NCBI GenBank assembly: GCA_964501335.1
Contig: CAZCTC010000010.1
Location: forward strand, 1 to 64,000
DNA from: an uncultured Anaerolineales bacterium
GTDB lineage: Bacteria > Chloroflexota > Anaerolineae > B4-G1 > SLSP01
Direction of reading: 5' to 3'
Length of the DNA: 64,000 nucleotides
In this document: in pieces, positions 1 through 64,000 of the stretch
Layout: each line of letters opens with the position of its first letter
Position numbering within the stretch: the stretch's first letter is position 1
Translations under genes and position numbers: made by a program
The notes under the pieces: generated by a model
What the model was told of the DNA's origin: nothing
The model's database searches: none
The model's input: the letters and a program-made list of their open reading frames with translations, nothing else

Positions 1-80
1 CATGGTCGGGATTGGTTAGTTTGTCTAGATCCGAGTTCTGAAGCCGCCGAAAATAGGTTTCTTGTGTCTGGGCTAATCGT

Positions 81-506
81 TTAGTGTTTCAGCGGTTGAT
101 ACCCGATGTATTCCAGAATTTTCCACTTCTGATCCCCGATCATTTCGGCCTCCCGGGCCAGGATTTTGCGCAGCAGCGGCAAAATGGGCTCCGTTCCCTT
201 CCAATGACGAATCAAGAGATCTTCATTGCCGGTTTCCCACAGTACCTGATCGGCCATAAAGGCGGCCAGAAAGATGTCGTCGATGTAGCCGTGAGGGCTT
301 GGGGGGCTTTCAGCGAAGATATCGGTCGGCAAAATGAAACAGGCAATGGCTCCCATGATGAAGGGGCGCAGCCGTTTGGGCAGTTCGGGATCGCTGAGGA
401 GGCCGGTGAGGTGCTGGAAGAAGGTGGGGGCAAGGGCAATCAGATCGGCGTGGCGTCCGGCGTAAGAGGAAATGTCTTCAGCCAGCAGTTCGTCGAAGGG
501 CTTCAT
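81..506 (-). CDS. DUF1232 (YkvA-like) domain protein
   Basis: ORF 81..635. Internal Met at 506 has AAGGAG 6 nt upstream and was chosen as start. Motif ILPTDIFAE..GYIDDIFLAAF resembles the DUF1232 signature (IPDFIP..GYLDD). Confidence 0.45.
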   Translation of the reverse strand: MKPFDELLAEDISSYAGRHADLIALAPTFFQHLTGLLSDPELPKRLRPFIMGAIACFILPTDIFAESPPSPHGYIDDIFLAAFMADQVLWETGNEDLLIRHWKGTEPILPLLRKILAREAEMIGDQKWKILEYIGYQPLKH

Positions 507-841
507 GGTTCTCCTTATAAAGAGCACACGGGCAATATGTGCGGTCATGACCGGACTTAGTTTGAGTTTAGCACAGCTTGATTTCATGGCAAATCTTGCT
601 GATGACATTGGTGTTATTTTAAGTATCCAATACAATTGATACCAGCCTGCTCATCTTCGGAGCGGGGAGGGATTTTCCCGGAATAATAGCGTTTGCCGTA
701 GAAAATTATGAATGATTGCAATATATAGTGAGGTTAAATCTTCTAAATTAAAAGGAGGTGGGGCTATACGGAAATCTCTGAGGGGTGACCGGGTGACCGG
801 TGCGATGGAGACGATTTTTTGAAGTTAATTCGGAGGAGACA

Positions 842-3800
842 ATGAGAAACTACCCCAGATTTTTTACGGCAATCGCGTTGACGCTGGCTATTTTGCTGGC
901 GGCGGGATTGCTGCCGACTGCGTCCCCGACCCTGGCTCAGGTGATGGCTGGAGACAAGGGCGGGACCCCGATTTTGAACGAAGGATTTGATGCTACAACT
1001 TTCCCCCCGACGAACTGGACGGCTGTGGCTTTGGTGGGAACTACTTATAACTGGGTTCGTTCAACTTCCGGCACCAATCCTTCGGCCACTCCGCATAACG
1101 GGTCGGCCGGGATGGTTTATTACAACAGTTACAGTTCTCCAAGCGGCAATCAGGCGCGGCTGTCTACGCCGGTTTTGAACCTGACTACGCTTACCAATCC
1201 AGTCCTGCAATTCTGGATGTACCACAGCACCATCGGATCAACCTATGCGGATTCCGTGTATGTGGATCTTTCGCTGGATGGCGGGACTTCTTATACGACC
1301 ACATTGGGAAATTTCCTGCGCTATACCAGCACGACTTCGGCCTGGGTGTTGCATACGATCGATCTCTCGGCTTATGCAACTCAGACCAATGTGAAAATCG
1401 GTTTCCGGGTCTACAGCAATGCCGGATATAACACCTTCCTGGATGACGTGGTTGTGAGCAATGCTGATCCGGATTATGCCGTTTCGACCAAGACGGCGGT
1501 ACCGGCCCACCTTTCTTCCGTTTCTTCCGGGCAGCTGATCACCTATACGGTCGTCGTGAGCAATTCTACCGTCACGGGCACGGCGACGTTGCGGGATACC
1601 TTCCCCTACAATGTGAACTATGTTCCCGGGTCGCTGGCGATCAGCAACTTCGGGACTCCGCTGGCCAGCGATGCGGCCGGGGAAAGCATCCCGGGCGGGG
1701 CGCCGGTCGATTTGGGGAATCTCTATGTGACCGATATCGGCCCCTATTTGCATATTGCCTTTACCGTCAATGCCGATATCAGCGGCAGCAACAACTGGGG
1801 CAAATATGCGCTGTATATCGATACCACCAACGACAGCAACGGCGCGACTTCGGATGCCTGGACGCGCAAAGTAACGGTGGCCGATCCTCACAAGCCCGAG
1901 TTCGGGATCTACACATGGGTGGACAATTCTCCTTACAGCCCCAGCGCCACGCAGCTCTGGCAATGGGGCGGCTCCAGCTGGAGCAATATCGGCTCCGTCG
2001 ATGCAGTCAAACTGACCACCGGGCCGGTTTCCACTATTGAGTGGGATGTGGCCAAAGCCAAACTGGGGAACCCTTCCCAGATTTGGGTGGAGGTCTGGTC
2101 TACGGGCGGCGGCACGACCGATAATGCTCAGGATACGATCAACGAGCCGACCGCCGATTGGAATGCTACGGATTGGTCGACCACGGCGACGCTGGCGAAT
2201 TCGACGGCCTATACGCCTTCCACCACCCTGGTGTGGAGCGGTCAGTCGTTGAAGAATCAGCCGATCACAGTGACTTACGCCGTGACGCCGACGATCCTCA
2301 CGGGGTCCGTGACCAATACGGCGACGATCAGCGATCCGACCACGGCGGCTACGGTTACCATGAGCACCCTGCACACGGTGGCGGCGCCGAACTACAATTC
2401 GTCGACGATTTTGCCCCACACCATCCATCCCGCTTCTTTGATGACCTACACCCTGGTTATTTACAATTCCAGCGCCGGGGCCGGGACCTCCACGTTTGTG
2501 ACCAGCTCGATTCCGGCCGGGACGACTTATGCCGGCGGAGCAGCGGTGCAGGGCGGCGGGACGCTGCTGGCGGATTCCGGCGGCATCACCTGGACCGGGC
2601 GTGTGACGGCGACGAGCCGGGTGACGATTACTTATCCGGTCATTCCCCCGGCCAGCGGGCGGTTGACGGTGACGGCGGGGATCAGCGATGTCGCATTGAG
2701 CGCGCCGGTCCTGAAAACTCAGTCCTTCACGCTTCAGCCCCCTTCCGGCGGGCCGGATGCCTTCGGTTATACCTATCAGGACAGCTATGCGTCCGGCGGC
2801 CCGACCTATTCCTGGGTGCCCACGACCACTGCGACCCAGCTGGTTACCCGGGCCGGGACTCTGGATCAAGGCTGGTATACGACGACGCTGCCCTTCAATT
2901 TTGTCTTTTACGGCAATGTCTATACCACGGTTTATCCCACGACCAACGGGTTGTTGACCTTTGGGGCCGGATCTTCGGCTTCTACAAATACCGGGATTCC
3001 TACTACCACAACTCCCAACAATTACATTGGCTGCTTCTGGGACGATCTGACGATCAATATCGTTGCGACCGAAGGGATTTCTTACGAAGTCCAGGGAACG
3101 GCTCCCAACCAGGTGGTGATTTACTCTTATGCGATCGAAAATTACGCTGCCAGCGGCGTGCCGTATGTCTTCCAGACTTTGCTGTTTGAAGGCTCCAATC
3201 AGATTGTGTGCCAGTACAAATCGATGGGGCCCAACGCCTACAGCGACGGTTCTTTTGCCACCGTCGGCATCGAAAATGCGGCGGGGACGACCGGCGTGCA
3301 GTATTCTTACAATCCGGCTTATGGCCCGATCGAGAACAAGCTGGCGATCCGGTTCCTGCCGCCGCAGCGGCCGATGTACGATCTTTCGACTAAGAGCGTT
3401 TTCCCGACCGGGGTCGTGACTCCGGGCGATCAGTTGACCTATACGGTCGTGGTCCGGAATGTCGGGCCGGTGGACGGAACTATGATTTTCAGCGATCCGA
3501 TCCCGGCCGGCGCGACTTTTGTGGAAGCCCTGGGCGATACGTTGCCGACTTTTGACGGCACGGCCCTTAACTGGACCGGGACTGTGACCAAAGGGGAATC
3601 GATTACGTTTACCTATGTGGTGAATGTGATCGGGCATGGTTCAGGCATGATCACCAATACGGCGACGATCAGCGATGCGCAGATTCCGGCGCCGATCACG
3701 CGGGTGACGACAAATGGGGTGAAGATTCCGGCTTACAGCACCTCGACCAAGACCGTGGCCCCGACCGGGACGGTCTTCCCGGGGCAGCTGTTGACCTATA

Positions 3801-6800
3801 CCGTGGTGCTTCTGAACAGCGGCACCTTTACGGGGACGGCGACGCTCAGCGACGTTATTCCTAGCGGGGTGAATTACGTGCCGGGTACGGCGGCGGTGGT
3901 GGGCGGCGGCACGCTGGACGACAGCAACGGCATTGCCTGGTCCGGGCCGGTCTCTGTTTCCGGCCGGGTTACAGTGACCTACAATGCATTGGTGACGGCG
4001 ATTCAGGGCTCGATTACCAACACGGCGGTGATCAGCGATCCGTTGATTTCGGCTTCGGTGTCGAAGTCGGTGAACAACTCAATTGCGGCTCCGATCTACA
4101 GTGGTTCCTCGAAATCCGCTTCGACGGCCGGCGCAGTTAATCCGGGCCAGCAGTTGACCTATACAATTGTGTTGAGCAACAGCGGTCTATTGACCGGTAC
4201 GGCGACCCTGGATGATCCTTTGCCGGCTGAGGTCAGCTATGTGGCCGCCTCGGCGGCGGTGGTGGGCGGTGGGACATTGACCGATACTGCCGGGATTGCC
4301 TGGAGTGGGTCGATCACGCCCGGCGGGCGGATCACGATCACGTACAAGGTGCTGGTGACCGGCATCCGCGGCACCATTACCAATACGGCGACGATCAGCG
4401 ATCCGCTGCTGCTGGCACCCGTCGCGAAATCGGTGGCGAACGCCATTGCTGTTCCGGTGTTGAGCACCTCGGCCAAGACCGTTTCGGTGAATGCGGCTCC
4501 GGTCGGTGGGACTCTCACCTACTGGGTGGCGATCAAGAATACCGGTTCGATGACGGCTCAGACGGCTTCGCTGGTGGATGTTTTGCCGGCGGGTTTGATG
4601 CCCAATACTGGTGCCCTGGCCGCTTCTTCCGGTTCAATCATCGCGGCGGCGGGGGCGGTAAGATGGAACGGGTTGGTGCCGCCGGCGGCGACGGTCTATC
4701 TGACGATTCCGACCACGGTCGGCAGCGATTTGTGCGGTCAGACGATTATGAGCAATACGGCCGTCATTTCCGACCCGGCGTTGCTGGCTTCGGTTCCGGT
4801 AACGGCCGCGATGGTTCAGATCTACGGCGCCAATGTTAAATTCAGTGAAGGTTTTGACGAGGTGACTTTCCCACCGACGGGGTGGACAACGCTGGTCGTT
4901 ACTCCTTCAACGGGCACTGATCCTGCGCCCGCCTGGTCCCGTGTGACCGCTGGAACCAATCCCGTCGCTTCTCTTTATAACGGCGCGGGGATGCTTAGTT
5001 TCAATTCGTATAACGCCAGTGATTATGCCGCGAATCGGTTGTCCAGCCCCAGCTTTAGCCTTAGCGGGGCGGGGGATGCGGCCTTGGTGTTTGCGATGTA
5101 CCACGATTCGGGTTATTCTTCTTCTCCGGATCGGATTCAGGTACAGATTTCTCTGGATGGCGGGACGGTTTACACGAATGTCGGCGCGCCTATCCAGCGC
5201 TATTCGCTGACGACGGGCTGGTTGATTCATATGGTGGATCTTTCGGCCTATAAGGGGCAGTCGGTCCGGCTGGCCTTGTTGGGGATCAGCGATTACGGCA
5301 ATAACATGTTTGTGGATTTGTTGAGTGTCCGGAGCTGCTGCGATCTTCCCGACGGCGGAGACTTTACCTTTGCGCCGCCCTCGCCGTTGACCGGGCAATC
5401 GATCGATTTCACCGGTGCGGTTCTGACGGGCACGGCGCCCTTTACCTACAGCTGGGACTTCGGCGACGGCAGCGCGGTGGCTACCGGCAATCCGGCAACT
5501 CATAGCTATGCGGCGGCGGCCACTTATCCGGTGACCATGACGGTGATCAACCGCTGCGGTTCGACCCAGACTGCCAAATCCGTGACGGTGATGGATGCCC
5601 CGGTGGCACCGGTGATCTCGCTGGTTTCTTCCAGCCCGACGGTGCTCGGCAATCCGACTTACTTCACCGGCACACTGCAAACCGGCTCGACGCCGATCAC
5701 CTATACCTGGGACTTCGGGGACGGGACGGTGTTGGAAGCGGGTCTGACGATGTCGCATACCTATGCGGCGGGTTCTTACACTGCCATCCTGACCGCGTCC
5801 AATGTGGCGGGGACGGTTTCTCAGACCGTTACCGTGTTGGTCGGAACCGGTCCGACGGCAGGCTTCACGCCGACTTCGGTGACGCTCAATGCACCGAATA
5901 CGACGGCGGCCTTTACTTCGACGAGCTCGAATGAACTGGGCTGGCTGTGGAACTTCGGCGACGGCATGACCAGCACGTTGCAGAACCCGACCCATGCTTA
6001 TCCGACGCCGGCTGCTCAGGCCGCGAATTCCTACACGGTTACCCTGACGGTGACCAATACGTACGGGACGGCGCAGGCGACCGGACGGGTAACGATCACC
6101 AACTACTATCCTTCTTTCACGGGCGTCAGTTCGGGGCTTTTCGGCCTGATTCAGCAGGGCTCTCTCTTGACTTACACGATGCGGGTGACCAACAGCGGTA
6201 AGGTGACGGCTGCGCAGGCCAGCCTGGTCGATACCTTCCCCGGTGGGGCGACGGGGCCGGCGATCAATGTCGCGGCCAGCAGCGGCAGCATCGTGGCCAA
6301 CACTGCTTCCGGGTTGACCTGGAACGGCACGTTGGGCGTGAGCGAGAGCGTCACCCTGACCTTTGTCTTGACGGCTACGGGGAGCTGCGGCTCCAGTGTT
6401 CTGTCGAATACGGCGGTGGTTTCAGATCCTTTGACGGTGACCCCCTTGACGTTGACGACGCCGGGGAGCGGAATCTACAGTTACAGCTATCTCAGTCAAG
6501 GGTTTGATGCCACGACATTCCCGCCGACCGGGTGGAGTACCGCGGTACTGACCTTCACGGGCGATACCGCGCCGGCCTGGTCGCAGGCGACTTCCGGGTC
6601 CAATCCGACGGTTTCCCCGCGCACCGGCGCCGGGATGCTCAAGTTTAATTCTTACAGTGCCGATGCGGGGGATGCTGCCCGCCTGGTTTTGCCGGCTCAG
6701 TTGCCGGGGGTCGCGGTCTTCCAGTTTGCGATGTATCACGATACGGGCTACACCACCACCTACGATCTGGTTCTGGTGCAGATTTCGACGGATAACGGCG

Positions 6801-7561
6801 CGACTTACAGCACCCTGGCGAATTTCAGACGTTATGACGGCAGCACGGGATGGAAGTTGCATTCGGTCGATCTGACCGCTTATGCGGGGCAGAGTGTGCG
6901 GCTGGCCCTGTTGGGCGTCAGCGCCTACGGCAACAACATGTTCCTGGACGATCTGTTCGTCGGCGGTTGCCAGAGTTGTGCGGTGCCTTCCGGCGGCAAT
7001 ATCCTGGCTTCGCCGGATCAACCGGTCATCGGTCAGGCGGTTACCTTTACCGGGGTCGTCACGGGTTCCGCTCCTATGAGCTACAGCTGGAATTTTGGCG
7101 ACAACGGCACGGGTACCGGGATCACGGCAACGCATACCTATACGGCGGCCCGGGCTTACACCGTCGTGATGACCGCGACCAATTCCTGTGGTTTTGCGGT
7201 CTATACGAAGACGGTGAATGTGGCCTCTTCCTGTGTCAATGTGAGCGGTGTGGACTTCAACTGGACGCCGGTCACGCCGACAGCCGGGGTGGCTTCCTTC
7301 TTTACGGCGACGTTGGCTGCGGGGACGGCGCCTTTGACCTACACCTGGAATTTCGGCCATGGCGCCGATGTGGTGGATGGAGCGACGATTTCGCACACCT
7401 TCCCGGTGACGGCGGCCAACCAGACTTATACGGTTTCGTTGACGGTTGCCAACGGTTGTTCGGCGGCTCCGGCCGTGGTGAAAGCGGTCACCGTGGCGGG
7501 GGCAACTCCGGTGCTGGATAAGTATGTCTTCCTCCCGATTGTGATCCGCAACAGTCAGTAA
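842..7561 (+). CDS. Giant secreted surface/adhesin-like protein (2,240 aa). Signal peptide, three copies of a choice-of-anchor-J/MAM-like module (FDxxTFPPTGW..MYHD..DLSAYxGQ), about 10 DUF11-type repeats (LTYTxVxxNxG...GTATLxD) and about 8 PKD-like domains (FTGxxxxGxxPxTYxWxFGDG)
   Basis: Long ORF 800..7561. ATG at 842 is preceded by GGAGGAG. N-terminus MRNYPRFFTAIALTLAILLAAG is a signal peptide. Repeat motifs were read directly from the translation. Confidence 0.85.
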   Translation: MRNYPRFFTAIALTLAILLAAGLLPTASPTLAQVMAGDKGGTPILNEGFDATTFPPTNWTAVALVGTTYNWVRSTSGTNPSATPHNGSAGMVYYNSYSSPSGNQARLSTPVLNLTTLTNPVLQFWMYHSTIGSTYADSVYVDLSLDGGTSYTTTLGNFLRYTSTTSAWVLHTIDLSAYATQTNVKIGFRVYSNAGYNTFLDDVVVSNADPDYAVSTKTAVPAHLSSVSSGQLITYTVVVSNSTVTGTATLRDTFPYNVNYVPGSLAISNFGTPLASDAAGESIPGGAPVDLGNLYVTDIGPYLHIAFTVNADISGSNNWGKYALYIDTTNDSNGATSDAWTRKVTVADPHKPEFGIYTWVDNSPYSPSATQLWQWGGSSWSNIGSVDAVKLTTGPVSTIEWDVAKAKLGNPSQIWVEVWSTGGGTTDNAQDTINEPTADWNATDWSTTATLANSTAYTPSTTLVWSGQSLKNQPITVTYAVTPTILTGSVTNTATISDPTTAATVTMSTLHTVAAPNYNSSTILPHTIHPASLMTYTLVIYNSSAGAGTSTFVTSSIPAGTTYAGGAAVQGGGTLLADSGGITWTGRVTATSRVTITYPVIPPASGRLTVTAGISDVALSAPVLKTQSFTLQPPSGGPDAFGYTYQDSYASGGPTYSWVPTTTATQLVTRAGTLDQGWYTTTLPFNFVFYGNVYTTVYPTTNGLLTFGAGSSASTNTGIPTTTTPNNYIGCFWDDLTINIVATEGISYEVQGTAPNQVVIYSYAIENYAASGVPYVFQTLLFEGSNQIVCQYKSMGPNAYSDGSFATVGIENAAGTTGVQYSYNPAYGPIENKLAIRFLPPQRPMYDLSTKSVFPTGVVTPGDQLTYTVVVRNVGPVDGTMIFSDPIPAGATFVEALGDTLPTFDGTALNWTGTVTKGESITFTYVVNVIGHGSGMITNTATISDAQIPAPITRVTTNGVKIPAYSTSTKTVAPTGTVFPGQLLTYTVVLLNSGTFTGTATLSDVIPSGVNYVPGTAAVVGGGTLDDSNGIAWSGPVSVSGRVTVTYNALVTAIQGSITNTAVISDPLISASVSKSVNNSIAAPIYSGSSKSASTAGAVNPGQQLTYTIVLSNSGLLTGTATLDDPLPAEVSYVAASAAVVGGGTLTDTAGIAWSGSITPGGRITITYKVLVTGIRGTITNTATISDPLLLAPVAKSVANAIAVPVLSTSAKTVSVNAAPVGGTLTYWVAIKNTGSMTAQTASLVDVLPAGLMPNTGALAASSGSIIAAAGAVRWNGLVPPAATVYLTIPTTVGSDLCGQTIMSNTAVISDPALLASVPVTAAMVQIYGANVKFSEGFDEVTFPPTGWTTLVVTPSTGTDPAPAWSRVTAGTNPVASLYNGAGMLSFNSYNASDYAANRLSSPSFSLSGAGDAALVFAMYHDSGYSSSPDRIQVQISLDGGTVYTNVGAPIQRYSLTTGWLIHMVDLSAYKGQSVRLALLGISDYGNNMFVDLLSVRSCCDLPDGGDFTFAPPSPLTGQSIDFTGAVLTGTAPFTYSWDFGDGSAVATGNPATHSYAAAATYPVTMTVINRCGSTQTAKSVTVMDAPVAPVISLVSSSPTVLGNPTYFTGTLQTGSTPITYTWDFGDGTVLEAGLTMSHTYAAGSYTAILTASNVAGTVSQTVTVLVGTGPTAGFTPTSVTLNAPNTTAAFTSTSSNELGWLWNFGDGMTSTLQNPTHAYPTPAAQAANSYTVTLTVTNTYGTAQATGRVTITNYYPSFTGVSSGLFGLIQQGSLLTYTMRVTNSGKVTAAQASLVDTFPGGATGPAINVAASSGSIVANTASGLTWNGTLGVSESVTLTFVLTATGSCGSSVLSNTAVVSDPLTVTPLTLTTPGSGIYSYSYLSQGFDATTFPPTGWSTAVLTFTGDTAPAWSQATSGSNPTVSPRTGAGMLKFNSYSADAGDAARLVLPAQLPGVAVFQFAMYHDTGYTTTYDLVLVQISTDNGATYSTLANFRRYDGSTGWKLHSVDLTAYAGQSVRLALLGVSAYGNNMFLDDLFVGGCQSCAVPSGGNILASPDQPVIGQAVTFTGVVTGSAPMSYSWNFGDNGTGTGITATHTYTAARAYTVVMTATNSCGFAVYTKTVNVASSCVNVSGVDFNWTPVTPTAGVASFFTATLAAGTAPLTYTWNFGHGADVVDGATISHTFPVTAANQTYTVSLTVANGCSAAPAVVKAVTVAGATPVLDKYVFLPIVIRNSQ

Positions 7562-7589
7562 TCGCGGAGCGGTCAGTTTTCGGGGATCA

Positions 7590-7626
7590 AAAGCAGATAG
7601 GGCTCGCCCTATCTGCTTTTTCATTT
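7590..7626 (+). terminator. Intrinsic terminator after the giant gene
   Basis: agcagataggg-ctcg-ccctatctgct hairpin followed by TTTTT, 30 nt after the stop codon. Confidence 0.6.
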
Positions 7627-7670
7627 TTCGGGGTGCCGTCCCCGGCCTGGCGTTCTGTCCTGAAAATAGG
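7617..7670. repeat. Intergenic repeat family B, copy 1 (ttttcatNNttcggggtgccgNccccggc..ttctgtcctgaaaatag)
   Basis: About 50-nt near-identical second copy at 7960..8012. Contains the small hairpin cgggg-tgccg-ccccg. Confidence 0.6.
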
Positions 7671-7700
7671 TTTTTATAGCATGGCCCCAGCCTTGTAACG

Positions 7701-7802
7701 TCCCGCAAATGATCTTTTCCCGGTCAGATACGACGCGCAGGATGGGCAGAGAGAGTTTTTTGTTTATGTTTTCGCGGGCTTCAGAAAGCCCGCGAAAACA
7801 TA
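7701..7802. repeat. Composite intergenic palindromic element (arm tcccgcaaa..gacgcgc..gggagagagtttttt plus GC hairpin core 7766..7801)
   Basis: Arm and hairpin (ttttcgcgggc-ttcagaaa-gcccgcgaaaa) recur at 12768, 14024, 58142 and 58282. Inverted arms recur at 11900 and 19870. Confidence 0.7.
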
Positions 7803-7959
7803 GTCCTTTTTCAGAGCCGCCCCGGCAACGCACTCTGAAGTCCCTCCCCCTCACTCCGATGCCGGCGGCGCATCTTCGCCACGAATCTCCTGGAAGCGCG
7901 TTGCGCCTTCACAACCGCATGGGGGAGGGATTAGGGAGAGGGCCAGCGCGCGAAAACCA

Positions 7960-8012
7960 TTTTCATCCTTCGGGGTGCCGCCCCCGGCATGACCTTCTGT
8001 CCTGAAAATAGC
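7960..8012. repeat. Intergenic repeat family B, copy 2
   Basis: Near-identical to 7617..7670. Confidence 0.6.
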
Positions 8013-8214
8013 CCACGCCGTGCCCCCCACGGGCGACCATAAAGGTCGCCCCTACCCGAACCCCGCCAATGTAGGGACAGGTGGGCGCCCTCTCGTCTGA
8101 AAACAGGCTTTTTTCTCAGACTAATCGCATCGGTCGGTAAAAACAAGAGGCTTTCTGACTAATTCGCGGTGCATTGCATTTTTTGAGGAGCTGAAGTATA
8201 ATAAACAAACGTAA

Positions 8215-8262
8215 TTCTAACCTTTTTCAGGTAATTAGAAAGAAGTTTTCTAACTTTTCAGG
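8215..8262 (+). promoter_or_regulatory. Two direct repeats (ttctaac[c]tttt[t]cagg) between a TATAAT-like box (8197..8202) and the terpene cyclase start
   Basis: Repeats at 8215..8231 and 8247..8262, about 16 nt apart. Possible operator or 5'-UTR element. Confidence 0.25.
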
Positions 8263-8271
8263 AAGGTAAAG

Positions 8272-9825
8272 ATGGAAACCACGGAAGCCGCAGAATTCTT
8301 ATTCGATGAACTTTCACAGCTGCTCAAGGCTTGTGGGGCAACGGGGGGATTGGTAAGTCCTTCCGTATATGACACGGCTCAAGTGTTGCGCCTGGCTCCC
8401 CCGCCTGATCCGGAACCGGCTCTGCGCTGGTTACTCGATCAACAGCAACCCGATGGGGGGTGGGGCAGTTCATTGATGTCGAGTGCGCGGGACTTGTCGA
8501 CCCTGGCCGCGATCCTGGCCTTGAAGAAGTATCCTCAATTGAAAGGCGTTGAGGAAGCGGTGGCGGGCGGTTTACATTATTTAAATGCTCACGCGACGGT
8601 GTGGGCTTTTGAGCCGGTCGATCACTGGATGGTGGGGGTCGAGTTGATCCTGCCGCATTTGCTGCAGGAGGCTCGAAACTGGGGGTGGGAGCTTCCTTAC
8701 CATCTTTATGAGCCGTTGATGCAGGTGGGAGAGCGGCGCCGGCAACGTCTGGCGAAGATGAAACCCCGGGCCGGCACGCCGTTTGTCCATTCCTGGGAAG
8801 CCTGGGGCGAAATTGCCGATCCGGCTTTGCTGGACGGCACCGGGGGGGTGGGGCATAGTCCGGCCGCTACGGCGGGGTGGTTGGGGGCTGCCGGCGAGAC
8901 TCCCGAGCTGGAGGCTTCGCGGCAGGCCGCCCGGAGCTATCTGGCCCAGGCGGCCGAATCGACCGGATTGGGAATCTCCGGGGTCGTGCCGACGGTCTGG
9001 CCGATCGTCCATTACGAGCGGGCTTTCATGCTTTATTTTCTGGTCGTGACCGGGTTGTGGGACCATCCCCGTTTAAAAGCGGCGGTGGAACCCCAGCTGG
9101 ATCTATTGGCCGCAGCGTTGCGGGAAGATGGTTTGGGGTTTAGTGATTATTTTATTCCTGATGGCGATGATTCTACGGTAGCGGTGGCGGTTTTAAAGGC
9201 GACCGGTCGAGCGGTCTCGATTGAGGCTATTCGCCAGTTTATGCAGGAAGGCTTTTTTTCCACCTATGCGAATGAATTGAACCCTTCCCTTTCGGCTTCG
9301 GCTCATGGGGTGCATGCCCTGGGAATTTTGGGGGAACCGGAATACAATTTTTATCTGGATTATCTCTTGCAGAGACAGCTGCCTGAAGGTTATTGGAAGG
9401 GCGATAAGTGGAATATCTCCTGGCTGTATGTGACGGAGCAGGTGGTTCTGGCGCTGGCGGAGAACTTACCGGAAGCGGATGCGGAGCGCGTTTTGCAGGC
9501 TGTCCTGGCGGCTCAGAAAGCCGACGGCAGCTGGGGGACGATCGAAGAGACGGCCTATGCCTTCACGGTGATGCGAACCTTACGGAATATTTCCGGTCCC
9601 TTCTATTTTGACGTGATCAATGCTTTGATGCGAAGCGGGCATTGGTTGGTGAGAAAATTCAAGTTTCGGCAATTTGCGCCGGTTAATTTGTGGGTGGGTA
9701 AGGAGCTTTATTGTCCTTATCGGGTGGTGCGGACGATGGAATTATCGGCTTTGCTGGCCGGAATGTTGGAATATGCGGATGTGGGAATTGAAGTGCCGAT
9801 TTTTTCATCGGTTATGATTCATTGA
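8272..9825 (+). CDS. Class II terpene cyclase-like protein (squalene/diterpene cyclase beta-gamma fold)
   Basis: QW-type motif QQQPDGGWG, DxDD motif in FIPDGDDSTVAV, and a SPAATA-like motif (HSPAATAGW) typical of class II di/triterpene cyclases. Its 517 aa length fits bacterial type-B diterpene cyclases. RBS AGGAAGG precedes the ATG. Confidence 0.55.
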   Translation: METTEAAEFLFDELSQLLKACGATGGLVSPSVYDTAQVLRLAPPPDPEPALRWLLDQQQPDGGWGSSLMSSARDLSTLAAILALKKYPQLKGVEEAVAGGLHYLNAHATVWAFEPVDHWMVGVELILPHLLQEARNWGWELPYHLYEPLMQVGERRRQRLAKMKPRAGTPFVHSWEAWGEIADPALLDGTGGVGHSPAATAGWLGAAGETPELEASRQAARSYLAQAAESTGLGISGVVPTVWPIVHYERAFMLYFLVVTGLWDHPRLKAAVEPQLDLLAAALREDGLGFSDYFIPDGDDSTVAVAVLKATGRAVSIEAIRQFMQEGFFSTYANELNPSLSASAHGVHALGILGEPEYNFYLDYLLQRQLPEGYWKGDKWNISWLYVTEQVVLALAENLPEADAERVLQAVLAAQKADGSWGTIEETAYAFTVMRTLRNISGPFYFDVINALMRSGHWLVRKFKFRQFAPVNLWVGKELYCPYRVVRTMELSALLAGMLEYADVGIEVPIFSSVMIH

Positions 9826-9835
9826 CAACTGGAAG

Positions 9836-9889
9836 TTAAAAAGGATCGCGCGCGGCCCCTCGGAGAGGCCGCGCGCGATCCTTTTTTGT
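9836..9889. terminator. Bidirectional terminator between convergent genes
   Basis: AAAAA-ggatcgcgcgcggcc-loop-ggccgcgcgcgatcc-TTTTTT. Confidence 0.65.
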
Positions 9890-9897
9890 TTGATGTG

Positions 9898-11598
9898 TTA
9901 TCCCGGGAAGACTTTGTGATAGATCTGCGGGGCTTTGCGTTCGACCCGTTGTTCGGCGGCCAGGGCCAGCCGTAAGAGCAACGGTTCTTCCCAGGCCCGG
10001 CCGATGGCCTGCATTCCGACGGGCAATCCTGCCGGCGTATATCCGGCGGGGAACGAAATGGCCGGCAAGCCGGTCAGGTTCCCGGGAGTGGCAAAGCGCA
10101 TAATTTCCACCAGCGTGGAGATATCCGATTCCCCGTTTTTAAGGGCATCGGTCGGGATGGCGGGGGCGGCAATGCCGGTGGCCGGGGTGAGGATCAGATC
10201 GACTTTTTGCAGGGCCCGGTCGAAGCTGGCCATTAACTGGGTGCGGACCCGTTGGGCCTTGACGTAATCCATGGTCGTGAAGGCCCGGGCCAGGGCCAGG
10301 CTGAGGCGTACTTCCAGGCTGTGTTCGTGATGATGGGCGGGATAGGTGGCGCTGAGGGCCTGGGCCATTTCGCCGGCGATGGTGACCGTGTGGGCGATGC
10401 GGGCAGCTTCCAGATCGGGCAGCGTGATTTCCTGCAGCTGCCCTCCCAGCAGCTCGAATTGCTGGAGCAAGGTTTCACAGACGGCGACAACTTCCGGGGC
10501 GGCATGGCGGAACCAGGGCCAGTAAATGCCCAGGGTAAGGCCGTGGAGATCGGACCGGTTCCAACCTTCGAGGAGCGGGGTGGGTTGGCGCAGGGTGTTG
10601 GCGTCCAGGAGGTCGGGGCCGGCCATCAGGGCATATCCCAGCGCGGCATCCGTCACGGAGGCGGCGAGGGGGCCGATGTGGGCGACACTCCAGCAGAGCG
10701 GTGCGGCTCCGTATTCGCTCACCCGGCCGTAAGTCGGTTTCAGGCCGACGACGCCGCAGAAGGAAGCCGGGATGCGAATGGAACCGCCGCCGTCGGCTCC
10801 GATGGCCAGGGGGCAGAAACCGGCCGCAACGGCCACCGCAGAGCCGCTGGAACTGCCGCCGGTGTAATGTCCCGGGGCGTAGGGATTGCGGGGCGTGCCA
10901 TGGATCGGGTTGGAGCCGGTCACGCCGATGCCGATTTCGTGCATGTTGGTTTTGCCGATCAGCAGGGCGCCGGCCGCCCGCAGCCGGGCGACGACGGTGG
11001 CGTCATCGGTGGCGGGGGCATTGCCGAGGAAGGCCGTTCCAACCGTGGTGGGGTAGGGACGTTGGTTGATTTCGTCTTTGACGGCTACCGGGACTCCGTC
11101 GAGGATACTGAGTGGGCGGCCGTTTTTCCAGCGGGCGGCGGATTCGTGAGCCTGGCGCAGGAGGTCGGTTGAGTCACTGGCGATGACGGCCCGCAGCGGC
11201 GGCTGATCACGGTGGGTGGCATTGCTGGCTTCAATGGCCTCCTGGACCCGGGCGGCGACATCTTCGGGCGTAAAGCGGCCCTCTCGATAGCCCTGGGCAT
11301 ATTCGTGGACCGTGGGGAAGTGAAAGCCGGGGGCTGCGGGACCGGGAGCCGGCCATTGAGTTTGGGGAACGGTGGTTTCCGGGTCTGCCGGGGCGGAGTT
11401 GAGAAAATGGATTGGCTGAGGGGTAGGGCCTTCATTAATAATTTGGTCGCGCAGCCAGAGAACGCCGGCGTTTTTCAGCATATTTTGGGTCAGCAGTCCG
11501 CCCAGGGGACTTTCGAGGAGTCCGACAATCAGTCGTAAACTGGGACCGGCCAGACGGGGAAATTTAACAGAATGAAGGTCATAGCTTTCTTGTGCCAT
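9898..11598 (-). CDS. Amidase-signature family amidase (GatA-like)
   Basis: Amidase signature GGSSSGSAVAVAAG..IGADGGGSIRIPASFCGVVGLKPTYGRVS, with an N-terminal extension of about 120 aa. Confidence 0.8.
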   Translation of the reverse strand: MAQESYDLHSVKFPRLAGPSLRLIVGLLESPLGGLLTQNMLKNAGVLWLRDQIINEGPTPQPIHFLNSAPADPETTVPQTQWPAPGPAAPGFHFPTVHEYAQGYREGRFTPEDVAARVQEAIEASNATHRDQPPLRAVIASDSTDLLRQAHESAARWKNGRPLSILDGVPVAVKDEINQRPYPTTVGTAFLGNAPATDDATVVARLRAAGALLIGKTNMHEIGIGVTGSNPIHGTPRNPYAPGHYTGGSSSGSAVAVAAGFCPLAIGADGGGSIRIPASFCGVVGLKPTYGRVSEYGAAPLCWSVAHIGPLAASVTDAALGYALMAGPDLLDANTLRQPTPLLEGWNRSDLHGLTLGIYWPWFRHAAPEVVAVCETLLQQFELLGGQLQEITLPDLEAARIAHTVTIAGEMAQALSATYPAHHHEHSLEVRLSLALARAFTTMDYVKAQRVRTQLMASFDRALQKVDLILTPATGIAAPAIPTDALKNGESDISTLVEIMRFATPGNLTGLPAISFPAGYTPAGLPVGMQAIGRAWEEPLLLRLALAAEQRVERKAPQIYHKVFPG

Positions 11599-11660
11599 CG
11601 TTTTTCTTTCGGTTTATCTGGGGCTGGATAAAAAAAAACGGCCCGGGGAGGCCATTTATG

Positions 11661-11737
11661 TGGTGGGTCGTACAGGATTCGAACCTGTGGCCCTGGGCTT
11701 AAAAGGCCCCTGCTCTGCCGGACTGAGCTAACGACCC
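11661..11737 (-). tRNA. tRNA-Lys (anticodon UUU)
   Basis: Reverse complement reads GGGTCGTTAGCTCAGTCCGGCAGAGCAGGGGCCTTTTAAGCCCAGGGCCACAGGTTCGAATCCTGTACGACCCACCA. It is near-identical in architecture to E. coli tRNA-Lys. Anticodon loop CUUUUAA, T-loop GGTTCGAATCC, CCA encoded. Confidence 0.9.
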
Positions 11738-11788
11738 ACGCGGCTCAAAGTATAACACGCCTCTCTGAGTTGTCAACTTGGGGGCCGG

Positions 11789-11958
11789 CGTCCTGCAAAA
11801 GGAGTTCTTTGACCTGTGCGGTTGGCCCGGAATGGTGGGAGAAACTGAGCCCGTGTTTTTGCGCGCATAAGAATGCGCGCAAAAACACAAAAAAAACACT
11901 TTCTGTCTGCTTCGCACCGCGCGGCGTTTTTTACCGGGAAAGTATCTGTTGCGGGACG
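11789..11958. repeat. Composite palindromic element with both arms (left arm 11789..11852, GC hairpin 11853..11888 gtgtttttgcgcgcat-aagaa-tgcgcgcaaaaacac, inverted right arm 11900..11958)
   Basis: The right arm caccgcgcggcg..accgggaaagt..gcgggacg is the reverse complement of the arm consensus cgtcccgcaaa..cccggt..gacgcgc. Confidence 0.65.
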
Positions 11959-12040
11959 AAAAAACTGTGCTGGATTGTTCCTGCCGGCAATCGGAATACA
12001 ATAGAAAAAAATCGGTTTTCTTTTTGTTGAAGGAGGGTGT

Positions 12041-12715
12041 ATGTGCGGACGATTTACGCTGGCGTTGGGGCGGGCCGGTTTGATGGAAGCCTTTCCGGGT
12101 TTCGATGTCCCGGAGGATTTGCCGACGCGCTATAACATTGCACCATCCCAGGCGGTTCCCGTCATTGCCAACCAGGGGGCTCAGCGGGTGGAACTTTTTC
12201 GTTGGGGCTTGATTCCATCCTGGGCCAAAGATCCGGCCATCGGCAACAAAATGATCAATGCCCGGGCGGAAACTCTGACCGAAAAACCGGCTTTCCGGGC
12301 GGCTTATCGGCGGCGGCGCTGTCTGATTCTGGCGGACGGCTTTTATGAATGGCAGGCGCAGGCGGGCAGCCGGACCAAGACGCCGTTCTATTTCAAGCTG
12401 GCCTCGGGAAAGGCTTTTGGCTTTGCCGGGCTGTGGGAGTTCTGGCAGTCGGCTGCCGGGGATGAGATCTGTTCCTGCACCATTATCACGACCGACGCCA
12501 ATGCACTGGTGGCTTCGGTTCACGATCGGATGCCGGTCATTTTGCCGCCGGAAGCCCATGCGGCCTGGCTCGATCCGGCGGAGATCGATCCGGCGGTGTT
12601 GAACTCATGGTTGAAGCCCTATCCAGCCGAGGCGATGACGACTTATACTGTTTCCGCGGCAGTCAACAGCCCGCAAAACGATTCGCCGGTCTGCATTGTT
12701 CCGACGGCGGCGTAA
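12041..12715 (+). CDS. SOS-response-associated peptidase (SRAP/YedK/HMCES) abasic-site processing protein
   Basis: N-terminus MCGRF with catalytic Cys2. Conserved YNIAPSQ..FRWGLIPSWAKD. RBS GAAGGAGGG. Confidence 0.9.
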   Translation: MCGRFTLALGRAGLMEAFPGFDVPEDLPTRYNIAPSQAVPVIANQGAQRVELFRWGLIPSWAKDPAIGNKMINARAETLTEKPAFRAAYRRRRCLILADGFYEWQAQAGSRTKTPFYFKLASGKAFGFAGLWEFWQSAAGDEICSCTIITTDANALVASVHDRMPVILPPEAHAAWLDPAEIDPAVLNSWLKPYPAEAMTTYTVSAAVNSPQNDSPVCIVPTAA

Positions 12716-12767
12716 GGGGCTTTGGGCATATCAGACAATTTAAGGCGCGGCGCTGGCAGCTTTAGCA

Positions 12768-12866
12768 CCCCGCACAAGGTGCTTCTCCCGTAAAATACAC
12801 CGCGCTGGATGGGGGAGAGAGTTTTTATTCATTTTTTCGCGCGCCGTCTGCGGCGCGCGAAAAAAT
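12768..12866. repeat. Composite palindromic element (arm plus hairpin core 12832..12865 ttttttcgcgcgcc-gtctgc-ggcgcgcgaaaaaa)
   Basis: Shares ccccgcacaagg..ggatgggggagagagttttt with the other copies. Confidence 0.65.
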
Positions 12867-12923
12867 AAAAATAAATCAAGAAACTCAATTTGTCATTTTG
12901 TGGACTGCTGGTATATTTTTCGT

Positions 12924-14006
12924 ATGCTAAGTCGAAGACATTATCGCTGGTTGGTATTGGGATTGTTAGGGTTAGCGGCCTGCACTCAGACTACTGCGAC
13001 GGGAACACCTCCTCCTGAAACCACTGCATGGACTTCGACACCGGAAATGGGCGCGACGTTTACTCCTACTTTGCTGCCGACGGCCATACCTCAAATTTCT
13101 CCCACGGCTATCTCTTCTCCTGTCCCGGTCGATACTCCGATGCCGGTCGTGTATGTCGTCCAGGCCGGGGATACGCTCTTAGGCGTGGCGTTGGATCAGG
13201 GCGTACCGATGGCGGCTATCCAGCTGGCCAATGAGATGGGGTCTTCAACCGTGGTCCAGGTGGGACAGGAACTGGTGATCCCTCCCACTACCGGCTGGGA
13301 AGGGGCTACGGCTTTTTGGGCCCTCCATCGAGTGGAGGCGGGTGAGACGCTGTACGGGATTGCCGAAGCCTATGGGATTGATCCGGCCCGTTTGCAGTCG
13401 GTCAATGGGCTGGGGGATGCCGATCTGGTGACCGTGGGACAGGATTTGATCCTGCCGATGGCGGCTCCGGGTTCGACTCCTGAATTGACTGAGGTTCCGG
13501 TTGTGGTTGAAGCAACGATGACGCCGGTTCCCCTTCTCACTGAACTGCCTTCTCCGACTTCGGTTCCTGTACCGGTACCTGCGACGGCGGTCGCTCCGCC
13601 CTCGGATGTGATCGATTGGCCGCGGGAGACGGTGCGATTGATCAATGAAGTGCGGGCCAGTTACAATTTGCCTCCGCTGGTTTATAACGAGAAGCTGGCG
13701 TTGGCGGCGCAGGGGCAGGCCAATGATTGCAGCCAGCGGGGCTGGTGCAGCCATACCGGATCGGATGGCTCGGATATCAAAGCGCGGATTTTGCGGGTGG
13801 GATACGATCCTTCCAACTGGGCGGAGTGTTGGGCGCAGCGGCAGAGTCCGCAGGATGCCGTCAATGTCTGGATGAATGAGACACCTCCTGATGATCCACA
13901 CCGCCGGACTCTGCTCAGTACGTGGTTGACTGAGATCGGGATCGGGGTGGCGCCGACGACCTGGGGCTATTATTTTCTGGCCGATTTTGGTAAGCCGCGT
14001 TCCTGA
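12924..14006 (+). CDS. Lipoprotein with two LysM domains and a C-terminal CAP/SCP/PR-1 (YkwD-like) domain
   Basis: Signal/lipobox MLSRRHYRWLVLGLLGLAAC. LysM domains YVVQAGDTLLGVA..VGQELVIP and HRVEAGETLYGIA..VGQDLILP. CAP motifs HTGSDGSD..NVWMNE..HRRTLLS. The ORF could begin at GTG 12900 instead. Confidence 0.75.
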   Translation: MLSRRHYRWLVLGLLGLAACTQTTATGTPPPETTAWTSTPEMGATFTPTLLPTAIPQISPTAISSPVPVDTPMPVVYVVQAGDTLLGVALDQGVPMAAIQLANEMGSSTVVQVGQELVIPPTTGWEGATAFWALHRVEAGETLYGIAEAYGIDPARLQSVNGLGDADLVTVGQDLILPMAAPGSTPELTEVPVVVEATMTPVPLLTELPSPTSVPVPVPATAVAPPSDVIDWPRETVRLINEVRASYNLPPLVYNEKLALAAQGQANDCSQRGWCSHTGSDGSDIKARILRVGYDPSNWAECWAQRQSPQDAVNVWMNETPPDDPHRRTLLSTWLTEIGIGVAPTTWGYYFLADFGKPRS

Positions 14007-14023
14007 CGGGGGAGGTTTTTACG

Positions 14024-14130
14024 TCCCGCAAGGGGTTTTATTCGGTTTGAAGCGACGCGCTGTGCGAAGCAGGGGGAGAGAGTTTTTTGTTAGTGTTTTT
14101 GCGCGCATTCTTATGCGCGCAAAAACACGG
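14024..14130. repeat. Composite palindromic element (arm plus hairpin core 14093..14128, followed by a T-run)
   Basis: tcccgcaagg..gaagcgacgcgc..agggggagagagttttttgttagtgtttttgcgcgcat-tctta-tgcgcgcaaaaacac then ggttttttct. May also terminate the upstream + strand gene. Confidence 0.65.
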
Positions 14131-14269
14131 TTTTTTCTGTTTTCCAGGGGTGATTACACAGGTTGAGAGTTTTTCTAAGAGGGCTTGCAGGATTGCCTGC
14201 TCGTGGTAGACTCAGGGGCAGCTCACTACACTTCATTGACTCTAAATTCTATCAAAAGGCAGGAGAATC

Positions 14270-14737
14270 ATGCGGATTTTGCGGACTTTGACGATTTCTG
14301 TGATGGCGGCGGCAGTTTTGATGGGCTGTGCCGTTACCCCGACGACCCCGGCCCCTACGCCGACGCCTGAAGCCACGGCTACTCCCAAGGAAGAAATCAT
14401 CACTACGGCCTCCGGATTGCAATATATCGATTTGAAGGTCGGCGAGGGCGAGACGCCCCAGGCGGGCCAGGTCGTTGTGGTGCATTATACCGGTTGGCTG
14501 GATGATGGCACCAAGTTCGACAGCTCGGTGGACCGCGGCGAACCTTTCTCTTTCCCGATCGGAATGGGGTATGTGATTACGGGATGGGATGAGGGGGTAG
14601 CGACGATGAAAGTAGGCGGTATCCGCAAGCTGATCATTCCGGCTGAACTGGGCTATGGGGCGCAGGGGGCCGGCGGCGTTATCCCTCCGAATGCCCGGCT
14701 GACCTTCCAGGTTGAATTGCTGGAAATCCAGAAATAG
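14270..14737 (+). CDS. FKBP-type peptidyl-prolyl cis-trans isomerase (lipoprotein)
   Basis: Classic FKBP domain (HYTGWLDDGTKFDSS..FPIGMGYVITGWDEG..IPPNARLTFQVELL). N-terminal lipobox LMGCAVT. RBS AGGAGAA. Confidence 0.9.
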   Translation: MRILRTLTISVMAAAVLMGCAVTPTTPAPTPTPEATATPKEEIITTASGLQYIDLKVGEGETPQAGQVVVVHYTGWLDDGTKFDSSVDRGEPFSFPIGMGYVITGWDEGVATMKVGGIRKLIIPAELGYGAQGAGGVIPPNARLTFQVELLEIQK

Positions 14738-14743
14738 TACGAG

Positions 14744-14776
14744 TTCTTAAGCATTTTTTCGCGCGCCTACAGGGCG
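14744..14776. repeat. GC-hairpin repeat (ttttttcgcgcgcc-tacag-ggcgcgcgaaaaaa)
   Basis: Same gcgcgc-stem family as 12832 and 16260. Confidence 0.65.
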
Positions 14777-14812
14777 CGCGAAAAAATTAAAAATTACTGA
14801 ATAAGGAGCTCC

Positions 14813-16189
14813 ATGAATCCGATCGACTATGCCCGCGACCATCAACCCGATTTTTTGGCGGAGCTGAAGGATTTCCTTTCTATCCCCAGTGTAAGCACTC
14901 AGGATGCGCATAAGCCCGACATCGCTGCGGCCGCAGAATGGCTGCGGAAGCGGTTGCTGGAGGCTGGTTTCACTCGCGCTGAAGTCATGCCGACCCCCCG
15001 CCATCCGATTGTCTATGCGGAATGGCTGGCGGCCGGGCCGGAGGCTCCCACCGTTTTGATTTACGGCCATTATGATGTGCAGCCGCCCGATCCCGTGGAG
15101 CTGTGGCATACGCCGCCGTTTGAGCCGACTGTGGTCGGCGACGATCTTTTTGCCCGCGGCGCTGCGGACGACAAGGGCCAGCTGTATGTCCATGTGAAGG
15201 CGGTGGAGGCGTTTAAGGAAACCGAGGGAAGGCCGCCGGTGAACGTCAAGTGTATTTTCGAAGGTGAAGAGGAGATCGGCAGTCCCAGCCTCGATCCGTT
15301 TGTCCGTTCGCATCGAGAGCTGTTGGCGGCCGATGTGGCGTTGATCTCCGACACCCATATTTTAGGGAAAGATATTCCCGCCATGATCTATGCGCTGCGC
15401 GGGCTGGCCTATATTGAGGTCGAGGTCACCAGTGCCGCCGGCGATCTTCATTCCGGAATTTTCGGCGGGGCCGTTCAGAATCCCATTCACGCCCTGAGCC
15501 GGATGATCTGCCAGTTGCAGGATGCCGAGGGTCGGATTCTTATTCCCGGCTTTTACGATAAAGTGCGGCCGCTTACGGCGGAAGATCGTGCCGAGATCGC
15601 GCGGGTGCCTTTCAAGCGGGAAAACTGGCTGGAAGAGGCGGGCGTCAAGCTCGATTGGGGCGATCCTGAGTACACCATTCAAGAACGGGTGTCGGCCCGC
15701 CCCACGCTGGATGTGAACGGTATCTGGGGCGGCTATATCGCTCCGGGCGCCAAGACTGTTTTGCCGAACAAGGCGACCGCCAAAATTTCTATGCGTCTGG
15801 TTCCCGACCAGAAGCCGGCGGAGATCAGCAGATTGATTGCGGATTATTTGAAGGCAATTGCGCCGGCGACCGTGTCGGTGGAAGTGCGCGATTTGCATGG
15901 CGGGGATGGCGCCATTGTGCGCCGCGACAGCCCGGAGATGCAGGCGGCCTTCCAGGCCTATGCTTCGGCTTTTGGGGTGGAACCGGTCTTTATGCGCGAA
16001 GGCGGTTCGATTCCGGTGGTGGCAACCTTCCAGCGAGAGCTGGGCATCGAGACGATGTTGATGGGGATGGGGTTGCCGGACGATCGGCTGCATGCCCCCG
16101 ATGAAAAGATCCATCTGCCCAATCTCTACAAAGGGATTGCGATGTCGATCTATTTCATGGAAAATCTGGGGAAGAATAAGAAGAAGTAG
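14813..16189 (+). CDS. M20 family dipeptidase (ArgE/DapE/CPG2 family)
   Basis: Conserved metal-binding region LIYGHYDVQPPDP..ARGAADDKGQ..EGEEEIGS. 458 aa. RBS AAGGAG. Confidence 0.85.
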   Translation: MNPIDYARDHQPDFLAELKDFLSIPSVSTQDAHKPDIAAAAEWLRKRLLEAGFTRAEVMPTPRHPIVYAEWLAAGPEAPTVLIYGHYDVQPPDPVELWHTPPFEPTVVGDDLFARGAADDKGQLYVHVKAVEAFKETEGRPPVNVKCIFEGEEEIGSPSLDPFVRSHRELLAADVALISDTHILGKDIPAMIYALRGLAYIEVEVTSAAGDLHSGIFGGAVQNPIHALSRMICQLQDAEGRILIPGFYDKVRPLTAEDRAEIARVPFKRENWLEEAGVKLDWGDPEYTIQERVSARPTLDVNGIWGGYIAPGAKTVLPNKATAKISMRLVPDQKPAEISRLIADYLKAIAPATVSVEVRDLHGGDGAIVRRDSPEMQAAFQAYASAFGVEPVFMREGGSIPVVATFQRELGIETMLMGMGLPDDRLHAPDEKIHLPNLYKGIAMSIYFMENLGKNKKK

Positions 16190-16259
16190 ACAGCGGCAAG
16201 TAGACAGTAGACAGCAAGGCTTTTTCTACAGGGCAGTGCTGTCAAGCAAGGTAAGGTTT

Positions 16260-16294
16260 AAATTTTCGCGCGCCTTCTCAGGCGCGCGAAAATT
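16260..16294. repeat. GC-hairpin repeat (aaattttcgcgcgcc-ttctca-ggcgcgcgaaaattt) between convergent genes
   Basis: Perfect inverted repeat. Likely also a bidirectional terminator. Confidence 0.65.
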
Positions 16295-16304
16295 TAAATA
16301 GAAT

Positions 16305-17156
16305 TTATTCAATGATGATGACGGCGGGGATTTCGCCGCCGGAATCGATCTGGGCCGCCGGCTCATTCAACAGCCAGAGTCCGGTCGAGGGGCCCCCATC
16401 CAGATTGAGCGCTATATCCACCTCAAGATCGTTCTCCGTTAGCCAGACCGCCAGTTCGTGCAGGCTGAACAATCCACGCCGGGCTACCATAAAGATCAGC
16501 CGTCCCTGGCGATCCTGTGCGACTACCGTGCGGCGGGCATTTTGACCCTCATCCGCATCTTCGGGAAATCCCATCACCCCGCCGGGTTTGACCAGCACCG
16601 GGAAACACTGTACCCCCTGATCCAGCTTTTCATTGGGATTGAAGGGCCTGGCGCGTAGCCAGCGCACTTCCGGTTTCCCGGCCGTAGGAACGGTCAGCAT
16701 GCCCGCATAATCCTCGTAGGAAACCCCATGATAATTTCCGTCATTGACCAGCAGACCGGTGGCCAGATTTTCTTCAGTGAAGTAACCGGCATTGATTACC
16801 ATCCGGGCGCCGCTTTGTCCGGCCCATTCGCTGATTTTGCGGGGATGATCGGGCGTATAGAGGACGCGCGGCCGTAGACTTTGGGGCTCGATGCGGACCA
16901 TAATAATGCGCTCGGTTCCCAGTGTTAGCGAGAGCGGCAGACTGCGCCATTCGATGCCGGGGCCGTAAGGTTGCCAGCCGGTGTCGGGCGGTTCGGGTGT
17001 GGTTGCCGGCGGCTGCGACGGCTGGACTGGCATGGTGGTGGGAGGGATAGGAGTGGAGGTGGGGAGGGGCGTTGCTGTGGGGGTGGGAGCGGGGGCGATG
17101 GTGCAGGCCAGGGTCAGGATGAGAATGACGAGCCCTATAAGGTTTTGTTTGTGCAT
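16305..17156 (-). CDS. Secreted phosphodiester glycosidase family protein (DUF2233/NAGPA-like)
   Basis: Signal peptide followed by a Pro/Thr linker. Motifs VINAGYF..NLDGGPSTGLW are typical of DUF2233. Confidence 0.6.
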   Translation of the reverse strand: MHKQNLIGLVILILTLACTIAPAPTPTATPLPTSTPIPPTTMPVQPSQPPATTPEPPDTGWQPYGPGIEWRSLPLSLTLGTERIIMVRIEPQSLRPRVLYTPDHPRKISEWAGQSGARMVINAGYFTEENLATGLLVNDGNYHGVSYEDYAGMLTVPTAGKPEVRWLRARPFNPNEKLDQGVQCFPVLVKPGGVMGFPEDADEGQNARRTVVAQDRQGRLIFMVARRGLFSLHELAVWLTENDLEVDIALNLDGGPSTGLWLLNEPAAQIDSGGEIPAVIIIE

Positions 17157-17238
17157 GGTTGACTCCGTTCAGGTGTTTTGTAAAGGTTTTGGGGATACCT
17201 GTTAGCGACGCACAGAAGATTCAGAGAGTTCCTTATTT

Positions 17239-17276
17239 ATATTTTTCGCCCGCCTTGGCAGGCGGGCGAAAAATAT
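17239..17276. repeat. GC-hairpin repeat (atatttttcgcccgcc-ttggc-aggcgggcgaaaaatat)
   Basis: Same cgcccgcc-stem subfamily as 60643. Preceded by the arm fragment cagagagttccttatttat. Confidence 0.65.
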
Positions 17277-17320
17277 AGCCTTTGGTTAATCGCGTGGGGA
17301 AAGTCTGTCCCCTGGTTGGA

Positions 17321-18583
<1,263 letters not shown>

Positions 18584-18646
18584 TTATCGACTCCTCAAGA
18601 AGTTCTCTTACCAGGACTAAAAACGCCTGGATTCCGGAAAGGCGTT

Positions 18647-19612
18647 TCAGGCGAGGGCCGTGGTAACTTCGTCTTCGCCGAAGACGCTGCGATAGCGCGC
18701 AATAAAATCGGCGCGCGTATAGCTGTGGGTTTGCGGCCCGTATTGTTCCAGGACGTAGGCGGCGGCCAGGCTGCCGATCCGTCCGGCGGCGGCCCAGGGC
18801 AGATGAAGGGCCAGTCCTTTGAGCAGGCCGGCGCGATAAGCATCCCCGACGCCGGTGGGGTCGAGGATTTGAATGGGCGGCACGATGGGGATAAGAATGG
18901 GTTCCCAGTGTTGATCCCGGGCCCAGATGCAGGAGCCTTCGGCTCCGCGGGTGACAATGACCGCCTGTTTCACATTTTCGCAGATCTGAGCCTGCGTCAT
19001 TCCGGTGCGTTCTTTCAGCAATTCGAACTCATAGTCGTTGACGATCAGGAGCGTGGCGCCTTCCACGCCGTCTTTCAACTGATCGGGGCTGACCCGCACG
19101 ACCTGCTGGCTGGGATCGTAGAGGTAAGGAATGTTCAGGTTTTTACATTCGGCTGTATAGCGGGCCATGGCTTCCGGATCGTTGGGCGAGATCACGGCCA
19201 TATCGACCGGCGCGTTGAAGTTATGGAAGGAGAGCTGGCGGGCGTAGGCCATGGCGCCCGTGTAGAAGGTGGCAATCTGGTTTTGTTCCTGATCTGTACT
19301 GACGAAGAATGAGGCTGTAAATTCTTCGGGGATTTCAACGATGGCTGAAGTATCGATGTTATGTTCATCGAGCCAGCGCCGGTATTCGGCAAAATCCTGT
19401 CCTACAGTTGCCATAATCCAGGGGCGTTCCCCCAGGAGAGCGATGGTGTAAGCGATATTGGCTGCACAACCGCCCCGTTGGCGTTTCATAGAATCTACCA
19501 GGAAGCTCAGGCTGAGCTTTTCTAAGCGGTCGGCCAGGATGTGTTCCCGGAATCGACCAGGAAAGGACATGATGTAATCAAAGGCTATTGAGCCTGTTAC
19601 GACTATATTCAT
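18647..19612 (-). CDS. PfkB-family carbohydrate/nucleoside kinase (adenosine kinase-like)
   Basis: ORF 18647..19885 has an implausible N-terminus overlapping a hairpin repeat. Start reassigned to MNIVVTGSIAFDY (ATG 19612, GGAGG upstream). PfkB motifs include DPTGVGDAYRAG. Confidence 0.8.
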   Translation of the reverse strand: MNIVVTGSIAFDYIMSFPGRFREHILADRLEKLSLSFLVDSMKRQRGGCAANIAYTIALLGERPWIMATVGQDFAEYRRWLDEHNIDTSAIVEIPEEFTASFFVSTDQEQNQIATFYTGAMAYARQLSFHNFNAPVDMAVISPNDPEAMARYTAECKNLNIPYLYDPSQQVVRVSPDQLKDGVEGATLLIVNDYEFELLKERTGMTQAQICENVKQAVIVTRGAEGSCIWARDQHWEPILIPIVPPIQILDPTGVGDAYRAGLLKGLALHLPWAAAGRIGSLAAAYVLEQYGPQTHSYTRADFIARYRSVFGEDEVTTALA

Positions 19613-19814
19613 TTTGCCTCCGTGGCAAGGTCCATCCAGGAGTGTTGATTGAATGGACCCAAACGGGCCCAACTTTACCACAAAAGGGGAGAATGGCAAG
19701 GCGGCAGGAGAAGGAAACGTGAAAGAAGATAAACCTAAGTTTTGGCAGCGTCTGCGGCGCACGAAAACAGGGATAAAAAAACCGACCTGTGCGGTCAGGC
19801 TGAGAAAAAAGCCC

Positions 19815-19935
19815 ATTTTTTTCGGCGGCTTTCTGAAGCCGCCGAAAAAAATGAATAAAATAATTTCTCTTTGCCTGCTTCGCACCGCGCGTTGTATCTT
19901 AACAGGAAAGTGCCGGGTGCGGGATGTCAGAGTGC
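19815..19935. repeat. Composite palindromic element (hairpin 19815..19850 tttttttcggcggc-tttctgaa-gccgccgaaaaaaa plus inverted arm 19870..19935)
   Basis: The loop tttctgaa is the reverse complement of ttcagaaa seen at 7766 and 58216. The arm ctgcttcgcaccgcgcg..ggaaagt..gcgggatg matches 11900..11958. Confidence 0.65.
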
Positions 19936-19953
19936 GAATTCCGAAAGTGTTTT

Positions 19954-30122: not shown

Positions 30123-30882
30123 ATCGTTTTTTTCCAGGATTAAGGCCAGAGTTAAGGAAACCGCTGAGGGTGTCCATAAAGGATTTCAGGAAGAGCGGGC
30201 GACCAGCGCGGTGCCTTTAATGGTGCGTTTGAATGACGGCCGGATTGTGGTTGAGTTATCTGCCGATATGGTATCGCGTTATCGATTGCTTTATACACGA
30301 ATGTCCCGAGGGGTGGGGCTGCCGAAACGGATTGGATTGCAGGCTACGTTGCGAGGGGAAGGGGTAACAACGGTAGCTCTGGGATTGGCGGCGGTGTTGG
30401 CCAGTGACTTAGAAGCTGATGTTTGTATGGTGGAGACGAATTTTTGGTGGCCGGGCCCGATTTCAGGCCGGTTCCATTCCGGTCTGGCCGATGTGGTCAC
30501 TGAAAAGTTGCAGGTTGAGGCGGCGGTCGTTTTTACGGCCCGGCGGAATTTGGGGGTACTTCCGGCGGGTGAGGTGGAGCCCGGGCTTCGTTCGGCCTTA
30601 GTCCGAAGTCAGGCTTTAGGGCGGGCTTTTGATGTGTTGGGAGAACGTTTTGATTATCTGGTGATCGATTTGCCGGCGGTGCTGGCCTGTGGGGATGCGG
30701 TACCTTTGGCGGAACAATCGGATGTGCTCTATTGGGTGGTGCGGCAAGGTGTAACGCCGTTGCCTTTGATTCGTCAGGCTCTGGAAGAAGTGGCACATCT
30801 GCCCGTGCAGGGATTGATCCTCAATGGAGCGCGTTCTAATTTGCCTTCCCGCTTATTGAACTGGTTAGGAGAGCCCCTGTGA
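30112..30882 (+). CDS. BY-kinase-like P-loop ATPase domain protein with a degenerate Walker A (CapB/CpsD-like pseudo-kinase)
   Basis: Architecture matches CpsD/CapB. Walker A is GEGVTT with no Lys, and Walker A' is VETNF instead of DxD. Walker B DYLVIDLPAV is retained. Confidence 0.5.
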   Translation: MEIESFFSRIKARVKETAEGVHKGFQEERATSAVPLMVRLNDGRIVVELSADMVSRYRLLYTRMSRGVGLPKRIGLQATLRGEGVTTVALGLAAVLASDLEADVCMVETNFWWPGPISGRFHSGLADVVTEKLQVEAAVVFTARRNLGVLPAGEVEPGLRSALVRSQALGRAFDVLGERFDYLVIDLPAVLACGDAVPLAEQSDVLYWVVRQGVTPLPLIRQALEEVAHLPVQGLILNGARSNLPSRLLNWLGEPL

Positions 30883-31137
30883 AATTTTTCCTTTTTTATC
30901 TGATTGCGATTTTTGTTTTAGGAATCTATCAGCAAAATAAACTCCCGCTTTCTCGGGGAAAACTGATGGGAATTGCTTTGCTCGTCTGTATGGGATATTT
31001 TTTCCTGAATCTTATCTAGCGGTGATTGAGAATTTCTGGCAGGAGAAAATCAAGTGGTGGTTAGCAGGGTTGGGAAGTACAACATTGAATATTGTCTGAA
31101 CCGTCAACAAGGGATTTTAAGAACCTGGGTTGGCGGG

Positions 31138-32601
31138 ATGGTTCTTGTGAGTTTGTTTTGGGGCAGTGGTATGTTGTTCCTGGGAGTTTCTCCGGTTGCG
31201 ATGGCTTGGCTGATCTTTTTTGTCGGTGTGATCCTTATTATCCTTCAACCCCGGTATGGACTTTATTTGATACTTTTTTTCTCTTTGTTGGGGGACAGTT
31301 TTTTAATGCCCTGGTATCCTTTTGTGAAAAACTTTTCCAGTTCGGAATCGATTTTCTATGTGCAGGATACGTTGATTTTTTCACCGGCAGAAGCTTATCT
31401 GGTGTTGGTTTTGTTGTCGTGGGGATTGCGGCTTTGGCCGGTGCGGCGATTGCCCTGTCATGGGGGAGCCTTGGGTTTGCCTTTTGGGATGTTTTCATTG
31501 AGTCTGGCGGTGGGGATCGGGTACGGGATTTTCCGAGGGGGGAATTTAAATATCGCTTTGTGGGAAGTGCGTCCTATTTTTTATTTTCCTTTGGTTTATT
31601 TGTTGACGGTCAATTTAATTACGGAACGGGTTCATATTTCGACGCTGGTTTGGAGTGTGATACTGGCTCTTGGATTGAAAGGCTTGATCGGAGTCCATTA
31701 TTTCCTGATTGTGCGGGGCGGGGATTTGGGAGGATTGGAAGCTATTACGGATCATGCTGCGGCGGTTCATATGAATAGCTTATTTGTGATGGCTTTGAAT
31801 TTCTGGATATTTCGGGGTACTTCATCGATTAAGAAGCTGGGCTTATTGGTGTTGTTGCCGGGAGTGGCGCTCACGTATCTGGCAACCCAGCGCCGGGCAG
31901 CGTTTGTGGGATTGGCGTTGGCGTTTGGGTTGATAGCCATTGTGCTTTATCGGGAAAACCGCCGGCTTTTTTGGACTCTGGTTCCTCCCCTGACCATTTT
32001 AGCTTTGTTATATCTGGGAGCTTTTTGGAATAATTCGGGTTTGTTGGGGATGCCGGCCCGGGGAATTCGTTCGGTTTTCTTTGCTGAGCAAAACAGCAAG
32101 GATTATACCTCGAATATGGCGCGGGTTGTGGAGAATATCAATACAAATTTCACGATCCATCGGGCTCCGTTGGGGGTGGGGTTTGGCAATCCATTTCTTA
32201 TTGTAGCGACGATGCCGGATATCAGTTTTTTTATCTGGTGGCAGTACATAACGCATAATTCAGTTTTATGGATCTGGATGCAAACCGGGGTGATCGGTTT
32301 CTTTTCGTTGATGTTTTTGATAGAAAGCATCATCTTGTTGGGGATCAGAGTGTCAGGCACTGTAAGCGATGGAGAATTGAAAGCGATTGCTTTAACCTGG
32401 TTGCTTTATGTCATCATGCATTTTGTCTATGCCTATGTAGATATGTCCTGGGACAGCCAGAGTATGTTGTATCTGGGAAGTGCTGCCGGCGGATTGAGTG
32501 TCTTGATGGAGGCGCCGTTTGCCCGGAGTAATCAGAAGATAGATCAAAAGAAGCTGCTAAAGAAAACACCTTATTGGGAACTGAGAAAGAGCTATGAATA
32601 A
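31138..32601 (+). CDS. O-antigen ligase/polymerase (Wzy/WaaL-like) polytopic membrane protein
   Basis: Multi-TM protein with a large periplasmic loop, sitting in a polysaccharide locus. Start uncertain (ORF opens at 31054 with GTG; first ATG at 31138). Confidence 0.5.
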   Translation: MVLVSLFWGSGMLFLGVSPVAMAWLIFFVGVILIILQPRYGLYLILFFSLLGDSFLMPWYPFVKNFSSSESIFYVQDTLIFSPAEAYLVLVLLSWGLRLWPVRRLPCHGGALGLPFGMFSLSLAVGIGYGIFRGGNLNIALWEVRPIFYFPLVYLLTVNLITERVHISTLVWSVILALGLKGLIGVHYFLIVRGGDLGGLEAITDHAAAVHMNSLFVMALNFWIFRGTSSIKKLGLLVLLPGVALTYLATQRRAAFVGLALAFGLIAIVLYRENRRLFWTLVPPLTILALLYLGAFWNNSGLLGMPARGIRSVFFAEQNSKDYTSNMARVVENINTNFTIHRAPLGVGFGNPFLIVATMPDISFFIWWQYITHNSVLWIWMQTGVIGFFSLMFLIESIILLGIRVSGTVSDGELKAIALTWLLYVIMHFVYAYVDMSWDSQSMLYLGSAAGGLSVLMEAPFARSNQKIDQKKLLKKTPYWELRKSYE

Positions 32602-33160
32602 GTTTCAACAGTTTATGAAAGATGAGTTGATCGGTTTTAATCCCCGGCTTCACCTGGCCCAATTTTTGGGAAATTTGTGGCCGTTTTATACGGGGAATCG
32701 TGGGCGGGCCACTTTATTGAGGATGCTGGGGTTTCAGGTAGGCTCGGGAACTTTCTTTTTGGGGATGCCTTTGTTAACCGGCGTTGGTCCGATTCACGAG
32801 CGTTTGCATGTGGGTTCTGCCTGCTGGTTTAACATCAAGATCTTGATCAATTTGGGAGCTGAGGTCGTGATAGAAGATCAGGTTTCTGTGGGCCATGAGA
32901 CGATGATTTTAACGGAAACGCATGACTTAGGCGAACCGGACCGTCGATGTGGGACTCGCCATGCTTTGCCGGTGTATGTCGGAAAAGGGGCCTGGTTGGG
33001 ATCACGGGTGATGGTTCTGCCGGGGGTGACTATCGGGGCGGGGGCTGTTGTGGGGGCAGGGGCCCTGGTGGCTCATGATGTACCAGTCAATACACTGGTT
33101 GCCGGGGTGCCGGCGAAAGTGATTCGGGAATTGCCCGATCGGGCAATGAGGGACGGATGA
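32594..33160 (+). CDS. Hexapeptide-repeat (LbH) sugar O-acetyltransferase
   Basis: Left-handed beta-helix repeats VGHETMILTETHDL..GKGAWLGSRVMVLPGVTIGAGAVVGAGALV, as in maltose/galactoside acetyltransferase. Confidence 0.75.
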   Translation: MNKFQQFMKDELIGFNPRLHLAQFLGNLWPFYTGNRGRATLLRMLGFQVGSGTFFLGMPLLTGVGPIHERLHVGSACWFNIKILINLGAEVVIEDQVSVGHETMILTETHDLGEPDRRCGTRHALPVYVGKGAWLGSRVMVLPGVTIGAGAVVGAGALVAHDVPVNTLVAGVPAKVIRELPDRAMRDG

Positions 33161-33696
33161 ACTTCAAGCGGGTCTGGCAGGATGGCAATGCCGTATTACG
33201 GGCCTGGTGGTATTTGCGGCAGGCCGATGTTTTAGGGGAGCGGGCCCGGGTATGGGGCCACCCTATTATTACTAAAAATGGAATTCTAGAGGTGGGAACT
33301 CGTTTACGGTTGGTAGCGACGGTGGCCCGGACTGAGTTAGCGATTGGTCCGGAAGGTCATCTGGTCATCGGGGATGAAGTATTTATCAATTATGGCAGTT
33401 CTATTGCCGCTCAACAAAGGGTGGAGATTGGAAATCACTGTTCTTTAGGAACCTATGTTTTGATTATGGATAACGATTTTCACCAGGTAGATCCTGAATT
33501 GCGCAATGTTCTTCCGGCAGCGCAGCCGATCATTCTGGAGGACAATGTGTGGTTGGGAGCGCGGGTGATTGTTCTCAAAGGGGTAAGGATTGGACGGGAT
33601 AGCGTCATTGGCGCTGGCAGTGTGGTGACCCGAGATATTCCTCCGTATAGTGTTGCTGCGGGGGTTCCAGCACGGGTAATTAGAGCTGTAAAGTGA
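33157..33696 (+). CDS. Hexapeptide-repeat (LbH) acetyltransferase
   Basis: Hexapeptide repeats IGNHCSLGTYVLIMD..VWLGARVIVLKGVRIGRDSVIGAGSVV. Overlaps the upstream stop. Confidence 0.75.
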   Translation: MNFKRVWQDGNAVLRAWWYLRQADVLGERARVWGHPIITKNGILEVGTRLRLVATVARTELAIGPEGHLVIGDEVFINYGSSIAAQQRVEIGNHCSLGTYVLIMDNDFHQVDPELRNVLPAAQPIILEDNVWLGARVIVLKGVRIGRDSVIGAGSVVTRDIPPYSVAAGVPARVIRAVK

Positions 33697-33744
33697 ACCG
33701 TATGGGAACGGTAAAACCGGTGTGATTAATAAGGTAGGGCAAAT

Positions 33745-34704
33745 ATGGCACAGATTGATGTAATTATTCCAACTCGAAATCGGGGCTTTCTGATTGCGGG
33801 GACGTTGCAAAGCCTTCAGGCTTCTAATTTCAGCGATTTCCATGTCTGGATCGCGGATCAAAGTACCAATTCAGAAACCGCAAATGCAGTGGCGGAATTG
33901 GTGGGAACGGATGCTCGTTTTACTTATTTATATGCGAATACGCAGGGAAGTAATCGAGGGCGGAATTTGGGATTGCAGTTCAGCAATGCCCCTTTAGTGG
34001 CTTTTACAGACGATGATTGTCGAGTCGATCCTGATTGGTTGGGCAAGCTAGTCTCTGAGTATGATCAGGATTCTCGTGCCTGGGCCGTTTTTGGACAGAT
34101 ATTGCCCGATACCAATTCTTCAATGTGTCAGAAGGAAGAACGTTTACGGCAGGCGATTCCCATTGCCTTGAAAGGCAGTATGGAACGAAAGGTTTTTGAA
34201 GGGAATCGTTTCAATCTGGGCTTTGGCCATGGGGCAAATATGTCTTTTCGGAGAGTTGTTTTTACCTGCGTGGGGCCGTTCGATGAATTGTTGGGAACCG
34301 GCGCTCCTTTGCGAGCCTGGCCGGAACGTGATCTGGGGTATCGGATTTTAGTGGCCGGCGGACGGATTATTTACACACCTGAAGCCCGGGTGACCCATTG
34401 TCATTGGCGAAGCTGGGACGAAGTCAGAAAAACCTATCGGAATTATGCAATCGGTACCGGGGCGGCGGTGATTAAATATTGGCGCCATGGAGATCGTAAA
34501 TCCCTACTTTTGTTGGGGGAATGGTTATGGAGTCAGGGGGTTCGTCAGATGGCTTCCGGTCTGTTTAAGTGGCATAGCTGGCAGAAGGTGGTGGTGGGCG
34601 CTTTGCAACTGGTTTACCCTTTTTGGGGAATCTGGCATGGGTTACGCTATCCAATTTCTAAGGAATATTGCATTTATCAATGGCCGCGAAAAACTGGAGT
34701 TTGA
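33745..34704 (+). CDS. Glycosyltransferase family 2
   Basis: DVIIPTRNRGFL..FTDDDC (GT-A DxD). Confidence 0.8.
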   Translation: MAQIDVIIPTRNRGFLIAGTLQSLQASNFSDFHVWIADQSTNSETANAVAELVGTDARFTYLYANTQGSNRGRNLGLQFSNAPLVAFTDDDCRVDPDWLGKLVSEYDQDSRAWAVFGQILPDTNSSMCQKEERLRQAIPIALKGSMERKVFEGNRFNLGFGHGANMSFRRVVFTCVGPFDELLGTGAPLRAWPERDLGYRILVAGGRIIYTPEARVTHCHWRSWDEVRKTYRNYAIGTGAAVIKYWRHGDRKSLLLLGEWLWSQGVRQMASGLFKWHSWQKVVVGALQLVYPFWGIWHGLRYPISKEYCIYQWPRKTGV

Positions 34705-34705
34705 A

Positions 34706-35737
34706 ATGGTGGAATTAAGCATCATTATTCCAACCTTTAATCGTTTACAGCAGTTGCAACGGGTTTTAGATGCGTTGGAAAATCAAACTTTTCCTGTAGA
34801 ACGTTTTGAAGTGGTCGTAGTTTCTGATGGATCGAATGACGGGACGAATGAGTATCTGAAGAATTTCCATCCACCTTTTACTTTTTCCCCTTTGATTCAA
34901 TCCAATCAGGGTCCGGCGGCCGCGCGGAACCACGGTATTGAACTGGCTCAGGGCAAATGGATTCTCTTTTTAGATGACGATGTGGTTCCAATGCCGGAAT
35001 TGGTGGCTGAACACAGACGGATGCTGGATCAGGATGAAAACATTGTCGTGTTAGGACCGATGTTGATTCCTCCTAAAGTCCAGTTGGAGCCCTGGATTGT
35101 GTGGGAAGCGCGAATGTTGGAGAAGCAGTACCGGGCCATGCAGGCCGGTTTGTGGGTTTCTACCGCTCGTCAGTTCTATACAGGAAATACCTCATTGGCT
35201 CGTCGTCATCTTGTGGAAGCCGGAGGATTTGACGCCAGATTTTATCGGGCTGAAGATGTGGAACTGGCCTATCGATTGGCAGAATTAGGGTTAAGGTTTG
35301 TTTTTGTGCCGGAGGCCGTGGGATATCATTATGCCCGGCGGAGCTTTCAGTCCTGGTTTAACATCGCCTATGCTTATGGGCGATATGATGTGATTATTTC
35401 TCAGCAAAAAGGTCGATCCTGGCTACTGTCAGCTGTGTTGTGGGAGTTTTGGGAACGAAGTGTTTTGATTCAATCGCTGGTCCGTTTTTGTTTGGGGCGG
35501 CCCTGTTTAAGCATGCATTGTATCAACGATTTGAAGCGTATGGCGATTTTGGGAAATCGAGTGCGATGGGAGCAGATTTCTCAGTTTGCTTACAGCGGGA
35601 TCTTCAATTTGCGTTATTACCAGGGGGTGGCGGATACCCTGGGCGGAGCGGCAAATTTTTGGCGGGCCGTGACCGTCGAGCGAAATCAACGGAAAATACA
35701 TTGTGCCTGCGTCATGCGGAGAGAATCTGATGTTTAA
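34706..35737 (+). CDS. Glycosyltransferase family 2
   Basis: LSIIIPTFNR..VVVSDGSNDGT..FLDDDV. Start reassigned to ATG 34706 immediately after the upstream TGA. The ORF's 5' part lies in another frame relative to the upstream gene. Confidence 0.8.
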   Translation: MVELSIIIPTFNRLQQLQRVLDALENQTFPVERFEVVVVSDGSNDGTNEYLKNFHPPFTFSPLIQSNQGPAAARNHGIELAQGKWILFLDDDVVPMPELVAEHRRMLDQDENIVVLGPMLIPPKVQLEPWIVWEARMLEKQYRAMQAGLWVSTARQFYTGNTSLARRHLVEAGGFDARFYRAEDVELAYRLAELGLRFVFVPEAVGYHYARRSFQSWFNIAYAYGRYDVIISQQKGRSWLLSAVLWEFWERSVLIQSLVRFCLGRPCLSMHCINDLKRMAILGNRVRWEQISQFAYSGIFNLRYYQGVADTLGGAANFWRAVTVERNQRKIHCACVMRRESDV

Positions 35738-36299
35738 AACCGTGTGTGAGGATTTGCGGCGGTGGGTGGTTCCGGGGCAGATTGTTCCTGATGCGGCGTT
35801 GACCTGGCCTGTGATTGTCCGGTTGTTTTTTTATCATCTTCCAGTGCGCGCGGTGGTTGTTTTCAGACTGGCTAACTGGTGTAAGCGGCATCGAGTTCCC
35901 TTTTTTCCGGGTTTTTTACAACGCTATATTTATCAACATTATGGCCTGGAGATTTCTTCGGGAGCTGAAATTGGAGGGGGACTTTATATTGCCCATCCGG
36001 TGGGATGTGTGATCGGTGCCCGGAAAATCGGGCGCAATTGCAGTGTGATTGCAGCGGTGACCATTGGCATGCGTAATACCTGGGCTTTTCCCGTGATCGG
36101 CGACAATGTCACCATCGGGGCCGGCGCTCGCGTTCTTGGGGATCTCCGGATTGGAAATGATGTGACGATTGGAGCCAATGCGGTGGTCATCCATGATGTT
36201 CCGGATGGTGCTACCGTTGTGGGGATGCCGGCTCGTCCCATTAAGATTTATGGGCAACCGTTGATTCCTGTTTCTGAAAAGTCGGTAGGAGAAGGTTAA
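35730..36299 (+). CDS. Serine O-acetyltransferase-like hexapeptide acyltransferase
   Basis: GAEIGGGLYIAHPVGCVIGA..IGDNVTIGAGARVLGDLRIGNDVTIGANAVV is CysE-like. Confidence 0.7.
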   Translation: MFKTVCEDLRRWVVPGQIVPDAALTWPVIVRLFFYHLPVRAVVVFRLANWCKRHRVPFFPGFLQRYIYQHYGLEISSGAEIGGGLYIAHPVGCVIGARKIGRNCSVIAAVTIGMRNTWAFPVIGDNVTIGAGARVLGDLRIGNDVTIGANAVVIHDVPDGATVVGMPARPIKIYGQPLIPVSEKSVGEG

Positions 36300-37336
36300 T
36301 GGTAAAGAGCAGTCGGGTTAGTCAATGGGGGATGGGCATGATGTTCCTTTTATTAGGAAGCGGTTGTCTGGCGAAAACTGTGACGGCTCTGCCCCCTATC
36401 CCGCCTACGGTGGCCCCTTTTTTCGCTCCGGATTCTCAAGTTTCTATGGCGACTGCGTTACCCTCTGTTTTGACGCCCTCGGCGACAGCTCCGCCTCCGG
36501 CGACTGCGGTTGCCCCGATGATTCCGACCGCAACTCAAAGTGTTGTACCCGAGCCTTCCGTTTCTCCATTTCCATCATCGACCGTCATTCCGTCACCTTC
36601 GCCGACCGGGTTACCGGCTCCCACTGCCGCACCGACAGTTCTTTATTCTACAGCTACCCCTACATCTGTTCCTGTACCCCTTTCACCAACTCCATTTAAG
36701 CCGACTGCTACGTTGGTTCCGGTTGCAGCGACGCCCACGATTTCGGTTCAACCGATGCCTTCGCCTACGTCCGTGGCGCCGGGGATTGTTTCAGGGACAA
36801 TCGAAGTTTATTCCGAAACATTGGCGTCCGGGTGGAGTTTTATGGATAGTTCAGTGGTGACCGTCACGACCAATACGCGGACTTATTTTCACAGTGGGAC
36901 CCGTTCTTTGTCTTTTGGCCCCTGGCGGGATTACGGTTTTTTGTTTTTGACGGTACTTTCCGGTGCTCCGGTGAAATATCGTCGGGATCAGATTCAGGGG
37001 GTGCGTTTCTGGATTTCTGCGGGAGCCGATGTGCTTGATCCTGAGGATCTGGCTGTCGCGGTGGTAGGAAGCAATGATTATCCTTATTACATTAAAGGCG
37101 ATCATTCGGTTGAACCTTTAACGGTAGGCCAACCCACTTTTTCGGAGACCCGCCTTTCTTACCTGGGGCTTAATCGTGCTATTCCCGCCGGCCAATGGGC
37201 AGAAATTACGATCTGGTTGGATGATTTGCAATTTGACCCGGATTATACCTACATTACCGGGATCTATTTAAAAAATGATGCGGGTGTGAGGAGTACATTT
37301 TTCATCGATGAATTGACCTTTATTTCTTATCCTTAA
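36299..37336 (+). CDS. Secreted/lipoprotein with a Pro/Thr/Ser-rich linker and a C-terminal beta-sandwich-like domain homologous to the N-terminus of the next gene
   Basis: Signal plus LLGSGC. The C-terminal domain (GWSF..RFWISAG..FIDELTF) shares motifs with 37353-ORF residues about 50-250 (GWSV..RFWLSVD..VDDIEL). Confidence 0.5.
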   Translation: MVKSSRVSQWGMGMMFLLLGSGCLAKTVTALPPIPPTVAPFFAPDSQVSMATALPSVLTPSATAPPPATAVAPMIPTATQSVVPEPSVSPFPSSTVIPSPSPTGLPAPTAAPTVLYSTATPTSVPVPLSPTPFKPTATLVPVAATPTISVQPMPSPTSVAPGIVSGTIEVYSETLASGWSFMDSSVVTVTTNTRTYFHSGTRSLSFGPWRDYGFLFLTVLSGAPVKYRRDQIQGVRFWISAGADVLDPEDLAVAVVGSNDYPYYIKGDHSVEPLTVGQPTFSETRLSYLGLNRAIPAGQWAEITIWLDDLQFDPDYTYITGIYLKNDAGVRSTFFIDELTFISYP

Positions 37337-37352
37337 TGGAAGGAACGGTTTT

Positions 37353-39782
37353 ATGAGATTTCGAAGATTTTGGATTTTTATCACGCTGATTTTATGGGCG
37401 GGGTGTCAGAGTGGTGTAAATTCGGGAAATGCGATCCTGGAGCCCGGGGTTAACCGTTCGGTTTTGGCGACAGGAACTCCTTTGCTTTCTACCATAACCA
37501 CAAGTCCCATTTATGGAGATCAACTGGCCGTTGGATGGAGTGTGGATCGCAGCTGGGGGCTGGATTACGATCTCGAGGCGAAAGGGAATGTCCATGGGGG
37601 GCAATACGCCATTGCCGTGAGTCCGCATATGGATGATGCCGAGCTTTTGTTTTCAACCCGTGTCGATAGCGATATTTATGATCAATTTCATTTATTAGGG
37701 ATTCGGTTTTGGTTAAGTGTGGATGCGCCGCTGGATATGAATTCCCTGTCATTGGTCCTGGTGGAAGATATTCCTTTGCAGGGGACGGCGGCGAGTGCGG
37801 TTTCTACCCGAACCGTAGCGGTTCCTTTGACATCGTTAGGGATTGGCGATTTGCAGCCCTTCCAGTGGACTTTGGTTGAATTTTGGCTTTCAAAATTTTC
37901 CGATGCCGCTTTGCCGCGTTATTTCCGAGGGTTCTACCTTCAAAGCAGCGGGGAGCAATGGGTTTCTTTTCGAGTTGATGATATAGAGCTGATGGTTTTG
38001 CGCGATACGGTGGCTCCCATTTTGCTGGAAGTGAAAAATCCCGAGTTGGATCAGGTGGTGCTTTATTTCAGCAAGGATGTGAATCCTTATCTGGTAGCCA
38101 ATCCGGCTGTTTATCATATTTCTGTACGGGGTAACGGCAAGGATGAATCCATGGGCGTTGCGACCATTGATTATTCTCCTTTGCGGCGGGAGGCTCTATT
38201 GCATCTGGCAGAGCCATTGCATGCCGGTGAGACGTATCAGGTCGATATGGAGGGCCTTGCGGATCTTGCCTCCCCGCCGAATCTGTTGGTTTCCGAGCCG
38301 ATGACTTTTACGGCCGGGACCTTGATGGTTTTGATCGAGGCCGGGCAGCCTACCCATTCGATCAGCCCTTACGTTTATGGAGTGTCGGGATTGGATCCGG
38401 AATACATTGGAGATTTGCGCCCTGGTTTGATCAGTTGGGGGGGGAATCCCAGCAGCCGTTATAACTGGAAACTGGGCAATGCCTGGAGTGCCGCCCGCGA
38501 TTGGCAATATAAAAATGGAACGTATGACTATCAAGGTGCTTCCGCATCCGATGATTTTGTTCGGCGTAATCGTGAATGGGGAATTGGGACCCGGTTGGCT
38601 GTACCGACTTTAGGATGGGTAGCCCGGGATACCAGCTCTTGTTCTTTCCCGCAGGCCGACGGTAGTTGCGGCAATGCCGGCAATGCTACCTGTGATCATC
38701 CGGGCCCGATAGCTGATCCTTCTCAGAGCAGTGTGGCGGCCCCTCCTGAATTTGTGGCGGAATGGATTACGCATCTGGTCACAGATGTGCAGGGAGATTT
38801 AACTTTTGTGGCGATGGATAATGAGCCGGAACTTTGGGGGGTGACGCATTATGATGTGCATCCTACCTGTACGACCTATGATGAAATCCTTGAGCGTTTT
38901 GTTTCCTATGGCGAGGCGGTCAAAGCCGTTTCTCCCCAAAGCAAAATCGTCGGTCCTGTGACCTGCTGTTGGGCGTTTTACTGGAGCACCCTTGGGGGTA
39001 CGGTTGATAAGATAGCTCATGGAGGGGAAGATTTTCTGCCCTGGTTTTTAAAAGAGATGGCTGAATATGAAACTCGAACCGGAACCCGGCTTTTGGATTA
39101 TCTGGATATCCATTATTACCCGGAAGGGTTTTATTCGGATGATGTTCAGCCGGTTGTGGCGGAAGGTCGCTTGCGTTCCACACGTTCTTTATGGGATAAG
39201 AGTTTTAACGATGAATCCTGGATCAATCAACCCATTTATTTGATTCCCAGGATGAAGGAGATGATTGCCAAATATTATCCGGGAACCGGTTTTGGAATCA
39301 GCGAATGGAATTGGGGCGCGGATAAAACGATGAATGGGGCCTTGGCCATCGGCGATGTGTTGGGGATTTTGGGACGTGAAAATGTAGATTACGCGGCTTA
39401 CTGGCGTTATCCCGAGCCGGGAAGTGCCGGTTACAACGCTTTTAAGTTGTATACCAATTACGATGGGCAGGGAGGGCGCTTTGGCAATATTTCCGTACCG
39501 GCGTTTTCCAGCAATTCGAATTTGATCAGCGTTTATTCGACTTTGGATGAGAAACAGGAAAACCTTTATGTGATGTTGGTGCATAAGGGATTGGAGCGGC
39601 CCATGACTATTTTGGTTCAGGTGAAGGGCGTTTTGCCTGGAAGTAAAGGCCGTTGGTATCGGTTGGATCAGATGCAATCTCAGCAAATTACTTCCGGGGA
39701 GCTGGCGACAGGATCGCAGTTTGATCTGGAACTGTCGCCTTACTCGATTACTTTACTGGTGCTACCGTTGGAGGCTCAATAA
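37353..39782 (+). CDS. Lipoprotein glycoside hydrolase, GH44-like (clan GH-A)
   Basis: Signal plus ILWAGC lipobox. Catalytic-domain motifs SPYVYG..ISWGGNPSSRYNWKLGN and MDNEPELW (NEP acid/base) resemble GH44 endoglucanases. An N-terminal CBM-like domain is shared with the upstream gene. Confidence 0.5.
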   Translation: MRFRRFWIFITLILWAGCQSGVNSGNAILEPGVNRSVLATGTPLLSTITTSPIYGDQLAVGWSVDRSWGLDYDLEAKGNVHGGQYAIAVSPHMDDAELLFSTRVDSDIYDQFHLLGIRFWLSVDAPLDMNSLSLVLVEDIPLQGTAASAVSTRTVAVPLTSLGIGDLQPFQWTLVEFWLSKFSDAALPRYFRGFYLQSSGEQWVSFRVDDIELMVLRDTVAPILLEVKNPELDQVVLYFSKDVNPYLVANPAVYHISVRGNGKDESMGVATIDYSPLRREALLHLAEPLHAGETYQVDMEGLADLASPPNLLVSEPMTFTAGTLMVLIEAGQPTHSISPYVYGVSGLDPEYIGDLRPGLISWGGNPSSRYNWKLGNAWSAARDWQYKNGTYDYQGASASDDFVRRNREWGIGTRLAVPTLGWVARDTSSCSFPQADGSCGNAGNATCDHPGPIADPSQSSVAAPPEFVAEWITHLVTDVQGDLTFVAMDNEPELWGVTHYDVHPTCTTYDEILERFVSYGEAVKAVSPQSKIVGPVTCCWAFYWSTLGGTVDKIAHGGEDFLPWFLKEMAEYETRTGTRLLDYLDIHYYPEGFYSDDVQPVVAEGRLRSTRSLWDKSFNDESWINQPIYLIPRMKEMIAKYYPGTGFGISEWNWGADKTMNGALAIGDVLGILGRENVDYAAYWRYPEPGSAGYNAFKLYTNYDGQGGRFGNISVPAFSSNSNLISVYSTLDEKQENLYVMLVHKGLERPMTILVQVKGVLPGSKGRWYRLDQMQSQQITSGELATGSQFDLELSPYSITLLVLPLEAQ

Positions 39783-39821
39783 ACGGAAGTTTTTCTAACG
39801 GTAAAAGTAAATGGGGGGAAT

Positions 39822-40949
39822 ATGTACCAGTGTGTTTTTATTATGGAACAGGTTTTAGGTCACATTGCTTATGGGAATAATTTAAAGCGGCAAATAGCAT
39901 CGTCACAGGATATCGATCCTCATTGGTTACCGGTTGCTTTTCCGGTCTCCGGGGTTGCGGCTCATCTACCGGGATATGGCAGTAACTGGACGGTGCGTGC
40001 GGGTTTTCGCACGCGGCAGTCTCTGGCGAAAGTGCGAACCCAGACAAACCCTGATGTTCTCTTTTTCCATACTCAAGTAACGGGGGTTTTGGCTCAAGAT
40101 TGGGTGGAGCGATATCCCAGTGTGGTTTCGCTGGATGCCACACCCATTCTTTACGATACGTTGGGGGATTTATATCATCATTATCGGGGACCTCGCGTTA
40201 TCGAGCAATGGAAGCAATGGATGAATGCCCGGCTTTTCCATAAGGCGCAGGCTTTAGTGACCTGGTCGGATTGGGCGCGGAACAGTTTGATTGCGGACTA
40301 TCAGGTGTCGGAAGAGAAGGTGACCGTGATTCGGCCCGGGATCGATTTGACTTTATGGCAGCCGGACCGCCGGATTTTATCACAACAAAACCGGGTGCGG
40401 ATTTTGTTTGTGGGGGGGGACCTTTTACGTAAAGGCGGTGCCGTTTTGTTGGAGGCTTTTCGTGCCTTGCGCCAACGGCTGGCGCGCCTGGGGCAGGAAG
40501 ATAATTTGGAATTGCATATGGTGACTAAAACTCAGATCAAAGCTGAACCTGGGGTTTTCATCTATTCGGATTTAGGACCGAATGATCCTCGTTTGATTAA
40601 TTTGTATCATACCTGTGATCTGTTTGTTTTACCGACCTTTGGAGATTGTCTGGGGGTGGCGTTATTGGAAGCTGCTGCGGCCGGATTGCCGGTGATCACG
40701 ACGCGGGTAGGGGCCATTCCGGAGATTGTTATTTCCGGCGAGACTGGCATCCTTATTCCTCCGGGTGATCTGGCTGCTTTAACGGCGGCTTTAGTTCATC
40801 TGGTAGAAGAGCCTGCGTTGCGGTTACGGATGGGAATTCAGGCTTTGGAACTGGCGCGGCAGGAGTTTGATGGGCAGCAAACGACGGTTCAGCTTTTGAC
40901 TTTGTTGCGAGCTGTGGCGGATCAGAATCGAGGTGGGGTTCATGGCTGA
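39822..40949 (+). CDS. Glycosyltransferase family 4 (GT-B)
   Basis: C-terminal GT4 signature GETGILIPPGD..L. Confidence 0.8.
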   Translation: MYQCVFIMEQVLGHIAYGNNLKRQIASSQDIDPHWLPVAFPVSGVAAHLPGYGSNWTVRAGFRTRQSLAKVRTQTNPDVLFFHTQVTGVLAQDWVERYPSVVSLDATPILYDTLGDLYHHYRGPRVIEQWKQWMNARLFHKAQALVTWSDWARNSLIADYQVSEEKVTVIRPGIDLTLWQPDRRILSQQNRVRILFVGGDLLRKGGAVLLEAFRALRQRLARLGQEDNLELHMVTKTQIKAEPGVFIYSDLGPNDPRLINLYHTCDLFVLPTFGDCLGVALLEAAAAGLPVITTRVGAIPEIVISGETGILIPPGDLAALTAALVHLVEEPALRLRMGIQALELARQEFDGQQTTVQLLTLLRAVADQNRGGVHG

Positions 40950-42015
40950 CATATTGCTGACGGTATCGGGGGTGATTCCGCCGGATTTGGAAGCTCAGGT
41001 GGCCGCCGGGAGACGACCTCGTGCGGATTATCTGGAACTGGCCCGGGCTCTCAAGGCGGATCTGTTAGATTATGGGCAGATGCGAGCCGCAGGAAAGCTG
41101 GTACGCTGGCTGGAACATTGGGGGGGGGCTGACCTGGCGCTGGCCTGGGTTTGTTTTCAGCGTCGGCATCATTATCGGTTGATTTTAACGGATGGGGAAC
41201 AGATTGGAATCCCGCTGGCCTTTTTTTTGAATGGACTGAGAAGACGCGCTCTGCACCATATCATGATTTCACATCGCCTGTCGATCCCGAAGAAGATGTT
41301 TTTTTTCGACAGATTTCAAATTCAACGGGTTATCGATCGTTTTATAGTCTATTCCACCTGGCAAAAGAGGTTTATTGAAGCACGGTGGGGGCTGCCGGCG
41401 GAGCGGGTTTTTTGGACTCCTTTTCAGGTGGATGGAAGTTTCTTTTCTCCAGGGAATATTTCCCGGCAGCCGGGGCCGATGATTGGAGCTGCGGGGCTGG
41501 AATATCGGGATTATCCTACCTTGCTGGCCGCGCTTGAACCTTTACAGGTGCCGACCACCATTGCCGCGGCCAGTCCCTGGTCTAAACGGCTCAGCTCTCT
41601 GGATTCGCGGTCGGTTCCGGATTGGGTCACGGTGTGCCGGCTTGACCTCCATGAATTACGTGAACTGTATGCGCGAGTGCGGTTTGTGGTGTTGCCGCTC
41701 TACGAGGTTTCCTTTCAGGCCGGCGTAACGACTTTGTTGGAGGCGATGGCGATGGGGAAAGCCGTGATCGTTTCCCGCACTCAGGGGCAAACCGATGTGG
41801 TGGTGGATGGGGAGACTGGATTGTATGTGCCTCCAGGGGATGTTATGGCTTTGCGAAAAGCCATTGCTTATTTATGGGAACATCCCCAAGAGGCAATTCG
41901 GATGGGGGCGCGGGGCCGAAAGTTGATCGAAACTCAGATGGATCTGGATCATTATACGGCTCGTTTTAAAGGGCTTGTGGAACGGTGTCTGGACGATGGC
42001 GGAGCCGGACTTTGA
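40942..42015 (+). CDS. Glycosyltransferase family 4 (GT-B)
   Basis: VVDGETGLYVPPGDVMAL. Start overlaps the upstream gene. Confidence 0.75.
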   Translation: MADILLTVSGVIPPDLEAQVAAGRRPRADYLELARALKADLLDYGQMRAAGKLVRWLEHWGGADLALAWVCFQRRHHYRLILTDGEQIGIPLAFFLNGLRRRALHHIMISHRLSIPKKMFFFDRFQIQRVIDRFIVYSTWQKRFIEARWGLPAERVFWTPFQVDGSFFSPGNISRQPGPMIGAAGLEYRDYPTLLAALEPLQVPTTIAAASPWSKRLSSLDSRSVPDWVTVCRLDLHELRELYARVRFVVLPLYEVSFQAGVTTLLEAMAMGKAVIVSRTQGQTDVVVDGETGLYVPPGDVMALRKAIAYLWEHPQEAIRMGARGRKLIETQMDLDHYTARFKGLVERCLDDGGAGL

Positions 42016-42064
42016 AAAAGTTGTTAGAGCTGTTTTTACAGCGGAAGATTGAGTTAAGAGGTGC

Positions 42065-43264
42065 ATGCCCGTGGAGATTTTATATGGGTTAATTTTGGGG
42101 TTTGAACTGGTGTTGTTGCTGCCTGTAGGGTATTTGCTGATTTTGATGCTGGCTGCTTTGTGGCCCCGAAAAGCGCTGCTTTATCCTGATAAACCTCACA
42201 CCCGTTTTGCCGTTTTGATTCCAGCCCACAATGAAGAACAATGGCTTCCGGATAATTTAGCGGCTTTGAAGGCCCAAAATTACCCTTCGACTCTTTATCG
42301 GGTGTATGTGATTGCCGATAACTGTTCCGATCATACCTTGGTTCTGGCCCGCAGTGCGGGAGTGACTGTCTATGAACGCCACAACACGGTCCAAATTGGC
42401 AAAGGCTATGCTTTAAATGCATTGATCGGCCATCTTGAGGCTGAGAAAAAACGTCAGGGGACCTTCGATGTTTTTGTGGTGGTCGATGCTGACACGGTCC
42501 TGGCCCCAGACTTTTTGCAGGTTATGGATGGTTATTTTCAGCAGGGCGCGCGCGTTGTTCAAGGCTATTACACAGTGCGGGATGTGGATAGTTCCTGGGT
42601 GGCGGCTTTGCGTTATATGGCTTTGGTAGTTTTGCATTATCTACGGCCTTTGGGGCGTAAGCGACTGGGGGGGTCTGCTGGATTGAAAGGGAATGGGATG
42701 GCCTTTACGGCGGATTTGATCCGGAAATTTTCCTGGAGCGGTTCGGTTACCGAAGACATTGAATATCACATGGCTTTGTTGCTGGCCGGCGAAAAGGTCT
42801 GGTTTGCTCCTGAGGCCCGATTGGAGGCGGTGATGCCCTCGACCTTGAAAGGGGCCCGGACCCAAAATGTGCGTTGGGAAGCCGGGCGGCTTCAAATGGC
42901 TGCGCAATATTTAAAACCTTTGCTGATCGAAGCACTTCGCCGGCCCCGGTTTGTTTTGTGGGATGCGATGATTGAGCATTTAATTCCACCTACATCCGTA
43001 TTGGTTTCTCTGATTTTGTTGGTTTGGGGAGGGGGGATCGTTGCGGGTTTGGTTAATCGAATGTGGCTGGCCGCCTGGCTGGGGGGCGGATTGTTTTTGG
43101 GGATTGTGATCTATCTGTTAGCCGGTTTGGTATTGGTTCGGGCGCCTTTTCAAGTGTGGAAGGCTTTGGCTTATGTGCCGTTCTTTCTGGTATGGAAGGT
43201 GGGGCTATATTTTCGAATCCTTTTTCGCCGAGAAAAACAGGGATGGGTTCGTACGGAGCGTTAA
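42065..43264 (+). CDS. Membrane-integrated GT2 glycosyltransferase (processive synthase-like)
   Basis: N-terminal TM, GT-A domain AVLIPAHNEE..VVVDADT, C-terminal TM bundle. Confidence 0.75.
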   Translation: MPVEILYGLILGFELVLLLPVGYLLILMLAALWPRKALLYPDKPHTRFAVLIPAHNEEQWLPDNLAALKAQNYPSTLYRVYVIADNCSDHTLVLARSAGVTVYERHNTVQIGKGYALNALIGHLEAEKKRQGTFDVFVVVDADTVLAPDFLQVMDGYFQQGARVVQGYYTVRDVDSSWVAALRYMALVVLHYLRPLGRKRLGGSAGLKGNGMAFTADLIRKFSWSGSVTEDIEYHMALLLAGEKVWFAPEARLEAVMPSTLKGARTQNVRWEAGRLQMAAQYLKPLLIEALRRPRFVLWDAMIEHLIPPTSVLVSLILLVWGGGIVAGLVNRMWLAAWLGGGLFLGIVIYLLAGLVLVRAPFQVWKALAYVPFFLVWKVGLYFRILFRREKQGWVRTER

Positions 43265-43266
43265 CA

Positions 43267-44010
43267 ATGGCTGAATTTAAAAATATTGAAGATTTGGTCC
43301 GTGTGGAACAGGTGGTGGAATTGTTTGCCCGGGGCGATTTTCCCAATAAAGGTTTTCTTCGATCCCTGGAGTTTGGGGGGCGATGGTTGATCTGGATCGG
43401 AGGAACCGAATTGCACCGCTTTTCCAAAAGGGCGCTGGATATCGTCGGAGCTTTGATCGCTTTGATTCTGGCGGCGCCCTTGATGGTGGTGACCGTGTTG
43501 CTGATCAAATTGGATTCTCCAGGGCCGATTCTCTTTTTTCAAACCCGGGTGGGACGGTGGGGACGGAAGTTTACCTGTTATAAATTCCGTTCCATGTATA
43601 TCGATGCTGAGAAAAGACTTCTCGATTTACATCAACTCAATGAAGCGGATGGTCCGATTTTTAAAATACGTCGGGACCCCCGGGTTACCCGGGTGGGGCG
43701 GGTGATCCGAAAACTGAGCATTGACGAATTGCCGCAGATTTTCAATGTTCTCAAAGGGGATATGTCTCTGGTCGGCCCCCGACCTCCGTTGCCCCGGGAG
43801 GTGGTTCGTTATACCCTGGAACATCGACGGCGCCTGGATGCGATTCCCGGTATTACCGGATTGCAGCAGATTTCCGGACGGAGCGATTTGCCTTTTGAAC
43901 GTTGGGTGGCTTTGGATGTGGAATACATCGAAAATCAGTCGTTTTGGTATGATCTGGAGATCCTTTTGAAAACAATTCCGACGGTATTGGGGGGCAAGGG
44001 CGCTTATTAA
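43267..44010 (+). CDS. Polyprenyl-phosphate sugar phosphotransferase (Bac_transf / WbaP-EpsL family)
   Basis: KRALDIVGALIAL..PGPILFFQTRVG..FKFRSM..DELPQ..MSLVGPRP..PGITGLQQ. Confidence 0.85.
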   Translation: MAEFKNIEDLVRVEQVVELFARGDFPNKGFLRSLEFGGRWLIWIGGTELHRFSKRALDIVGALIALILAAPLMVVTVLLIKLDSPGPILFFQTRVGRWGRKFTCYKFRSMYIDAEKRLLDLHQLNEADGPIFKIRRDPRVTRVGRVIRKLSIDELPQIFNVLKGDMSLVGPRPPLPREVVRYTLEHRRRLDAIPGITGLQQISGRSDLPFERWVALDVEYIENQSFWYDLEILLKTIPTVLGGKGAY

Positions 44011-44032
44011 GGGGAAAAGGCGGAGGTTCAGC

Positions 44033-45502
44033 ATGCGAAAATTGTTGGTAATTGCCGGGGTGCCGGTGGATGATTTGACGATGGAAGAGGTATTGGATCG
44101 CATTGAATCTTTTGTGGATTCGGGTTCTTTTCATCAGATAGCTACGGTCAATGCGGATTTTGTGGTACAGGCCTGGGATGATCCGGAGTTGCGCTACATT
44201 CTGCAGGTGGCGGATATATTGACGCCGGATGGAATGCCGTTGGTGTGGGGGGCGCGGTTGTTGGGCGTCCCGCTTTATGGACGTGTGACGGGAGCGGATC
44301 TGGTTCCTGCTTTATGTGAACGCGGGGCTCAAAGGGGGTGGCGATTTTATTTTTTAGGAGCCGGCCCGGGGGTGGCGGTGCGGGCGGCTCAGGTACTGAC
44401 AGCTCGTTATCCGGGATTGCAAATTGTAGGGATTGCTTCTCCGCCTAATTTGCCCGTTGTAGAGATGGATTTTTCGGTAGTGGAGCAGATCCGTGAGGTT
44501 CGGCCTGACCTTTTGTTGGTCGCTTTTGGCAATCCCAAACAGGAAAAATGGATCCATATGCATGGATTGGAGTTGGGGGTCAAAGTAGCGATTGGGGTCG
44601 GCGGGACATTTGATTTGATTGCGGGAAAATTACAGCGTGCTCCTCAGTGGATGCAAAAAGGCGGGTTGGAATGGTGTTATCGTTTGTTTCAAGAACCGCG
44701 GCGTTTATGGCGGCGGTATGTGCGGGACTTAATTCGTTTTTCGCGCTTCTTTGGCGAGCAATGGTGGGCTCAACAGCAGGGGCGCATTCCTTTAGGCGTT
44801 ATACCTCAAATTGAAGAGGCCGAATTGAACGATCCGGTTACCTTAAAAGGTCCGCTTGTAATTTCATTTAATGGTCCCTTGACGGTTGCCACGCGGGAGA
44901 CTTTAGTCAGTTGTGTGGAAGATGCTTTGTTGCGCAGTGCCAATCTGGTGTTGGATGCGAGCCGGTTACCTTTTGTCGACAGTGCCGGGTTGGGGACGCT
45001 GGTCGATTTGTCGCGCCGGGCCCGGGCGGCGGGAGGTGACTTGAAGCTGGCGGGGGCTTTACCGCAAGTGGTCCGGACTTTGGAGTTGACCCAACTGGAT
45101 CGGTTTTTGACATTGGTGCCTTCTCTTGAGGATGGATTGGCAACCCATCGAGATCCTTTACCCCTTTTATCCTTAACGCGTCAGGTAGGATGTTGGACGG
45201 TTCTGCCGCTTCCGGCGCGTTTGGACCTGCACACGATTCCTCAGGTGCGCTCTGAAGCTGAATCTGCGCTGGCTGCGGTTCCTACTCTGGTTTTAGATTT
45301 CGGTTCGACTCGTTTTCTGGACAGTGCCGGCATTGCGATTTTGCTTTCCTGGCATCGCCAGGCCCGACAGCAAGGCGGTGAAGTGCGATTGGCGGCTCTT
45401 TCCCGGGAGATCCGGCGCACCTTGGAGCTGGCAGGTGTTGAATCCATATTGTCCTTGTATTCCAGTGTTGAAGAAGCGCTGATGCAAGGGGTCAGCCGAT
45501 AG
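44033..45502 (+). CDS. WecB/TagA/CpsF (GT26) glycosyltransferase fused to two C-terminal STAS domains
   Basis: N-terminal 250 aa align to TagA/WecG (TPDGMPLVWGARLLG..FGNPKQEKWI..VGGTFDLIAG..RAPQWMQKGGLEWCYRL). It is followed by two STAS units, each with a DSAG(L/I) motif (VDSAGLGTLV; LDSAGIAILL). Confidence 0.75.
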   Translation: MRKLLVIAGVPVDDLTMEEVLDRIESFVDSGSFHQIATVNADFVVQAWDDPELRYILQVADILTPDGMPLVWGARLLGVPLYGRVTGADLVPALCERGAQRGWRFYFLGAGPGVAVRAAQVLTARYPGLQIVGIASPPNLPVVEMDFSVVEQIREVRPDLLLVAFGNPKQEKWIHMHGLELGVKVAIGVGGTFDLIAGKLQRAPQWMQKGGLEWCYRLFQEPRRLWRRYVRDLIRFSRFFGEQWWAQQQGRIPLGVIPQIEEAELNDPVTLKGPLVISFNGPLTVATRETLVSCVEDALLRSANLVLDASRLPFVDSAGLGTLVDLSRRARAAGGDLKLAGALPQVVRTLELTQLDRFLTLVPSLEDGLATHRDPLPLLSLTRQVGCWTVLPLPARLDLHTIPQVRSEAESALAAVPTLVLDFGSTRFLDSAGIAILLSWHRQARQQGGEVRLAALSREIRRTLELAGVESILSLYSSVEEALMQGVSR

Positions 45503-45549
45503 CAGGTCTGGTAGCGGCTGGCTGCCTTTTTCATGCAGGAGGTAAGCCC

Positions 45550-47214
45550 ATGAAGGCCATTATTCTGGCAGCCGGAATGGCATTGCGAGGTCCCCTGGGG
45601 CATTTTATTCCGGGTGTTTTGCTGCCATTAGGGAACAAACCTTTGTTGGAACATCTTTTGGAGACGCTGGCCCGCTCGGGATTTCGGGAAGTGGTAGTGA
45701 TTTTGCATGAGCTTCCCTATGAGGTGGAACGTTATTTTGGAGATGGGCAGCGCTGGGGATTGGAAATTGATTATCGTTTAGAGCAGCATCCCGATTCTCT
45801 ATCCCAATTACGTCGTTTTGCGCTTCAGGCTGAAGAACCTTTTTTGGTGTTGCCGGGAAATATTCTGGTTGATTTTGATTTACACCGTCTGATAACTTTT
45901 CATCAAGAATCCTCAGCGTTGATAACAATAGCTTTAGGATCGGGAACTGCTGAGGGGCAACGAATTCGGGTGGGGGCGCGTGGGCGGGTGATTGCGTTAC
46001 CGGAGAAAAATGGTCGGAAAGTTTCCTCTGATTATGTCGATAGCGGTATCTGGGTTTGTTCGCCTGCTATAGGGATAGAACTTTCTTCCATGGGACGGAC
46101 TTTAAAGACTCTGGATCAGGGGCGTGTTTTGAATGACTTGTTTGACAAGGGGGTCGTGATTTGTGGTTATCCCATGATGACGTCGGGGCAGACGATTCGT
46201 TGTGAAAATGATTGGTTAGTGGCGCAGCGGGCTTTATTAAAAGCTGAGGTTGGGCGATTGTCTCCTTCTGGAAAATTGCTCAAACCGGGGGTTTGGATAG
46301 GGCGGCATACGATAATTCATCCTAAAGCGCAATTGGTACCTCCCGTTGTGATCGGTGACTATGCTCGGATTGGGGCAGAGGCCTCTATTGGGCCTGAAAC
46401 GGTGTTGGGAACGCGCGTTTTTGTCGATAAGGGGGCGACGATTGCTCATACCATGGTCGCCGAAGGTACCTATATCGGTCGCTGGCTTAATCTGGAAAAT
46501 TGTTTGGTTTATCGCAATCTTCTGATCAAGGCGCCTACCGGGACGAGCCTTTTTGTTCCGGATTCATTTCTTTTAGATGCTACGGTGGTAGAAACCAGAG
46601 TTGAAATCTTGAGACGCTGGGGCGAACGATTGGGAGCCTTAATCTTGTTGGGGTTGAGTTTGCCGTTGTGGGGGCCGGCTTTAGGTCTGGCCTTTATCGG
46701 GGGATCGGGCCCTTTGATTGTAAGTGAAGTTCAGGCGGTAGCGGATTGGCAATCCCTTCATAAGGAAGGTCGGGTTGCCTGGCGGTTGGTGACGGTGCAT
46801 CGACTGCGTTTTGATCCGGACACCTGGGCTGGGAAATTGCTGCAATGTTTGGGATGGGCGGATTTACCCAAACTTATTGATGCTGTTTGTGGAAAGCTGG
46901 CTCTGGTGGGGGTCAGCCCATTGACTTCCGAACAGGTGGGGTATTTACAGGATGAGTGGCAACAGTTGCATTTTCGGGCTCCCACCGGGTTGACAGGTTT
47001 ATGGTATCTGAATGCGGATCAGGAAGAAAGTTCTCTGGATTTGGATATGCAGTTGATTGCCGACAGTTATTACGTGGCAACGCGGAACTGGATGGAGGAC
47101 TTGCGAATTTTGTTTCGTACGCTTCGGATTTGGGGGCGCCGTTTGCGCCGCTCGATTTCCAAACCCTGGGAGCGTAAGGTTCCGGCCCTGGCGAGGCAAT
47201 TTGAAGAAGATTAA
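45550..47214 (+). CDS. Tri-domain protein: sugar-phosphate nucleotidyltransferase plus left-handed beta-helix plus C-terminal Bac_transf phosphoglycosyl-transferase domain
   Basis: MKAIILAAG..LLPLGNKPLLEH (NTP_transferase). Hexapeptide repeats (IGDYARIGAEASIGPETVLGTRVFV). TM segment LGALILLGLSLPLWGPALGLAFIGG. Then LALVGVSPLT..GLTGLWYL..DLDMQLIADSYYV..DLRILFRT, matching the Bac_transf C-terminus. Confidence 0.7.
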   Translation: MKAIILAAGMALRGPLGHFIPGVLLPLGNKPLLEHLLETLARSGFREVVVILHELPYEVERYFGDGQRWGLEIDYRLEQHPDSLSQLRRFALQAEEPFLVLPGNILVDFDLHRLITFHQESSALITIALGSGTAEGQRIRVGARGRVIALPEKNGRKVSSDYVDSGIWVCSPAIGIELSSMGRTLKTLDQGRVLNDLFDKGVVICGYPMMTSGQTIRCENDWLVAQRALLKAEVGRLSPSGKLLKPGVWIGRHTIIHPKAQLVPPVVIGDYARIGAEASIGPETVLGTRVFVDKGATIAHTMVAEGTYIGRWLNLENCLVYRNLLIKAPTGTSLFVPDSFLLDATVVETRVEILRRWGERLGALILLGLSLPLWGPALGLAFIGGSGPLIVSEVQAVADWQSLHKEGRVAWRLVTVHRLRFDPDTWAGKLLQCLGWADLPKLIDAVCGKLALVGVSPLTSEQVGYLQDEWQQLHFRAPTGLTGLWYLNADQEESSLDLDMQLIADSYYVATRNWMEDLRILFRTLRIWGRRLRRSISKPWERKVPALARQFEED

Positions 47215-47232
47215 TCTTAACAGGAGGTTGCG

Positions 47233-47571
47233 ATGAAAGCGACGGTAGAGCAGATTGGGCGTTTGACGGTGGTCAGTTTGAATGGACGTTTTGACGCGCA
47301 TACGGCGGGGGTGGCTCGGGAAATTTTTGAACACAAGGTTTCTTGTTCTATGCCCGTTTTGATCGATATGAGTCGGGTGGTTTTTGTCGACAGCATGGGG
47401 CTTTCGGTACTGGTCAGCAGTTTGAAACATTCCCGGGAAGCCGGAGGGGAACTGGCCCTGGCGGGATTGCAACCCACAGTCCGTTTGATTTTTGAATTGA
47501 CGCGCCTGGATAAGGCCTTCCGGATCTATCATGATCGGGCTTCTGCGGAAGCCGAAATGGGTATTCTTTGA
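47233..47571 (+). CDS. STAS-domain anti-sigma-factor antagonist (SpoIIAA/RsbV-like)
   Basis: VFVDSMGLSVLV with conserved phosphorylatable Ser. 112 aa. RBS AGGAGG. Confidence 0.85.
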   Translation: MKATVEQIGRLTVVSLNGRFDAHTAGVAREIFEHKVSCSMPVLIDMSRVVFVDSMGLSVLVSSLKHSREAGGELALAGLQPTVRLIFELTRLDKAFRIYHDRASAEAEMGIL

Positions 47572-49109
47572 TGTGGGATTCTTTTTGCCGCGCCAATCGG
47601 GCCTTTTTGCGCCGATTGGCCGGAACCTGGGAAGCGCAGGGCTGGCAGGCCTATTTTCTGGCGGATCGGGATGGGCGATGGCTGTGGCCTCCGGTTCCTG
47701 TTGCCTTATCTCCCGAGGCCATTGTTCACGAGCTCCCGCCGGCAGGATGGGAGATTTTACCGCTTTGTGTGGCGGGGGGAGGATTTATCGGCTGTTCGCC
47801 GGTGACCTCTCATGGGGAGCTGGCGGCTCAGGCTTTGCTTTTGGAACAGCTTTTATCGCGGGAACTCGAACTTGAGGCGATGGCCGGGGAACTGGCCGAG
47901 GCTTACGATCAACTGGTGGCGATGTATCGGGTTTCTGAAGCAACGCGTTCTCAGTTGAGTTTGCATGACATTCTCAGCTCATTTGTGTTGATGGCTTTGA
48001 GATTGAGCGGGGCTGTTCACGGCTTTGCCGTGATCCTTTATGGACAGGAATTCCGTTGTATTATGAGTACGTTGCCTTCCGGTCCTGAGCCGGTGATGCC
48101 GCTGTTTCAGCAGGCCCGCCTTCAACGGCGTTCTATTTTAGGCAATGCTCCACGAGAATTACGGCAATGGGCTACCCGGCTTCCGGCATGGATTGAACGG
48201 GGGTTGATTATCCCTATTGCAGTGGAAGGGGAAATCGTTGCCGGTTTGGGACTCTTCAACAAGGCTACGGATTTCACTTCGGGGGATTTAAAACTTCTCG
48301 ATGCCCTGGCCAATGAGGTGGGGGTGATTGTGGAGCGGGCTCGTTGGCAGGCTCGCTTGTTGGTCCAGGAGCGGGTGCGGCGGGAATTGGAGATTGCGGC
48401 GGAAATCCAGGCTCGAATGTTGCCCCGTATTTTGCCTCAGGTGCCGGGGTTGGAAATTTCAGCCCATTGCCGGCCGGCCAATGAGGTCGGAGGTGATTTT
48501 TACGATTTTGTCCGCCATCCTGGCGGCGCCCTGGGGGTGGTGTTAGGAGATGTGACCGGCAAGGGCGTTCCGGCGGCGCTCTTTGTCACCGTGGCCCATA
48601 TTTTGTTGCATAGCGGCCTGACCTATACTCAAACGCCCTATGAGATGGTGTTGCGATTGAATTCGGATTTGTACGAAGAGCTTAACCAGGCGGGGATGTT
48701 TATTACGCTTTTCCTGGCTTATTATTATGCGGAAAGTCGGCGGTTGGTGATGGTCAATGCCGGACATGCGCCGGTGTTGCTTTATTCGGCGGCGCAGAAA
48801 CGTTGTAAGTTGTGCATTGCCGATGGCCCCCCTTTGGGTGTACTTCCTCAAATTTTAAGTTTTGAACAAACGGTGGTGTTGACGCCGGGGGACATTTTAG
48901 TGGTGTTGAGTGATGGGTTTAATGAAATGATGAATCCTCAAGGCGAGTTGTTTGGGATCGATCGGCTGATTGAGCTGGTAGAATCCAATGCCGATACGAC
49001 GGCGACCGATCTGCGGATGCGGCTCTTTAAAGCGGTTACGTCGTTTGCTCAGGAAACTCCTCAGGGTGATGATCTGACGCTCTGTATTCTCAAAGCGACT
49101 GCTGAATAA
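47571..49109 (+). CDS. GAF-domain PP2C (SpoIIE/RsbU-like) serine phosphatase
   Basis: C-terminal PP2C motifs GGDFYDF..GDVTGKGVPAAL..LSDGFNE..GDDLTL. An N-terminal GAF-like sensor region. ATG overlaps the STAS stop (TGATG). Confidence 0.8.
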   Translation: MWDSFCRANRAFLRRLAGTWEAQGWQAYFLADRDGRWLWPPVPVALSPEAIVHELPPAGWEILPLCVAGGGFIGCSPVTSHGELAAQALLLEQLLSRELELEAMAGELAEAYDQLVAMYRVSEATRSQLSLHDILSSFVLMALRLSGAVHGFAVILYGQEFRCIMSTLPSGPEPVMPLFQQARLQRRSILGNAPRELRQWATRLPAWIERGLIIPIAVEGEIVAGLGLFNKATDFTSGDLKLLDALANEVGVIVERARWQARLLVQERVRRELEIAAEIQARMLPRILPQVPGLEISAHCRPANEVGGDFYDFVRHPGGALGVVLGDVTGKGVPAALFVTVAHILLHSGLTYTQTPYEMVLRLNSDLYEELNQAGMFITLFLAYYYAESRRLVMVNAGHAPVLLYSAAQKRCKLCIADGPPLGVLPQILSFEQTVVLTPGDILVVLSDGFNEMMNPQGELFGIDRLIELVESNADTTATDLRMRLFKAVTSFAQETPQGDDLTLCILKATAE

Positions 49110-49149
49110 TTTTTGTTTATACCTTCTTCGAAAAGGAGATCCAACGGGA

Positions 49150-49626
49150 ATGATCATGAATGGTGATCCGGAATGCGTCTCTTTGCGGTTTCCCAGTCAC
49201 ACCCGGTATTTGGGGTTAGTGAGCGGCTGCGCGGCTGAAATTTGTCGAATGATGGGATCGGCTGGTAACGCTGCTCTGGTTTATGATGTGCAGTTGTCCA
49301 TTAATGAAGCTGTGGTCAATGCCATTCAACATGCCTATGCCGGCCGCAGTGATGGTTGGGTGGCTGTGGATTTTTCCCTTTATGCAGATCGTTTGGAAAT
49401 TTCGATTATCGATTGGGGGCAGGGGTTTGATTGGCAGGAGTTACCCGTTCCCGATCTTTCGCAACCTTTAGAACATGGATACGGTTTATATCTGGTATGC
49501 CGGGTGATGGATGAGGTGATCTATCATGCTGATCCTATTCAGGGTAACTGCCTGCATTTGATCAAACGTCTGCCCGGCCCGCTCAGGAAGGATGGTAGCG
49601 ATGGCAACGATTCTGGTGGTCGATGA
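49150..49626 (+). CDS. Anti-sigma regulatory factor, HATPase_c Ser/Thr kinase (RsbW/SpoIIAB-like)
   Basis: GHKL motifs NAIQHAY..DWGQGF..GYGLYL. Confidence 0.8.
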   Translation: MIMNGDPECVSLRFPSHTRYLGLVSGCAAEICRMMGSAGNAALVYDVQLSINEAVVNAIQHAYAGRSDGWVAVDFSLYADRLEISIIDWGQGFDWQELPVPDLSQPLEHGYGLYLVCRVMDEVIYHADPIQGNCLHLIKRLPGPLRKDGSDGNDSGGR

Positions 49627-49966
49627 TGATGTGGCCAGCCGCCGGCTGGTCACTTACATTTTGGAGCGGCATCAACACATTCCAATTCCTGCCTGTAGTG
49701 CGCAGGAAGCTCTGGAATGGCTGGAGGAGAATTGTCCGGAGCTGGCCGTGATGGATATTGCGATGCCGGTGATGGATGGAATGGCTTTGCTTCATCAGTT
49801 GCGAGCCGATCCGCGGTTTCAGAAGCTGCCGGTGTTGGTGGTGACGGCCAGCAGTTATGAGGAGGCCCGCGTCATTGCCGGTGTGGAAGGCGCGAATGGT
49901 TTTTTGACGAAGCCGATCAGTTCGCAGGACCTTCTGGAAGCGGTTGAGCGGCTTTTATCTCGATAA
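49601..49966 (+). CDS. Stand-alone response-regulator receiver (REC) protein
   Basis: ILVVDDD..AVMDIAMPVMDG..TKP. Start taken at MATIL (GGAAGGA upstream). Overlaps the kinase 3' end. Confidence 0.85.
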   Translation: MATILVVDDDVASRRLVTYILERHQHIPIPACSAQEALEWLEENCPELAVMDIAMPVMDGMALLHQLRADPRFQKLPVLVVTASSYEEARVIAGVEGANGFLTKPISSQDLLEAVERLLSR

Positions 49967-49985
49967 CTTTTTCTTTTAAAGATGA

Positions 49986-50034
49986 TTAAGCCATTGGGGC
50001 GCGCTGTCGCAGACAGCGCGCCCCAATGGCTTAA
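49986..50034. repeat. 49-nt perfect palindrome (ttaagccattggggcgcgctgtc-gca-gacagcgcgccccaatggcttaa)
   Basis: Read directly. A 23-bp stem. Lies at the 3' end of the EPS/partner-switch operon. Confidence 0.65.
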
Positions 50035-50082
50035 TTGTAACTTGGGCGGTGAGCCCAGAAAACAAGGCAAAGAAAAACTCAT

Positions 50083-50113
50083 TTTTCGGCGGCTTTCCGA
50101 AGCCGCCGAAAAA
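50083..50113. repeat. GC-hairpin repeat (tttttcggcggc-tttccgaa-gccgccgaaaaa)
   Basis: Same subfamily as 19815 and the truncated copy at the window start (about 40..60). Confidence 0.65.
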
Positions 50114-50364
50114 TGAAAGACAGCACTCTCTTCCCATCCAGCGTGTCGTTTTCTACCAAACAAAGGCTTTTTGCGGGACGCAAGAAACCGAAGATGTGCA
50201 GGCCGAGGGGCGTAAAAGGTACTTGGGGCGGTTTGCCTCTCTTGCAGCTTGGTGTATACTCTACCTTGTTCGCTTACCTGCTGATCGGTAATTTCCCAAG
50301 CTTTTTCATTTGGTGCTGGTTTGGTTTCCCATTAGTCAGAAAAACAAGACCAGGAAAGTACTTT

Positions 50365-51690
50365 ATGGCAAAACCATCCATCGTTTGGAACGTAGAACAG
50401 ATCCTTGCGTTTGCGCCCGATGCCCAGGTGGGGAAGGCGGGACAGGGTTTGACCCGGCCTGCGAAGTGGACCGACCTGGGGTGTAACGAGGAAGCTGTTT
50501 GGGGTCTTCAAAAGGGCTCCGGCAGTGAACCTTATCAGGTTGTAGTGGACCCCGTAGCTCCCGCTTTCAAATGCAGTTGTCCCAGCCATAAAAAACCCTG
50601 TAAACATGCGATCGGTTTGTTATTGCTGGCCCAGAGCAATTTGAAGGCTTTTACTGAGGCCGATCCGCCGGATTGGGTGAAGAGCTGGCTGGCAGGACGG
50701 GCGGCTGCGGCAGCGAAAAAGGCCCGGACGGATAAGTCGCCTGTGGATGCGGAGGCTCAAGCCAAACGGGCGGCTAAACGGGAAGCCAAGGTGCAACAGG
50801 GGATTGATGCTCTTTATCTCTGGCTGGAAGATCTCATGCGCCAGGGATTGGGGTCTCTTTCGAGTCAGCCGACCTCCTTTTGGGAGACCCAGGCGGCGCG
50901 GTTGGTGGATGCTCAGGCTGCGGGATTGGCGCGCCGGGTGCGTGATTTGGAATCGGTGATTTATTCCGGGGAAGGGTGGCCGGCGCGAATGCTGGAACGC
51001 CTGGGACGCCTCTATTTGTTGCTCGATGCTTTCGGGCGTCTGGAATCTCTGCCTCCCGACTTGCAGGATGAAGTGCGAACTCAGGTGGGCTGGAGCCAGG
51101 ATCAGGATTCGCTGCTGAAGGTCGACGGCGTGCGGGATCTCTGGGCGATTGTAGGACAGCGAGAAACCGAAGAGGATCGGCTGCGGGTGCGGCGGACCTG
51201 GTTGTGGGGAATTCAGAGCCAGCGAGGTGCGCTGGTTTTGGATTTTGCAGCTCCCGGTCAGACTTTGGAAGGCGGCGGGGCTCCCGGCATCCTGGTGGAT
51301 GGGGAATTGGTTTTCTGGAACAGCCCTTATCCCCAGCGAGCGATTTTCAAAAATCGGGGCATTTCTCGCCCTATGGATAGGCTTCCCGGCTATTCGGGGG
51401 TGCAGGCGGCTCTCGGAGTCTACGGGGCTGCCCTTGCTGCGAATCCCTGGATGGATCAGTTCCTTTTCCTTTTAGATGAGGTCCGACCTGTGTTGCAGGG
51501 TTCCACCTGGTGGATCTGTGACCGGGAGAATGCTCGCCTGCCCCTCTCCATCGTTCCTCAAGAGGGCTGGCGGTTGATGGGGATGAGCGGGGGGCGCCCC
51601 TGTGTGTTGGCGGGGGAGTGGAACGGTGAAAAACTGACTCCGCTCGGTGTCTGGGCTGAAGGTGTTTTTACCGTTTTCCGAAATGCCTGA
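50365..51690 (+). CDS. SWIM zinc-finger protein
   Basis: SWIM CxCx(n)CxH signature in FKCSCPSHKKPCKHAIGLL. Start reassigned to ATG 50365 (AGGAAAG upstream) because the ORF's 5' part overlaps a hairpin repeat. Confidence 0.7.
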   Translation: MAKPSIVWNVEQILAFAPDAQVGKAGQGLTRPAKWTDLGCNEEAVWGLQKGSGSEPYQVVVDPVAPAFKCSCPSHKKPCKHAIGLLLLAQSNLKAFTEADPPDWVKSWLAGRAAAAAKKARTDKSPVDAEAQAKRAAKREAKVQQGIDALYLWLEDLMRQGLGSLSSQPTSFWETQAARLVDAQAAGLARRVRDLESVIYSGEGWPARMLERLGRLYLLLDAFGRLESLPPDLQDEVRTQVGWSQDQDSLLKVDGVRDLWAIVGQRETEEDRLRVRRTWLWGIQSQRGALVLDFAAPGQTLEGGGAPGILVDGELVFWNSPYPQRAIFKNRGISRPMDRLPGYSGVQAALGVYGAALAANPWMDQFLFLLDEVRPVLQGSTWWICDRENARLPLSIVPQEGWRLMGMSGGRPCVLAGEWNGEKLTPLGVWAEGVFTVFRNA

Positions 51691-51734
51691 CCTCTTTGCC
51701 TCTTTTTGTCTATGTTAAATCCCGGAGGTGAAAT

Positions 51735-53282
51735 TTGAGCCTGTGGTCTGACTATGTGGCTGCTGCCTTGGTGGGGACAGCCCGGGCCGGATTGCCTGCT
51801 TTGTCCAGTCCGACGACCCCTCTGGAAAAATTGGTGGCTCAGTTGCAAGGGCTGCCGCCTGAACGTCAATTGTTGGCTGCCAGTGCTACCGTGGCACTCT
51901 GGCAGCAGGCCGGGGTGGAACCGTTGGTGGCCGGCGATGGGCTGCCGGCTGAAGCCGAAGCCGAGAAGGAATCGTTTTGTTCCAGTCAGGCGACGGCGTT
52001 GTTGACCCGCATTTTGCAGGGGGAGCTCCCGGCGTTGCTTCCGGAATGGCTGCGGCGCTTGCGGGAATCCCACGGGGTGCTGCCGTTGCGGGTGCTGCCG
52101 GAAATGTTGGATATGGCGGTGCAGCAGGCTTATCTGCAGGATGCCATTGTGCCGGTTTTAGGAAGTCGGGGGCGCTGGTTGGCGGCCCACAATGTGACCT
52201 GGACCGAGCTGTTGTTGCCTGAAACGCCGGAAGCTCAGCTGGAAGCCTGGCAAACGGGCAGCCGGGGGGTGCGGCGAGCGCTGTTGCGTCAGGCACGTCA
52301 AGCCGATCCTCAACGGGCCTGGACTCTGTTACATGCCAGCTGGAGCCAGGAGGCCGCGGCGGAACGGGCGTCGTTCCTGGAGTTGTTCAAAGTCGGTCTG
52401 AACTCTGCGGATGAGCCTTTTTTGGAGACGACCCTGGATGATCGCAGCAAGGTGGTGCGGGGGGTGGCGGCGGAGTTGCTTTCTCAGTTGCCTGGGTCCG
52501 GATTGATGCAGCGGATGAAGGCTCGCCTGGAGCCCTTGATTGCGCTGGGAAAGGGGCGCCGTCTGATGAGCGCCGAGAAGTTGAAGGTGACCCTGCCGAC
52601 TGAATGTGATGCGGCGATGGAACGGGATGGAATTGATCCTAAACCACCTTCGGGCATCGGGGAGCATACCTGGCTGTTGTTGCAGATCATCGCGGCGGTC
52701 GATCCGGCCTATTGGTGCGAACATTGGGAAAAAACGCCCGATGAACTGATCCATCTGGCGAAGGACAGCGATGAAGAACGGGCGCTCTTGGAAGGTTGGG
52801 CCCGGGCTGCCATCCGCTGCCGCCGGGAAGATTGGGCCAGGGCGCTCCTTTTCCGCTGGATCGAGAAGCCCTGGACGGCCGTGGCCCTGCGGCAGGCGCC
52901 TTATACCTTTATCGAACAAGAAGCTTTGATCCGGTTGGTGCCGCAGGCCGATCTGGAAGATCGTTTGATTATGTTGTCGGGGACAGCGGTGGGAATGAAA
53001 GATGAAGGCCGTCTGTTGTTGACGATTTTCCAGGGCCATAAACGGCCCTGGGGGGCGGATCTGACGACGGCTTTTATTCATATGATGCGCTCTTTCCTCA
53101 AAAAGAAAGTAGGGGGCTATTGGTATTGGTGGAATGCGCTGGCGGAGCTGGCGCTCTACGCCGACCCCCAACTGGTCAGGGAATCCAGTCAGGGATGGCC
53201 TGAGAATATGTCGCGACAGTCTTCGCTGGATCAGTGGAATTCCATTTTGGAGTTCCGTCGAACCATGAATGAAGCTTTCTAA
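51735..53282 (+). CDS. Large alpha-helical protein (DUF5691-like) of the SWIM/MoxR/vWA cassette
   Basis: TTG start with GGAGGTG RBS. Leu/Ala-rich helical repeats. Sits between the SWIM and MoxR genes. The DUF name is from memory. Confidence 0.5.
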   Translation: MSLWSDYVAAALVGTARAGLPALSSPTTPLEKLVAQLQGLPPERQLLAASATVALWQQAGVEPLVAGDGLPAEAEAEKESFCSSQATALLTRILQGELPALLPEWLRRLRESHGVLPLRVLPEMLDMAVQQAYLQDAIVPVLGSRGRWLAAHNVTWTELLLPETPEAQLEAWQTGSRGVRRALLRQARQADPQRAWTLLHASWSQEAAAERASFLELFKVGLNSADEPFLETTLDDRSKVVRGVAAELLSQLPGSGLMQRMKARLEPLIALGKGRRLMSAEKLKVTLPTECDAAMERDGIDPKPPSGIGEHTWLLLQIIAAVDPAYWCEHWEKTPDELIHLAKDSDEERALLEGWARAAIRCRREDWARALLFRWIEKPWTAVALRQAPYTFIEQEALIRLVPQADLEDRLIMLSGTAVGMKDEGRLLLTIFQGHKRPWGADLTTAFIHMMRSFLKKKVGGYWYWWNALAELALYADPQLVRESSQGWPENMSRQSSLDQWNSILEFRRTMNEAF

Positions 53283-53310
53283 TTAACCATAAAGAACTTA
53301 AGGAGAACTT

Positions 53311-54396
53311 ATGGAGACGAATCTGCTACGCCAACATGCCGAACAGCAATTTGCCGAGGAGCTGCATGAGCTGGCCAGGGTGGACACCCGTGCTCGCCCT
53401 CCCAAGTGGAAGCTTTCGCCCTGGGCGGTAACGACCTATCTGTTGGGGGGCAAGCTGTCCAGCGGCTTTGTCGTTTCGCCCAAGTACATCGGCAACCGGG
53501 CTTTGATGGAAATTGCCGTGGCGACGTTGACGACGGATCGCGCTTTGTTGCTTTATGGGGTGCCCGGGACCGCCAAGAGCTGGGTCTCGGAACATCTGGC
53601 CGCTGCCGTCAGCGGGGATTCTACAATGATCGTCCAGGGGACGGCGGGGACCAGTGAAGAGGCCATTCGCTACGGCTGGAACTATGCCAAACTGCTCACT
53701 GACGGTCCTTCGATCGATGCCCTGGTTACCAGCCCGGTGATGCGGGCGATGACCGAGGGCAAGATTGCCCGCGTGGAAGAGTTGACCCGTATTCCTTCGG
53801 ATGTGCAGGATGCGCTGATTACGATCCTTTCTGAAAAATCGCTGCCGATTCCCGAACTCAATTCGGAGGCGCAGGCGGTGAAGGGGTTCAATATCATTGC
53901 GACGGCCAATAACCGCGATCGCGGCGTCAATGAACTTTCCAGCGCGTTGAAGCGCCGTTTCAATACGGTGGTGCTGCCGGTTCCCAGTACGTTGGAAGAG
54001 GAAACCAAGATCGTTTTGCAGCGCGTGGCTTCGTTGGGCAAGGCGCTGGAGCTGCCGGCGGAGGCGCCTTCAGCGGATGAGGTGAAGCGGATTGTGACGA
54101 TCTTCCGCGAGTTGCGCGACGGCACGACGATCGACGGCAAGACCCGTCTGAAGTCGCCGAGCGGCACGCTGAGCACGGCGGAAGCGATTTCGGTGGTCAA
54201 CAGCGGGCTGGCGTTGGCCGGCTATTTCGGCGACGGCCAGTTGCGGGCTTCGGATATGGCCTCCAGCATTACCGGCGCTGTGGTGAAAGATCCGGTGCAG
54301 GATCGGATTGTCTGGCTGGAATATCTGGAGACGGTGATCAAAGAACGCGATGGTTGGAAGGATCTCTATCGGGCGTGCCGTGAGATGGTGGATTGA
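53311..54396 (+). CDS. MoxR-like AAA+ ATPase
   Basis: Walker A LLYGVPGTAKS, Walker B/sensor region IARVEELTR..ATANN. Size and topology fit MoxR/AAA_5. RBS AAGGAG. Confidence 0.85.
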   Translation: METNLLRQHAEQQFAEELHELARVDTRARPPKWKLSPWAVTTYLLGGKLSSGFVVSPKYIGNRALMEIAVATLTTDRALLLYGVPGTAKSWVSEHLAAAVSGDSTMIVQGTAGTSEEAIRYGWNYAKLLTDGPSIDALVTSPVMRAMTEGKIARVEELTRIPSDVQDALITILSEKSLPIPELNSEAQAVKGFNIIATANNRDRGVNELSSALKRRFNTVVLPVPSTLEEETKIVLQRVASLGKALELPAEAPSADEVKRIVTIFRELRDGTTIDGKTRLKSPSGTLSTAEAISVVNSGLALAGYFGDGQLRASDMASSITGAVVKDPVQDRIVWLEYLETVIKERDGWKDLYRACREMVD

Positions 54397-54479
54397 GGAT
54401 GCGGTGGGCGTGAGCCGCTGCAAAGATGAACGGTACCTATCTGGCTTGCCGATGACACCCATAACAAGGAGGCTGTACG

Positions 54480-56861
54480 ATGGCGCCTTCGGGGAGTGAT
54501 CCTTCTGTCCGGATTTTCGGTATCCGCCACCATGGGCCGGGTTCGGCGCGTAATCTGGTGGCGGCGCTGAAGGCGTTTGCGCCCGACGGGATTTTGATTG
54601 AAGGGCCGGTCGAGGCGAGCGATTTGATCGCCATGACGGCTAATCCCAAAATGAAACCGCCGGTGGCACTGCTGGTCTATGTCCCTGATCGGCCGCAGTG
54701 TTCCGGTTTTTATCCTTTTGCGGTTTTTTCTCCGGAATGGCAGGCCATGCAGTATGCTTTGAAAAACAACCTGCCGGTCCGGTTTATGGATCTGCCGCAG
54801 CAAAACTGGCTGGCTTTGAATCCGGCCGCGGAAGAGGAATCGCTTATTCCCATACTTCCGGCGGAAGGGGAAGCAGCGGCGGCACCGGCGGCTGAGCCTG
54901 AGCCTGAGGCGCCGGCAGCTTCTGTGGACTCGACAGCCTGTGAGGCCGATGGGGGCGAGGCGGTGGATTTGATGACGATCGCGGCTGATCCACTGGATCT
55001 GCTGGCCAAAGTGGCCGGCGCGGAGAGCGGCGAGATCTGGTGGGGGCAGCTGGTCGAGGAACATAAGGAAGAGCCGGAGCTTTTCCCGGCGATTCTGGAG
55101 GCGATGGGGGCGTTGCGGATGCTCGATAAGGACGGCATCCCGACGGCAGATCCCCGCGATCCGGTGGAGCCGCTGCGCGAGGCTTCGATGCGGACCATCA
55201 TCCGGGCGGCTCAGAAAGAAGGCTGGCAGCGCATCGCGGTGGTCTGCGGAGCCTGGCATGCGCCGGCCCTGGTGCCTTTGACCCGGACGGTCAAATCCGA
55301 TCGGGATCTGTTGAAGGGACTGGCCAAAGTTAAAGTGGAGGCGACATGGGTGCCGTGGAGCTACGGCCATCTGGCGCGCGAAAGCGGTTACGGCGCGGGA
55401 ATTTTGTCGCCGGGCTGGTATGAGCATCTCTGGCGGACGCCGCAACATACGGCGGTGAAGTGGCTGGGTCGGGTGGCCAAGTTGCTGCGCCACGAGGATC
55501 TGGATGCCTCGGCCGCTCAGGTGATCGATGCGGTGCGGCTTTCGGAGGCGCTGGCGGCGATCCGCGGATTGGCTCGCCCCGGTCTGACTGAATTGAATGA
55601 AGCGGTGCTGACGGTTTTCTGCTTCGGCAATGCGGTCCCCTTGAAGGTGATCGAGAAGCAGATGATCGTGGGCGAGAAGCTGGGGGAGGTGCCGGCCGAT
55701 ACGCCGGGGGTGCCGTTGCAGGCCGATCTGGCGGCGTTACAGAAAAAGCTGCGGATGCTGCCCAAGCCTGAGGCGGAGACAAAGGATCTGGATCTGCGGG
55801 AGCCGATGGATCTGGCGCGCAGTACCCTGCTGCATCGGTTGAAGCTGCTGGAGATTCCGTGGGGTAAACCGGGACGTTCGGGCGGCGGCAAAGGGACCTT
55901 CCATGAGATATGGACGTTGAAATGGGACCCGGCTTTTTCGGTGGCGCTGGTCGATGCCTCTCATTGGGGCAATACGGTGGCGACGGCGGCGCTGGGGTTG
56001 GCGACTTTCAAGGCTGAGAATGCGCCTAATCTGGGATTCCTGACCGGATTGCTGGATCAGGTGCTGCTGGCCGATCTGCCGAAGGCGGTGGGGCCGGTGA
56101 TGACCGGTATCCAGGCGCGAATGGCGAGAAGCGGCGATGTGGCGGGGCTGATGGATGCGATTCCGCCGCTGGCGCGGGCGATGCGTTATGGCACGGTGCG
56201 TCAGACTTCGGGGACGGCGCAATTCGATTTTAAGGCTTTCAACGAGATCCTCGATGGGATGGTCACCCGTATCTGCATCGGGTTGCCGCTGGCCTGCGCT
56301 TCGCTGGACGACGCGGCGGCGGATGCAATGTTGAGCCTGATCGAATCCACGCAGGAGAGTCTGGATCTGTTGCAAAACGAAAGCTGGTTGACGAGCTGGC
56401 GGCAGGTGTTGTTGCGGCTGGCCGATCAGGGTGGGTTGCACGGGTTGATTGCGGGGCGTTGCACCCGGATGCTGTTCGATGTCGGGATGCTGGATGCGGA
56501 GGAAGTGGCGAAACGGTTGGGCCTGGCCCTTTCTCCGGGCAACGGTCCGGAGGCCTCGGCGACCTGGCTGGCCGGGTTGCTGCGAGGCAGTGGGCTGTTG
56601 TTGTTGCACGATGCGAAACTCTGGTCGATCCTGGACGGCTGGGTGCGGGATCTGTCGGCGGACCATTTTATCACCGTCTTGCCGCTGCTGCGGCGGGCTT
56701 TCTCGGCCTTCACGCCGCCTGAACGGCGGCAGATGGGCGAGCTGGTGGTCCGGGGGGTGAAGAAATCCCATGGACCTGCCGATCTGGCCGTGGATGAGGA
56801 ACGGGCCAATGCCGTGTTGCCTCAGCTGGCCCGGCTGTTGGGCCTGAGTTTGAACGAATAG
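54480..56861 (+). CDS. Large protein (DUF5682-like) with N-terminal TraB/TIKI-like motifs
   Basis: 793 aa. N-terminal IFGIRHHGPGSA..(about 230 aa)..VVCGAWHAPAL resembles the paired GxxH motifs of the TraB/PrgY/TIKI/GumN superfamily. The rest is helical. RBS AAGGAGG. Confidence 0.55.
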   Translation: MAPSGSDPSVRIFGIRHHGPGSARNLVAALKAFAPDGILIEGPVEASDLIAMTANPKMKPPVALLVYVPDRPQCSGFYPFAVFSPEWQAMQYALKNNLPVRFMDLPQQNWLALNPAAEEESLIPILPAEGEAAAAPAAEPEPEAPAASVDSTACEADGGEAVDLMTIAADPLDLLAKVAGAESGEIWWGQLVEEHKEEPELFPAILEAMGALRMLDKDGIPTADPRDPVEPLREASMRTIIRAAQKEGWQRIAVVCGAWHAPALVPLTRTVKSDRDLLKGLAKVKVEATWVPWSYGHLARESGYGAGILSPGWYEHLWRTPQHTAVKWLGRVAKLLRHEDLDASAAQVIDAVRLSEALAAIRGLARPGLTELNEAVLTVFCFGNAVPLKVIEKQMIVGEKLGEVPADTPGVPLQADLAALQKKLRMLPKPEAETKDLDLREPMDLARSTLLHRLKLLEIPWGKPGRSGGGKGTFHEIWTLKWDPAFSVALVDASHWGNTVATAALGLATFKAENAPNLGFLTGLLDQVLLADLPKAVGPVMTGIQARMARSGDVAGLMDAIPPLARAMRYGTVRQTSGTAQFDFKAFNEILDGMVTRICIGLPLACASLDDAAADAMLSLIESTQESLDLLQNESWLTSWRQVLLRLADQGGLHGLIAGRCTRMLFDVGMLDAEEVAKRLGLALSPGNGPEASATWLAGLLRGSGLLLLHDAKLWSILDGWVRDLSADHFITVLPLLRRAFSAFTPPERRQMGELVVRGVKKSHGPADLAVDEERANAVLPQLARLLGLSLNE

Positions 56862-56874
56862 GAGGCCGGGAACG

Positions 56875-58059
56875 ATGGCAAAAGGATCGACCTCAATGGA
56901 AGTGGTGGATGAGCGCACCCGGCGCTGGCGTCTGATTCTGGGCGGCGGCGAGGCCGATGGGACCGGAATGTGCGCCGGAATAGGGGGCGGTTTGAGTGCG
57001 GAGGATATCGGGATGGATAAGGCGCTGACGGCGCTTTACGACAGCGATCGGAGCGCCGGTCTGGGCAGCTCGGCTCCCAATGTGGCGCGCTGGCTGGGCG
57101 ATATCCGCACCTATTTTCCGCAGAGTGTGGTGCAGGTTTTGCAGAAGGATGCTCTGGAGCGGTTGGATCTGAAGCAGATGTTGATGGAGCCGGAGATGTT
57201 GGAACAGATCCAGCCGGATGTCCATCTGGCGGCGACGCTGGTTTCACTCAAGAGCGCGTTGCCGGGTAAGACGCGGGATACGGCGCGGGTGGTGGTACGC
57301 AAGGTGGTGGAAGATCTGGAGCGCCGTCTGGGCGAGCCGCTGCGCCAGGCGGTGCGGGGCAGCCTGGACCGTACGGCGCGGACTTTTCGCCCGCGTTTCA
57401 ATGAAATCGACTGGAACCGGACGATTCGGATCAACCTGAGCCGCTATCAGAAGGATTATCACACGATTATCCCGGAACGGCGGGTGGGCTATCCCCGGCG
57501 GCGCGGGTCGGCGCTGCGGCATATCGTGCTGTGCGTGGATCAGAGCGGTTCGATGGCCTCTTCGGTGGTCTATGCCGGGATCTTCGGGGCGGTGCTGGCT
57601 TCGTTGAAGGCGGTGAGCACCCGGGTGGTGGTTTTCGATACCGAGGTGGTGGATCTGACGGAGATGATTGCCGATCCGGTGGAGATGTTGTTCGGGACGC
57701 AGCTGGGCGGCGGTACCGATATCAATCGGGCGCTGGCTTATTGTCAGACGGTCATCGACAAGCCGCAGGATACCATTCTGGTGTTGTTGAGCGATATGTA
57801 CGAAGGGGGCAACGAGACGGAGATGATCCAGCGGGCCCGGGCCCTGGTGGATTCCGGGGTGCAGATGATCGGGTTGCTGGCGCTGGACGATCACGGGGCG
57901 CCGTCGTACAGCCATCGGGTGGCGGCGGATCTGGCGGCGCTGGGCGTGCCGTCGTTTGCCTGCACGCCGGATCAGTTCCCGCAGATGATGGCGGCGGCCA
58001 TTCAGCGGCAGGATATGTCGATGTGGGCGGCGACGGAAGGGATTGCGATCGCCCACTGA
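56875..58059 (+). CDS. vWA-domain protein (MoxR partner)
   Basis: MIDAS DQSGSM..GGGTD. C-terminal vWA domain, N-terminal helical region. Confidence 0.8.
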   Translation: MAKGSTSMEVVDERTRRWRLILGGGEADGTGMCAGIGGGLSAEDIGMDKALTALYDSDRSAGLGSSAPNVARWLGDIRTYFPQSVVQVLQKDALERLDLKQMLMEPEMLEQIQPDVHLAATLVSLKSALPGKTRDTARVVVRKVVEDLERRLGEPLRQAVRGSLDRTARTFRPRFNEIDWNRTIRINLSRYQKDYHTIIPERRVGYPRRRGSALRHIVLCVDQSGSMASSVVYAGIFGAVLASLKAVSTRVVVFDTEVVDLTEMIADPVEMLFGTQLGGGTDINRALAYCQTVIDKPQDTILVLLSDMYEGGNETEMIQRARALVDSGVQMIGLLALDDHGAPSYSHRVAADLAALGVPSFACTPDQFPQMMAAAIQRQDMSMWAATEGIAIAH

Positions 58060-58070
58060 GTTTTTAGTTT

Positions 58071-58128
58071 AGAGCATTTTGTAAGGGCGCCGGCCATAGG
58101 CCGGCGCCCTTATAAAATGCTCTTTTTA
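58071..58128 (+). terminator. Intrinsic terminator after the vWA gene
   Basis: agagcattttgtaagggcgccggcc-atag-gccggcgcccttataaaatgctct followed by TTTTT. Confidence 0.7.
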
Positions 58129-58141
58129 CTCGGGTGATTAA

Positions 58142-58251
58142 CATTTTAGCATCCCGCAAAAGGCTTTCGTTCGGCTTGAAGCGACGCGCGGGAGGGGGAG
58201 AGAGTTTTTTTGTTTATGTTTTCGCGGGCTTCAGAAAGCCCGCGAAAACAT
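58142..58251. repeat. Composite palindromic element, tandem copy 1 (hairpin core 58216..58251)
   Basis: cattttagcatcccgcaaaaggctttcgttcggcttgaagcgacgcgcgggagggggagagagtttttttgtttatgttttcgcgggc-ttcagaaa-gcccgcgaaaacat. Confidence 0.7.
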
Positions 58252-58281
58252 GGGCTTTTTTTCTGTGCCCCTGATGCCGGG

Positions 58282-58390
58282 CATTTTAGCATTCCGCAAA
58301 AGGCTTTCGTTCGGCTTGAAGCGACGCGCGGGATGGGGAGAGAGTTTTTTTGTTTATGTTTTTGCGGGCTTCAGAAAGCCCGCGAAAACA
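58282..58390. repeat. Composite palindromic element, tandem copy 2 (hairpin core 58356..58390)
   Basis: Near-identical to 58142..58251 (about 130-bp tandem duplication). Confidence 0.7.
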
Positions 58391-58580
58391 GGGGTTTTTC
58401 CTTTACTTGTTTTCCGGGCTCACCGCACAGGTGGGAATTTATTCAAAATGTTTTTTATTCCGGCGATTTTTGACTTCGGCCCAAGGTGGGCTATACTGGG
58501 GGCATATTTATAACTTTGCGACTTATGGCGCTTGTGTGCGTATTTCTTATCTTGTAAGGAATGTAAGGAGGAGACGGATC

Positions 58581-59342
58581 ATGAGCAAACGACCTGGTGG
58601 TGAGTTGGCGACGCGGCCTTTGCACTTCATCTGGATTGCAGACTGCTCGGGTTCCATGACGACGGACGGCAAAATTCAGGCTTTGAACAACGCGATTCGA
58701 GAGGCGATTCCGCACATGCAGAAGGTCGCCGATGAGAATCCCAATGCTCAGGTTTTGATCCGGGCGATCAAGTTCTCCAATGGGGCGCAGTGGCATATTT
58801 CTCAACCGACGCCGGTGGAAGATTTCAAGTGGGTGGATCTGCCGGCCGAGGGCGTGACCGATATGGGGCGTGCTCTGACGATGGTGGCCGAACAGTTGAA
58901 GATCCCGCCCATGACCGACCGGGCGCTGCCTCCGGTGCTGGTGCTGCTTTCCGATGGGCAGCCGACCGATGATTTCAACAAGGGGTTGAAGGATCTGTTG
59001 GATCAACCCTGGGGCAAGAAGGCGGTCCGGATTGCCATCGCGATCGGCGCCGATGCGGATAAGGATGTTTTGCAGAAATTTATCAACCATCCGGAATTGC
59101 GGCCGTTGCAGGCCAACAATCCGGAGGCGTTGGTGCGCCATATCAAGTGGGTCTCGACGGCGGTGTTGAAGTCGGCATCCGCACCCGCCAGCCAGACGAC
59201 GGCTCCGACTCCGACTCCGACTCCTGCGGGTGTGCCGGTGGACAACGCCGGAGGCGCTCCGAGCCAACCCGCTGTTTCCAATGTGCCGATGCCGGTAGCG
59301 CCGCCGCCGGATGACCCCAATTCTTCCGCGGACGTCTGGTAG
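58581..59342 (+). CDS. TerY-like vWA-domain protein
   Basis: MIDAS DCSGSM. Compact vWA (about 190 aa) plus Pro/Thr-rich tail. RBS AGGAGGAG. Immediately upstream of a PP2C gene (TerY-P arrangement). Confidence 0.75.
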   Translation: MSKRPGGELATRPLHFIWIADCSGSMTTDGKIQALNNAIREAIPHMQKVADENPNAQVLIRAIKFSNGAQWHISQPTPVEDFKWVDLPAEGVTDMGRALTMVAEQLKIPPMTDRALPPVLVLLSDGQPTDDFNKGLKDLLDQPWGKKAVRIAIAIGADADKDVLQKFINHPELRPLQANNPEALVRHIKWVSTAVLKSASAPASQTTAPTPTPTPAGVPVDNAGGAPSQPAVSNVPMPVAPPPDDPNSSADVW

Positions 59343-59346
59343 GTCG

Positions 59347-60591
59347 ATGGAGATGAGCGGCGGGAAGCCTTCCTTGAAGTGGCGGGCCATCGGCCGCTCG
59401 GTTATTGGCGCTTCTCATATCCGGTCGGGGATGCCGAATCAGGATGCGATTCGGCTTCCGGATGAAGTAGAAGGAGCGCTGATCCTGGCGGTTTCGGATG
59501 GTCATGGTAGTTCGCGGTACTTCCGCAGCGACCGGGGCGCGCGCATGGCGGTGGATTGTTCAGTGACGCTGCTGAAGGAATTTTTGAAGGGGCAGCCGGA
59601 TCTGACCAATCTTTCGTCGATCAAGCGGACGGCCGATGAGCGGTTGCCTCAGGAACTGGTCCGGCGCTGGCATGCGGCTGTGGCAGAAGATCTGAGCCGT
59701 GAACCGTTGACTTCGGAGGAATTGACCATCCTGGAGCGGAAAGAGAGCAGTAAAGCCCGCCAGTCGGTCGAGCGTAAGCCGATGCTGGCTTATGGGGCCA
59801 CGTTGCTTGCGGTGGTGGTGACGGAAGCCTTTATTTTCTACCTGCAACTGGGGGATGGCGATATCCTGACTGTTTCGGAAGATGGGGAAGTCTCGCGACC
59901 GATTCCTCACGATCCGCGATTGATGGCCAATCAGACGACTTCGCTGTGTGCGGATGATGCCTGGCGGGATGTGATTGTGCGGTTGCAGGCCGTGGTGGGC
60001 AAGCCCCCGGCGTTGATCCTGCTTTCTACGGACGGGTATGCCAACTCATTTGTGAATGAAGAGGCGTTCCTGAAGGTCGGGAGCGATATCCTCGATATTA
60101 TCCAGGAATCGGGGCTGGCTTTTGTGGAAAAGGATCTGGAGAGCTGGCTGACTGAGGCCTCCCGGGCAGGCAGCGGCGACGACATTACGATGGGGATTGT
60201 CTGTCGGATGGATGTCCCGGGCGTGACGTGGGGCCCGAAGGAGACTCCAGCCATGCTGGTCCAGAAACCGCCGCAGATTCATGAACGGCCGAAGGCGGAA
60301 GAGCCGGTTGAGGCTAAAAAAAACGAACCGGCTGAGGCCGAGGAATCAAAGCCGGAAGAAGAGAAGCCCGTCGAAGCGAAGCCTGCGGAAGGCAAAGAAG
60401 CTGAGGCGAATTTGGCGGCGGCGGAAGAGCCGGCCATCCCTCAACCTGCGGAACCGGCTTCACTTCCTGAGCGGGGAGAATCGGAATCTCCGGCGAAAGA
60501 TTCCGGGGGCACTCCCGGCGATGAGGATTCTGACGGCTATCCCTGGATGTATCCGACGGTGACCCAACCGCCGAGAATTAAGCCGCGCTAG
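59347..60591 (+). CDS. PP2C-family Ser/Thr phosphatase with acidic low-complexity C-terminal tail
   Basis: ASHIRSGMPNQDA..LAVSDGHGSS..; C-terminal Glu/Pro/Ala/Lys-rich tail. Confidence 0.8.
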   Translation: MEMSGGKPSLKWRAIGRSVIGASHIRSGMPNQDAIRLPDEVEGALILAVSDGHGSSRYFRSDRGARMAVDCSVTLLKEFLKGQPDLTNLSSIKRTADERLPQELVRRWHAAVAEDLSREPLTSEELTILERKESSKARQSVERKPMLAYGATLLAVVVTEAFIFYLQLGDGDILTVSEDGEVSRPIPHDPRLMANQTTSLCADDAWRDVIVRLQAVVGKPPALILLSTDGYANSFVNEEAFLKVGSDILDIIQESGLAFVEKDLESWLTEASRAGSGDDITMGIVCRMDVPGVTWGPKETPAMLVQKPPQIHERPKAEEPVEAKKNEPAEAEESKPEEEKPVEAKPAEGKEAEANLAAAEEPAIPQPAEPASLPERGESESPAKDSGGTPGDEDSDGYPWMYPTVTQPPRIKPR

Positions 60592-60642
60592 GTCAGGAAA
60601 AACTTACCAGCCTATTGCGGGCAACCCTTAAATCTATACTTA

Positions 60643-60675
60643 TATTTTCGCCCGCCTCAACAGGCGGGCGAAAAT
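60643..60675. repeat. GC-hairpin repeat (attttcgcccgcc-tcaaca-ggcgggcgaaaat)
   Basis: Same subfamily as 17239. Confidence 0.65.
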
Positions 60676-60698
60676 GTAAGAATACAAGCGAGACGAAT

Positions 60699-62042
60699 TT
60701 GAACGAGCGACCACGTCAAATACTCCAACAGATTATCCAACAGTATGGGGTCAGTGTCTGTGACAATCCCCGGCGCTGTGAGGGGCTATTGCGGGATTTG
60801 GGCGGAGAATTCCGGCGGGAGATCTTTGTGTTGGTCAGCGCCCTGGAACAGGGGGTCCCGCAAGACTTGCAGTCGATGGGCAAGCAGATGCCCTATCCTG
60901 TCGTTCAGTCCCAATTGACCCGGCGTTTGCAGGAAGACCTGGCCCTGGATGAAGCGGCGGCGCGGTGGGCCGTGGATTCCTGGGCGCTGGCATTGGGGAT
61001 GTCGGTGCCGACTTTGCCGACCGGTAATTCGGGGACGGTGGCGACCCCGGTCACGCCGACGCCGCCGGAGCCGGCAGTCAAGAATCCGACGGGGAATGTG
61101 CCGGTGACACTTCCGGTCACGCCGCCGGCCAGTTTGCCGACGGGATTGCGGCCGGGAACGGTGCTGCCCGGACATCAGGGCGAGGCGGTGGTAGCGGCGT
61201 TCAGTCCAGACGGCCGCTGGCTGGTTTCTTCCGGCTTTGATGGGCAGGTGCGGTTTTGGGATGTGAATTCGGGGCGGGAGAGCCGCCATCAGGAATGGAG
61301 TGGGGGATGGGTCAACGATATCGCTTTTGTGCCGGGTGAGGCCGCGATTGCGTTGGCGGGCAGCGACGGTATGGTGGGGGTATGGAGCGCTCCGGAAGGC
61401 CGGGAAGTGCGGCGGATGCGGGGCCATGACGGGCCGGTTTTAGGCGTGGCCTGTAGTCCGGATGGCCGGCAGATGGCTTCCAGTGGGACCGATAAGCGGG
61501 TGCGGTTGTGGGATTTAGGCGATGGGCACGAGTTGCTGCGGCTGGAAGGCCAGCAGGAGTCGGCGCCGGCGGTGGCCTTCAGTCCGGACGGCCGGTTGCT
61601 GGCGGCCGCAGGCGGCTGGGAGCGGACGGTGCGCATTTGGGAGTTGCCTTCGGGTAAGTTGTTGCATCGTCTGGTGGGACATGCGGCAAATGTGACTTCG
61701 GTGGCGTTCAGTGCGGACGGTTCGCTGCTGGCTTCGGCCGGTTGGGACGAGACGCTGGTTTTCTGGAATCCGTTGACGGGTGCCGAGGTGAAGCGGGTGG
61801 TGGAGAGTTCCAGCCTGCCCCATTTGATTTTTACGATGGCCTTTGCGCCGAACGGGCGGACGGTCGTGACGGGGGGTTGGGATCGGACGATCCGGCTCTG
61901 GAATGTGGAGGGGGGGAAAGAGATCCAATCCACGACGGAGCCTCTGACCATGGTGACCTGTCTGGTTTTCAGTGCGGACGGCCGATTGGTGGCCTCGACC
62001 ACCCGGGACGGCAAAGTTCGATTATGGACGGTATTGGGATAA
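60699..62042 (+). CDS. WD40-repeat protein with N-terminal conserved domain shared with the downstream LRR protein
   Basis: Seven WD40-like repeats (FSPDGRWLVSSGFDGQVRFWD..). Start placed at TTG 60699 after the hairpin, by analogy to the paralogue's MDDRPRH. Pro/Thr linker. Confidence 0.65.
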   Translation: MNERPRQILQQIIQQYGVSVCDNPRRCEGLLRDLGGEFRREIFVLVSALEQGVPQDLQSMGKQMPYPVVQSQLTRRLQEDLALDEAAARWAVDSWALALGMSVPTLPTGNSGTVATPVTPTPPEPAVKNPTGNVPVTLPVTPPASLPTGLRPGTVLPGHQGEAVVAAFSPDGRWLVSSGFDGQVRFWDVNSGRESRHQEWSGGWVNDIAFVPGEAAIALAGSDGMVGVWSAPEGREVRRMRGHDGPVLGVACSPDGRQMASSGTDKRVRLWDLGDGHELLRLEGQQESAPAVAFSPDGRLLAAAGGWERTVRIWELPSGKLLHRLVGHAANVTSVAFSADGSLLASAGWDETLVFWNPLTGAEVKRVVESSSLPHLIFTMAFAPNGRTVVTGGWDRTIRLWNVEGGKEIQSTTEPLTMVTCLVFSADGRLVASTTRDGKVRLWTVLG

Positions 62043-62058
62043 AAGGAAGCTCAAAGAG

Positions 62059-63117
62059 ATGGACGATCGCCCACGCCACAAACTTCGTGAACTGGTGCAG
62101 CAATATGGCCGGGAGATCGCTCAGGATGCTCAGCGCTGCCGCGGTCTGCTGATGGATTTCTGCGGGGGCTCTCCTCGAGAAATTTTTGTATTGGTGAGTG
62201 CGGTGGAAGAGAAGGCAACAGCGGAATTGCTGTCGCTGCCGCCGGGAGCGCCTCCCGCTGTGATTTTGCGACGGTTGACGCAGCGGTTGGTGGAGCGGCG
62301 CGCCATTTCTGAAGATGCGGCGCAGTGGTCGATTGAATCGTGGGCGCTGGCCCTGGATATCGAAGGGGTCTCCGAGGCAGCGGCGAAGACCCGCCCGCTG
62401 GGTGAGCTTGAAGCCCGGGAACCGGTGTCGGCCGGGGGGAAAGTTCAGGCGGCTGAGTCCCCTAACGGCAAGGTTTTTGTCTCCTCTTTGCCGGTGGTGG
62501 TTTGGGGCTGGTCGCGGTTGGGAATCCGTTGGGGGTGGATGCAATTGGGGACCACGCCGGGTGTGGTGCCGATTCCGGTGGGCTATGATCTGGGTTTTTC
62601 CTGTCAGGTGAACGATGCTAATTTGGCGGTGCTGGCGCCGCAGTTTGCTGCGTGTGGCAGGGTGCTGTCGTTGACGTTGATGGGGAGTTCGATTACCGCC
62701 CGAGGATTGACGGCTCTGGAATCTCTTCCCTCATTGACGGCCCTGGATCTGGCGCGGTGTGAGCGGTTGAGCGATCGGTCGCTGGAGCGATTGAAGGTTT
62801 TGCCCCGATTGGAGCGTTTGAACCTGGCGGGGACGGTGATTTCCGATGCGGGGGTGAAGGCGCTGGTGCGGTTAGGAAATTTGAGCAACCTTAACCTTTC
62901 GGGATGCGGCATCACGGATTTGGGTGTGACGTATTTGCGGAAGGTGGTCAATCTGACCCATTTGAATCTGGAGGATTGCCGGCAGGTGTCGGATGCCGGG
63001 GTGCTGGCGCTGCGGGGGATGGAGCATTTGACGACGATGAATTTGCGGGGGTGTGTGCGGGTGACGCGGGCTGCCATTATGGAGCTGCGCCGGCAAAATG
63101 TGGATGTATTGGTGTAA
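62059..63117 (+). CDS. Leucine-rich-repeat protein (Cys-containing LRR type) with the same N-terminal domain
   Basis: N-terminus RPRHKLRELVQQYG..RCRGLLMDFCGG..REIFVLVSAVE parallels the WD40 protein. C-terminal LRRs LDLARCERLSD..LNLAGTVISDAG..LNLSGCGITD..LNLEDCRQVSD. Confidence 0.7.
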   Translation: MDDRPRHKLRELVQQYGREIAQDAQRCRGLLMDFCGGSPREIFVLVSAVEEKATAELLSLPPGAPPAVILRRLTQRLVERRAISEDAAQWSIESWALALDIEGVSEAAAKTRPLGELEAREPVSAGGKVQAAESPNGKVFVSSLPVVVWGWSRLGIRWGWMQLGTTPGVVPIPVGYDLGFSCQVNDANLAVLAPQFAACGRVLSLTLMGSSITARGLTALESLPSLTALDLARCERLSDRSLERLKVLPRLERLNLAGTVISDAGVKALVRLGNLSNLNLSGCGITDLGVTYLRKVVNLTHLNLEDCRQVSDAGVLALRGMEHLTTMNLRGCVRVTRAAIMELRRQNVDVLV

Positions 63118-63131
63118 GTTTTTTTGCCCAT

Positions 63132-63176
63132 GTCGGGCGCCCACGTAGGGGCGCCCCTACGTGGGCGCCCGACTTT
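63132..63176 (+). terminator. Hairpin/terminator after the LRR gene
   Basis: gtcgggcgcccacgtagg-ggcgc-cctacgtgggcgcccgac followed by TTTATT. Confidence 0.5.
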
Positions 63177-63220
63177 ATTGAGGAGTTGGCGATAGCTTTC
63201 TTATTCAAAAAGGGGGAGTT

Positions 63221-63577
63221 ATGGATCAACGACCGAATGTGGTGATTGTGTTGGCCCGGTGCGGTAAAGAGAAGAAATCTTTCGGGCTGCGGTTTGAGGA
63301 GACGACGCCGGGAACCTGGACGGCCGATTGGGCCTTTGCGATTCCAGAGGCTCAGGCGCAACGGGAAGGCTACGATCTGGGGGAGATCAAAGGTAATTTT
63401 GCCTTTGCTTCGACCTATCCGGGATGCCCGCATTGTGGGGGGCAGTCGGTCTTAAAATGTAGCTGTGGGAAGGTTTCCTGTTGGGATGGACAGCAGAAGA
63501 AGATCATCTGTCCCTGGTGTGGGGCGCAGGGTGAGATCAAAGGCAAAGTGGACAGCCTGCGTTCCGGCGGCGTTTAA
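63221..63577 (+). CDS. Small Cys-rich zinc-ribbon protein (possible TerY-C-like metal-binding domain)
   Basis: CPHCGG..CSCGKVSC..CPWCG. Lies between the vWA/PP2C genes and the kinase. Confidence 0.45.
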   Translation: MDQRPNVVIVLARCGKEKKSFGLRFEETTPGTWTADWAFAIPEAQAQREGYDLGEIKGNFAFASTYPGCPHCGGQSVLKCSCGKVSCWDGQQKKIICPWCGAQGEIKGKVDSLRSGGV

Positions 63578-63638
63578 ATTTGTGTTGTTCTCGGTCCGGG
63601 GAACCGGGCTGAGTGGATAGGAATTTTTATGGGAGGCG

Positions 63639-64000
63639 ATGATGAACCAAATCCTTAAAATCGGACAGATTGTACAGACGGAGTCCGGCGTACCTTGCAA
63701 AGTGGAGACTTTCCTGGGCGGTGGCGGTCAGGGGGAAGTCTACAAAGCTGACTTGAGCGGTAAGTCGATTGCGCTCAAGTGGTATTACCCGGCCCAGGCA
63801 ACTCCGGAGCAATATGCGGCGTTGGCCCGGTTGGTGAAGATGGGGCCACCCACCAATTTGTTCCTCTGGCCGTTGGAGCTGACCAAGGCAGCGGATACCC
63901 CGGGATTCGGCTACATCATGCCACTGCGGGAATCGCGTTTTAAGGGGATTGTGGATCTGATGAAGCGGCGGATCGAGCCGACGTTCCGGGCGCTGGCGAC
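63639..64000 (+). CDS. Ser/Thr protein kinase (5' partial, runs off the window)
   Basis: Gly-rich loop LGGGGQGEVYKA and VAIK-like IALKWY. RBS GGGAGG. Not in the ORF track because there is no stop inside the window. Confidence 0.7.
   Translation, partial: MMNQILKIGQIVQTESGVPCKVETFLGGGGQGEVYKADLSGKSIALKWYYPAQATPEQYAALARLVKMGPPTNLFLWPLELTKAADTPGFGYIMPLRESRFKGIVDLMKRRIEPTFRALA

What the first reader, a model, noticed from the sequence alone, without database searches (positions are those of the whole stretch)
7766..60675. Dispersed family of GC-stemmed perfect hairpin repeats with compensatory stem variation (at least 13 copies in 64 kb)
Intergenic hairpins of the form T(4-7)-[8-10 bp GC stem]-[5-8 nt loop]-[stem]-A(4-7). 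Cores lie at about 40..60 (truncated), 7766, 11853, 12832, 14093, 14744, 16260, 17239, 19815, 50083, 58216, 58356 and 60643. The stems fall into three types (cgcgggc, gcgcgc, cgcccgcc), but each copy is perfectly self-complementary, so the structure is maintained by compensatory change. Loops ttcagaaa and tttctgaa are reverse complements, meaning both orientations are present. The copies occur regardless of flanking gene orientation. Because the A/T runs pair with each other, they are not classical U-tailed terminators. This is REP/MITE-like behaviour, and candidate roles are recombination, mRNA stabilisation or a protein-binding site.
Basis: seen in the sequence. Interest (0 to 1): 0.6.

Follow-up and report, generated by a model that had tools for sequence, protein, structure and literature searches.

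The report
Dispersed repeat units carrying terminator hairpins
The hairpins are real and are the cores of a roughly 170-base repeat that fills many gaps between genes in an uncultured Anaerolineae bacterium; on one strand each core reads as a transcription stop signal, so this is an undescribed family of a familiar kind of bacterial intergenic repeat.

Summary
There are 12 complete T-run/GC-stem/A-run palindromes, one truncated copy and one copy without a palindrome. All are intergenic, against 0 expected by chance.

Nine hairpins are the cores of an oriented unit of about 170 nt:
- a 5' module with invariant CCGCA and CGACGCGC
- a purine tract
- a T-run
- the palindrome
- a T-run
- a small 3' hairpin

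The same unit occurs in other contigs, flanked there by genes unrelated to the window's, and it breaks short-read assemblies. It is absent from 55 kb of relatives at about 75% protein identity.

In unit orientation the stem extends by G·U pairs (28 against 1 on the other strand). A T-rich tail follows (at least 5 of 8 T in 12 of 19 units, against 0 of 19). However, only about 12 of 21 units face an incoming gene, four sites lie between divergent genes, and four hairpins have no U-tail.

Best reading: a lineage-specific interspersed repeat of the REP/BIME/MITE kind, spread by an unknown mechanism, whose core acts as a terminator or 3'-end hairpin. No inverted terminal repeats, target duplications, transposase, Rfam family or published description were found. 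Interest is moderate.

The parts
27..80 (+). 5'-truncated unit: loop, 3' arm (GCCGCCGAAAA), T-rich stretch and CTGGGCTAATCG; the left arm is missing
   Evidence: Read directly, and compared with the 3' halves of units 19814 and 50079
7682..7871 (+). Full unit. Palindrome 7765-7802 (17-bp stem, loop CAGA), then TCCTTTTT. It lies after the 2253-aa gene and after that gene's own terminator at 7589
11783..11975 (-). Full unit with the TGCGAAGCA insertion. Palindrome 11853-11888, weak T tail. It lies in the divergent gap between tRNA-Lys (-) and the SRAP gene (+), upstream of the tRNA's TTGACA/TATACT promoter
12749..12890 (+). Unit with an intact 5' module. Palindrome 12831-12866 (loop TCTG, inverted relative to its closest relative L037:2570). 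No T tail and no 3' module
14005..14192 (+). Full unit. Palindrome 14093-14128, then GG TTTTTT. It lies downstream of the LysM/CAP gene
14753..14787 (.). Solo palindrome (15-bp stem) in the 75-nt gap between the FKBP and M20 genes. No T tail on either strand
16257..16298 (.). Solo palindrome (19-bp stem) between the convergent M20 and NAGPA genes. No T tail
17157..17328 (+). Diverged unit. Palindrome 17238-17277 (18-bp stem). It is antisense to both flanking genes and has a weak T tail
19756..19943 (-). Full unit. Palindrome 19814-19853, then GGGC TTTTTT, then the small hairpin GACC-GCACA-GGTC followed by T7. It lies downstream of the DegT gene and upstream of a promoter-like site for the PfkB gene
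24283..24456 (+). Unit with an intact 5' module but no palindrome. It lies in the divergent gap upstream of the vault-protein-like gene
   Evidence: nhmmer 75.9 bits; alignment; no hairpin
50011..50197 (-). Full unit. Palindrome 50079-50116, then a strong T tail on the minus strand. It is antisense to both flanking + genes and abuts the unique 24-bp-stem palindrome at 49985-50035
58133..58272 (+). First unit of a head-to-tail doublet (period 140). Palindrome 58216-58251; the stem extends by G-C plus 3 U·G pairs and T7 follows immediately
   Evidence: top strand -47.3 kcal/mol, bottom strand -34.2 kcal/mol
58273..58461 (+). Second unit of the doublet. Palindrome 58356-58391 with one T·G pair; 4 U·G extension pairs; T-rich tail; 3' hairpin CACC-GCACA-GGTG
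60644..60675 (.). Solo palindrome (14-bp perfect stem, extendable to about 19 bp) between the PP2C and WD40 genes. No T tail

Best explanation
The hairpins are the cores of a lineage-specific interspersed intergenic repeat in an uncultured Anaerolineae (Chloroflexota) bacterium.

**Anatomy of a full unit (about 170 nt, oriented).**
- A roughly 60-nt 5' module: a small hairpin with the conserved loop CCGCAAAA, a pyrimidine tract, and CGACGCGC.
- A purine tract, GGGGAGAGAG.
- A T-run.
- A perfect palindrome of 14-19 bp, made of a T4-7 base, a 7-8 bp G+C core and a 4-nt loop.
- A second T-run.
- A small 3' hairpin (GACC-GCACA-GGTC) that repeats the start of the unit in direct orientation.

**Proposed mechanism (inferred).**
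- When the unit's top strand is transcribed, the palindrome plus 1-4 flanking G·U pairs folds into a long hairpin, reaching about 20-23 bp in the best cases. A U-tract follows immediately or within a few nucleotides, which stops RNA polymerase and/or caps the 3' end of the RNA against exonucleases.
- The upstream GA-rich tract can pair with the U-tract, as A-tracts do in ordinary terminators, but only on this strand.
- The units typically lie between the end of one gene and the promoter of the next, so they act as insulating terminators.

**Spread (shown) and its mechanism (unknown).** The units were spread by copying. Copies are 73-88% identical in blastn alignments and sit at unrelated loci, in either orientation, including between divergent genes and as head-to-tail doublets. 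How they are copied is unknown. The Watson-Crick-only core, the paired G:C to C:G swaps and the inverted loops point to a DNA-level process, such as palindrome correction or recombination, or recognition by a transposase that acts on hairpins.
For: **It is a real repeat family.**
- 11 pattern matches against 0 expected.
- nhmmer finds 10 units in the window, and more in L005, L010/L037 and L020.
- The genes flanking the units in those loci are not homologous to the window's genes.
- Short-read Logan contigs L001 and L034 end exactly in the repeats.

**It is lineage-specific.** 55 kb from three relatives at 72-76% protein identity (L031, L035, L036) contain no unit, and only one unrelated palindrome with a stem of at least 9 bp.

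**It is intergenic and abundant.**
- Family elements occupy 12 of 26 gaps of at least 40 nt.
- By my arithmetic, they make up about 39% of that intergenic DNA.

**It has strand-specific terminator anatomy.**
- Across 19 units, G·U stem extensions number 28 on the top strand and 1 on the bottom strand.
- T makes up 64% of the 8 nt after the stem on the top strand, against 6% on the bottom.
- At least 5 of those 8 nt are T in 12 of 19 units on top, against 0 of 19 on the bottom (window subset).
- The extension pairs at alignment columns 89-91/129-131 are U·G in 7-15 of 17 sequences.
- The top-strand RNA folds more stably than the bottom strand: -47.3 against -34.2, -35.6 against -29.2, and -41.5 against -39.8 kcal/mol.

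**The structure is maintained.** In the stem, 92.5% of cells are paired and 10 of 20 pairs change on both sides. Slid controls give 33-48% paired.

**Placement fits insulation.** Promoter-like sites lie just downstream of units 11853, 12831 and 19814.

**It is not gene-tied.**
- Only about 12 of 21 units face an incoming gene.
- Four sites are divergent gaps.
- All 4 doublets are head-to-tail.
Against: - No transcript data exist, so termination is inferred from sequence alone.
- Four window copies (12831, 14753, 16257, 60644) have no U-tract on either strand. Three units face no incoming gene: 11853, 17238 and 50079, and only 50079 among them has a strong T tail.
- Three units sit just behind a gene that already has its own unique palindrome (7589, 49985, 58082), so they are not needed there as that gene's terminator.
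- The conserved 5' module is unexplained by a terminator role. It has no supported RNA fold.
- No signs of transposition were found: no inverted terminal repeats, no target-site duplication, no transposase nearby, and no empty orthologous site for comparison.
- L010/L037 come from the same sample as the window (SRR6476076) and may be the same genome. 'Shared between genomes' is therefore not established.
Confidence: 0.55

Rival explanations
1. The element is a purely DNA-level selfish element of the REP/RAYT or IS200/IS605-derived (PATE) type. A Y1/HUH transposase, encoded elsewhere in the genome, recognises single-stranded DNA hairpins and copies the unit. On this view the terminator-like features are incidental, or merely tolerated because they are harmless between genes.
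For: - The core palindrome is almost entirely Watson-Crick: at most 3 non-standard or wobble cells among roughly 255. It changes mainly by G:C to C:G swaps, which have no wobble intermediate.
- The loop is inverted between copies that are otherwise alike: window 12831 has TCTG and L037:2570 has CAGA.
- The two small end hairpins are direct repeats of one another, like the left and right subterminal hairpins of IS200/IS605, and not inverted repeats.
- All doublets are head-to-tail.
- Orientation relative to genes is close to random.
- Other Anaerolineae genome bins carry a different roughly 150-nt repeat built around the same kind of core.
Against: - The strong strand asymmetry (28 against 1 G·U pairs; T tails on one strand only) is a feature of RNA and is not expected from DNA recognition alone.
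- No transposase gene lies in the window or next to units in L020 or L037.
- No conserved target tetranucleotide lies next to the left end.
- There is no replication-strand bias: 7 of 10 units are on the G-rich strand in the window, but only 1 of 6 in L037.
- The GTAG and CGTC tags of the two published REP super-families are absent next to the stem (PMC3733652).
Confidence: 0.2
2. The hairpins are ordinary intrinsic terminators that evolved in place. Their resemblance would reflect a genome-wide preference in terminator design, not copying.
For: - This genome also uses unique long perfect palindromes directly after stop codons (7589, 9838, 27195, 49985, 58082, 63132).
- Many units carry a canonical hairpin followed by a U-tract.
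- Generic T-run/GC-stem/A-run hairpins occur sporadically in many phyla.
Against: - About 100 nt of non-hairpin flank is conserved at 73-88% identity between copies at unrelated loci, with shared subfamily insertions such as TGCGAAGCA.
- Units occur between divergent genes and antisense to both neighbours.
- Tandem doublets exist.
- Relatives at about 75% identity have none.
Confidence: 0.07
3. The units are a multi-copy small RNA, or a regulatory RNA derived from 3' untranslated regions. The 5' module would be the functional body, with a conserved loop CCGCAAAA and a C-rich UUUCCC tract that could pair with Shine-Dalgarno-like sequences. The palindrome plus U-tail would be its terminator, flanked by U-rich stretches as in Hfq-binding small RNAs.
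For: - The 5' module has invariant positions and no insertions or deletions over about 43 columns.
- The small hairpin SL-a shows some changes on both sides (GCACC/GGTGC against GTGCC/GGCAC).
- The unit at 24283 keeps the module without the palindrome.
- The strand-specific terminator defines a transcript end.
Against: - No conserved promoter lies upstream, because conservation starts only about 5-10 nt before the first hairpin.
- No sigma-70-like site falls within the units.
- RNAalifold finds no fold outside the palindrome.
- SL-a carries a constant mismatch, and the pyrimidine/purine helix is no better than the controls.
- No Rfam family matches.
- Dozens to hundreds of copies would be unusual for a small RNA.
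Confidence: 0.1
4. The 5' module is a DNA binding site or an alternative-sigma promoter, used by a regulator or nucleoid protein, that happens to be linked to a terminator.
For: - Blocks of invariant sequence (CCCGCA, CGACGCGC) are held at fixed spacing.
- A semi-conserved TAARAW lies 16-17 nt after CCCGCA.
- 15 of 22 units are co-oriented with the downstream gene.
Against: - CCCGCA does not resemble any -35 element that I know of.
- A transcript started there would run straight into the unit's own terminator.
- Real promoters, for example that of tRNA-Lys, lie outside the unit.
Confidence: 0.05

Closest known systems
REP elements and BIMEs (bacterial interspersed mosaic elements) of Escherichia coli and other Proteobacteria
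   Same: - High-copy, G+C-rich palindromes of 30-40 bp, found only outside genes.
- The palindromes are combined with other short motifs into mosaic units, often clustered.
- They are transcribed with neighbouring genes.
- Proposed roles are mRNA 3'-end stabilisation and termination.
   Different: - REP stems are imperfect and short (8-9 bp in the CGTC families), and most described families carry a GTAG or CGTC tag at one end (PMC3733652). Here the stems are perfect, 14-19 bp, flanked by T and A runs, and have no tag.
- REP dimers are mostly head-to-head or tail-to-tail. Here all four doublets are head-to-tail.
- The unit is much longer (about 170 nt), with a conserved module that is not palindromic.
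Bacterial MITEs that carry regulatory signals, for example Correia elements (CREE/NEMIS) of Neisseria and ERIC/IRU of enterobacteria
   Same: - Non-coding units of 100-200 nt scattered in intergenic DNA in either orientation, including promoter regions.
- They fold into long hairpins in RNA.
- They can supply terminators, processing sites or promoters to neighbouring genes (from my own knowledge of these families).
   Different: - MITEs are defined by terminal inverted repeats and target-site duplications (TA for Correia elements). Neither is present here: the unit ends are direct repeats.
- No parent insertion sequence is known.
Canonical (L-shaped) intrinsic terminators, including long-stem terminators such as TerR of plasmid pLS20
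   Same: - A G+C-rich hairpin is followed directly by a U-tract.
- An upstream purine tract is complementary to the U-tract.
- Very long stems, as in the terminator that resists processive antitermination (PMC10325885).
   Different: - Terminators are normally unique sequences tied to the 3' end of a gene. These are copies of one template.
- About 40% face no incoming gene.
- About a third lack a U-tract.
Uptake-sequence terminators of Neisseria and Haemophilus (inverted DUS/USS pairs)
   Same: A repeated sequence motif that is found genome-wide as the stem of terminator hairpins (PMC1852404, listed).
   Different: - There the repeat is a fixed 10-12-mer selected for DNA uptake.
- Here the stem sequence varies (five types), and it is the flanks that are conserved.
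IS200/IS605-derived palindrome-associated elements (PATEs) and REPINs mobilised by RAYTs
   Same: - Small non-coding elements recognised through DNA hairpins.
- They lack terminal inverted repeats.
- In IS200/IS605 the left and right subterminal hairpins lie in direct orientation.
- IS200 itself carries a terminator-like hairpin near its left end (from my own knowledge).
   Different: - No Y1 transposase was found.
- No conserved target tetranucleotide was found.
- No strand bias was found.
- This resemblance is a lead, not a tested membership.

Membership tests
Intrinsic (Rho-independent) terminator | A G+C-rich RNA hairpin followed within 0-2 nt by a U-rich tract of about 7-9 nt | tested here: inconclusive
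   - Met on the unit's top strand for 12 of 19 units (at least 5 of 8 T after the G·U-extended stem) and never on the bottom strand.
- Not met for window copies 12831, 14753, 16257 and 60644 on either strand.
Intrinsic (Rho-independent) terminator | Located at the 3' end of a transcription unit, on its coding strand | tested here: inconclusive
   - About 12 of 21 units face an incoming gene.
- The others are antisense to their neighbours or lie in divergent gaps.
Intrinsic (Rho-independent) terminator | Transcripts actually end there | not testable with these tools
   No RNA data are available for this uncultured organism.
REP (repetitive extragenic palindrome), in the broad sense | A short (20-40 bp) G+C-rich palindrome, present in many copies and only outside genes | tested here: met
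   - 12 palindromes of 32-42 bp, all intergenic.
- Further copies occur in L005, L020 and L037.
GTAG- or CGTC-tagged REP super-families (Di Nocera et al. 2013) | An unpaired GTAG or CGTC motif directly at one end of the stem. The CGTC families have 8-9-bp stems starting with A/T pairs, 4-5-nt loops and a CCA tail | tested here: not met
   - The stems are flanked by T-rich sequence (for example GTTTATG) on the 5' side and by CAT/GGGC on the 3' side.
- The only CGTC lies about 70 nt away, in the 5' module.
REP/REPIN | A cognate RAYT (Y1 transposase) gene flanked by the repeats | not testable with these tools
   - None among the window's genes, nor in L020 or L037.
- RAYTs are usually single-copy, and the rest of the genome could not be read.
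MITE | Terminal inverted repeats at the two ends of the unit | tested here: not met
   - The ends carry the same motif in direct orientation: CCGGGC..CCGCA(A/C)A(A)GG.
- The only inverted complementarity outside the palindrome is the low-complexity pairing of purine and pyrimidine tracts, which is no better than the slid controls.
MITE | Target-site duplication flanking each copy | tested here: not met
   No duplicated flank is visible at the boundaries of the 17 aligned units.
MITE / mobile element in general | Insertion polymorphism, that is, filled against empty orthologous sites | not testable with these tools
   - The closest relatives available are only 72-76% identical in protein sequence and are not syntenic.
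- The duplicate assemblies are 100% identical.
Integron attC site | R''(RYYYAAC)...R'(GTTRRRY) polarity, an imperfect stem with extrahelical bases, and flanking promoterless cassettes | tested here: not met
   - The polarity is reversed (5' RTGTTTT ... AAAACAY 3') and the stems are perfect.
- The neighbours are housekeeping genes such as tRNA-Lys and AdoHcy hydrolase.
Described structured RNA family (Rfam 15) | A match to a covariance model at or near its gathering score | tested here: not met
   - At gathering threshold only tRNA-Lys is found.
- Permissive scans over three units return only noise.
- Chloroflexi-1 (RF01698) does not match.

The most novel reading that the evidence does not exclude
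The units, together with the differently flanked repeat that has the same kind of core in other Anaerolineae bins (L011, L017, L025), may form a class-wide superfamily of mobile 'terminator cassettes'. They would be copied through their DNA hairpins by a transposase or recombinase that has not been identified. Supporting features are the direct-repeat subterminal hairpins, head-to-tail arrays, the Watson-Crick-only core and loop inversion. The conserved 5' module would then be either the recognition site for that enzyme or a functional RNA body. If so, a selfish element would supply a large share of this lineage's transcription punctuation.
Probability: 0.2. Interest if true: 0.6.

Novelty: new variant of a known kind. 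Interest (0 to 1): 0.4.

Why it matters
- **Genome biology.** If this reading is right, about 40% of the intergenic DNA in this stretch of an uncultured Anaerolineae genome is one repeat family that also provides ready-made, one-directional terminators. That would be a clear example of a spreading repeat being used as transcriptional punctuation, in a phylum where neither terminators nor small mobile elements have been studied.
- **Assembly and binning.** The repeats break short-read assemblies, and contigs L005 and L020, which carry them, are binned to other taxa. Recognising the family would therefore help assembly and binning of these organisms.
- **Annotation.** The family is also a source of false 'new non-coding RNA' or 'new regulatory motif' calls.
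- **Possible follow-up.** The unexplained, strongly conserved 5' module and the DNA-symmetric core are handles for finding the enzyme that copies the units.

Tried and rejected
- **Rfam.** The gathering scan of the whole window and permissive scans of three units found only tRNA-Lys and noise.
- **RNA fold of the flanks.**
  - RNAalifold on the whole unit, on the 5' part, on the 3' part and with the palindrome replaced gave no consensus helix apart from the palindrome.
  - Hand-specified helices were weak. SL-a is 71% paired with a constant mismatch, GCGUC/GACGC shows no covariation, and SL-b is 62% paired.
  - The pyrimidine/purine-tract helix equals its shuffled and slid controls.
- **Promoter inside the unit.** There is no sigma-70-like site. 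The spacing between CCCGCA and TAARAW fits a 17-nt spacer, but the '-35' resembles no consensus I know.
- **Small ORF.** ATG or GTG at the stem base is not conserved and is simply part of the stem. The pattern of insertions and deletions is not codon-like.
- **Integron attC.** Wrong polarity, perfect stems and housekeeping neighbours.
- **Solitary copies of the end motif as empty target sites.** None were found outside units, apart from an inverted fragment at 11788-11803.
- **Target-site duplications or a conserved target tetranucleotide.** None.
- **Transposase or HUH genes.** None in the window or next to units in L020, L010 or L037.
- **Wider searches.**
  - The genome-collection scan used a pattern that was too generic and stopped at 26 loci.
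  - The JGI metagenome scan gave 3 unrelated hits.
  - Viral contigs gave 0 hits and plasmids gave no match.
- **Relatives reached through the M20 dipeptidase.** L031, L035 and L036 lack the family and are not syntenic, so no comparison of filled against empty sites was possible.
- **Literature.** Nothing was found on such repeats in Anaerolineae or Chloroflexi.

Full report
**1. What is in the sequence**

The window is bacterial chromosome: 56% G+C, strong GC skew (+0.165) and T in excess of A on the + strand. A scan for perfect palindromes finds 17 with stems of at least 14 bp.

They lie at 7765, 11853, 12831, 14093, 14753, 16257, 17238, 19814, 50079, 58216 and 60644. A twelfth at 58356 has one T/G mismatch.

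A degenerate pattern for the family matches 11 times, against 0.00 in shuffles. The 'truncated' copy near the window start is a genuine 3' half.

There are five stem types, not three.

The remaining six long palindromes (7589, 9838, 27195, 49985, 58082, 63132) are unique sequences. They sit 12-107 nt after stop codons, or between the convergent gene pair at 9838, and look like gene-specific terminators. Two of them are classical A-run/stem/T-run bidirectional terminators.

**2. The hairpins are the cores of a larger unit**

Printing the flanks and aligning them shows that nine hairpins sit in a conserved, oriented unit of about 170 nt. Its consensus is:

(CCGGGC)nTTTTAGCG-TCCCGCAAAAGGCAC-TTTCCCGGTAAGAAA-CGACGCGCTG-[GAT or TGCGAAGCA]-GGGGAGAGAG-T(5-7)-GTTTATG-[TTTT-CGCGGGC-TT-CAGA-AA-GCCCGCG-AAAA]-CATGGGC-T(5-7)-CTCCCGC-TTTTCCGGGC-TGACC-GCACA-GGTCG

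- A profile search finds 10 units in the window. Seven are on the + strand and three on the - strand.
- One of them (24283-24456) has an intact 5' module but no palindrome.
- Two form a head-to-tail doublet with period 140 (58133 and 58273).
- Three hairpins (14753, 16257, 60644) are 'solo', with at most traces of the flanks.
- The loop orientation follows the unit orientation. CAGA (or CGGA) occurs in 11 of 17 aligned units, with two clear inversions: 12831 against L037:2570, and L020:3554 against the TCTT group.

**3. Where else it occurs**

The organism is an Anaerolineae bacterium. The M20 dipeptidase has its best foreign matches, at 72-76% identity, in genome bins named Anaerolineae or Anaerolineales.

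Even so, three of those contigs carry the full unit:
- L005, binned as Nitrospiraceae
- L010, binned as Anaerolineaceae
- L020, binned as Geobacter

L020 holds six units in 8 kb. A longer copy of the L010 contig (L037) holds six units in 16 kb. The genes around these units are unrelated to the window's genes.

L010/L037 and the window both have exact counterparts in sample SRR6476076, and they have similar G+C content and skew. They may therefore be the same or a very close genome. I do not claim that the family is shared between distant genomes.

Short-read contigs from that sample end exactly in the repeats (L001 = window 14101-16211; L034 runs from about 50087 to about 58183). That is what a multi-copy repeat does to an assembly.

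Several other results bound the distribution:
- 55 kb from three relatives at about 75% protein identity contain no unit, and only one unrelated palindrome with a stem of at least 9 bp.
- JGI metagenomes, viral contigs and plasmids gave nothing.
- Other Anaerolineae bins (L011, L017, L023, L025, L027) carry hairpins with the same kind of core, for example GGAGTATTTTTGCGGGCGG-AGTA-CCGCCCGCAAAAATACTCC.
- In L011, L017 and L025 this core is embedded in a different repeat of about 150 nt, which has its own small hairpin GCCGCTAAAGCGGC.

**4. Position relative to genes**

Using Pfam-supported ORFs, all family elements are intergenic.
- They occupy 12 of 26 gaps of at least 40 nt, and 11 of the 16 gaps of at least 100 nt. 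Four of the other five large gaps hold either a unique palindrome (two) or nothing obvious (two).
- By my arithmetic the units make up about 39% of that intergenic DNA.
- None lie in the tightly packed, lower-G+C polysaccharide-synthesis block at 27.6-49 kb.
- Gap types are tandem, convergent and divergent. The divergent sites are 11853 and 24283 in the window, and 8326/8608 and 13547 in L037.
- Counting the window, L020 and L037, about 12 of 21 units have their T-tailed strand facing an incoming gene, and 15 of 22 are co-oriented with the downstream gene.
- Three units lie just behind a gene's own unique palindrome.
- Promoter-like sites, including the clear TTGACA-16-TATACT promoter of tRNA-Lys, lie shortly downstream of units 11853, 12831 and 19814.

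**5. Strand-specific terminator anatomy**

In the context of the unit this is wrong for most copies.

On the unit's top strand the perfect stem continues through G·U pairs (for example GUUUAUG with CAUGGGC) and is then followed directly by a T-run. Across 19 units with a perfect palindrome (window subset):

| Measure | Top strand | Bottom strand |
|---|---|---|
| G·U extension pairs | 28 | 1 |
| T in the next 8 nt | 64% | 6% |
| Units with at least 5 of 8 T | 12 of 19 | 0 of 19 |

- In the 17-unit alignment the three extension pairs are U·G in 7-15 sequences.
- Top-strand RNAs fold more stably than bottom-strand RNAs.
- The upstream GGGGAGAGAG tract can pair with the U-tract and the following CUCCC through A-U and G·U pairs, again only on this strand.

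By sequence, then, the unit carries a one-directional, long-stem canonical terminator. The exceptions are 12831 and the three solo hairpins, which have no T tail on either strand, and 11853 and 17238, where the tail is weak.

**6. The core palindrome looks DNA-symmetric**

- In the core, 10 of 16 pairs vary, yet almost every cell is a Watson-Crick pair. There is one U·G, one G/G and one alignment artefact among roughly 255 cells.
- Most changes are G:C to C:G swaps, which have no wobble intermediate.
- Stem types are shuffled relative to flank subfamilies, and loops are occasionally inverted.

I infer a DNA-level process that changes both arms together, such as palindrome correction by template switching or recombination between arms, or a requirement that both strands fold. 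This is an inference, not a demonstration.

**7. The flanking modules**

- The 5' module has invariant CCGCA, near-invariant CGACGCGC, and no insertions or deletions over about 43 columns.
- I could not assign a function to it. It has no consensus fold, only weak or unsupported hand-drawn helices, no sigma-70-like promoter, no ORF and no Rfam family.
- The small 3' hairpin (GACC-GCACA-GGTC, with CACC/GGTG and GAUU/GGUU variants) resembles the start of the unit. The unit is therefore bounded by direct repeats, not inverted ones, and all four doublets are head-to-tail.
- There are no terminal inverted repeats, no target duplications, no solitary end motifs and no transposase genes nearby.

**8. 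Interpretation**

*Shown:* this is a real, abundant, lineage-restricted, copied repeat family with an oriented unit, a structurally maintained central hairpin, and strand-specific terminator features.

*Inferred:*
- The core terminates transcription or protects 3' ends on the top strand.
- The units often act as insulators between a gene end and the next promoter.
- The units spread by an unknown copying mechanism that acts on DNA.

The main rival keeps the spreading but treats the terminator features as incidental (a REP/RAYT or IS200/IS605-like element). Weaker rivals are a multi-copy small RNA, ordinary terminators that evolved in place (contradicted by the conserved flanks) and a protein-binding or promoter module.

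**9. Comparison with known families**

- The element works like REP/BIME elements and like signal-carrying MITEs such as Correia elements, and its core works like a long-stem intrinsic terminator.
- It fails the defining tests for MITEs, which are terminal inverted repeats and target duplication.
- It fails the test for the GTAG- and CGTC-tagged REP super-families (PMC3733652).
- It fails the tests for attC sites and for any Rfam family.
- Association with a RAYT could not be tested.
- I found no description of such repeats in Anaerolineae or Chloroflexi.

I therefore rate it a new variant of a known kind of element, of moderate interest.

Noticed in passing
window 24487-27087 (+): An 866-aa bacterial homologue of the eukaryotic major vault protein. 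It matches Pfam Vault repeats (4 stretches), Vault_2/3/4 and the MVP shoulder domain (E = 8e-67). A palindrome-less copy of the repeat unit lies directly upstream.
   Followed up: no
window 50113-63117 (+): A run of genes with eukaryote-like or conflict-system domains: SWIM, DUF5691, MoxR-type AAA_5, DUF5682, VWA/CoxE, VWA, PP2C, WD40 and LRR. The SWIM-DUF5691-AAA-DUF5682-VWA block looks like one conserved multi-gene system.
   Followed up: no
window 27589-49966 (+): A 22-kb block on one strand with lower G+C (49-53%). It encodes polysaccharide synthesis (flippase, Wzy-like protein, many glycosyltransferases, GH44), followed by STAS / SpoIIE / anti-sigma-kinase / response-regulator partner-switching genes. 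It contains no repeat units and may have been acquired horizontally.
   Followed up: partly
window 7589-7620, 9838-9886, 27195-27235, 49985-50035, 58082-58112, 63132-63173: Six unique perfect palindromes (stems 14-24 bp) that lie 12-107 nt after stop codons, one of them (9838) between a convergent gene pair. Only 7589 and 9838 have classical A-run/T-run flanks, and the other four lack a clear U-tract. This genome therefore seems to end many genes with long perfect hairpins regardless of a U tail.
   Followed up: partly
L011:1230-1418, L017:7677-7718, L025:1329-1360, L023:459-500, L027:1-42: Other Anaerolineae or Chloroflexota bins carry hairpins with the same kind of core (GT[A/G]TTTTTGCGGGCG...). 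In L011, L017 and L025 the core is embedded in a different repeat of about 150 nt, tandem in L011, that contains a small GCCGCTAAAGCGGC hairpin. This may be a class-wide superfamily.
   Followed up: partly
L001 (= window 14101-16211) and L034 (about window 50087-58183): Short-read contigs of sample SRR6476076 begin and end inside the repeat units. Contigs L005 and L020, which carry the unit, are binned as Nitrospiraceae and Geobacter. The repeats appear to fragment assemblies and may confuse binning.
   Followed up: partly
window 11788-11803 (+): An inverted fragment of the unit's 5' motif (GCGTCCTGCAAAAGGA) lies just beyond the 3' end of the minus-strand unit 11783-11975. It could be a remnant of a second, oppositely oriented unit, or a one-off inverted terminal repeat.
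   Followed up: no
whole window: GC skew is strong and uniform (+0.165 overall, up to +0.28) with T in excess of A on the + strand, and most genes are on that strand. L037 shows the same skew (+0.18).
   Followed up: no

Follow-up and report, generated by a model that had tools for sequence, protein, structure and literature searches.

The pneumococcal BOX repeats are built from three modules, boxA, boxB and boxC, of which A and C are partly complementary. From background knowledge, BOX (boxA-boxB-boxC of Streptococcus pneumoniae) is the closest match for the working of the repeat described here, which was analysed in a window of 64,000 nucleotides, positions 1 to 64,000 of contig CAZCTC010000010.1 from an uncultured Anaerolineales bacterium. 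Both are modular intergenic repeats of about 100–300 bp with three kinds of unit in variable combinations and numbers, strong predicted hairpins, no encoded protein and a distribution limited to one lineage. However, the two are unrelated in sequence, the A and C modules of the present repeat are not complementary, and at its centre stands a perfect palindrome with a T-run behind it. The Correia/NEMIS elements of Neisseria, ERIC and RUP are comparable in their hundreds of intergenic copies of about 100–160 bp, their possible terminator or promoter activity and their occurrence in mosaic intergenic regions with other repeats, but they possess clear terminal inverted repeats (TIRs) and duplicate their target (TA for Correia), and both features are missing here. 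The REP/BIME repeats of Proteobacteria are likewise short extragenic palindromes of high copy number, often clustered, combined with short motifs and located downstream of genes, where they have been proposed to act in termination or to stabilise mRNA (PMC3733652). In tagged REPs, an imperfect palindrome of 20–40 bp carries the tetranucleotide GTAG or CGTC, unpaired, at an end of its stem, and RAYTs reportedly require such imperfect palindromes (PMC3733652).

The preliminary description of this window had listed eight copies of an arm of about 65 nt, conserved beside hairpin cores. An nhmmer profile built from these eight recovered all of them at E-values of 1e-15 to 3e-20, the proposed arm consensus proved essentially correct, and an independent nhmmer match revealed a ninth copy at 50186..50122 on the minus strand (E 9e-14). 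A 42-nt degenerate pattern gave seven matches, against none expected in shuffles. The description had also made the family depend on further copies elsewhere in the genome; 18 were found on other contigs of the same population genome, bringing the number to 27 in about 105 kb and supporting the view that the arm-bearing hairpins form part of a composite element present in many dispersed copies. The density is about one copy per 4–7 kb, all DNA beyond the window having been chosen for carriage of the element. Among these contigs, L004 coincides with a part of L019 at 100% identity, and Logan contigs from one and the same run, SRR6476076, align at 100% with the window as well as with L019. All 27 copies are intergenic, small (120–160 bp), non-coding and dispersed, with units in both orientations. 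The arm family is real, and it belongs to an abundant three-part repeat of an arm, a perfect palindrome and a small hairpin.

Arm A comprises about 70 nt, with two invariant GC boxes at fixed spacing, CGTCCCGCA and ACGACGCGCnG, 23–24 nt apart, followed by a purine tract, GGGAGAGAG, and a T-run. It occurs in two subtypes, which read ...GCGCNG-GATGG-GGAGAGAG and ...GCGCNG-TGCGAAGCAG-GGAGAGAG. Palindrome B is perfect over 13–18 bp and takes the form TTTT-GC core-loop-GC core-AAAA, with its foot bordered 5' by GTTTA and 3' by GGGC; GGC and a T-run come after it. The optional module C (TTTCCGGGCTnACCGCACAGGTC) is a small hairpin, GACC-GCACA-GGTC, which at least 10 copies carry 3' of the palindrome and the same way round. 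The modules were seen in the combinations A+B, A+B+C, B+C, B alone and A alone.

Within the window, copy 1 (7693..7812, plus strand; E 3.5e-20) combines an arm (7693-7763) with a perfect 17-bp palindrome (7765-7802) and a T-run to 7812, yielding a terminator-like shape on the plus strand about 130 nt past the stop of a 2253-aa ORF and beyond that gene's own terminator at 7589-7620. Copy 2 (11802..11964, minus strand) contains all three modules, namely an arm at 11964-11889, a palindrome at 11888-11853 and module C at 11840-11808 (E 4.5e-06), upstream of a tRNA-Lys promoter, TTGACA-16-TATACT, at 11776-11749. Between the SRAP and LysM/CAP genes lies copy 3 (12760..12869, plus strand), an A+B unit (arm 12760-12829, palindrome 12828-12869) lacking the downstream T-run. 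Copy 4 (14016..14170, plus strand) starts 10 nt past the LysM/CAP stop and consists of an arm of the TGCGAAGCAG subtype (14016-14090), a palindrome (14093-14128) with its T-run, and a degenerate, C-like stretch at about 14140-14165. The inverted arm noted earlier near 19870..19935 was confirmed by the profile at 19932-19857 on the minus strand; it heads copy 5 (19782..19932), an A+B+C unit with a palindrome at 19853-19814, a T-run and module C at 19811-19782, about 20 nt past the stop of a DegT-family aminotransferase gene. Copy 6 (24291..24363, plus strand; E 6.8e-18), in the divergent region upstream of a vault-protein gene, is indeed the arm without palindrome that had been reported at 24299. 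Absent from the earlier list, copy 7 (50036..50186, minus strand; E 9.2e-14) comprises an arm (50186-50122), a palindrome (50116-50079) and module C (50068-50036), and is antisense to both of its plus-strand neighbour genes. The true start of the gene downstream is likely the ATG at 50366. Copies 8 and 9 form the tandem pair recognised previously, although its period is 140 bp rather than about 130 bp. Copy 8 (58144..58262, plus strand) carries A and B (arm 58144-58214, palindrome 58216-58251, T-run); copy 9 (58284..58436, plus strand), 91% identical to it, carries A, B and C (arm 58284-58354; palindrome 58357-58390 with one mismatch; module C 58404-58436, E 1.4e-08) and is followed by a TTGACT-17-TATACT promoter. 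In addition, a lone B-type palindrome with neither arm nor T-run, ATTTTTTCGCGCGC...GCGCGCGAAAAAAT, is present at 14753..14787 between the FKBP and M20 genes, and similar ones occur at 16257-16298, 17238-17277 and 60639-60680. Directly upstream of copy 8, an arm-less hairpin at 58076..58135 (plus strand) bears a T-run and a C-like tail (CGGGTGATTAACA); its tail was compared by eye with that of copy 4, and the hairpin is tentatively placed in the family.

The arm is constrained in its primary sequence, not in a structure. Of its 71 columns, eleven never vary, where equal rates would give about 0.1, and the spacer between the boxes is free of indels in 26 of the 27 copies. The interior of the arm showed a mean structure z-score of -0.7, RNAalifold predicted no arm helix from 22 copies, and for a candidate helix of 8 bp the paired cells number 142 of 176, identical to the shuffle mean of 142. 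Pairing in palindrome B is actively maintained and nearly all Watson-Crick. Perfect stems of at least 13 bp are found in 23 of the 27 copies, 97.7% of cells pair, and nine pairs have changed on both sides (55 cells); none of 500 shuffles reached these values for pairing and two-sided change, and G.U pairs are almost absent from the core.

Of 23 copies, 19 have a T-run 3' of the palindrome when read on the arm strand, and none of the 23 has one when read on the other; in those 19, a GC-rich stem-loop is immediately followed by a U-tract, as in an intrinsic terminator. A terminator scan flagged copies 1, 4 and 5 in the window, the last as a 20-pair terminator-like site on the minus strand, and the sense RNA folds with z-scores of -3.9 to -4.7. 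On this sequence pattern, palindrome B and its T-run are best read as a one-way, terminator-like hairpin. Read on the arm strand, it resembles a Rho-independent terminator in its GC-rich hairpin, which G.U pairs lengthen to about 20 bp and which runs directly into 6–7 T. It differs in being repeated and perfectly palindromic, in having a T-tract on the 5' side too, in the lone copies without a downstream T-run, and in orientation, since among the loci with co-directional flanking genes seven are co-oriented and four lie in the non-terminating orientation, a split that speaks neither for nor against a terminator role being required. No sequence is conserved upstream of the copies, and a sigma-70-like promoter within -80..+25 was found for 1 of 27, which equals the background rate (2.3% per such interval), whereas the genome does use TTGACA/TATACT promoters. 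Searches of Rfam returned nothing at the gathering threshold, and relaxed E-values gave spurious miRNA-hairpin matches alone.

The median pairwise identity of the copies is 70%. Dispersed copies are 65–85% alike, the best dispersed pair reaching 85%, and identities above 90% occur in adjacent tandem pairs only (94% and 91%). The clusters are same-orientation tandem arrays, at 58144/58284 in the window, at 3533/3800 in L006, and at 5962/6143, 11138/11307 and 12050/12249 in L019, where B-C units also repeat in tandem every 89 nt. No copy of the family occurs in 52 kb from four other Anaerolineae, nor in plasmid, phage and IMG/VR collections. Three pattern matches in JGI metagenomes were dismissed as chance. 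The ~105 kb showed no enzyme that could mobilise the units, no empty site and no insertion polymorphism.

The explanation we prefer, with about an even chance of being correct, is a set of lineage-specific, modular intergenic repeats maintained as DNA, anciently dispersed and equipped with a one-way, terminator-like hairpin. They are best read as a family of BOX/BIME type in one uncultured Anaerolineae (Chloroflexota) population. Showing neither the inverted ends of a MITE nor any sign of a structured-RNA gene, the family adds one more case to a familiar class of bacterial interspersed repeat. In this model, the units would be maintained at the DNA level, and the arm would serve as a putative bipartite, sequence-specific site for protein recognition rather than as folded RNA. 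Ancient dispersal would have been performed in trans by an enzyme absent from the sequence at hand. A hairpin-recognising (HUH/RAYT-like) route is favoured over a DDE transposase because of the asymmetry of the unit, the lack of TIRs and target-site duplications (TSDs) and the reliance on a hairpin. Present-day multiplication would proceed mainly via local tandem duplication; mobility of the units is, in all of this, what we infer. Under transcription entering from the arm, B, its stem lengthened by G.U pairs, would together with the T-run act as a one-way intrinsic terminator, so that copies lying between genes would also stop transcription, either incidentally or after co-option.

The conservation of particular positions in copies this old is strong, and selection by the host explains it no worse than selfish spread does. 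The units might be host-selected cis elements, that is, directional transcription insulators or back-up terminators with a protein-bound arm, kept copy by copy instead of spreading selfishly and possibly also stabilising RNA 3' ends, an alternative that we regard as rather unlikely. It would account for boxes that stay invariant at fixed spacing in copies otherwise about 70% alike, for the maintenance of palindrome and T-run, and for the absence of recent dispersed copies. The typical site, past the terminator that belongs to a gene and ahead of the next promoter, also agrees with it: a stop at 58059 is followed by the hairpin at 58076-58118, two units and a promoter, and copies 2 and 4 are placed likewise. 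However, 4 of 11 informative loci are antisense to both neighbours, with no T-run on that strand, and arm-only and palindrome-only versions occur. Many units follow a strong terminator that is already there, which makes them dispensable at that spot, and the arm-binding protein is still putative.

A distinctly unlikely possibility is that these are REP/BIME-type units moved by a RAYT or an IS200/IS605-type HUH transposase, which would read the palindrome in single-stranded DNA while the arm provided the guide or cleavage context. The asymmetric, hairpin-centred architecture without TIR or TSD, the extragenic and clustered copies, and a palindrome kept by Watson-Crick pairs only, as a DNA hairpin would need, are in line with this mechanism. 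Yet no GTAG or CGTC tag abuts the foot of the stem, the CGTC of the arm lying about 70 nt away, and the stems are perfect and 13–18 bp long, whereas tagged REPs are shorter and imperfect (PMC3733652). Furthermore, the 70-nt arm is one-sided, the clusters run head-to-tail in the same orientation instead of forming head-to-head or tail-to-tail dimers, orientation shows no consistent bias relative to the sign of GC skew, and neither a RAYT gene nor a Y1 transposase was found in ~105 kb of the genome. An integron attC site was also considered and rejected: GTTTT 5' and AAAAC 3' of the palindrome are the reverse of the R''(RYYYAAC)...R'(GTTRRRY) arrangement. No integrase was found in the window.

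The main, MITE-like proposal of the preliminary description, taken here as a classical MITE derived by deletion from an insertion sequence, with TIRs, TSDs and a DDE transposase, is very improbable, although the intergenic location, multiple dispersed copies, lineage specificity and size of ~120–160 bp would suit one. It had been founded on two inverted arms around the hairpin at 11789..11958, giving an element of about 170 bp with TIRs. Only the right-hand arm is real; the left stretch matches 22 profile positions (11788-11809, E 0.77) and corresponds to module C of copy 2 on the minus strand plus a 13-nt resemblance, so the element with inverted ends does not hold. Profile search found no inverted arm beside any other copy. 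An inverted 12-nt C core does lie upstream in 3 of 27 copies, along with a direct one downstream, but module C in both orientations is expected because it is itself a small palindrome. Scanning all boundary offsets in 21 copies revealed no TSD beyond T-runs, the TTT/TTTT matches in 10–11 of the 21 pairing the arm's own 5' T-run with the one after the palindrome; given blurred boundaries, a very short TSD is possible. No duplication was present at the module-C ends of these 21 copies, the window, L002-L007 and L019 (~105 kb) yielded no transposase domain, and near-identical dispersed copies are absent.

Some small-RNA genes lie in arrays, and the other suggestion made earlier, a family of small trans-acting RNA genes each with the arm, a G-rich single strand and a terminator, would agree with the tandem arrays, with a sense strand folding as a 5' stem-loop and a terminator hairpin with U-tract, and with the T-run on one strand only, but is extremely improbable given the unconserved upstream sequence, the background promoter frequency, the arm without covariation, the negative Rfam result and an implied hundreds of copies, far above known small-RNA families.

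Interspersed repeats in Chloroflexota have hardly been described, and no report of this family was found in the Rfam, plasmid, phage and IMG/VR collections or the literature searched. The repeats break short-read assemblies, as Logan contigs end inside units. Contigs of the one population are spread over three MAGs labelled Anaerolineaceae, Geobacter and Nitrospiraceae, and the repeat could thus mark this genome for re-binning. The family unites an unusual mix of features, namely a perfect palindrome maintained by compensation, a one-sided arm with two invariant boxes, and copies about 70% alike, which turns the choice between selfish spread and host selection into a clean question. It is an unlikely outcome, but the arm may be a putative bipartite site for a host protein, and the units a genome-wide set of several hundred lineage-specific, directional transcription insulators or RNA 3'-end signals. 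If true, they would be a domesticated repeat with a dedicated reader protein, neither junk nor selfish DNA.

The conserved arms of the window belong to a genuine, abundant and lineage-specific interspersed repeat with three modules: an arm (A), a palindrome (B) followed by a T-run, and an optional small hairpin module (C). As the preliminary description had it, a conserved arm of about 70 nt precedes a strong hairpin at 7701, 12768, 14024, 58142 and 58282; an arm without a hairpin at 24299 was confirmed by reading the sequence, and minus-strand arms at 11958 and 19935 were likewise borne out. A profile built from eight copies re-found each source copy in an nhmmer search of the window (E 1e-15 to 3.5e-20), and an independent match revealed a ninth arm, absent from the earlier list, at 50186..50122 (-) (E 9.2e-14). 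Furthermore, a degenerate pattern of 42 positions from the conserved columns gave seven matches in the window versus none in 100 shuffles. The two tandem copies, at 58144 and 58284, repeat with a period of 140 bp. The proposed pair of inverted arms at 11789..11958 did not hold: the right-hand arm, at 11964-11889 (-), is the only significant one, and the left stretch covers just 22 profile positions (E 0.77). What was taken for a left arm at 11789 belongs to the minus-strand copy, as its module C.

Further copies, as anticipated, were found elsewhere in the genome, bringing the total to 27 arms in ~105 kb (window plus other loci). The unbiased density in the window is 9 per 64 kb, and by extrapolation there would be some hundreds of copies per genome. 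Among the matches listed, a pattern scan with one genome per species returned contigs of one co-assembly that are spread over at least three MAGs, with the labels Anaerolineaceae (L002, L003 and L006), Geobacter (L004, CAZHVY010000024.1, 'Geobacter sp.') and Nitrospiraceae (L007, CAZPGZ010000078.1). The relatives of the M20 dipeptidase in the window are all Anaerolineae/Chloroflexota-named (closest 76% identity), and every named homologue of the methyltransferase in L004 is from Anaerolineae. L004 matches a part of the JGI contig Ga0248168_1000181 (L019) with 100% identity, and short Logan contigs, all from one run (SRR6476076), align at 100% with the window and with L019 alike. Together, the homologues, the L004/L019 identity and the shared SRR6476076 contigs indicate that these loci are other parts of one population genome and not other phyla. 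The differently labelled MAGs look like mis-binning of one repeat-rich population; a cross-phylum spread was rejected, as the contigs labelled Geobacter and Nitrospiraceae come from this same Anaerolineae population. A Gemmatimonadota match on a 71% GC contig (among the matches listed) and three JGI metagenome pattern matches in 71-73% GC DNA, all without a profile match, were attributed to chance. The family is absent from 52 kb of four other Anaerolineae and was not found in plasmid records, phage records or IMG/VR. Orthologous empty sites in relatives were discarded as a line of evidence, the M20 homologues (74-76% identity) being non-syntenic and without copies. Logan contigs of the same organism start or stop inside units at window 19826 and 14101 and at L019 11185, with another boundary at window 27134; the breaks fall in repeat units or in an 8-bp tandem repeat, so the repeats fragment assemblies.

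Extended alignments of the copies revealed the anatomy of the unit. In arm A, a variable T/A-rich spacer separates two GC boxes, CGTCCCGCA and ACGACGCGCnG; then come either GATGG or TGCGAAGCAG, which make two subtypes, and GGGAGAGAG plus a T-run. Palindrome B has the layout TTTT-GC core-loop-GC core-AAAA and is followed on its 3' side by GGC and 5-7 T; in 23 of the 27 copies its stem is perfect over 13-18 bp. Module C (TTTCCGGGCTnACCGCACAGGTC), whose core is a small hairpin, GACC-GCACA-GGTC, lies downstream of B in at least 10 copies. A by-eye reading of module C as a truncated arm (TCCCGC...TTTCCGG...CGC.C.GG) was dropped, since local nhmmer matches reached just E ~0.17. The copy at 24291 is the arm module by itself, and B-C units lacking an arm are present in L002 and also in L019, where they form an 89-nt tandem array. 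Four lone B palindromes (14753-14787, 16257-16298, 17238-17277 and 60639-60680) are intergenic, perfect and without a downstream T-run. On either strand their GC core is preceded by a T-tract and followed by an A-tract (TTTT/AAAA), opposite to the layout of a bidirectional terminator.

In palindrome B, 97.7% of cells pair, against 34-55% in slid controls, and 9 of 18 pairs have both sides changed (in 55 cells); none of 500 shuffles reached the observed values for pairing and both-side change. The 15 core pairs contain one G.U and one mismatch, and arm positions are ~20% divergent. Given these pairing and compensation counts and the rarity of G.U, the pairing of B is actively maintained and nearly all Watson-Crick. 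Selected RNA helices usually put up with G.U pairs; almost exclusively Watson-Crick pairing would be expected of a palindrome kept at the DNA level, or of templated palindrome correction. The outermost three pairs, between GTTTA and TGGGC, are mainly G.U and present on the arm strand only, and calculation from the RNAalifold alignment showed their apparent pairing to be no better than column composition predicts. Of 23 copies, 19 have a T-run within 14 nt past B on the arm strand, and none has one on the opposite strand. A terminator scan flags the copies at 7693..7812 (+), 14016..14170 (+) and 19782..19932 (-), and the sense RNA fold of the unit gives z of -3.9 to -4.7. The one-strand T-run, the scan and the predicted folds show that the unit is shaped like a one-way intrinsic terminator.

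The main rival explanation, which we regard as rather unlikely, would take the units as insulator or terminator cassettes selected by the host. Each of the nine window copies lies between genes; the ORF apparently overlapping the copy at 50036..50186 (-) most likely starts at the ATG at 50366. Several copies are placed between a strong terminator that belongs to the upstream gene and the next promoter. For orientation, only units between two co-directional genes were counted as informative. A bias with transcription, seemingly 8 to 1 in the window alone, fell to 7 co-oriented versus 4 anti-oriented loci once Pfam-checked gene maps of the other loci were added, which is not significant; a bias with replication was also rejected, orientations being mixed relative to the sign of GC skew.

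Intergenic regions that contain units are built as mosaics from several further repeat modules. A second repeat family, D15 (TTTTCATCCTTCGGGGTGCCGCCCCCGGCATGGCCTTCTGTCCTGAAAATAG), lies on both sides of the copy at 7693..7812, at window 7618-7669 and 7960-8011, as a direct repeat 88% identical and 342 bp apart. D15 also stands beside arms in L006 (3133-3184, 3293-3348 and 3455-3510), where window segment 7812-7957 is present again at about 3930-4071. In L004, a module consisting of GTTATCCRACGGGGCAATCAA and a GC-rich hairpin (3325-3398 and 3633-3705) forms a ~75-nt direct repeat on both sides of one A-B-C unit; it may be left over from a tandem duplication or may belong to the intergenic mosaic as one more member.

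Across the 27 copies, 11 of 71 arm columns are invariant, where ~0.1 would be expected under equal rates, and the box spacing is unaltered in 26. The preliminary description had also raised a structured-RNA gene family, and the arm lacks the covariation, own promoter and Rfam match of one. RNAalifold on 22 copies gave the B hairpin alone and no structure in the arm. Of the possible arm helices, CGTCCCGC/GCnGGATG is the most plausible, yet the cells that pair in it, 142 of 176 (81%), equal the shuffle mean of 142; an inner arm hairpin is good in 5-6 copies only, and in most copies the interior of the arm is no better folded than shuffles are (mean z -0.7). In 10 full units, RNAalifold proposes a long-range pairing of GCGCnG of the arm with TTCnGGGC of module C, with changes that compensate in some and conflict in others. 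Extended alignments showed no conservation of the upstream flank, and a sigma-70-like promoter within -80..+25 occurs in 1 of 27 copies, the background rate; the genome does employ such promoters, as in TTGACA-16-TATACT ahead of tRNA-Lys. As no structure, upstream conservation or promoter signal above background was found, the arm is conserved as primary sequence. Its invariant columns and fixed box spacing point to a putative bipartite protein-recognition site.

The MITE-like reading fared no better. A profile search of the window found no inverted partner of the arm, no flanking duplication appeared over all boundary offsets in 21 copies, and no transposase domain is present in the window or in the other loci examined. 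The sole flank matches were TTT(T), shared by the 5' T-run of the arm itself and the one past B. Module C was rejected as a right-hand TIR, an inverted C core lying within 80 nt upstream in just 3 of 27 copies; such cores are unsurprising because module C is itself a mini-palindrome. Pairwise identity between copies has a median of 70% and reaches 85% in the best dispersed pair; values above 90% are confined to adjacent tandem pairs (94% and 91%). Nothing in these comparisons points to transposition in recent times; the amplification that can be seen is local tandem duplication. Membership of the CGTC-tagged REPs or of attC sites was dismissed for want of their defining features in the sequence. 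Given that defining features of each were looked for and not found, the repeat is not a member of the MITE, tagged-REP, attC or any Rfam family.

Several other features of the window were recorded. The arm-only copy (24291..24363 (+)) sits upstream of a gene at 24487-27087 (+) encoding an 866-aa protein with Pfam Vault repeat domains and an MVP shoulder domain; these domains make it a bacterial major-vault-protein homologue, a known type of curiosity given earlier reports of such homologues (bioRxiv 10.1101/872010). Directly 3' of its stop lies the 8-bp tandem repeat (GACTGGAA/GACCGGAA, ~8 units, 27093-27158). A 2253-aa ORF at 800-7561 (+), with internal repeats of ~363 bp (families D5, D6 and D8), probably encodes a large repetitive surface protein. 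GC falls from ~0.58-0.62 to 0.49-0.53 over a polysaccharide-biosynthesis cluster at about 28000-50000 (flippase, Wzy-like protein, acetyltransferases, GT2 and GT4 glycosyltransferases, GH44, WecG-STAS and sugar transferase), which is followed by a SpoIIE-phosphatase, anti-sigma-type kinase and receiver-domain set. This low-GC region holds no repeat copies, the one at 50036..50186 lying at its right edge. A conserved five-gene cluster follows at 50366-58059 (+), encoding a SWIM zinc-finger protein, DUF5691, a MoxR-type AAA_5 ATPase, DUF5682 and a VWA CoxE-like protein. GC skew is uniformly and strongly positive across the window (0.02-0.28 per 2 kb, with a cumulative rise) and stays so even at 16-24 kb, where a block of genes lies on the minus strand; thus, it tracks replication, not transcription.

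By analogy, the repeat would work most like modular BOX elements or BIME-type mosaics. We hold with about even confidence a joint account in which the repeat would be kept at the DNA level, its arm being recognised by a putative protein. It would have been dispersed long ago by a putative enzyme acting in trans, and its present-day amplification would proceed by tandem duplication. The one-way terminator-like hairpins would be supplied as a by-product or a co-opted function.

Follow-up and report, generated by a model that had tools for sequence, protein, structure and literature searches.

Layout of the polysaccharide locus

The window, meaning the whole 64-kb stretch of DNA that was analysed, contains a Wzx/Wzy EPS locus; its upstream part (28626-44010) codes for Wzx, Wzy, hexapeptide acyltransferases, GT2, GT4 and GH44 proteins and a priming enzyme of the Bac_transf family. 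This priming phosphoglycosyl transferase (43267..44010, + strand; about 247 aa, start taken from the gene call; Pfam Bac_transf 2e-67) exceeded the NCBIfam EPS_sugtrans cut-off (301.7 versus 295.6 bits) and retains intact catalytic D-E and PRP motifs. It is a conserved neighbour upstream of the GT26 gene and performs the step preceding that of the GT26 enzyme. The GT26 gene itself (44033-45502, +) encodes a 489-aa glycosyltransferase with two STAS domains, and the genes behind it encode a solo STAS protein, a PP2C phosphatase, an RsbW-like kinase and a receiver. Every ORF named between positions 44033 and 49966 in the initial annotation was recovered on the + strand at the coordinates given there, with each domain backed by Pfam, but a 554-aa gene in the middle of the interval, which is part of the conserved module, had been left out.

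This omitted gene (45550..47214, +) encodes a membrane-anchored protein matched by Pfam NTP_transferase, Hexapep and Bac_transf. It combines a GMPP-like nucleotidyltransferase fold with a left-handed beta-helix, a long hydrophobic helix and a domain resembling phosphoglycosyl transferases, and the AlphaFold model was matched by Foldseek to tlr0611, GMPPA/GMPPB and MurU. The Bac_transf match spans profile positions 77-175, with A-D in place of the catalytic Asp-Glu dyad (D-E) and VSP in place of PRP, and the G-loop is degenerate. The protein is probably a pseudoenzyme acting as a scaffold or sensor.

The solo STAS protein (47233..47571, +; 112 aa; Pfam STAS 1e-20) is preceded by an AGGAGG ribosome-binding site 7 nt upstream and carries the motif F-V-D-S54-M-G (DSMG, with the Ser54 codon at 47392-47394). 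It scored 68 bits to TIGR00377, exceeding the cut-off of 53.45. The PP2C/SpoIIE-family serine phosphatase follows (47571..49109, +; Pfam SpoIIE 2e-42), its ATG at 47571 sharing 1 nt with the STAS stop codon (TGATG); the ORF coordinates are listed as 47568/47571-49109. The motifs GGDFYD308, DVTGKG328, SDG448 and DDLT501 were identified, and the best NCBIfam match was SiaA, far under its cut-off. The phosphatase part of the earlier GAF-PP2C assignment was thus borne out, but the GAF part of the N-terminal sensor region is weak, with GAF_2 barely passing (28.8 bits; cut-off 28.6).

The next gene encodes a 158-aa RsbW/SpoIIAB-like GHKL serine kinase (49150..49626, +; Pfam HATPase_c_2 2e-21) that matched RsbW 6m36_A at 3.7e-14 and scored 69 against the NCBIfam RsbW equivalog cut-off of 145, and is thus under it. 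Its ATP-binding motifs are intact (N-box E53, N57 and H61; G1 D88-W-G-Q-G; G2 G110-Y-G-L) and kept across orthologues. The kinase gene is overlapped at its 3' end by the start of a gene for a CheY-like single-domain receiver (49592..49966, +; Pfam Response_reg 2e-25), in which D11, D12, D55 (49754-49756) and K107 are present.

Two strong palindromic hairpins (49987..50117, no strand assigned) lie after the receiver stop codon at the operon end, the first at 49987-50033 with a 20-bp stem and the second at 50078-50117 with an 18-bp stem between A and T tracts. Given these hairpins, the module forms the 3' end of the Wzx/Wzy EPS operon, as had been proposed. The module genes overlap or sit close together, with a GC content of 0.49-0.53 compared to 0.56-0.63 in the flanks, and the solo STAS, phosphatase, kinase and receiver genes are co-transcribed with the GT26-STAS gene. 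In agreement with the initial annotation, Pfam detected no sigma-70-family domain among the window's main ORFs, about 44 in number; the short ORFs left in the gaps were judged by eye only.

A GT26 glycosyltransferase with tandem STAS domains

The catalytic domain of the 489-aa protein (residues 1-248, 44033..44776, +) belongs to the TagA/WecG/CpsF group of GT26 and includes the C-terminal appendage helix. Pfam Glyco_tran_WecG was matched at residues 60-229 (E 6e-64), TagA 7mpk was matched at 1e-44, and Foldseek gave a TMt of 0.9. The catalytic residues of TagA are T37, N39, D65, R83, Q167, E168, R214 and R221 (PMC6493773); the equivalents here (T38, N40, D66, R84, Q170, E171, R217 and R224) are all invariant in the homologue alignment. 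The domain therefore retains every TagA catalytic residue as well as the appendage. In the AlphaFold model, a disordered linker (residues 253-271, 44789..44845, +; pLDDT below 50) separates the single GT26 domain from the two STAS domains, which Pfam placed at residues 271-367 and 393-469 (E 3e-39).

STAS1 (residues 275-373, 44855..45151, +; Pfam STAS) carries the motif F314-V-D316-S317-A-G, with DSAG at residues 316-319 and the codon of the predicted phospho-acceptor Ser317 at 44981-44983. It scored 106.6 bits to TIGR00377 (cut-off 53.45) and was matched by Foldseek to SpoIIAA and RsbV (TMt 0.84-0.86). STAS2 (residues 383-484, 45179..45484, +; SpoIIAA 1th8_B match 8e-9) carries F-L-D430-S431-A-G, with DSAG at residues 430-433 and the Ser431 codon at 45323-45325. 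The three STAS domains of the window share 31-40% pairwise identity and align without gaps, with the motif in register.

The architecture was previously proposed from the translation and is confirmed. The identical protein is present on independent contigs, and the best 120 homologues all have WecG and two STAS domains, nearly all with about 99% coverage and, a few atypical matches excepted, with 46-64% identity over the full length. Together with the three-domain model, this shared architecture shows that the fusion did not arise from a frameshift or assembly error. In the alignment of 113 full-length homologues, a comparison set beforehand, F314, D316, S317 and G321 of STAS1 were invariant (113/113), and for STAS2 S431 was found in 111/113 and G433 in 113/113, but D430 in only 10/113. 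The DSAG motif reported for both domains is present in this protein, but the loss of the STAS2 Asp in about 90% of homologues had been overlooked. In Armatimonadota, D-S of STAS1 was retained in all eight homologues, and Cys or Ile replaces the Ser of STAS2 in 6/8; at one locus (L027) a single-STAS variant lacks STAS2. Because the preceding Asp is usually missing and the Ser is lost in most Armatimonadota, STAS2 may not be a kinase substrate.

Conservation of the module and proposed control of the enzyme

The complete block of GT26-STAS, pseudoenzyme, STAS, PP2C, kinase and receiver genes occurs in the window and at L002, L005, L006, L021, L024, L026 and L027; it is present with the kinase displaced at L022 and without the PP2C gene at L004. 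At L006 the block is intact despite rearranged flanking EPS genes. The 554-aa gene occupies the same position at all of these loci and at L025, a Chloroflexota locus where the fusion has neither kinase nor phosphatase nearby. Across Chloroflexota, the module genes are thus co-inherited with GT26-STAS. STAS1 D-S is kept wherever the module lies in cis, and the solo STAS D-S is retained in 8/9 orthologues, the exception (L005) having Leu for Ser. No kinase or phosphatase was found within 10 kb of the Armatimonadota loci, where STAS1 D-S is kept; given these loci and L025, cis linkage is not obligatory. A database protein (P0214) was also recovered in which an RsbW-like kinase is fused to tandem STAS domains.

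Given that kinase, phosphatase, switch protein and receiver adjoin a STAS-bearing enzyme, synthesis is probably switched by enzyme phosphorylation. On the comparative record, we favour as somewhat probable a self-contained, sigma-independent phospho-switch of the partner-switching type inside the EPS operon, with the GT26 glycosyltransferase itself as output. The STAS domains of the enzyme would themselves be reversibly phosphorylated on serine, which would gate repeat-unit assembly at its second, first committed, step on the lipid carrier. The kinase is predicted to phosphorylate Ser317 of STAS1, probably Ser431 of STAS2, and also Ser54 of the solo STAS, and the PP2C phosphatase would strip these phosphates. 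Input to the phosphatase could be a cytoplasmic signal through its N-terminal sensor region or a receiver relay from an unlinked histidine kinase. If the enzyme behaves like Anabaena All4160, phosphorylation would turn it off and dephosphorylation would turn it on.

The active site of TagA is complete only once the appendage has folded on the membrane (PMC6493773), and the TagA dimer is inactive. Since the STAS pair here comes right after a TagA-type appendage, it likely controls how the enzyme engages the membrane or which oligomeric state it adopts, possibly by binding the dimeric kinase. For the solo STAS, the most likely role is that of a competing kinase substrate and binding partner, which would amount to true partner switching with the enzyme standing in for sigma. 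The pseudoenzyme may serve the complex as a membrane scaffold or nucleotide-sugar sensor.

It is possible, though we consider it unlikely, that the solo STAS alone is the substrate of the kinase and phosphatase, as SypA is, and that it activates synthesis by docking, when unphosphorylated, on the tandem STAS or the pseudoenzyme, the fused domains being docking modules and not phospho-acceptors. In divergent GT26-STAS fusions that lack the module (L030-L035), the Ser is gone in four or five of five, which shows that fused STAS has some role independent of phosphorylation; the Ser-less members (L031-L035) and the Cys or Ile of Armatimonadota STAS2 are consistent with such docking, as are the conservation of the solo STAS at every module-bearing locus and the action of unphosphorylated V. 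fischeri SypA on an unknown target (PMC8256260). However, near-invariant acceptors in the module-bearing clade (D316-S317 and S431) are not readily accounted for unless the acceptor is under selection, All4160 is phosphorylated on its fused STAS, and the L005 solo STAS lacks its Ser.

A canonical partner switch for an alternative sigma factor whose gene lies elsewhere in the genome is quite improbable. The GT26 STAS domains would then be extra antagonists reporting enzyme status to an anti-sigma kinase, or unrelated. The kinase is closest to RsbW and SpoIIAB, the STAS domains score above the cut-off of the anti-sigma-antagonist superfamily model, and the visible genome is 64 kb only, but no sigma factor was found in the window or in the annotated neighbourhoods of L021, L022, L024 and L026. 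The module also travels with the GT26 fusion and not with any regulator, and the kinase falls short of the RsbW equivalog threshold.

Least credible, and in our view very improbable, is a structural, ligand-binding or membrane-targeting role of the fused STAS, as in SLC26 transporters or MlaB, with no functional connection to the neighbouring kinase, phosphatase and receiver. Weak matches to the MlaB and SulP STAS models and the module-free fusions of Armatimonadota and other lineages would fit it. Against it, the anti-sigma-antagonist model gives far higher scores than either of these, the phospho-acceptor motif is invariant, and the module is kept beside the fusion at ten loci, even after local rearrangement (L006, L022).

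The earlier proposal that the target is a biosynthetic enzyme and not a sigma factor gains comparative support from the conserved gene linkage, the absence of sigma and the All4160 precedent (PMC13555669). If it is true, polysaccharide synthesis is controlled at the enzyme and not through a sigma factor.

Comparison with known systems

The closest precedent is the All4160/HenR/Alr3423 system of Anabaena sp. PCC 7120 (Harada, Matsuoka and Ehira, Mol Microbiol 2026), in which All4160 is a STAS fused to Bac_transf that kinase Alr3423 switches off and phosphatase HenR switches on; a homologue, XssP, occurs in Synechocystis (PMC13555669). Both systems have a STAS fused to a polysaccharide-biosynthesis enzyme (known here from sequence), an RsbW-type kinase and a SpoIIE/PP2C phosphatase for a conserved Ser (its acceptor role being predicted here), enzyme activity and not sigma as output (likewise predicted here), and a receiver domain feeding in. 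They differ in that the fused enzyme is a second-step GT26 glycosyltransferase with two C-terminal STAS domains here, and a Bac_transf priming enzyme with one N-terminal STAS there. The present module additionally has a solo STAS and a conserved pseudoenzyme gene, its receiver is a separate protein whereas that of Anabaena is fused to the phosphatase, and all parts lie in the enzyme's operon whereas the Anabaena genes are scattered. The host here is a member of the Chloroflexota, and the strategy has been called cyanobacteria-specific (PMC13555669). The Chloroflexota system is an undescribed variant of the principle shown in cyanobacteria in 2026.

Vibrio fischeri SypA/SypE, the parallel drawn in the initial annotation without mention of All4160, is more distant. 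It holds insofar as STAS, kinase and phosphatase genes lie within a polysaccharide locus, control is sigma-independent and a receiver domain is involved. However, SypE combines kinase, REC and PP2C in one protein where separate genes are found here, the target of SypA, itself a solo STAS, is unknown (PMC8256260, PMC4517449), and no syp enzyme carries a STAS domain.

The enzyme shares with TagA/TarA of wall teichoic acid synthesis its fold, catalytic residues, membrane-activated C-terminal appendage and second, first committed, step on the lipid carrier (PMC6493773), but has about 240 more residues (the tandem STAS) after the appendage and is encoded in a Chloroflexota Wzx/Wzy EPS locus. As in the Bacillus RsbV/RsbW/RsbU and SpoIIAA/SpoIIAB/SpoIIE switches, which gave the best solved-structure matches (RsbW 6m36, SpoIIAA 1th8), a GHKL kinase and a PP2C phosphatase accompany a STAS antagonist whose Ser can be phosphorylated (a prediction here); unlike there, the sigma partner is absent, STAS is enzyme-fused and the kinase lies under the RsbW equivalog threshold. 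Among non-sigma systems, Pseudomonas aeruginosa SiaABCD and Nostoc HmpU/V/W likewise use a PP2C phosphatase and a kinase on a small switch protein, with an enzyme or cell-surface process as output. The target of SiaABCD is a diguanylate cyclase. That of HmpU/V/W is unknown (PMC8256260), and in both the switch protein is separate from its target, whereas here STAS domains are part of the proposed target itself.

Layout and components of the operon

Pfam searches of the region 28626-44010 recovered genes for Wzx, Wzy, hexapeptide acyltransferases, GT2 and GT4 glycosyltransferases, a GH44 hydrolase and a Bac_transf priming enzyme, and the locus is a Wzx/Wzy-type exopolysaccharide (EPS) locus. Downstream of these, six co-directional and tightly packed genes on the + strand fill 44033-49966. 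The first encodes a 489-aa GT26 glycosyltransferase with two STAS domains (44033-45502; Glyco_tran_WecG at residues 60-229, 6e-64; STAS at 271-367 and 393-469, 3e-39). It is followed by a 554-aa protein (45550-47214) with Pfam matches to NTP_transferase, a hexapeptide beta-helix and, at its C terminus, part of Bac_transf, and then by a 112-aa solo STAS protein (47233-47571; 1e-20), a SpoIIE/PP2C phosphatase (47571-49109), a HATPase_c_2 kinase (49150-49626; 2e-21) and a receiver (49592-49966; 2e-25). The initial annotation had placed STAS, PP2C, kinase and receiver genes at the 3' end of the polysaccharide operon, and the Pfam domains and the hairpins after the receiver agree with this; the five genes that it named are present, but the 554-aa gene had been missed. 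The phosphatase had been described as a GAF-PP2C protein, of which the SpoIIE/PP2C part is firm (2e-42) but the N-terminal GAF_2 match is marginal (28.8 bits, just above the cut-off of 28.6).

The solo STAS stop and PP2C start codons share a TGATG overlap, the receiver gene starts inside the 3' end of the kinase gene, and the remaining intergenic gaps in the module are 18-47 nt. Two strong hairpins (49987-50033 and 50078-50117) lie 3' of the receiver stop. GC content is 0.49-0.53 across 28-50 kb vs 0.56-0.63 in the flanks, and since the low GC spans both, the regulatory genes are compositionally part of the EPS locus. Based upon the overlaps, short gaps, terminal hairpins and common low GC, the six genes were considered to form one operon. 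In the interval 28000-50000, GC skew is moreover positive and unusually strong (0.2-0.28) and AT skew is negative, and every main gene within 24.5-63 kb of the window is on the + strand.

The domains of the switch components were compared with solved structures and curated profiles. The best solved match of the kinase was RsbW (6m36, 3.7e-14), followed by SpoIIAB; it scored 77 bits against PF13581 (cut-off 27.4) and keeps the N-box Glu, Asn and His as well as the G1 and G2 boxes, although it falls short of an RsbW orthologue (69 bits vs the NCBIfam RsbW equivalog cut-off of 145). The phosphatase scored 145 bits against PF07228 and has the GGDFYD, DVTGKG, SDG and DDLT motifs, and the receiver has D11, D12, D55 and K107. 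Against TIGR00377, the anti-sigma-antagonist superfamily (cut-off 53.45), the solo STAS scored 68 bits and the fused pair 106.6 bits. Given that an N-terminal domain with STAS, a solo STAS and a kinase resemble the RsbR/S/T layout, a stressosome was also considered; this reading was set aside, as the kinase matches RsbW/SpoIIAB and no RsbT chain was among the structure-search matches. The best NCBIfam names in the locus were those of Myxococcus EPS proteins (EpsA/EpsZ/EpsW), yet every score was far below cut-off and membership was rejected.

An RsbV/RsbW/RsbU-type partner switch has a cognate sigma factor, and searches of the 64-kb window and of four related loci revealed none. As had been stated from the sequence, Pfam detected no sigma factor among the ~44 main ORFs of the window (short leftover gap ORFs were checked by eye only); no histidine kinase was detected among the same ORFs, and the four annotated related loci (L021, L022, L024 and L026) contained no sigma-70-family domain either. 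A sigma factor encoded in trans could be the real target of a kinase and STAS domains with these matches, and in view of the searches within the loci this is quite unlikely.

Several features flank the operon or the EPS genes. An 866-aa Major Vault Protein homologue is encoded directly upstream of the EPS locus (24487-27087, +; Pfam Vault repeats 8e-67, MVP_shoulder 8e-53); one source names a cluster-mate "major vault protein", and bacterial homologues have already been reported (bioRxiv 10.1101/872010). Further upstream, a giant 2253-aa protein (800-7561, +) with MAM, DUF11 (x5), PKD (x5) and Ig-like domains is presumably a surface or adhesion protein. After the EPS terminators, co-directional genes at 50366-58059 (+) encode a SWIM zinc finger protein, DUF5691, a MoxR-type AAA_5 ATPase, DUF5682 and a CoxE-like VWA protein, and these are followed up to 63117 (+) by a second VWA protein, a PP2C_2 phosphatase, a WD40 propeller and an LRR protein; the whole cluster (50366-63117) looks like a MoxR-VWA multi-component system.

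The GT26-STAS fusion and the adjoining 554-aa protein

GT26-STAS fusions, which the initial annotation had proposed be sought in databases, were recovered by a homologue search of 5.8 billion proteins (1890 matches below 1e-10). The best 120 of the 1890 matches all carried PF03808 together with STAS families, nearly all with ~99% coverage and 46-64% identity, and their named sources were Anaerolineales, Ardenticatenaceae, Roseiflexaceae and other Chloroflexota MAGs. A frameshift or assembly join was ruled out by the continuous ORF, by the identical 489-aa sequence on independent contigs and by the architecture shared across 120/120 best matches, so that the fusion is genuine, as first supposed. 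When the tandem STAS was used as the query in a representative search, mostly the same fusion or truncated fragments of it were returned, together with solo and tandem STAS proteins of a generic kind; the sole other enzyme that this search showed fused to a tandem STAS was P0214, a 373-aa database protein in which an RsbW-like HATPase_c_2 kinase is joined covalently to a tandem STAS. P0214 is a covalent counterpart of the kinase/tandem-STAS pairing proposed below.

The GT26 domain appears competent by several measures. It scored 215 bits against PF03808 (cut-off 27.4) and 153 bits against TIGR00696 (cut-off 69), and aligned to Thermoanaerobacter TagA (7mpk) at 1e-44. The residues with a demonstrated or proposed catalytic role in TagA (Thr37, Asn39, Asp65, Arg83, Gln167, Glu168, Arg214 and Arg221; PMC6493773) correspond to T38, N40, D66, R84, Q170, E171, R217 and R224, all of which are invariant in the family. 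The fusion was modelled with AlphaFold from a 51-sequence alignment (pLDDT 85.7, pTM 0.75), giving in order a GT26 domain with a terminal long helix (222-248), a disordered linker (253-271), STAS1 (275-373) and STAS2 (383-484). Foldseek matched the model to TagA/TarA (TMt ~0.9) and to SpoIIAA/RsbV (TMt 0.84-0.86). The GT-E fold and C-terminal appendage are both present, with the linker and STAS pair directly after the appendage.

The STAS domains of the enzyme had been described as each carrying a DSAG Ser motif, and the serines proved to be conserved in an alignment of 113 full-length fusion homologues. In STAS1, F314, D316, S317 and G321 are invariant; in STAS2, S431 is present in 111/113 and G433 is invariant, with D430 in just 10/113. 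The solo STAS and the two fused domains align without gaps at 31-40% mutual identity, with F-[VL]-D-S-x-G in register. The solo STAS could instead be the sole substrate and dock onto the fused STAS domains, a reading considered unlikely given how strictly the fused serines are kept.

The 554-aa family holds the position after the fusion in all ten loci extending far enough. The N-terminal two thirds of the protein are related to mannose-1-phosphate guanylyltransferase-type enzymes, and the AlphaFold model was matched by Foldseek to tlr0611, GMPPA/GMPPB, VTC1 and MurU. The nucleotidyltransferase signature (G-x-G-T-R-L-x-P-L-T and P-K-P) is near-canonical in the closest clade of database proteins, P0272-P0279 (GVGSRLSPLT...PKP), whereas the window copy (AAGMALR-GPLG...PGV) and more distant members (ATDExxKL) have a degenerate signature loop. 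The C-terminal part was modelled as a long hydrophobic helix (340-384) followed by a confidently predicted phosphoglycosyl-transferase-like domain, and the Bac_transf Pfam match is limited to profile positions 77-175. The catalytic D-E dyad is A-D in the window copy, H-R, D-H, D-R, Q-H and E-R in six locus-derived members, and replaced in every Chloroflexota member of the family. PRP is changed to V-[SKR]-P in the window and locus-derived members (database homologues add V-G-P and other variants), and the surroundings of the KFRSM motif are altered. The sole database exception is a Nitrospirota member (P0303), in which D-E and PRP are kept. The 554-aa protein therefore lacks the Asp-Glu dyad and PRP that characterise monotopic phosphoglycosyl transferases (Bac_transf/PglC-WbaP), and the adjoining true priming enzyme (43267-44010) retains the D-E, PRP and KFRSM motifs. 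These features point to a membrane-anchored pseudoenzyme that may act as a scaffold or nucleotide-sugar sensor. Catalytically inactive GMPPA is an allosteric sensor for GMPPB, and is a possible analogue.

Related loci and a proposed phospho-switch

The six-gene block is complete in the window and in related loci L002, L005, L006, L021 (Ardenticatenaceae), L024 and L026, and is intact in L006 despite rearranged surrounding EPS genes. In L022 and L023 the kinase gene is relocated upstream on the opposite strand, in L004 the PP2C ORF is missing, and in L027 the GT26 enzyme bears a single STAS with FLDSS kept. Kinase and PP2C genes are physically linked to the fusion in ten loci. In one Chloroflexota locus (L025) the fusion and the 554-aa gene occur with no switch genes nearby, and in Armatimonadota (Chthonomonadales and Armatimonas; L007-L017) the EPS locus around the fusion is a related one that has GT2, GH44, Wzy and GT4 genes, and no kinase, PP2C, STAS or REC genes were found within 10 kb of the fusion at E<1e-2. 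These Armatimonadota fusions keep the STAS1 D-S in 8/8, and the STAS2 Ser is replaced by Cys or Ile in 6/8. Fusions standing apart from switch genes would be expected if the fused STAS were unconnected with the module; set beside the linkage in ten loci, this explanation was regarded as very improbable.

Alongside GT2, GT26-STAS, Wzy and a pair of GT4 genes, the GH44 glycoside hydrolase (37353-39782) is conserved in Chloroflexota as well as in Armatimonadota, and was also found in loci L003, L005, L006, L011, L014, L015, L017, L021, L024 and L026. Its conservation in this type of EPS locus across both phyla suggests a common uncharacterised polysaccharide with a dedicated processing hydrolase.

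Metagenomes were additionally scanned with the family alignment; the patterns lay in the GT26 domain, so that the 80 loci mostly contained plain GT26 genes, and only L027 and L030-L035 were informative. Divergent GT26 enzymes with a single C-terminal STAS were found in bog and soil metagenomes (L030, 6717-7979; L031, 850-2205; L032, 8785-10317; L033, 2644-3987; L035, 8935-10167). The acceptor Ser is lost in four or five of these five, Gly occupying the position in 4/5, and is possibly retained in L030 (YASPQG); no kinase or phosphatase of the module was found nearby. Because most of these divergent fusions lack both Ser and module, STAS on GT26 probably has a phosphorylation-independent role too. 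As judged from the alignments, the STAS1 acceptor Ser is invariant wherever the module is linked and appears dispensable in the most divergent, module-free fusions, a pattern that fits a phospho-switch added onto a STAS domain with a basal phosphorylation-independent role.

Individual loci showed further peculiarities. In a Chloroflexia MAG (L005, 13224-15089), the acceptor Ser of the solo STAS is replaced by Leu (FIDL) and the PP2C is split into two ORFs, reflecting either sequencing error or a decaying module copy. Within 2 kb of the orphan receiver, L024 encodes a PAS-HisKA-HATPase histidine kinase (15887-17560, -) and L026 a V4R protein and a second receiver protein (14693-16285); these are candidates for the missing receiver input.

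Taken together, a sigma-independent, partner-switching-type phospho-switch with the GT26 enzyme as its output is favoured with moderate confidence. The initial annotation had likewise named a biosynthetic enzyme itself as the likely target, and both comparative evidence and an independent experimental precedent (All4160, see below) argue for it. The kinase would phosphorylate Ser317, probably Ser431, and also Ser54 of the solo STAS; the PP2C would reverse this, governed by the receiver, by its own N-terminal sensor region or by both. If All4160 is a guide, the phosphorylated GT26 enzyme would be off, and the solo STAS would probably compete for the kinase. Once priming has taken place, the first committed step is the one catalysed by TagA and other GT26 enzymes (PMC6493773), which makes this step a logical control point. 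In TagA, the active monomer has a complete active site only when its appendage has folded on the membrane, and dimers are inactive (PMC6493773). Since the STAS pair sits on a flexible linker right after this membrane-activated appendage, the most economical physical mechanism would act on membrane engagement or on the monomer-dimer state.

A true partner switch, with the enzyme replacing the sigma factor and the pseudoenzyme as sensor or scaffold in a regulated initiation complex, was considered rather improbable. Here, a dimeric RsbW-like kinase would grip two GT26 molecules by their unphosphorylated tandem STAS, keeping them as an inactive off-membrane dimer (a state known for TagA), until dephosphorylated solo STAS displaced the kinase and freed active GT26. 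The membrane-anchored pseudo-nucleotidyltransferase/pseudo-phosphoglycosyl-transferase would be a GMPPA-like nucleotide-sugar sensor and a scaffold uniting priming enzyme, GT26 enzyme and switch, thereby making the committed EPS step responsive to precursor supply and to an environmental signal.

Relation to known polysaccharide switches

Control of bacterial EPS is mostly understood via transcription, c-di-GMP or tyrosine-kinase co-polymerases. A switch acting on matrix production in Chloroflexota would be of applied relevance, as these bacteria are dominant in activated-sludge flocs and in microbial mats. Because enzyme, kinase, phosphatase, probable competitor STAS, receiver and likely scaffold are encoded in one compact, widely conserved operon, the favoured phospho-switch would be convenient for in vitro reconstitution, which could address the targets of SypA, HmpV and other STAS switches that act without a sigma factor. 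A full-text literature search found neither GT26-STAS fusions nor Chloroflexi partner switching described.

The parallel with SypA/SypE drawn in the initial annotation holds for the location within a polysaccharide locus. The systems differ in that SypE is one protein with kinase, REC and PP2C, which are three separate genes here; the target of SypA is unknown (PMC8256260, PMC4517449).

The closest precedent is the Anabaena All4160/HenR/Alr3423 system, in which the Ser74 of All4160, a priming enzyme with an N-terminal STAS and a Bac_transf domain, is phosphorylated by Alr3423 in vitro; HenR (REC-SpoIIE) is needed for All4160 activation, and the henR defect is suppressed in an S74A variant or when alr3423 is deleted (PMC13555669). 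This was the first demonstration, in 2026, of serine phosphorylation of a repeat-unit glycosyltransferase via a fused STAS; STAS + Bac_transf proteins are rare outside cyanobacteria, and the strategy was termed lineage-specific, specific to cyanobacteria (PMC13555669). The fusion is not an All4160/XssP homologue, as the Bac_transf enzyme of the locus (43267-44010) is without STAS and the fusion partner is PF03808. For this reason, and given the lack of a cognate sigma factor in the loci, the module is viewed as a distinct variant that would work like switches of this kind. In both systems a Ser-bearing STAS is covalently fused to a polysaccharide-biosynthesis enzyme, but enzyme family and pathway step (Bac_transf priming vs GT26), as well as STAS number and position, differ. 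Unlike the All4160 system, the module includes a further solo STAS and a conserved probable pseudoenzyme, has its receiver split off, is fully linked in one operon and occurs in another phylum. The same logic would be applied to another enzyme (GT26, the committed second step) with another domain order in Chloroflexota, and with related fusions in Armatimonadota and other lineages the strategy would be broader and more modular. The operon is compact, widely conserved and testable, and extends the mechanism recently described for All4160.

Follow-up and report, generated by a model that had tools for sequence, protein, structure and literature searches.

A fusion of degenerate pyrophosphorylase-like and phosphoglycosyl transferase-like domains in an uncultured Anaerolineales bacterium as a candidate non-catalytic subunit of exopolysaccharide initiation

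Introduction

Priming by a phosphoglycosyl transferase (PGT) commits scarce undecaprenyl phosphate (UndP) and NDP-sugars to one glycan. The control of this step is so far barely understood, the cases at hand being EpsW-EpsZ, All4160/HenR, the WbaP DUF, and the phosphorylation of CapM.

Monotopic PGTs (monoPGTs) have all been described with a re-entrant membrane helix and an Asp-Glu dyad with Mg2+; in PglC, the R88Q variant is nearly inactive, and Arg88 and Arg145 are implicated in UndP binding (PMC10519829, PMC10186338). In the BiPGT class, the monoPGT core is joined to acetyltransferase or glycosyltransferase domains (PMC11257628). The DUF of WbaP senses uridine nucleotides (PMC10942596), and EpsW activates the PGT EpsZ (PMC12802240). 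In Anabaena, All4160, which combines an STAS with a Bac_transf domain, is switched by the kinase Alr3423 and the SpoIIE-like phosphatase HenR; STAS-Bac_transf fusions are rare outside cyanobacteria (PMC13555669). GMPPA, finally, regulates GMPPB without being catalytic itself (PMC11228364).

Here, we present an analysis of a fusion gene in a 64,000-nucleotide stretch of DNA (the window; positions 1 to 64,000 of contig CAZCTC010000010.1) from an uncultured Anaerolineales bacterium.

Results

The fusion is a genuine gene with three domains

The fusion is encoded by an uninterrupted ORF with an ATG start and a GGAGG Shine-Dalgarno sequence 8 nt 5' of it:

45550..47214, + strand: fusion ORF, 554 aa, with a pyrophosphorylase-like domain, a left-handed beta-helix (LbH), and a degenerate monoPGT domain
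46552..46575, + strand: conserved linker FVPDSFLL (residues 335-342), joining the LbH to the PGT-like domain

Based on Pfam, residues 2-173 match NTP_transferase (PF00483; E 6.8e-19; 68.8 bits, cut-off 21.2), residues 247-281 match Hexapep (E 2.3e-10), and residues 425-526 match profile positions 77-175 of Bac_transf (PF02397; E 1.6e-12; 47.7 bits, cut-off 27), while weaker matches to LbH_EIF2B and GMPPB_C at residues 265-330 remain below the cut-off. NCBIfam agrees with these calls. Thus, the architecture of pyrophosphorylase-like, LbH, and Bac_transf domains proposed in the first-pass annotation is borne out and, with a score above the cut-off, the identification of the C-terminal region as Bac_transf stands.

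The same layout recurs collinearly in 17 homologues with 23-43% identity; the closest match among species representatives is from a Chloroflexota MAG (37%). A profile of the C-terminal domain retrieved 193 clusters (50% identity) at E <= 1e-30, of which the majority have the same length and layout. Because about 100 cluster representatives from several phyla are full-length relatives with the collinear fusion, we conclude that the fusion is a genuine gene and not an artefact. Moreover, the linker motif FVxDxFLL is conserved with Asp338 invariant in the family, and an identical protein is encoded on a separately assembled Logan contig. A joining of two separate genes by frameshift or misassembly, of which the first-pass annotation had raised the frameshift as what would undo its proposal, is ruled out by the collinear homologues, the conserved linker, and the independent assembly; no evidence in its support was found, and we give it next to no credence.

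The PGT-like domain keeps the monoPGT fold and lacks its catalytic residues

The C-terminal part of the fusion comprises the following features:

46630..46704, + strand: re-entrant membrane helix (residues 361-385), the sole strongly hydrophobic stretch
46705..47151, + strand: residues 386-534, the cytoplasmic portion of the monoPGT-like domain, with its fold preserved and its catalytic residues lost
46843..46863, + strand: lost dyad region, Gln432 ... Ala437-Asp438 where PglC has Arg88 ... Asp93-Glu94
46912..46920, + strand: lost Pro-Arg-Pro, Val455-Ser456-Pro457 where PglC has Pro111-Arg112-Pro113
47017..47019, + strand: lost UndP-binding Arg, Asp490 where PglC has Arg145

Using 19-residue windows and a Kyte-Doolittle value of >1.6 as the criterion for a hydrophobic segment, only residues 361-385 pass. 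This segment had been taken for a single TM segment between the modules; rather, the alignment to PglC identifies it as the re-entrant helix of the monoPGT fold. The family profile covers residues 3-188 of PglC, including the re-entrant helix (E 1.7e-25), and in the profile alignment Pro372 of the Leu371-Pro372 pair is equivalent to PglC Pro24. The helix Pro is conserved in 131 of the 144 family members, and the full-length model has a helix break at residue 370. A true membrane-spanning helix separating two compartments was rejected, as the segment aligns to the re-entrant helix of PglC. Because the monoPGT fold and the re-entrant helix are kept, both soluble parts of the fusion are predicted to be cytoplasmic and to lie at the membrane surface.

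A fold search with the full-length model gave matches to the N-terminal domain only, and the C-terminal domain was therefore modelled and searched separately. In the PDB, this model (pLDDT 86, pTM 0.78) matches only PglC and WbaP, over ~190 columns, and PglC is found by Foldseek with E 1e-9 and TM 0.67-0.70. At the sequence level, the domain matches WbaP (8t53) with 7.9e-10 in phmmer. Based on the alignment to PglC 3-188, Pro372, and the fold match, the fusion is judged to contain a complete, shortened monoPGT domain and not merely its C-terminal core; from the helix Pro to the dyad, the segment has 65 residues in the fusion, compared with 82 in the PGT next to it and, among dyad-keeping relatives, a median of 92. 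The earlier reading of this region as a Bac_transf catalytic core, hence, is extended in that the whole shortened domain is present, but it fails with regard to catalysis because GLTGLW and D..YY are structural and the catalytic motifs are missing.

The Asp-Glu dyad is missing and replaced by Ala437-Asp438 in each of three independent alignments, made by MAFFT including P0033 as a canonical member, by phmmer to WbaP, and by hmmalign with PglC numbering. Similarly, both UndP-binding Arg residues are gone (Gln432 for Arg88 and Asp490 for Arg145). Among the nearest relatives of the fusion, the dyad position is variable and reads AG, DR, RD, TH, or RN.

These losses raise the question of whether the domain has relocated its chemistry to other residues or acts differently on Und-PP-sugar or Und-P, e.g., as a hydrolase or a carrier-lipid binder. 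Acidic residues do persist, i.e., the invariant Asp338 and the near-invariant Asp505 and Asp517, and where PglC has Glu94 and Arg112, the main clade of the family has a conserved Arg/Lys pair that could bind phosphate. However, Asp505 and Asp517 are part of motifs (D..YY and D..IL) common to canonical PglC and WbaP, Asp338 belongs to the linker that precedes the membrane helix, and the subclade of the window protein has not kept the Arg in place of Glu94. An alternative invariant acidic pair was sought in the family alignments and none was found, and an alternative catalytic constellation is not evident. We therefore consider a different chemistry improbable.

The N-terminal module resembles a pyrophosphorylase with degenerate motifs

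The nucleotidyltransferase signature in GlmU and RmlA is GxG(T/S)R(L/M)x4..PK. The corresponding part of the fusion and the adjoining beta-helix comprise the following features:

45550..46254, + strand: NTP_transferase-like domain (residues 1-235), catalytic motifs degenerate, 1/5 kept
45565..45627, + strand: nucleotide-binding signature in degenerate form, with LAAGMALR-G at residues 6-14 and IPGVLLP at residues 20-26
45853..45873, + strand: PGNILVD, in which Asn104 replaces the metal-binding Asp of the GD motif
46270..46539, + strand: left-handed beta-helix (residues 241-330), GMPPB_C/eIF2B type

The top PDB match of the N-terminal domains is tlr0611 (8x7s; 1.6e-29; residues 1-334), and Foldseek matches the module to tlr0611, MurU, VTC1, GMPPA/B, and eIF2B, with a TM of ~0.8 to MurU across the nucleotidyltransferase domain. 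In the G-loop, GMALR- takes the place of GxG(T/S)RL, with loss of the second Gly and of the Thr and deletion of one residue (LAAGMALR-GPLGHFIPG); the model has a pLDDT of <50 at residues 9-17. Based on the alignments to 8x7s and GMPPB and on the motif census, Gly22 replaces the catalytic Lys of PKP. The second catalytic Asp (W/YxD motif) is absent from the fusion, in which the site reads TSGQTIRC. The sole motif of the five that is retained is the Lys of EKP (Lys153 in PEKNG). With Asp438 at the dyad position, Lys153 is one of two residues that remain as a counterpoint to a pseudoenzyme view.

The predicted model of the beta-helix is a strand ladder with low pLDDT; structure prediction, which the first-pass annotation had recommended, shows both folds kept, but with low confidence for this region. 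The LbH has ~90 residues and is too short for a GlmU acetyltransferase, and glmU models reach 40.8 bits compared with cut-offs of 367-718. From the description of the N terminus as GlmU/RmlA-like, we accordingly retain the NTP_transferase homology, but not an assignment to the bifunctional GlmU type, and a GlmU-like acetyltransferase role of the LbH is unsupported.

As judged from the alignments, catalytic residues are lost in both halves, and a functional PGT and pyrophosphorylase in one chain is contradicted; the coupling of NDP-sugar synthesis to lipid-carrier priming in one polypeptide, as originally proposed, falls with it. A true bifunctional enzyme would make an NDP-sugar and then transfer the sugar-1-phosphate to the polyprenyl-phosphate carrier. 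In line with such an enzyme, both domains score above the Pfam thresholds and keep their folds, PGT fusions of the bifunctional kind are a recognised class (PMC11257628), and a relative from Ignavibacteriaceae (L026) keeps the dyad and 4/5 N-domain motifs. Yet the equivalents of Asp93, Arg88, Arg112, and Arg145 are missing, four of the five nucleotidyltransferase motifs are gone, the dyad position is freely variable in the closest relatives, and the gene of a canonical PGT lies two genes upstream. Altogether, we regard bifunctionality of the fusion as very improbable.

Degeneration is widespread in the family

In a census of 164 family sequences, the dyad is absent from 144. The dyad-less sequences have mostly lost Arg88 too and have Val at Pro111; in the 20 sequences that keep the dyad, Arg88 is present in 19/20, Arg112 in 20/20, and Arg145 in 18/20. 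In the main clade, an Arg has become newly fixed in place of Glu94 (112/144), though it is not retained in the fusion's own subclade. Mean pairwise identity is 41% for the degenerate PGT domain versus 42% for the remaining protein, and in the window protein the PGT-like domain has 44-50% identity to the nearest relatives compared with 33-38% for the N-domain. Because the degenerate domain is as conserved as the rest, and given the newly fixed Arg, we conclude that the gene is not decaying. Family-specific invariant residues in the PGT-like domain are Trp470, LVGxxPL, and GLTGLW.

With regard to the N-terminal domain, 88 of the ~100 full-length degenerate members have 0-1 of the five motifs. 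By comparison with its nearest relatives, this domain is also the most diverged part of the fusion (33-38% identity versus 44-52%). A genome scan with nine closer sequences, using patterns from the N-domain, yielded 80 loci, mostly ordinary NDP-sugar synthases and ~10 fusions. Among the family members examined, none was found to have every motif of both domains in one protein.

A counterpoint to the pseudoenzyme view is that the pyrophosphorylase domain is canonical or nearly so in the nearest relatives: P0002-P0006 and P0008 have 5/5 nucleotidyltransferase motifs and P0009 has 4/5, all of them with the PGT dyad absent. Likewise, an Armatimonadota member (L009) keeps the nucleotidyltransferase motifs and has lost the dyad. 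Because the nearest relatives keep a canonical pyrophosphorylase domain, the fusion family may have an enzymatic role that has been lost by this copy.

The same relatives are expected if the dead PGT domain is only a membrane tether that holds a pyrophosphorylase next to the real PGT in a metabolon, with the copy in the window as a decayed relic or structural subunit. The rationale would be that the NDP-sugar is made where it is used, and the strong divergence of the N-domain of the window protein from these relatives is consistent with it. However, an active pyrophosphorylase is exceptional given how few full-length degenerate members keep more than one motif, and a bare anchor needs no soluble PGT-like domain that is conserved at 41% with invariant residues and a fixed Arg. 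A tether also leaves unexplained the linkage to STAS genes described below. On balance, we find it unlikely.

The fusion lies between a canonical PGT and a partner-switching module

The genes around the fusion are as follows:

42065..43264, + strand: GT2 glycosyltransferase, found just before the small PGT in the majority of related loci
43267..44010, + strand: stand-alone small monoPGT (Bac_transf 2.2e-67; EPS_sugtrans 2.4e-89)
44033..45502, + strand: WecG/TagA-type glycosyltransferase with two STAS domains, DSAG motif in each STAS; conserved beside the fusion
47233..47571, + strand: single-domain STAS protein of the anti-sigma-antagonist type, DSMG motif; adjoins the fusion across phyla
47568..49109, + strand: GAF and SpoIIE/PP2C serine phosphatase (SpoIIE 2.3e-42; GAF_2 1.6e-06)
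49150..49626, + strand: RsbW/SpoIIAB-like serine kinase (HATPase_c_2, 1.7e-21)
49592..49966, + strand: single-domain response regulator (REC; Response_reg), last gene of the cluster based on synteny

The separate canonical Bac_transf gene reported in the first-pass annotation at 43267..44010 is indeed present. Its product has P24, R88, D93, E94, PRP, and R145 and, based on these residues, is likely the real priming enzyme of the cluster. The RsbW-like kinase, the SpoIIE/PP2C phosphatase, and the STAS protein are co-encoded with the fusion in an arrangement that is conserved in relatives. A sigma factor was looked for beside and downstream of the kinase gene and none was found; within the fusion polypeptide itself, Pfam gave no match to STAS.

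Loci of the Chloroflexota type have the order small PGT, WecG-2xSTAS, fusion, STAS, usually GAF-PP2C, RsbW-like kinase, and usually REC. An STAS gene lies beside the fusion in most loci, and this linkage spans Chloroflexota, Armatimonadota, a 'delta proteobacterium' MAG, Chitinophagales, and Ignavibacteriaceae. A small PGT is adjacent in 12 of 14 loci with a degenerate fusion, the exceptions being L063, on a 4.6-kb contig, and L074; in all nine of these small PGTs for which the sites were read, all eight canonical residues are present. At the loci with a dyad-intact fusion, another PGT was absent in 6/6 based on gene calls and a six-frame search. The association between an adjacent PGT and dyad loss has a Fisher p = 0.0007, a value that overstates independence because the loci are phylogenetically related.

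Discussion

We favor, with modest confidence, the reading that the fusion, anchored in the membrane and without catalysis of its own, is a regulatory or scaffold subunit of Wzx/Wzy-type exopolysaccharide initiation that is tied to a phosphorylation module of the partner-switching kind. We infer this regulator or scaffold role from the loss of residues together with the gene neighbourhood. According to this model, priming would be done by the adjacent small PGT, and the fusion would act at the priming step as a regulator or scaffold. [quoted passage not shown] For the N-terminal domain, a function in oligomerisation is likely, and in some relatives it could also sense NDP-sugars, by analogy to GMPPA-GMPPB or the WbaP DUF. 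The dyad-intact relatives suggest that the ancestor was an active PGT with a pyrophosphorylase-like accessory domain; in the Chloroflexota-type lineage, we speculate, catalysis was handed to a separate small PGT. More tentatively, the regulatory reading may extend to a widespread 'double pseudoenzyme' family, in which a pyrophosphorylase-like module for sensing or oligomerisation would be joined to a catalytically dead monoPGT, for which at least 144 census sequences from several phyla are candidates and which would serve as the membrane output partner of the STAS module to gate a separate small PGT; we hold this wider reading to be possible rather than probable.

In our literature search, no paper was found that pairs a phosphoglycosyl transferase with a pseudoenzyme or that combines a monotopic phosphoglycosyl transferase, a fusion, and a nucleotidyltransferase. 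If the wider reading is correct, post-translational control would have a new point of action at the first committed step of polysaccharide synthesis in bacteria, and a superfamily in which the Asp-Glu dyad is said to be always present would gain its first non-catalytic branch. Such a family would also add a pseudoenzyme regulator, and partner-switching systems would gain a target that is not a sigma factor. Homologues of the fusion currently carry the annotation 'sugar transferase' or 'NDP-sugar pyrophosphorylase family protein', which will mislead pathway reconstruction and pipelines for PGT substrate prediction.

Comparison with known systems

The PGT-like domain has the same fold as PglC of Campylobacter concisus (8e37, 8g1n) and the catalytic domain of WbaP (8t53) and covers nearly the whole PglC chain. 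It shares with them the structural motifs LP, LVG..P, G(I/L)TGLW, and D..YY and the Pro-kinked re-entrant helix; unlike PglC, however, the fusion is without Asp93-Glu94, Arg88, Arg112, and Arg145 and has an added N-terminal module of 335 residues. As in BiPGTs, a monoPGT core is joined to a second domain from a sugar pathway. Here, in contrast, the core is joined to a pyrophosphorylase-like/LbH module, and neither half retains a full set of catalytic residues. On our best reading, the fusion varies the known bifunctional-PGT architecture in a new and so far uncharacterised way.

For the two N-terminal domains, tlr0611 of Thermosynechococcus (8x7s, deposited as a UTP-glucose-1-phosphate uridylyltransferase) is the best match in sequence and fold. 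While tlr0611 has the canonical GKGTR, PKP, and GD and is without a PGT domain, the fusion has GMALR-, PGV, and GN. The combination of an NTP_transferase fold with a short C-terminal beta-helix is also found in GMPPA (7d72) and eIF2B gamma/epsilon, in which it has a regulatory or assembly function and not a catalytic one; these proteins are soluble and eukaryotic, whereas the module in the fusion is joined to a membrane-embedded PGT-like domain.

With regard to regulation, the fusion locus is comparable with EpsW-EpsZ, and it ends with a single-domain REC. By comparison with WbaP and its DUF, the accessory fold is pyrophosphorylase-like and not a CoA_binding_3-type DUF, and a four-helix transmembrane bundle is lacking. 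In the All4160 system, a kinase, a phosphatase, and an STAS domain act directly on the enzyme that initiates the polysaccharide and not on a sigma factor, and equivalent genes flank the fusion. However, the STAS domain of All4160 lies within an active PGT, whereas here one STAS protein is separate and two STAS domains are fused to the WecG-type second-step transferase; moreover, the module here includes a PGT-like protein that is degenerate in its catalytic residues, and STAS is absent from the active PGT.

Results

Architecture and conservation of the fusion protein

The fusion gene (45550 to 47214, + strand) is an uninterrupted ORF of 554 codons with an ATG start and a GGAGG Shine-Dalgarno sequence 8 nt upstream. 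The three-domain layout proposed in the first-pass annotation was borne out by three significant, nonoverlapping Pfam matches, listed here with two sub-threshold ones.

Residues 2-173: NTP_transferase, E 6.8e-19, 68.8 bits (cut-off 21.2)
Residues 247-281: Hexapep, E 2.3e-10
Residues 265-330: LbH_EIF2B and GMPPB_C, sub-threshold
Residues 425-526: Bac_transf, E 1.6e-12, 47.7 bits (cut-off 27), profile positions 77-175 of 179

NCBIfam concurs (Arch_glmU-like, 1-355; WbaP-like, 413-527), with all matches far under the equivalog cut-offs. The beta-helix of ~90 residues is of the GMPPB_C/eIF2B type by Pfam and is a low-confidence region of the predicted model; fold matches of the whole protein include GMPPA/GMPPB and eIF2B.

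The proposed C-terminal Bac_transf homology also holds: the family profile aligns to residues 3-188 of Campylobacter concisus PglC (E 1.7e-25), beginning at the PglC re-entrant membrane helix, and Pro372 aligns with the kink residue Pro24 of PglC (131 of 144 family members have Pro here). A predicted model of residues 335-554 (pLDDT 86, pTM 0.78) matched only PglC (8g1n and 8e37; E about 1e-9, TM 0.67-0.70 across ~190 columns) and WbaP (8t53) in a fold search of the PDB. The alignment and these matches therefore argue that a whole small-monoPGT-like domain is present. Its predicted re-entrant helix is the sole strongly hydrophobic stretch of the protein (residues 361-385), previously read as a single TM segment preceding the PGT core; accordingly, both soluble parts are predicted to lie on the cytoplasmic face.

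The same collinear architecture is common to 17 proteins from independent assemblies (23-43% identity), and the C-terminal domain profile retrieved 193 clusters (50% identity) at E <= 1e-30, most of 500-600 aa with the domain at ~340-545. The linker between beta-helix and membrane helix is conserved (FVxDxFLL, with Asp338 invariant), and a Logan contig assembled separately encodes an identical protein with the same neighbors. Conservation across relatives and this separate assembly led us to reject a frameshift or misassembly joining two genes, and we give an artefactual fusion virtually no credence. Family-wide, mean pairwise identity is 41% in the degenerate PGT domain versus 42% in the rest of the protein; between the window protein and its nearest relatives, identity is 44-50% in the PGT-like domain and 33-38% in the pyrophosphorylase-like N-domain. 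In the family's main degenerate clade, a new Arg has become fixed at the PglC Glu94 position. These patterns indicate that the gene is under maintenance rather than decay.

Catalytic residues of the PGT-like domain

A re-entrant helix and an Asp-Glu dyad with Mg2+ are stated for all members of the monoPGT superfamily, which act through a covalent intermediate and bind UndP by Arg88 and Arg145, an R88Q mutant being nearly inactive (PMC10519829); the active site is Asp93-Glu94 (PMC10186338). Three independent alignments (MAFFT with the canonical P0033, phmmer against WbaP, and hmmalign in PglC numbering) gave concordant equivalences. Of 164 family sequences surveyed, 144 lacked the dyad and 20 kept it.

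Residues at PglC catalytic positions (PglC; window protein; 144 degenerate sequences; 20 dyad-keeping sequences)
Arg88; Gln432; mostly Glu (72); Arg 19
Asp93; Ala437; His 49, Asp 27, Tyr 15; Asp 20
Glu94; Asp438; Arg 112; Glu 20
Pro111-Arg112-Pro113; Val455-Ser456-Pro457; Val 112 at Pro111, Lys 83 at Arg112; Pro 10 and Asn 9 at Pro111, Arg 20 at Arg112
Arg145; Asp490; variable; Arg 18

The segment from the helix Pro to the dyad spans 65 residues in the window protein and 82 in the neighboring small PGT; the median is 66 for the degenerate class and 92 for the dyad-keeping class. Judged by these residues, the PGT-like domain of the fusion is without catalytic apparatus. Such substitutions contradict a true bifunctional enzyme, which we regard as highly improbable; chemistry that is different or relocated within the protein is improbable as well, since an alternative catalytic constellation is not evident.

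In the main degenerate clade (e.g., L004 10001-11635), Arg at Glu94 (112/144) and Lys at Arg112 (83/144) are conserved, which looks like a newly constrained site and not random decay. The pair is not shared by the window protein's own subclade, where the dyad position is unconstrained (AG, AD, DR, RD, TH, RN).

Gene neighborhood

The fusion gene lies in the following block.

42065 to 43264: GT2
43267 to 44010, + strand: small PGT
44033 to 45502, + strand: WecG/TagA-type glycosyltransferase-STAS-STAS
45550 to 47214, + strand: fusion
47233 to 47571: STAS, followed by GAF-PP2C, RsbW-like kinase and REC

The small PGT, correctly recognized earlier as a separate canonical Bac_transf (2.2e-67), has every canonical residue. 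The block recurs at 30-43% identity in Chloroflexota-type loci (L002, L004, L008, L011, L087-L089), sometimes without GT2, GAF-PP2C or REC; other arrangements are as follows.

L005, metagenome contig: PGT, WecG-2xSTAS, fusion
L009, Armatimonadota: PGT, WecG, fusion, STAS
L010, "delta proteobacterium" MAG: PGT, fusion, STAS, RsbW
L037, Chitinophagales: GT2, PGT, WecG, PP2C, STAS, fusion
L063 and L074, Chitinophagales: STAS, fusion

A small PGT adjoins the fusion at 12 of 14 degenerate-fusion loci, and all eight canonical residues are present in each of the nine adjacent PGTs whose sites were read. Fusions with an intact dyad were predicted to do without a partner PGT, and all six such loci (L006, L026 and L090-L093) agreed: gene calls and a six-frame search found no other PGT. 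Since the loci are related, the association between partner and dyad state (Fisher's exact p = 0.0007, uncorrected for phylogeny) is no more than indicative. At the dyad-intact loci, a STAS gene immediately precedes the fusion in L090 and L093 and lies close by in L026 and L091. In L092, the place just before the fusion is taken by a 151-aa gene (7460-7915) without a Pfam match. Its weak similarity to STAS of L093 (E 1.5e-5 in a search of four sequences) suggests that it may be a divergent STAS.

All three STAS domains of the window have a D-S-x-G motif, including DSAG in each STAS domain of WecG-STAS-STAS (Ser317, Ser431). This type of protein, WecG fused to two STAS domains, adjoins the fusion in all Chloroflexota-type loci, and thus the second lipid-linked step may be phospho-regulated directly. 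No sigma factor was found beyond the RsbW-like kinase, where an unrelated SWIM/DUF5691/MoxR/DUF5682/VWA set comes next. A gene for a calcineurin-like phosphoesterase (Metallophos) lies beside or near the fusion in L087 (6838-7824), L088 (11713-12660), L005 (11200-12159) and L002 (16597-17547) and is absent from the window's cluster.

Pyrophosphorylase-like domain

The roles of the five nucleotidyltransferase motifs (G-loop, PKP Lys, GD, EKP Lys and second Asp) are established for RmlA and GlmU. Compared with tlr0611 (8x7s, the best solved relative, E 1.6e-29) and human GMPPB, the fusion has the G-loop LAAGMALR- (reference, LAAGKGTRv), Gly22 for the Lys of PKP, a substituted GTAGA sugar loop and Asn104 for the Asp of GD. 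It keeps the EKP Lys only, while the reference enzymes score 5/5; by sequence, this domain is degenerate as well. The suggestion that one polypeptide couples NDP-sugar synthesis to carrier priming thus stands for the architecture and fails for catalytic residues in both halves.

Scores of 0-1 were obtained for 88 of the ~100 degenerate members of full length; a score of 5 is limited to P0002-P0006 and P0008, while P0009 and P0201 have 4. The N-domain of L009 is likewise fully canonical. None of the members examined has all motifs of both domains; closest is L026 (Ignavibacteriaceae), with an intact dyad, an N-domain score of 4/5 and no PRP. P0002-type relatives fit a membrane tether or metabolon, in which the PGT domain, itself dead, would hold a pyrophosphorylase at the membrane; this enzyme would be active in some relatives and decayed in the window copy. 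We consider this rather unlikely, as most members have dead N-domains, the PGT-like soluble domain is conserved and the STAS linkage is left unexplained.

Remainder of the window

A lower-GC block (~28000 to 50000; 49-53% versus 57-63% in the flanks) coincides with the entire Wzx/Wzy polysaccharide cluster, ends at REC (49966) and could be a horizontally acquired island. The cluster also holds two hexapeptide acyltransferases and several GT2/GT4 genes. Features of the window are as follows.

800 to 7561, + strand: very large ORF, 2253 aa
24487 to 27087, + strand: 866-aa homolog of eukaryotic Major Vault Protein (Vault repeats 8e-67, MVP shoulder 8e-53, Vault_2/3/4), just 5' of the cluster; a 425-aa JGI cluster mate bears the name "major vault protein"
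28626 to 30122: Wzx
31054 to 32601: Wzy-like
37353 to 39782: GH44
50113 to 58059, + strand: tight co-directional set of SWIM zinc-finger protein, DUF5691, AAA_5 (MoxR-like) ATPase, DUF5682 and VWA_CoxE, followed by VWA, PP2C_2, WD40 and LRR proteins to 63117

GC skew is positive in all 2-kb bins, and all annotated genes are on the + strand. Going by its nearest relatives alone, the window probably stems from Chloroflexota.

Discussion

We observed a monoPGT fold with its membrane helix, residue loss in both halves, an adjoining canonical PGT and a conserved link to STAS, kinase and phosphatase genes. With moderate confidence, we propose a non-catalytic role for the fusion, as a regulator or scaffold beside the priming small PGT, and descent from an active PGT that was later superseded. 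The small PGT would prime the carrier lipid, and the fusion would act at this step without catalysis, with the STAS protein as its likely binding partner. The state of three STAS domains, the free one and the two on the WecG-type second-step transferase, would be set by the kinase/phosphatase pair, and the N-terminal module may serve in oligomerization and perhaps NDP-sugar sensing. The STAS-linked relatives with an intact dyad suggest that the ancestor was an active PGT to which this accessory domain was already attached; a separate small PGT would later have taken over catalysis in the Chloroflexota-type lineage.

Homology and fold assign the fusion to two superfamilies, Bac_transf/monoPGT and NTP_transferase, but the catalytic features that define each are missing from it. 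Classing it as a PGT, pyrophosphorylase or bifunctional PGT would therefore be inappropriate; database labels are "sugar transferase" or "NDP-sugar pyrophosphorylase family protein." Within the searchable literature library, no paper joined "phosphoglycosyl transferase" with "pseudoenzyme" and none joined "monotopic phosphoglycosyl transferase," "fusion" and "nucleotidyltransferase." The architecture alone is not extraordinary; of interest to monoPGT specialists is a large pseudo-PGT branch, complementary to an adjoining real PGT and tied to partner switching.

By analogy, each element of the proposed mechanism has a precedent, the Vibrio SypA/SypE system being a further analogy. The PGT EpsZ is activated by EpsW (PMC12802240), the DUF of WbaP senses nucleotides and the small PGT CapM is phosphorylated (PMC10942596), and GMPPB is regulated by the non-catalytic GMPPA (PMC11228364). 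Known bifunctional PGTs have acetyltransferase or glycosyltransferase partners (PMC11257628), whereas the partner here is pyrophosphorylase-like. Anabaena All4160 is a STAS-PGT fusion switched by the kinase Alr3423 and the phosphatase HenR (PMC13555669), whereas in the window STAS is joined to WecG.
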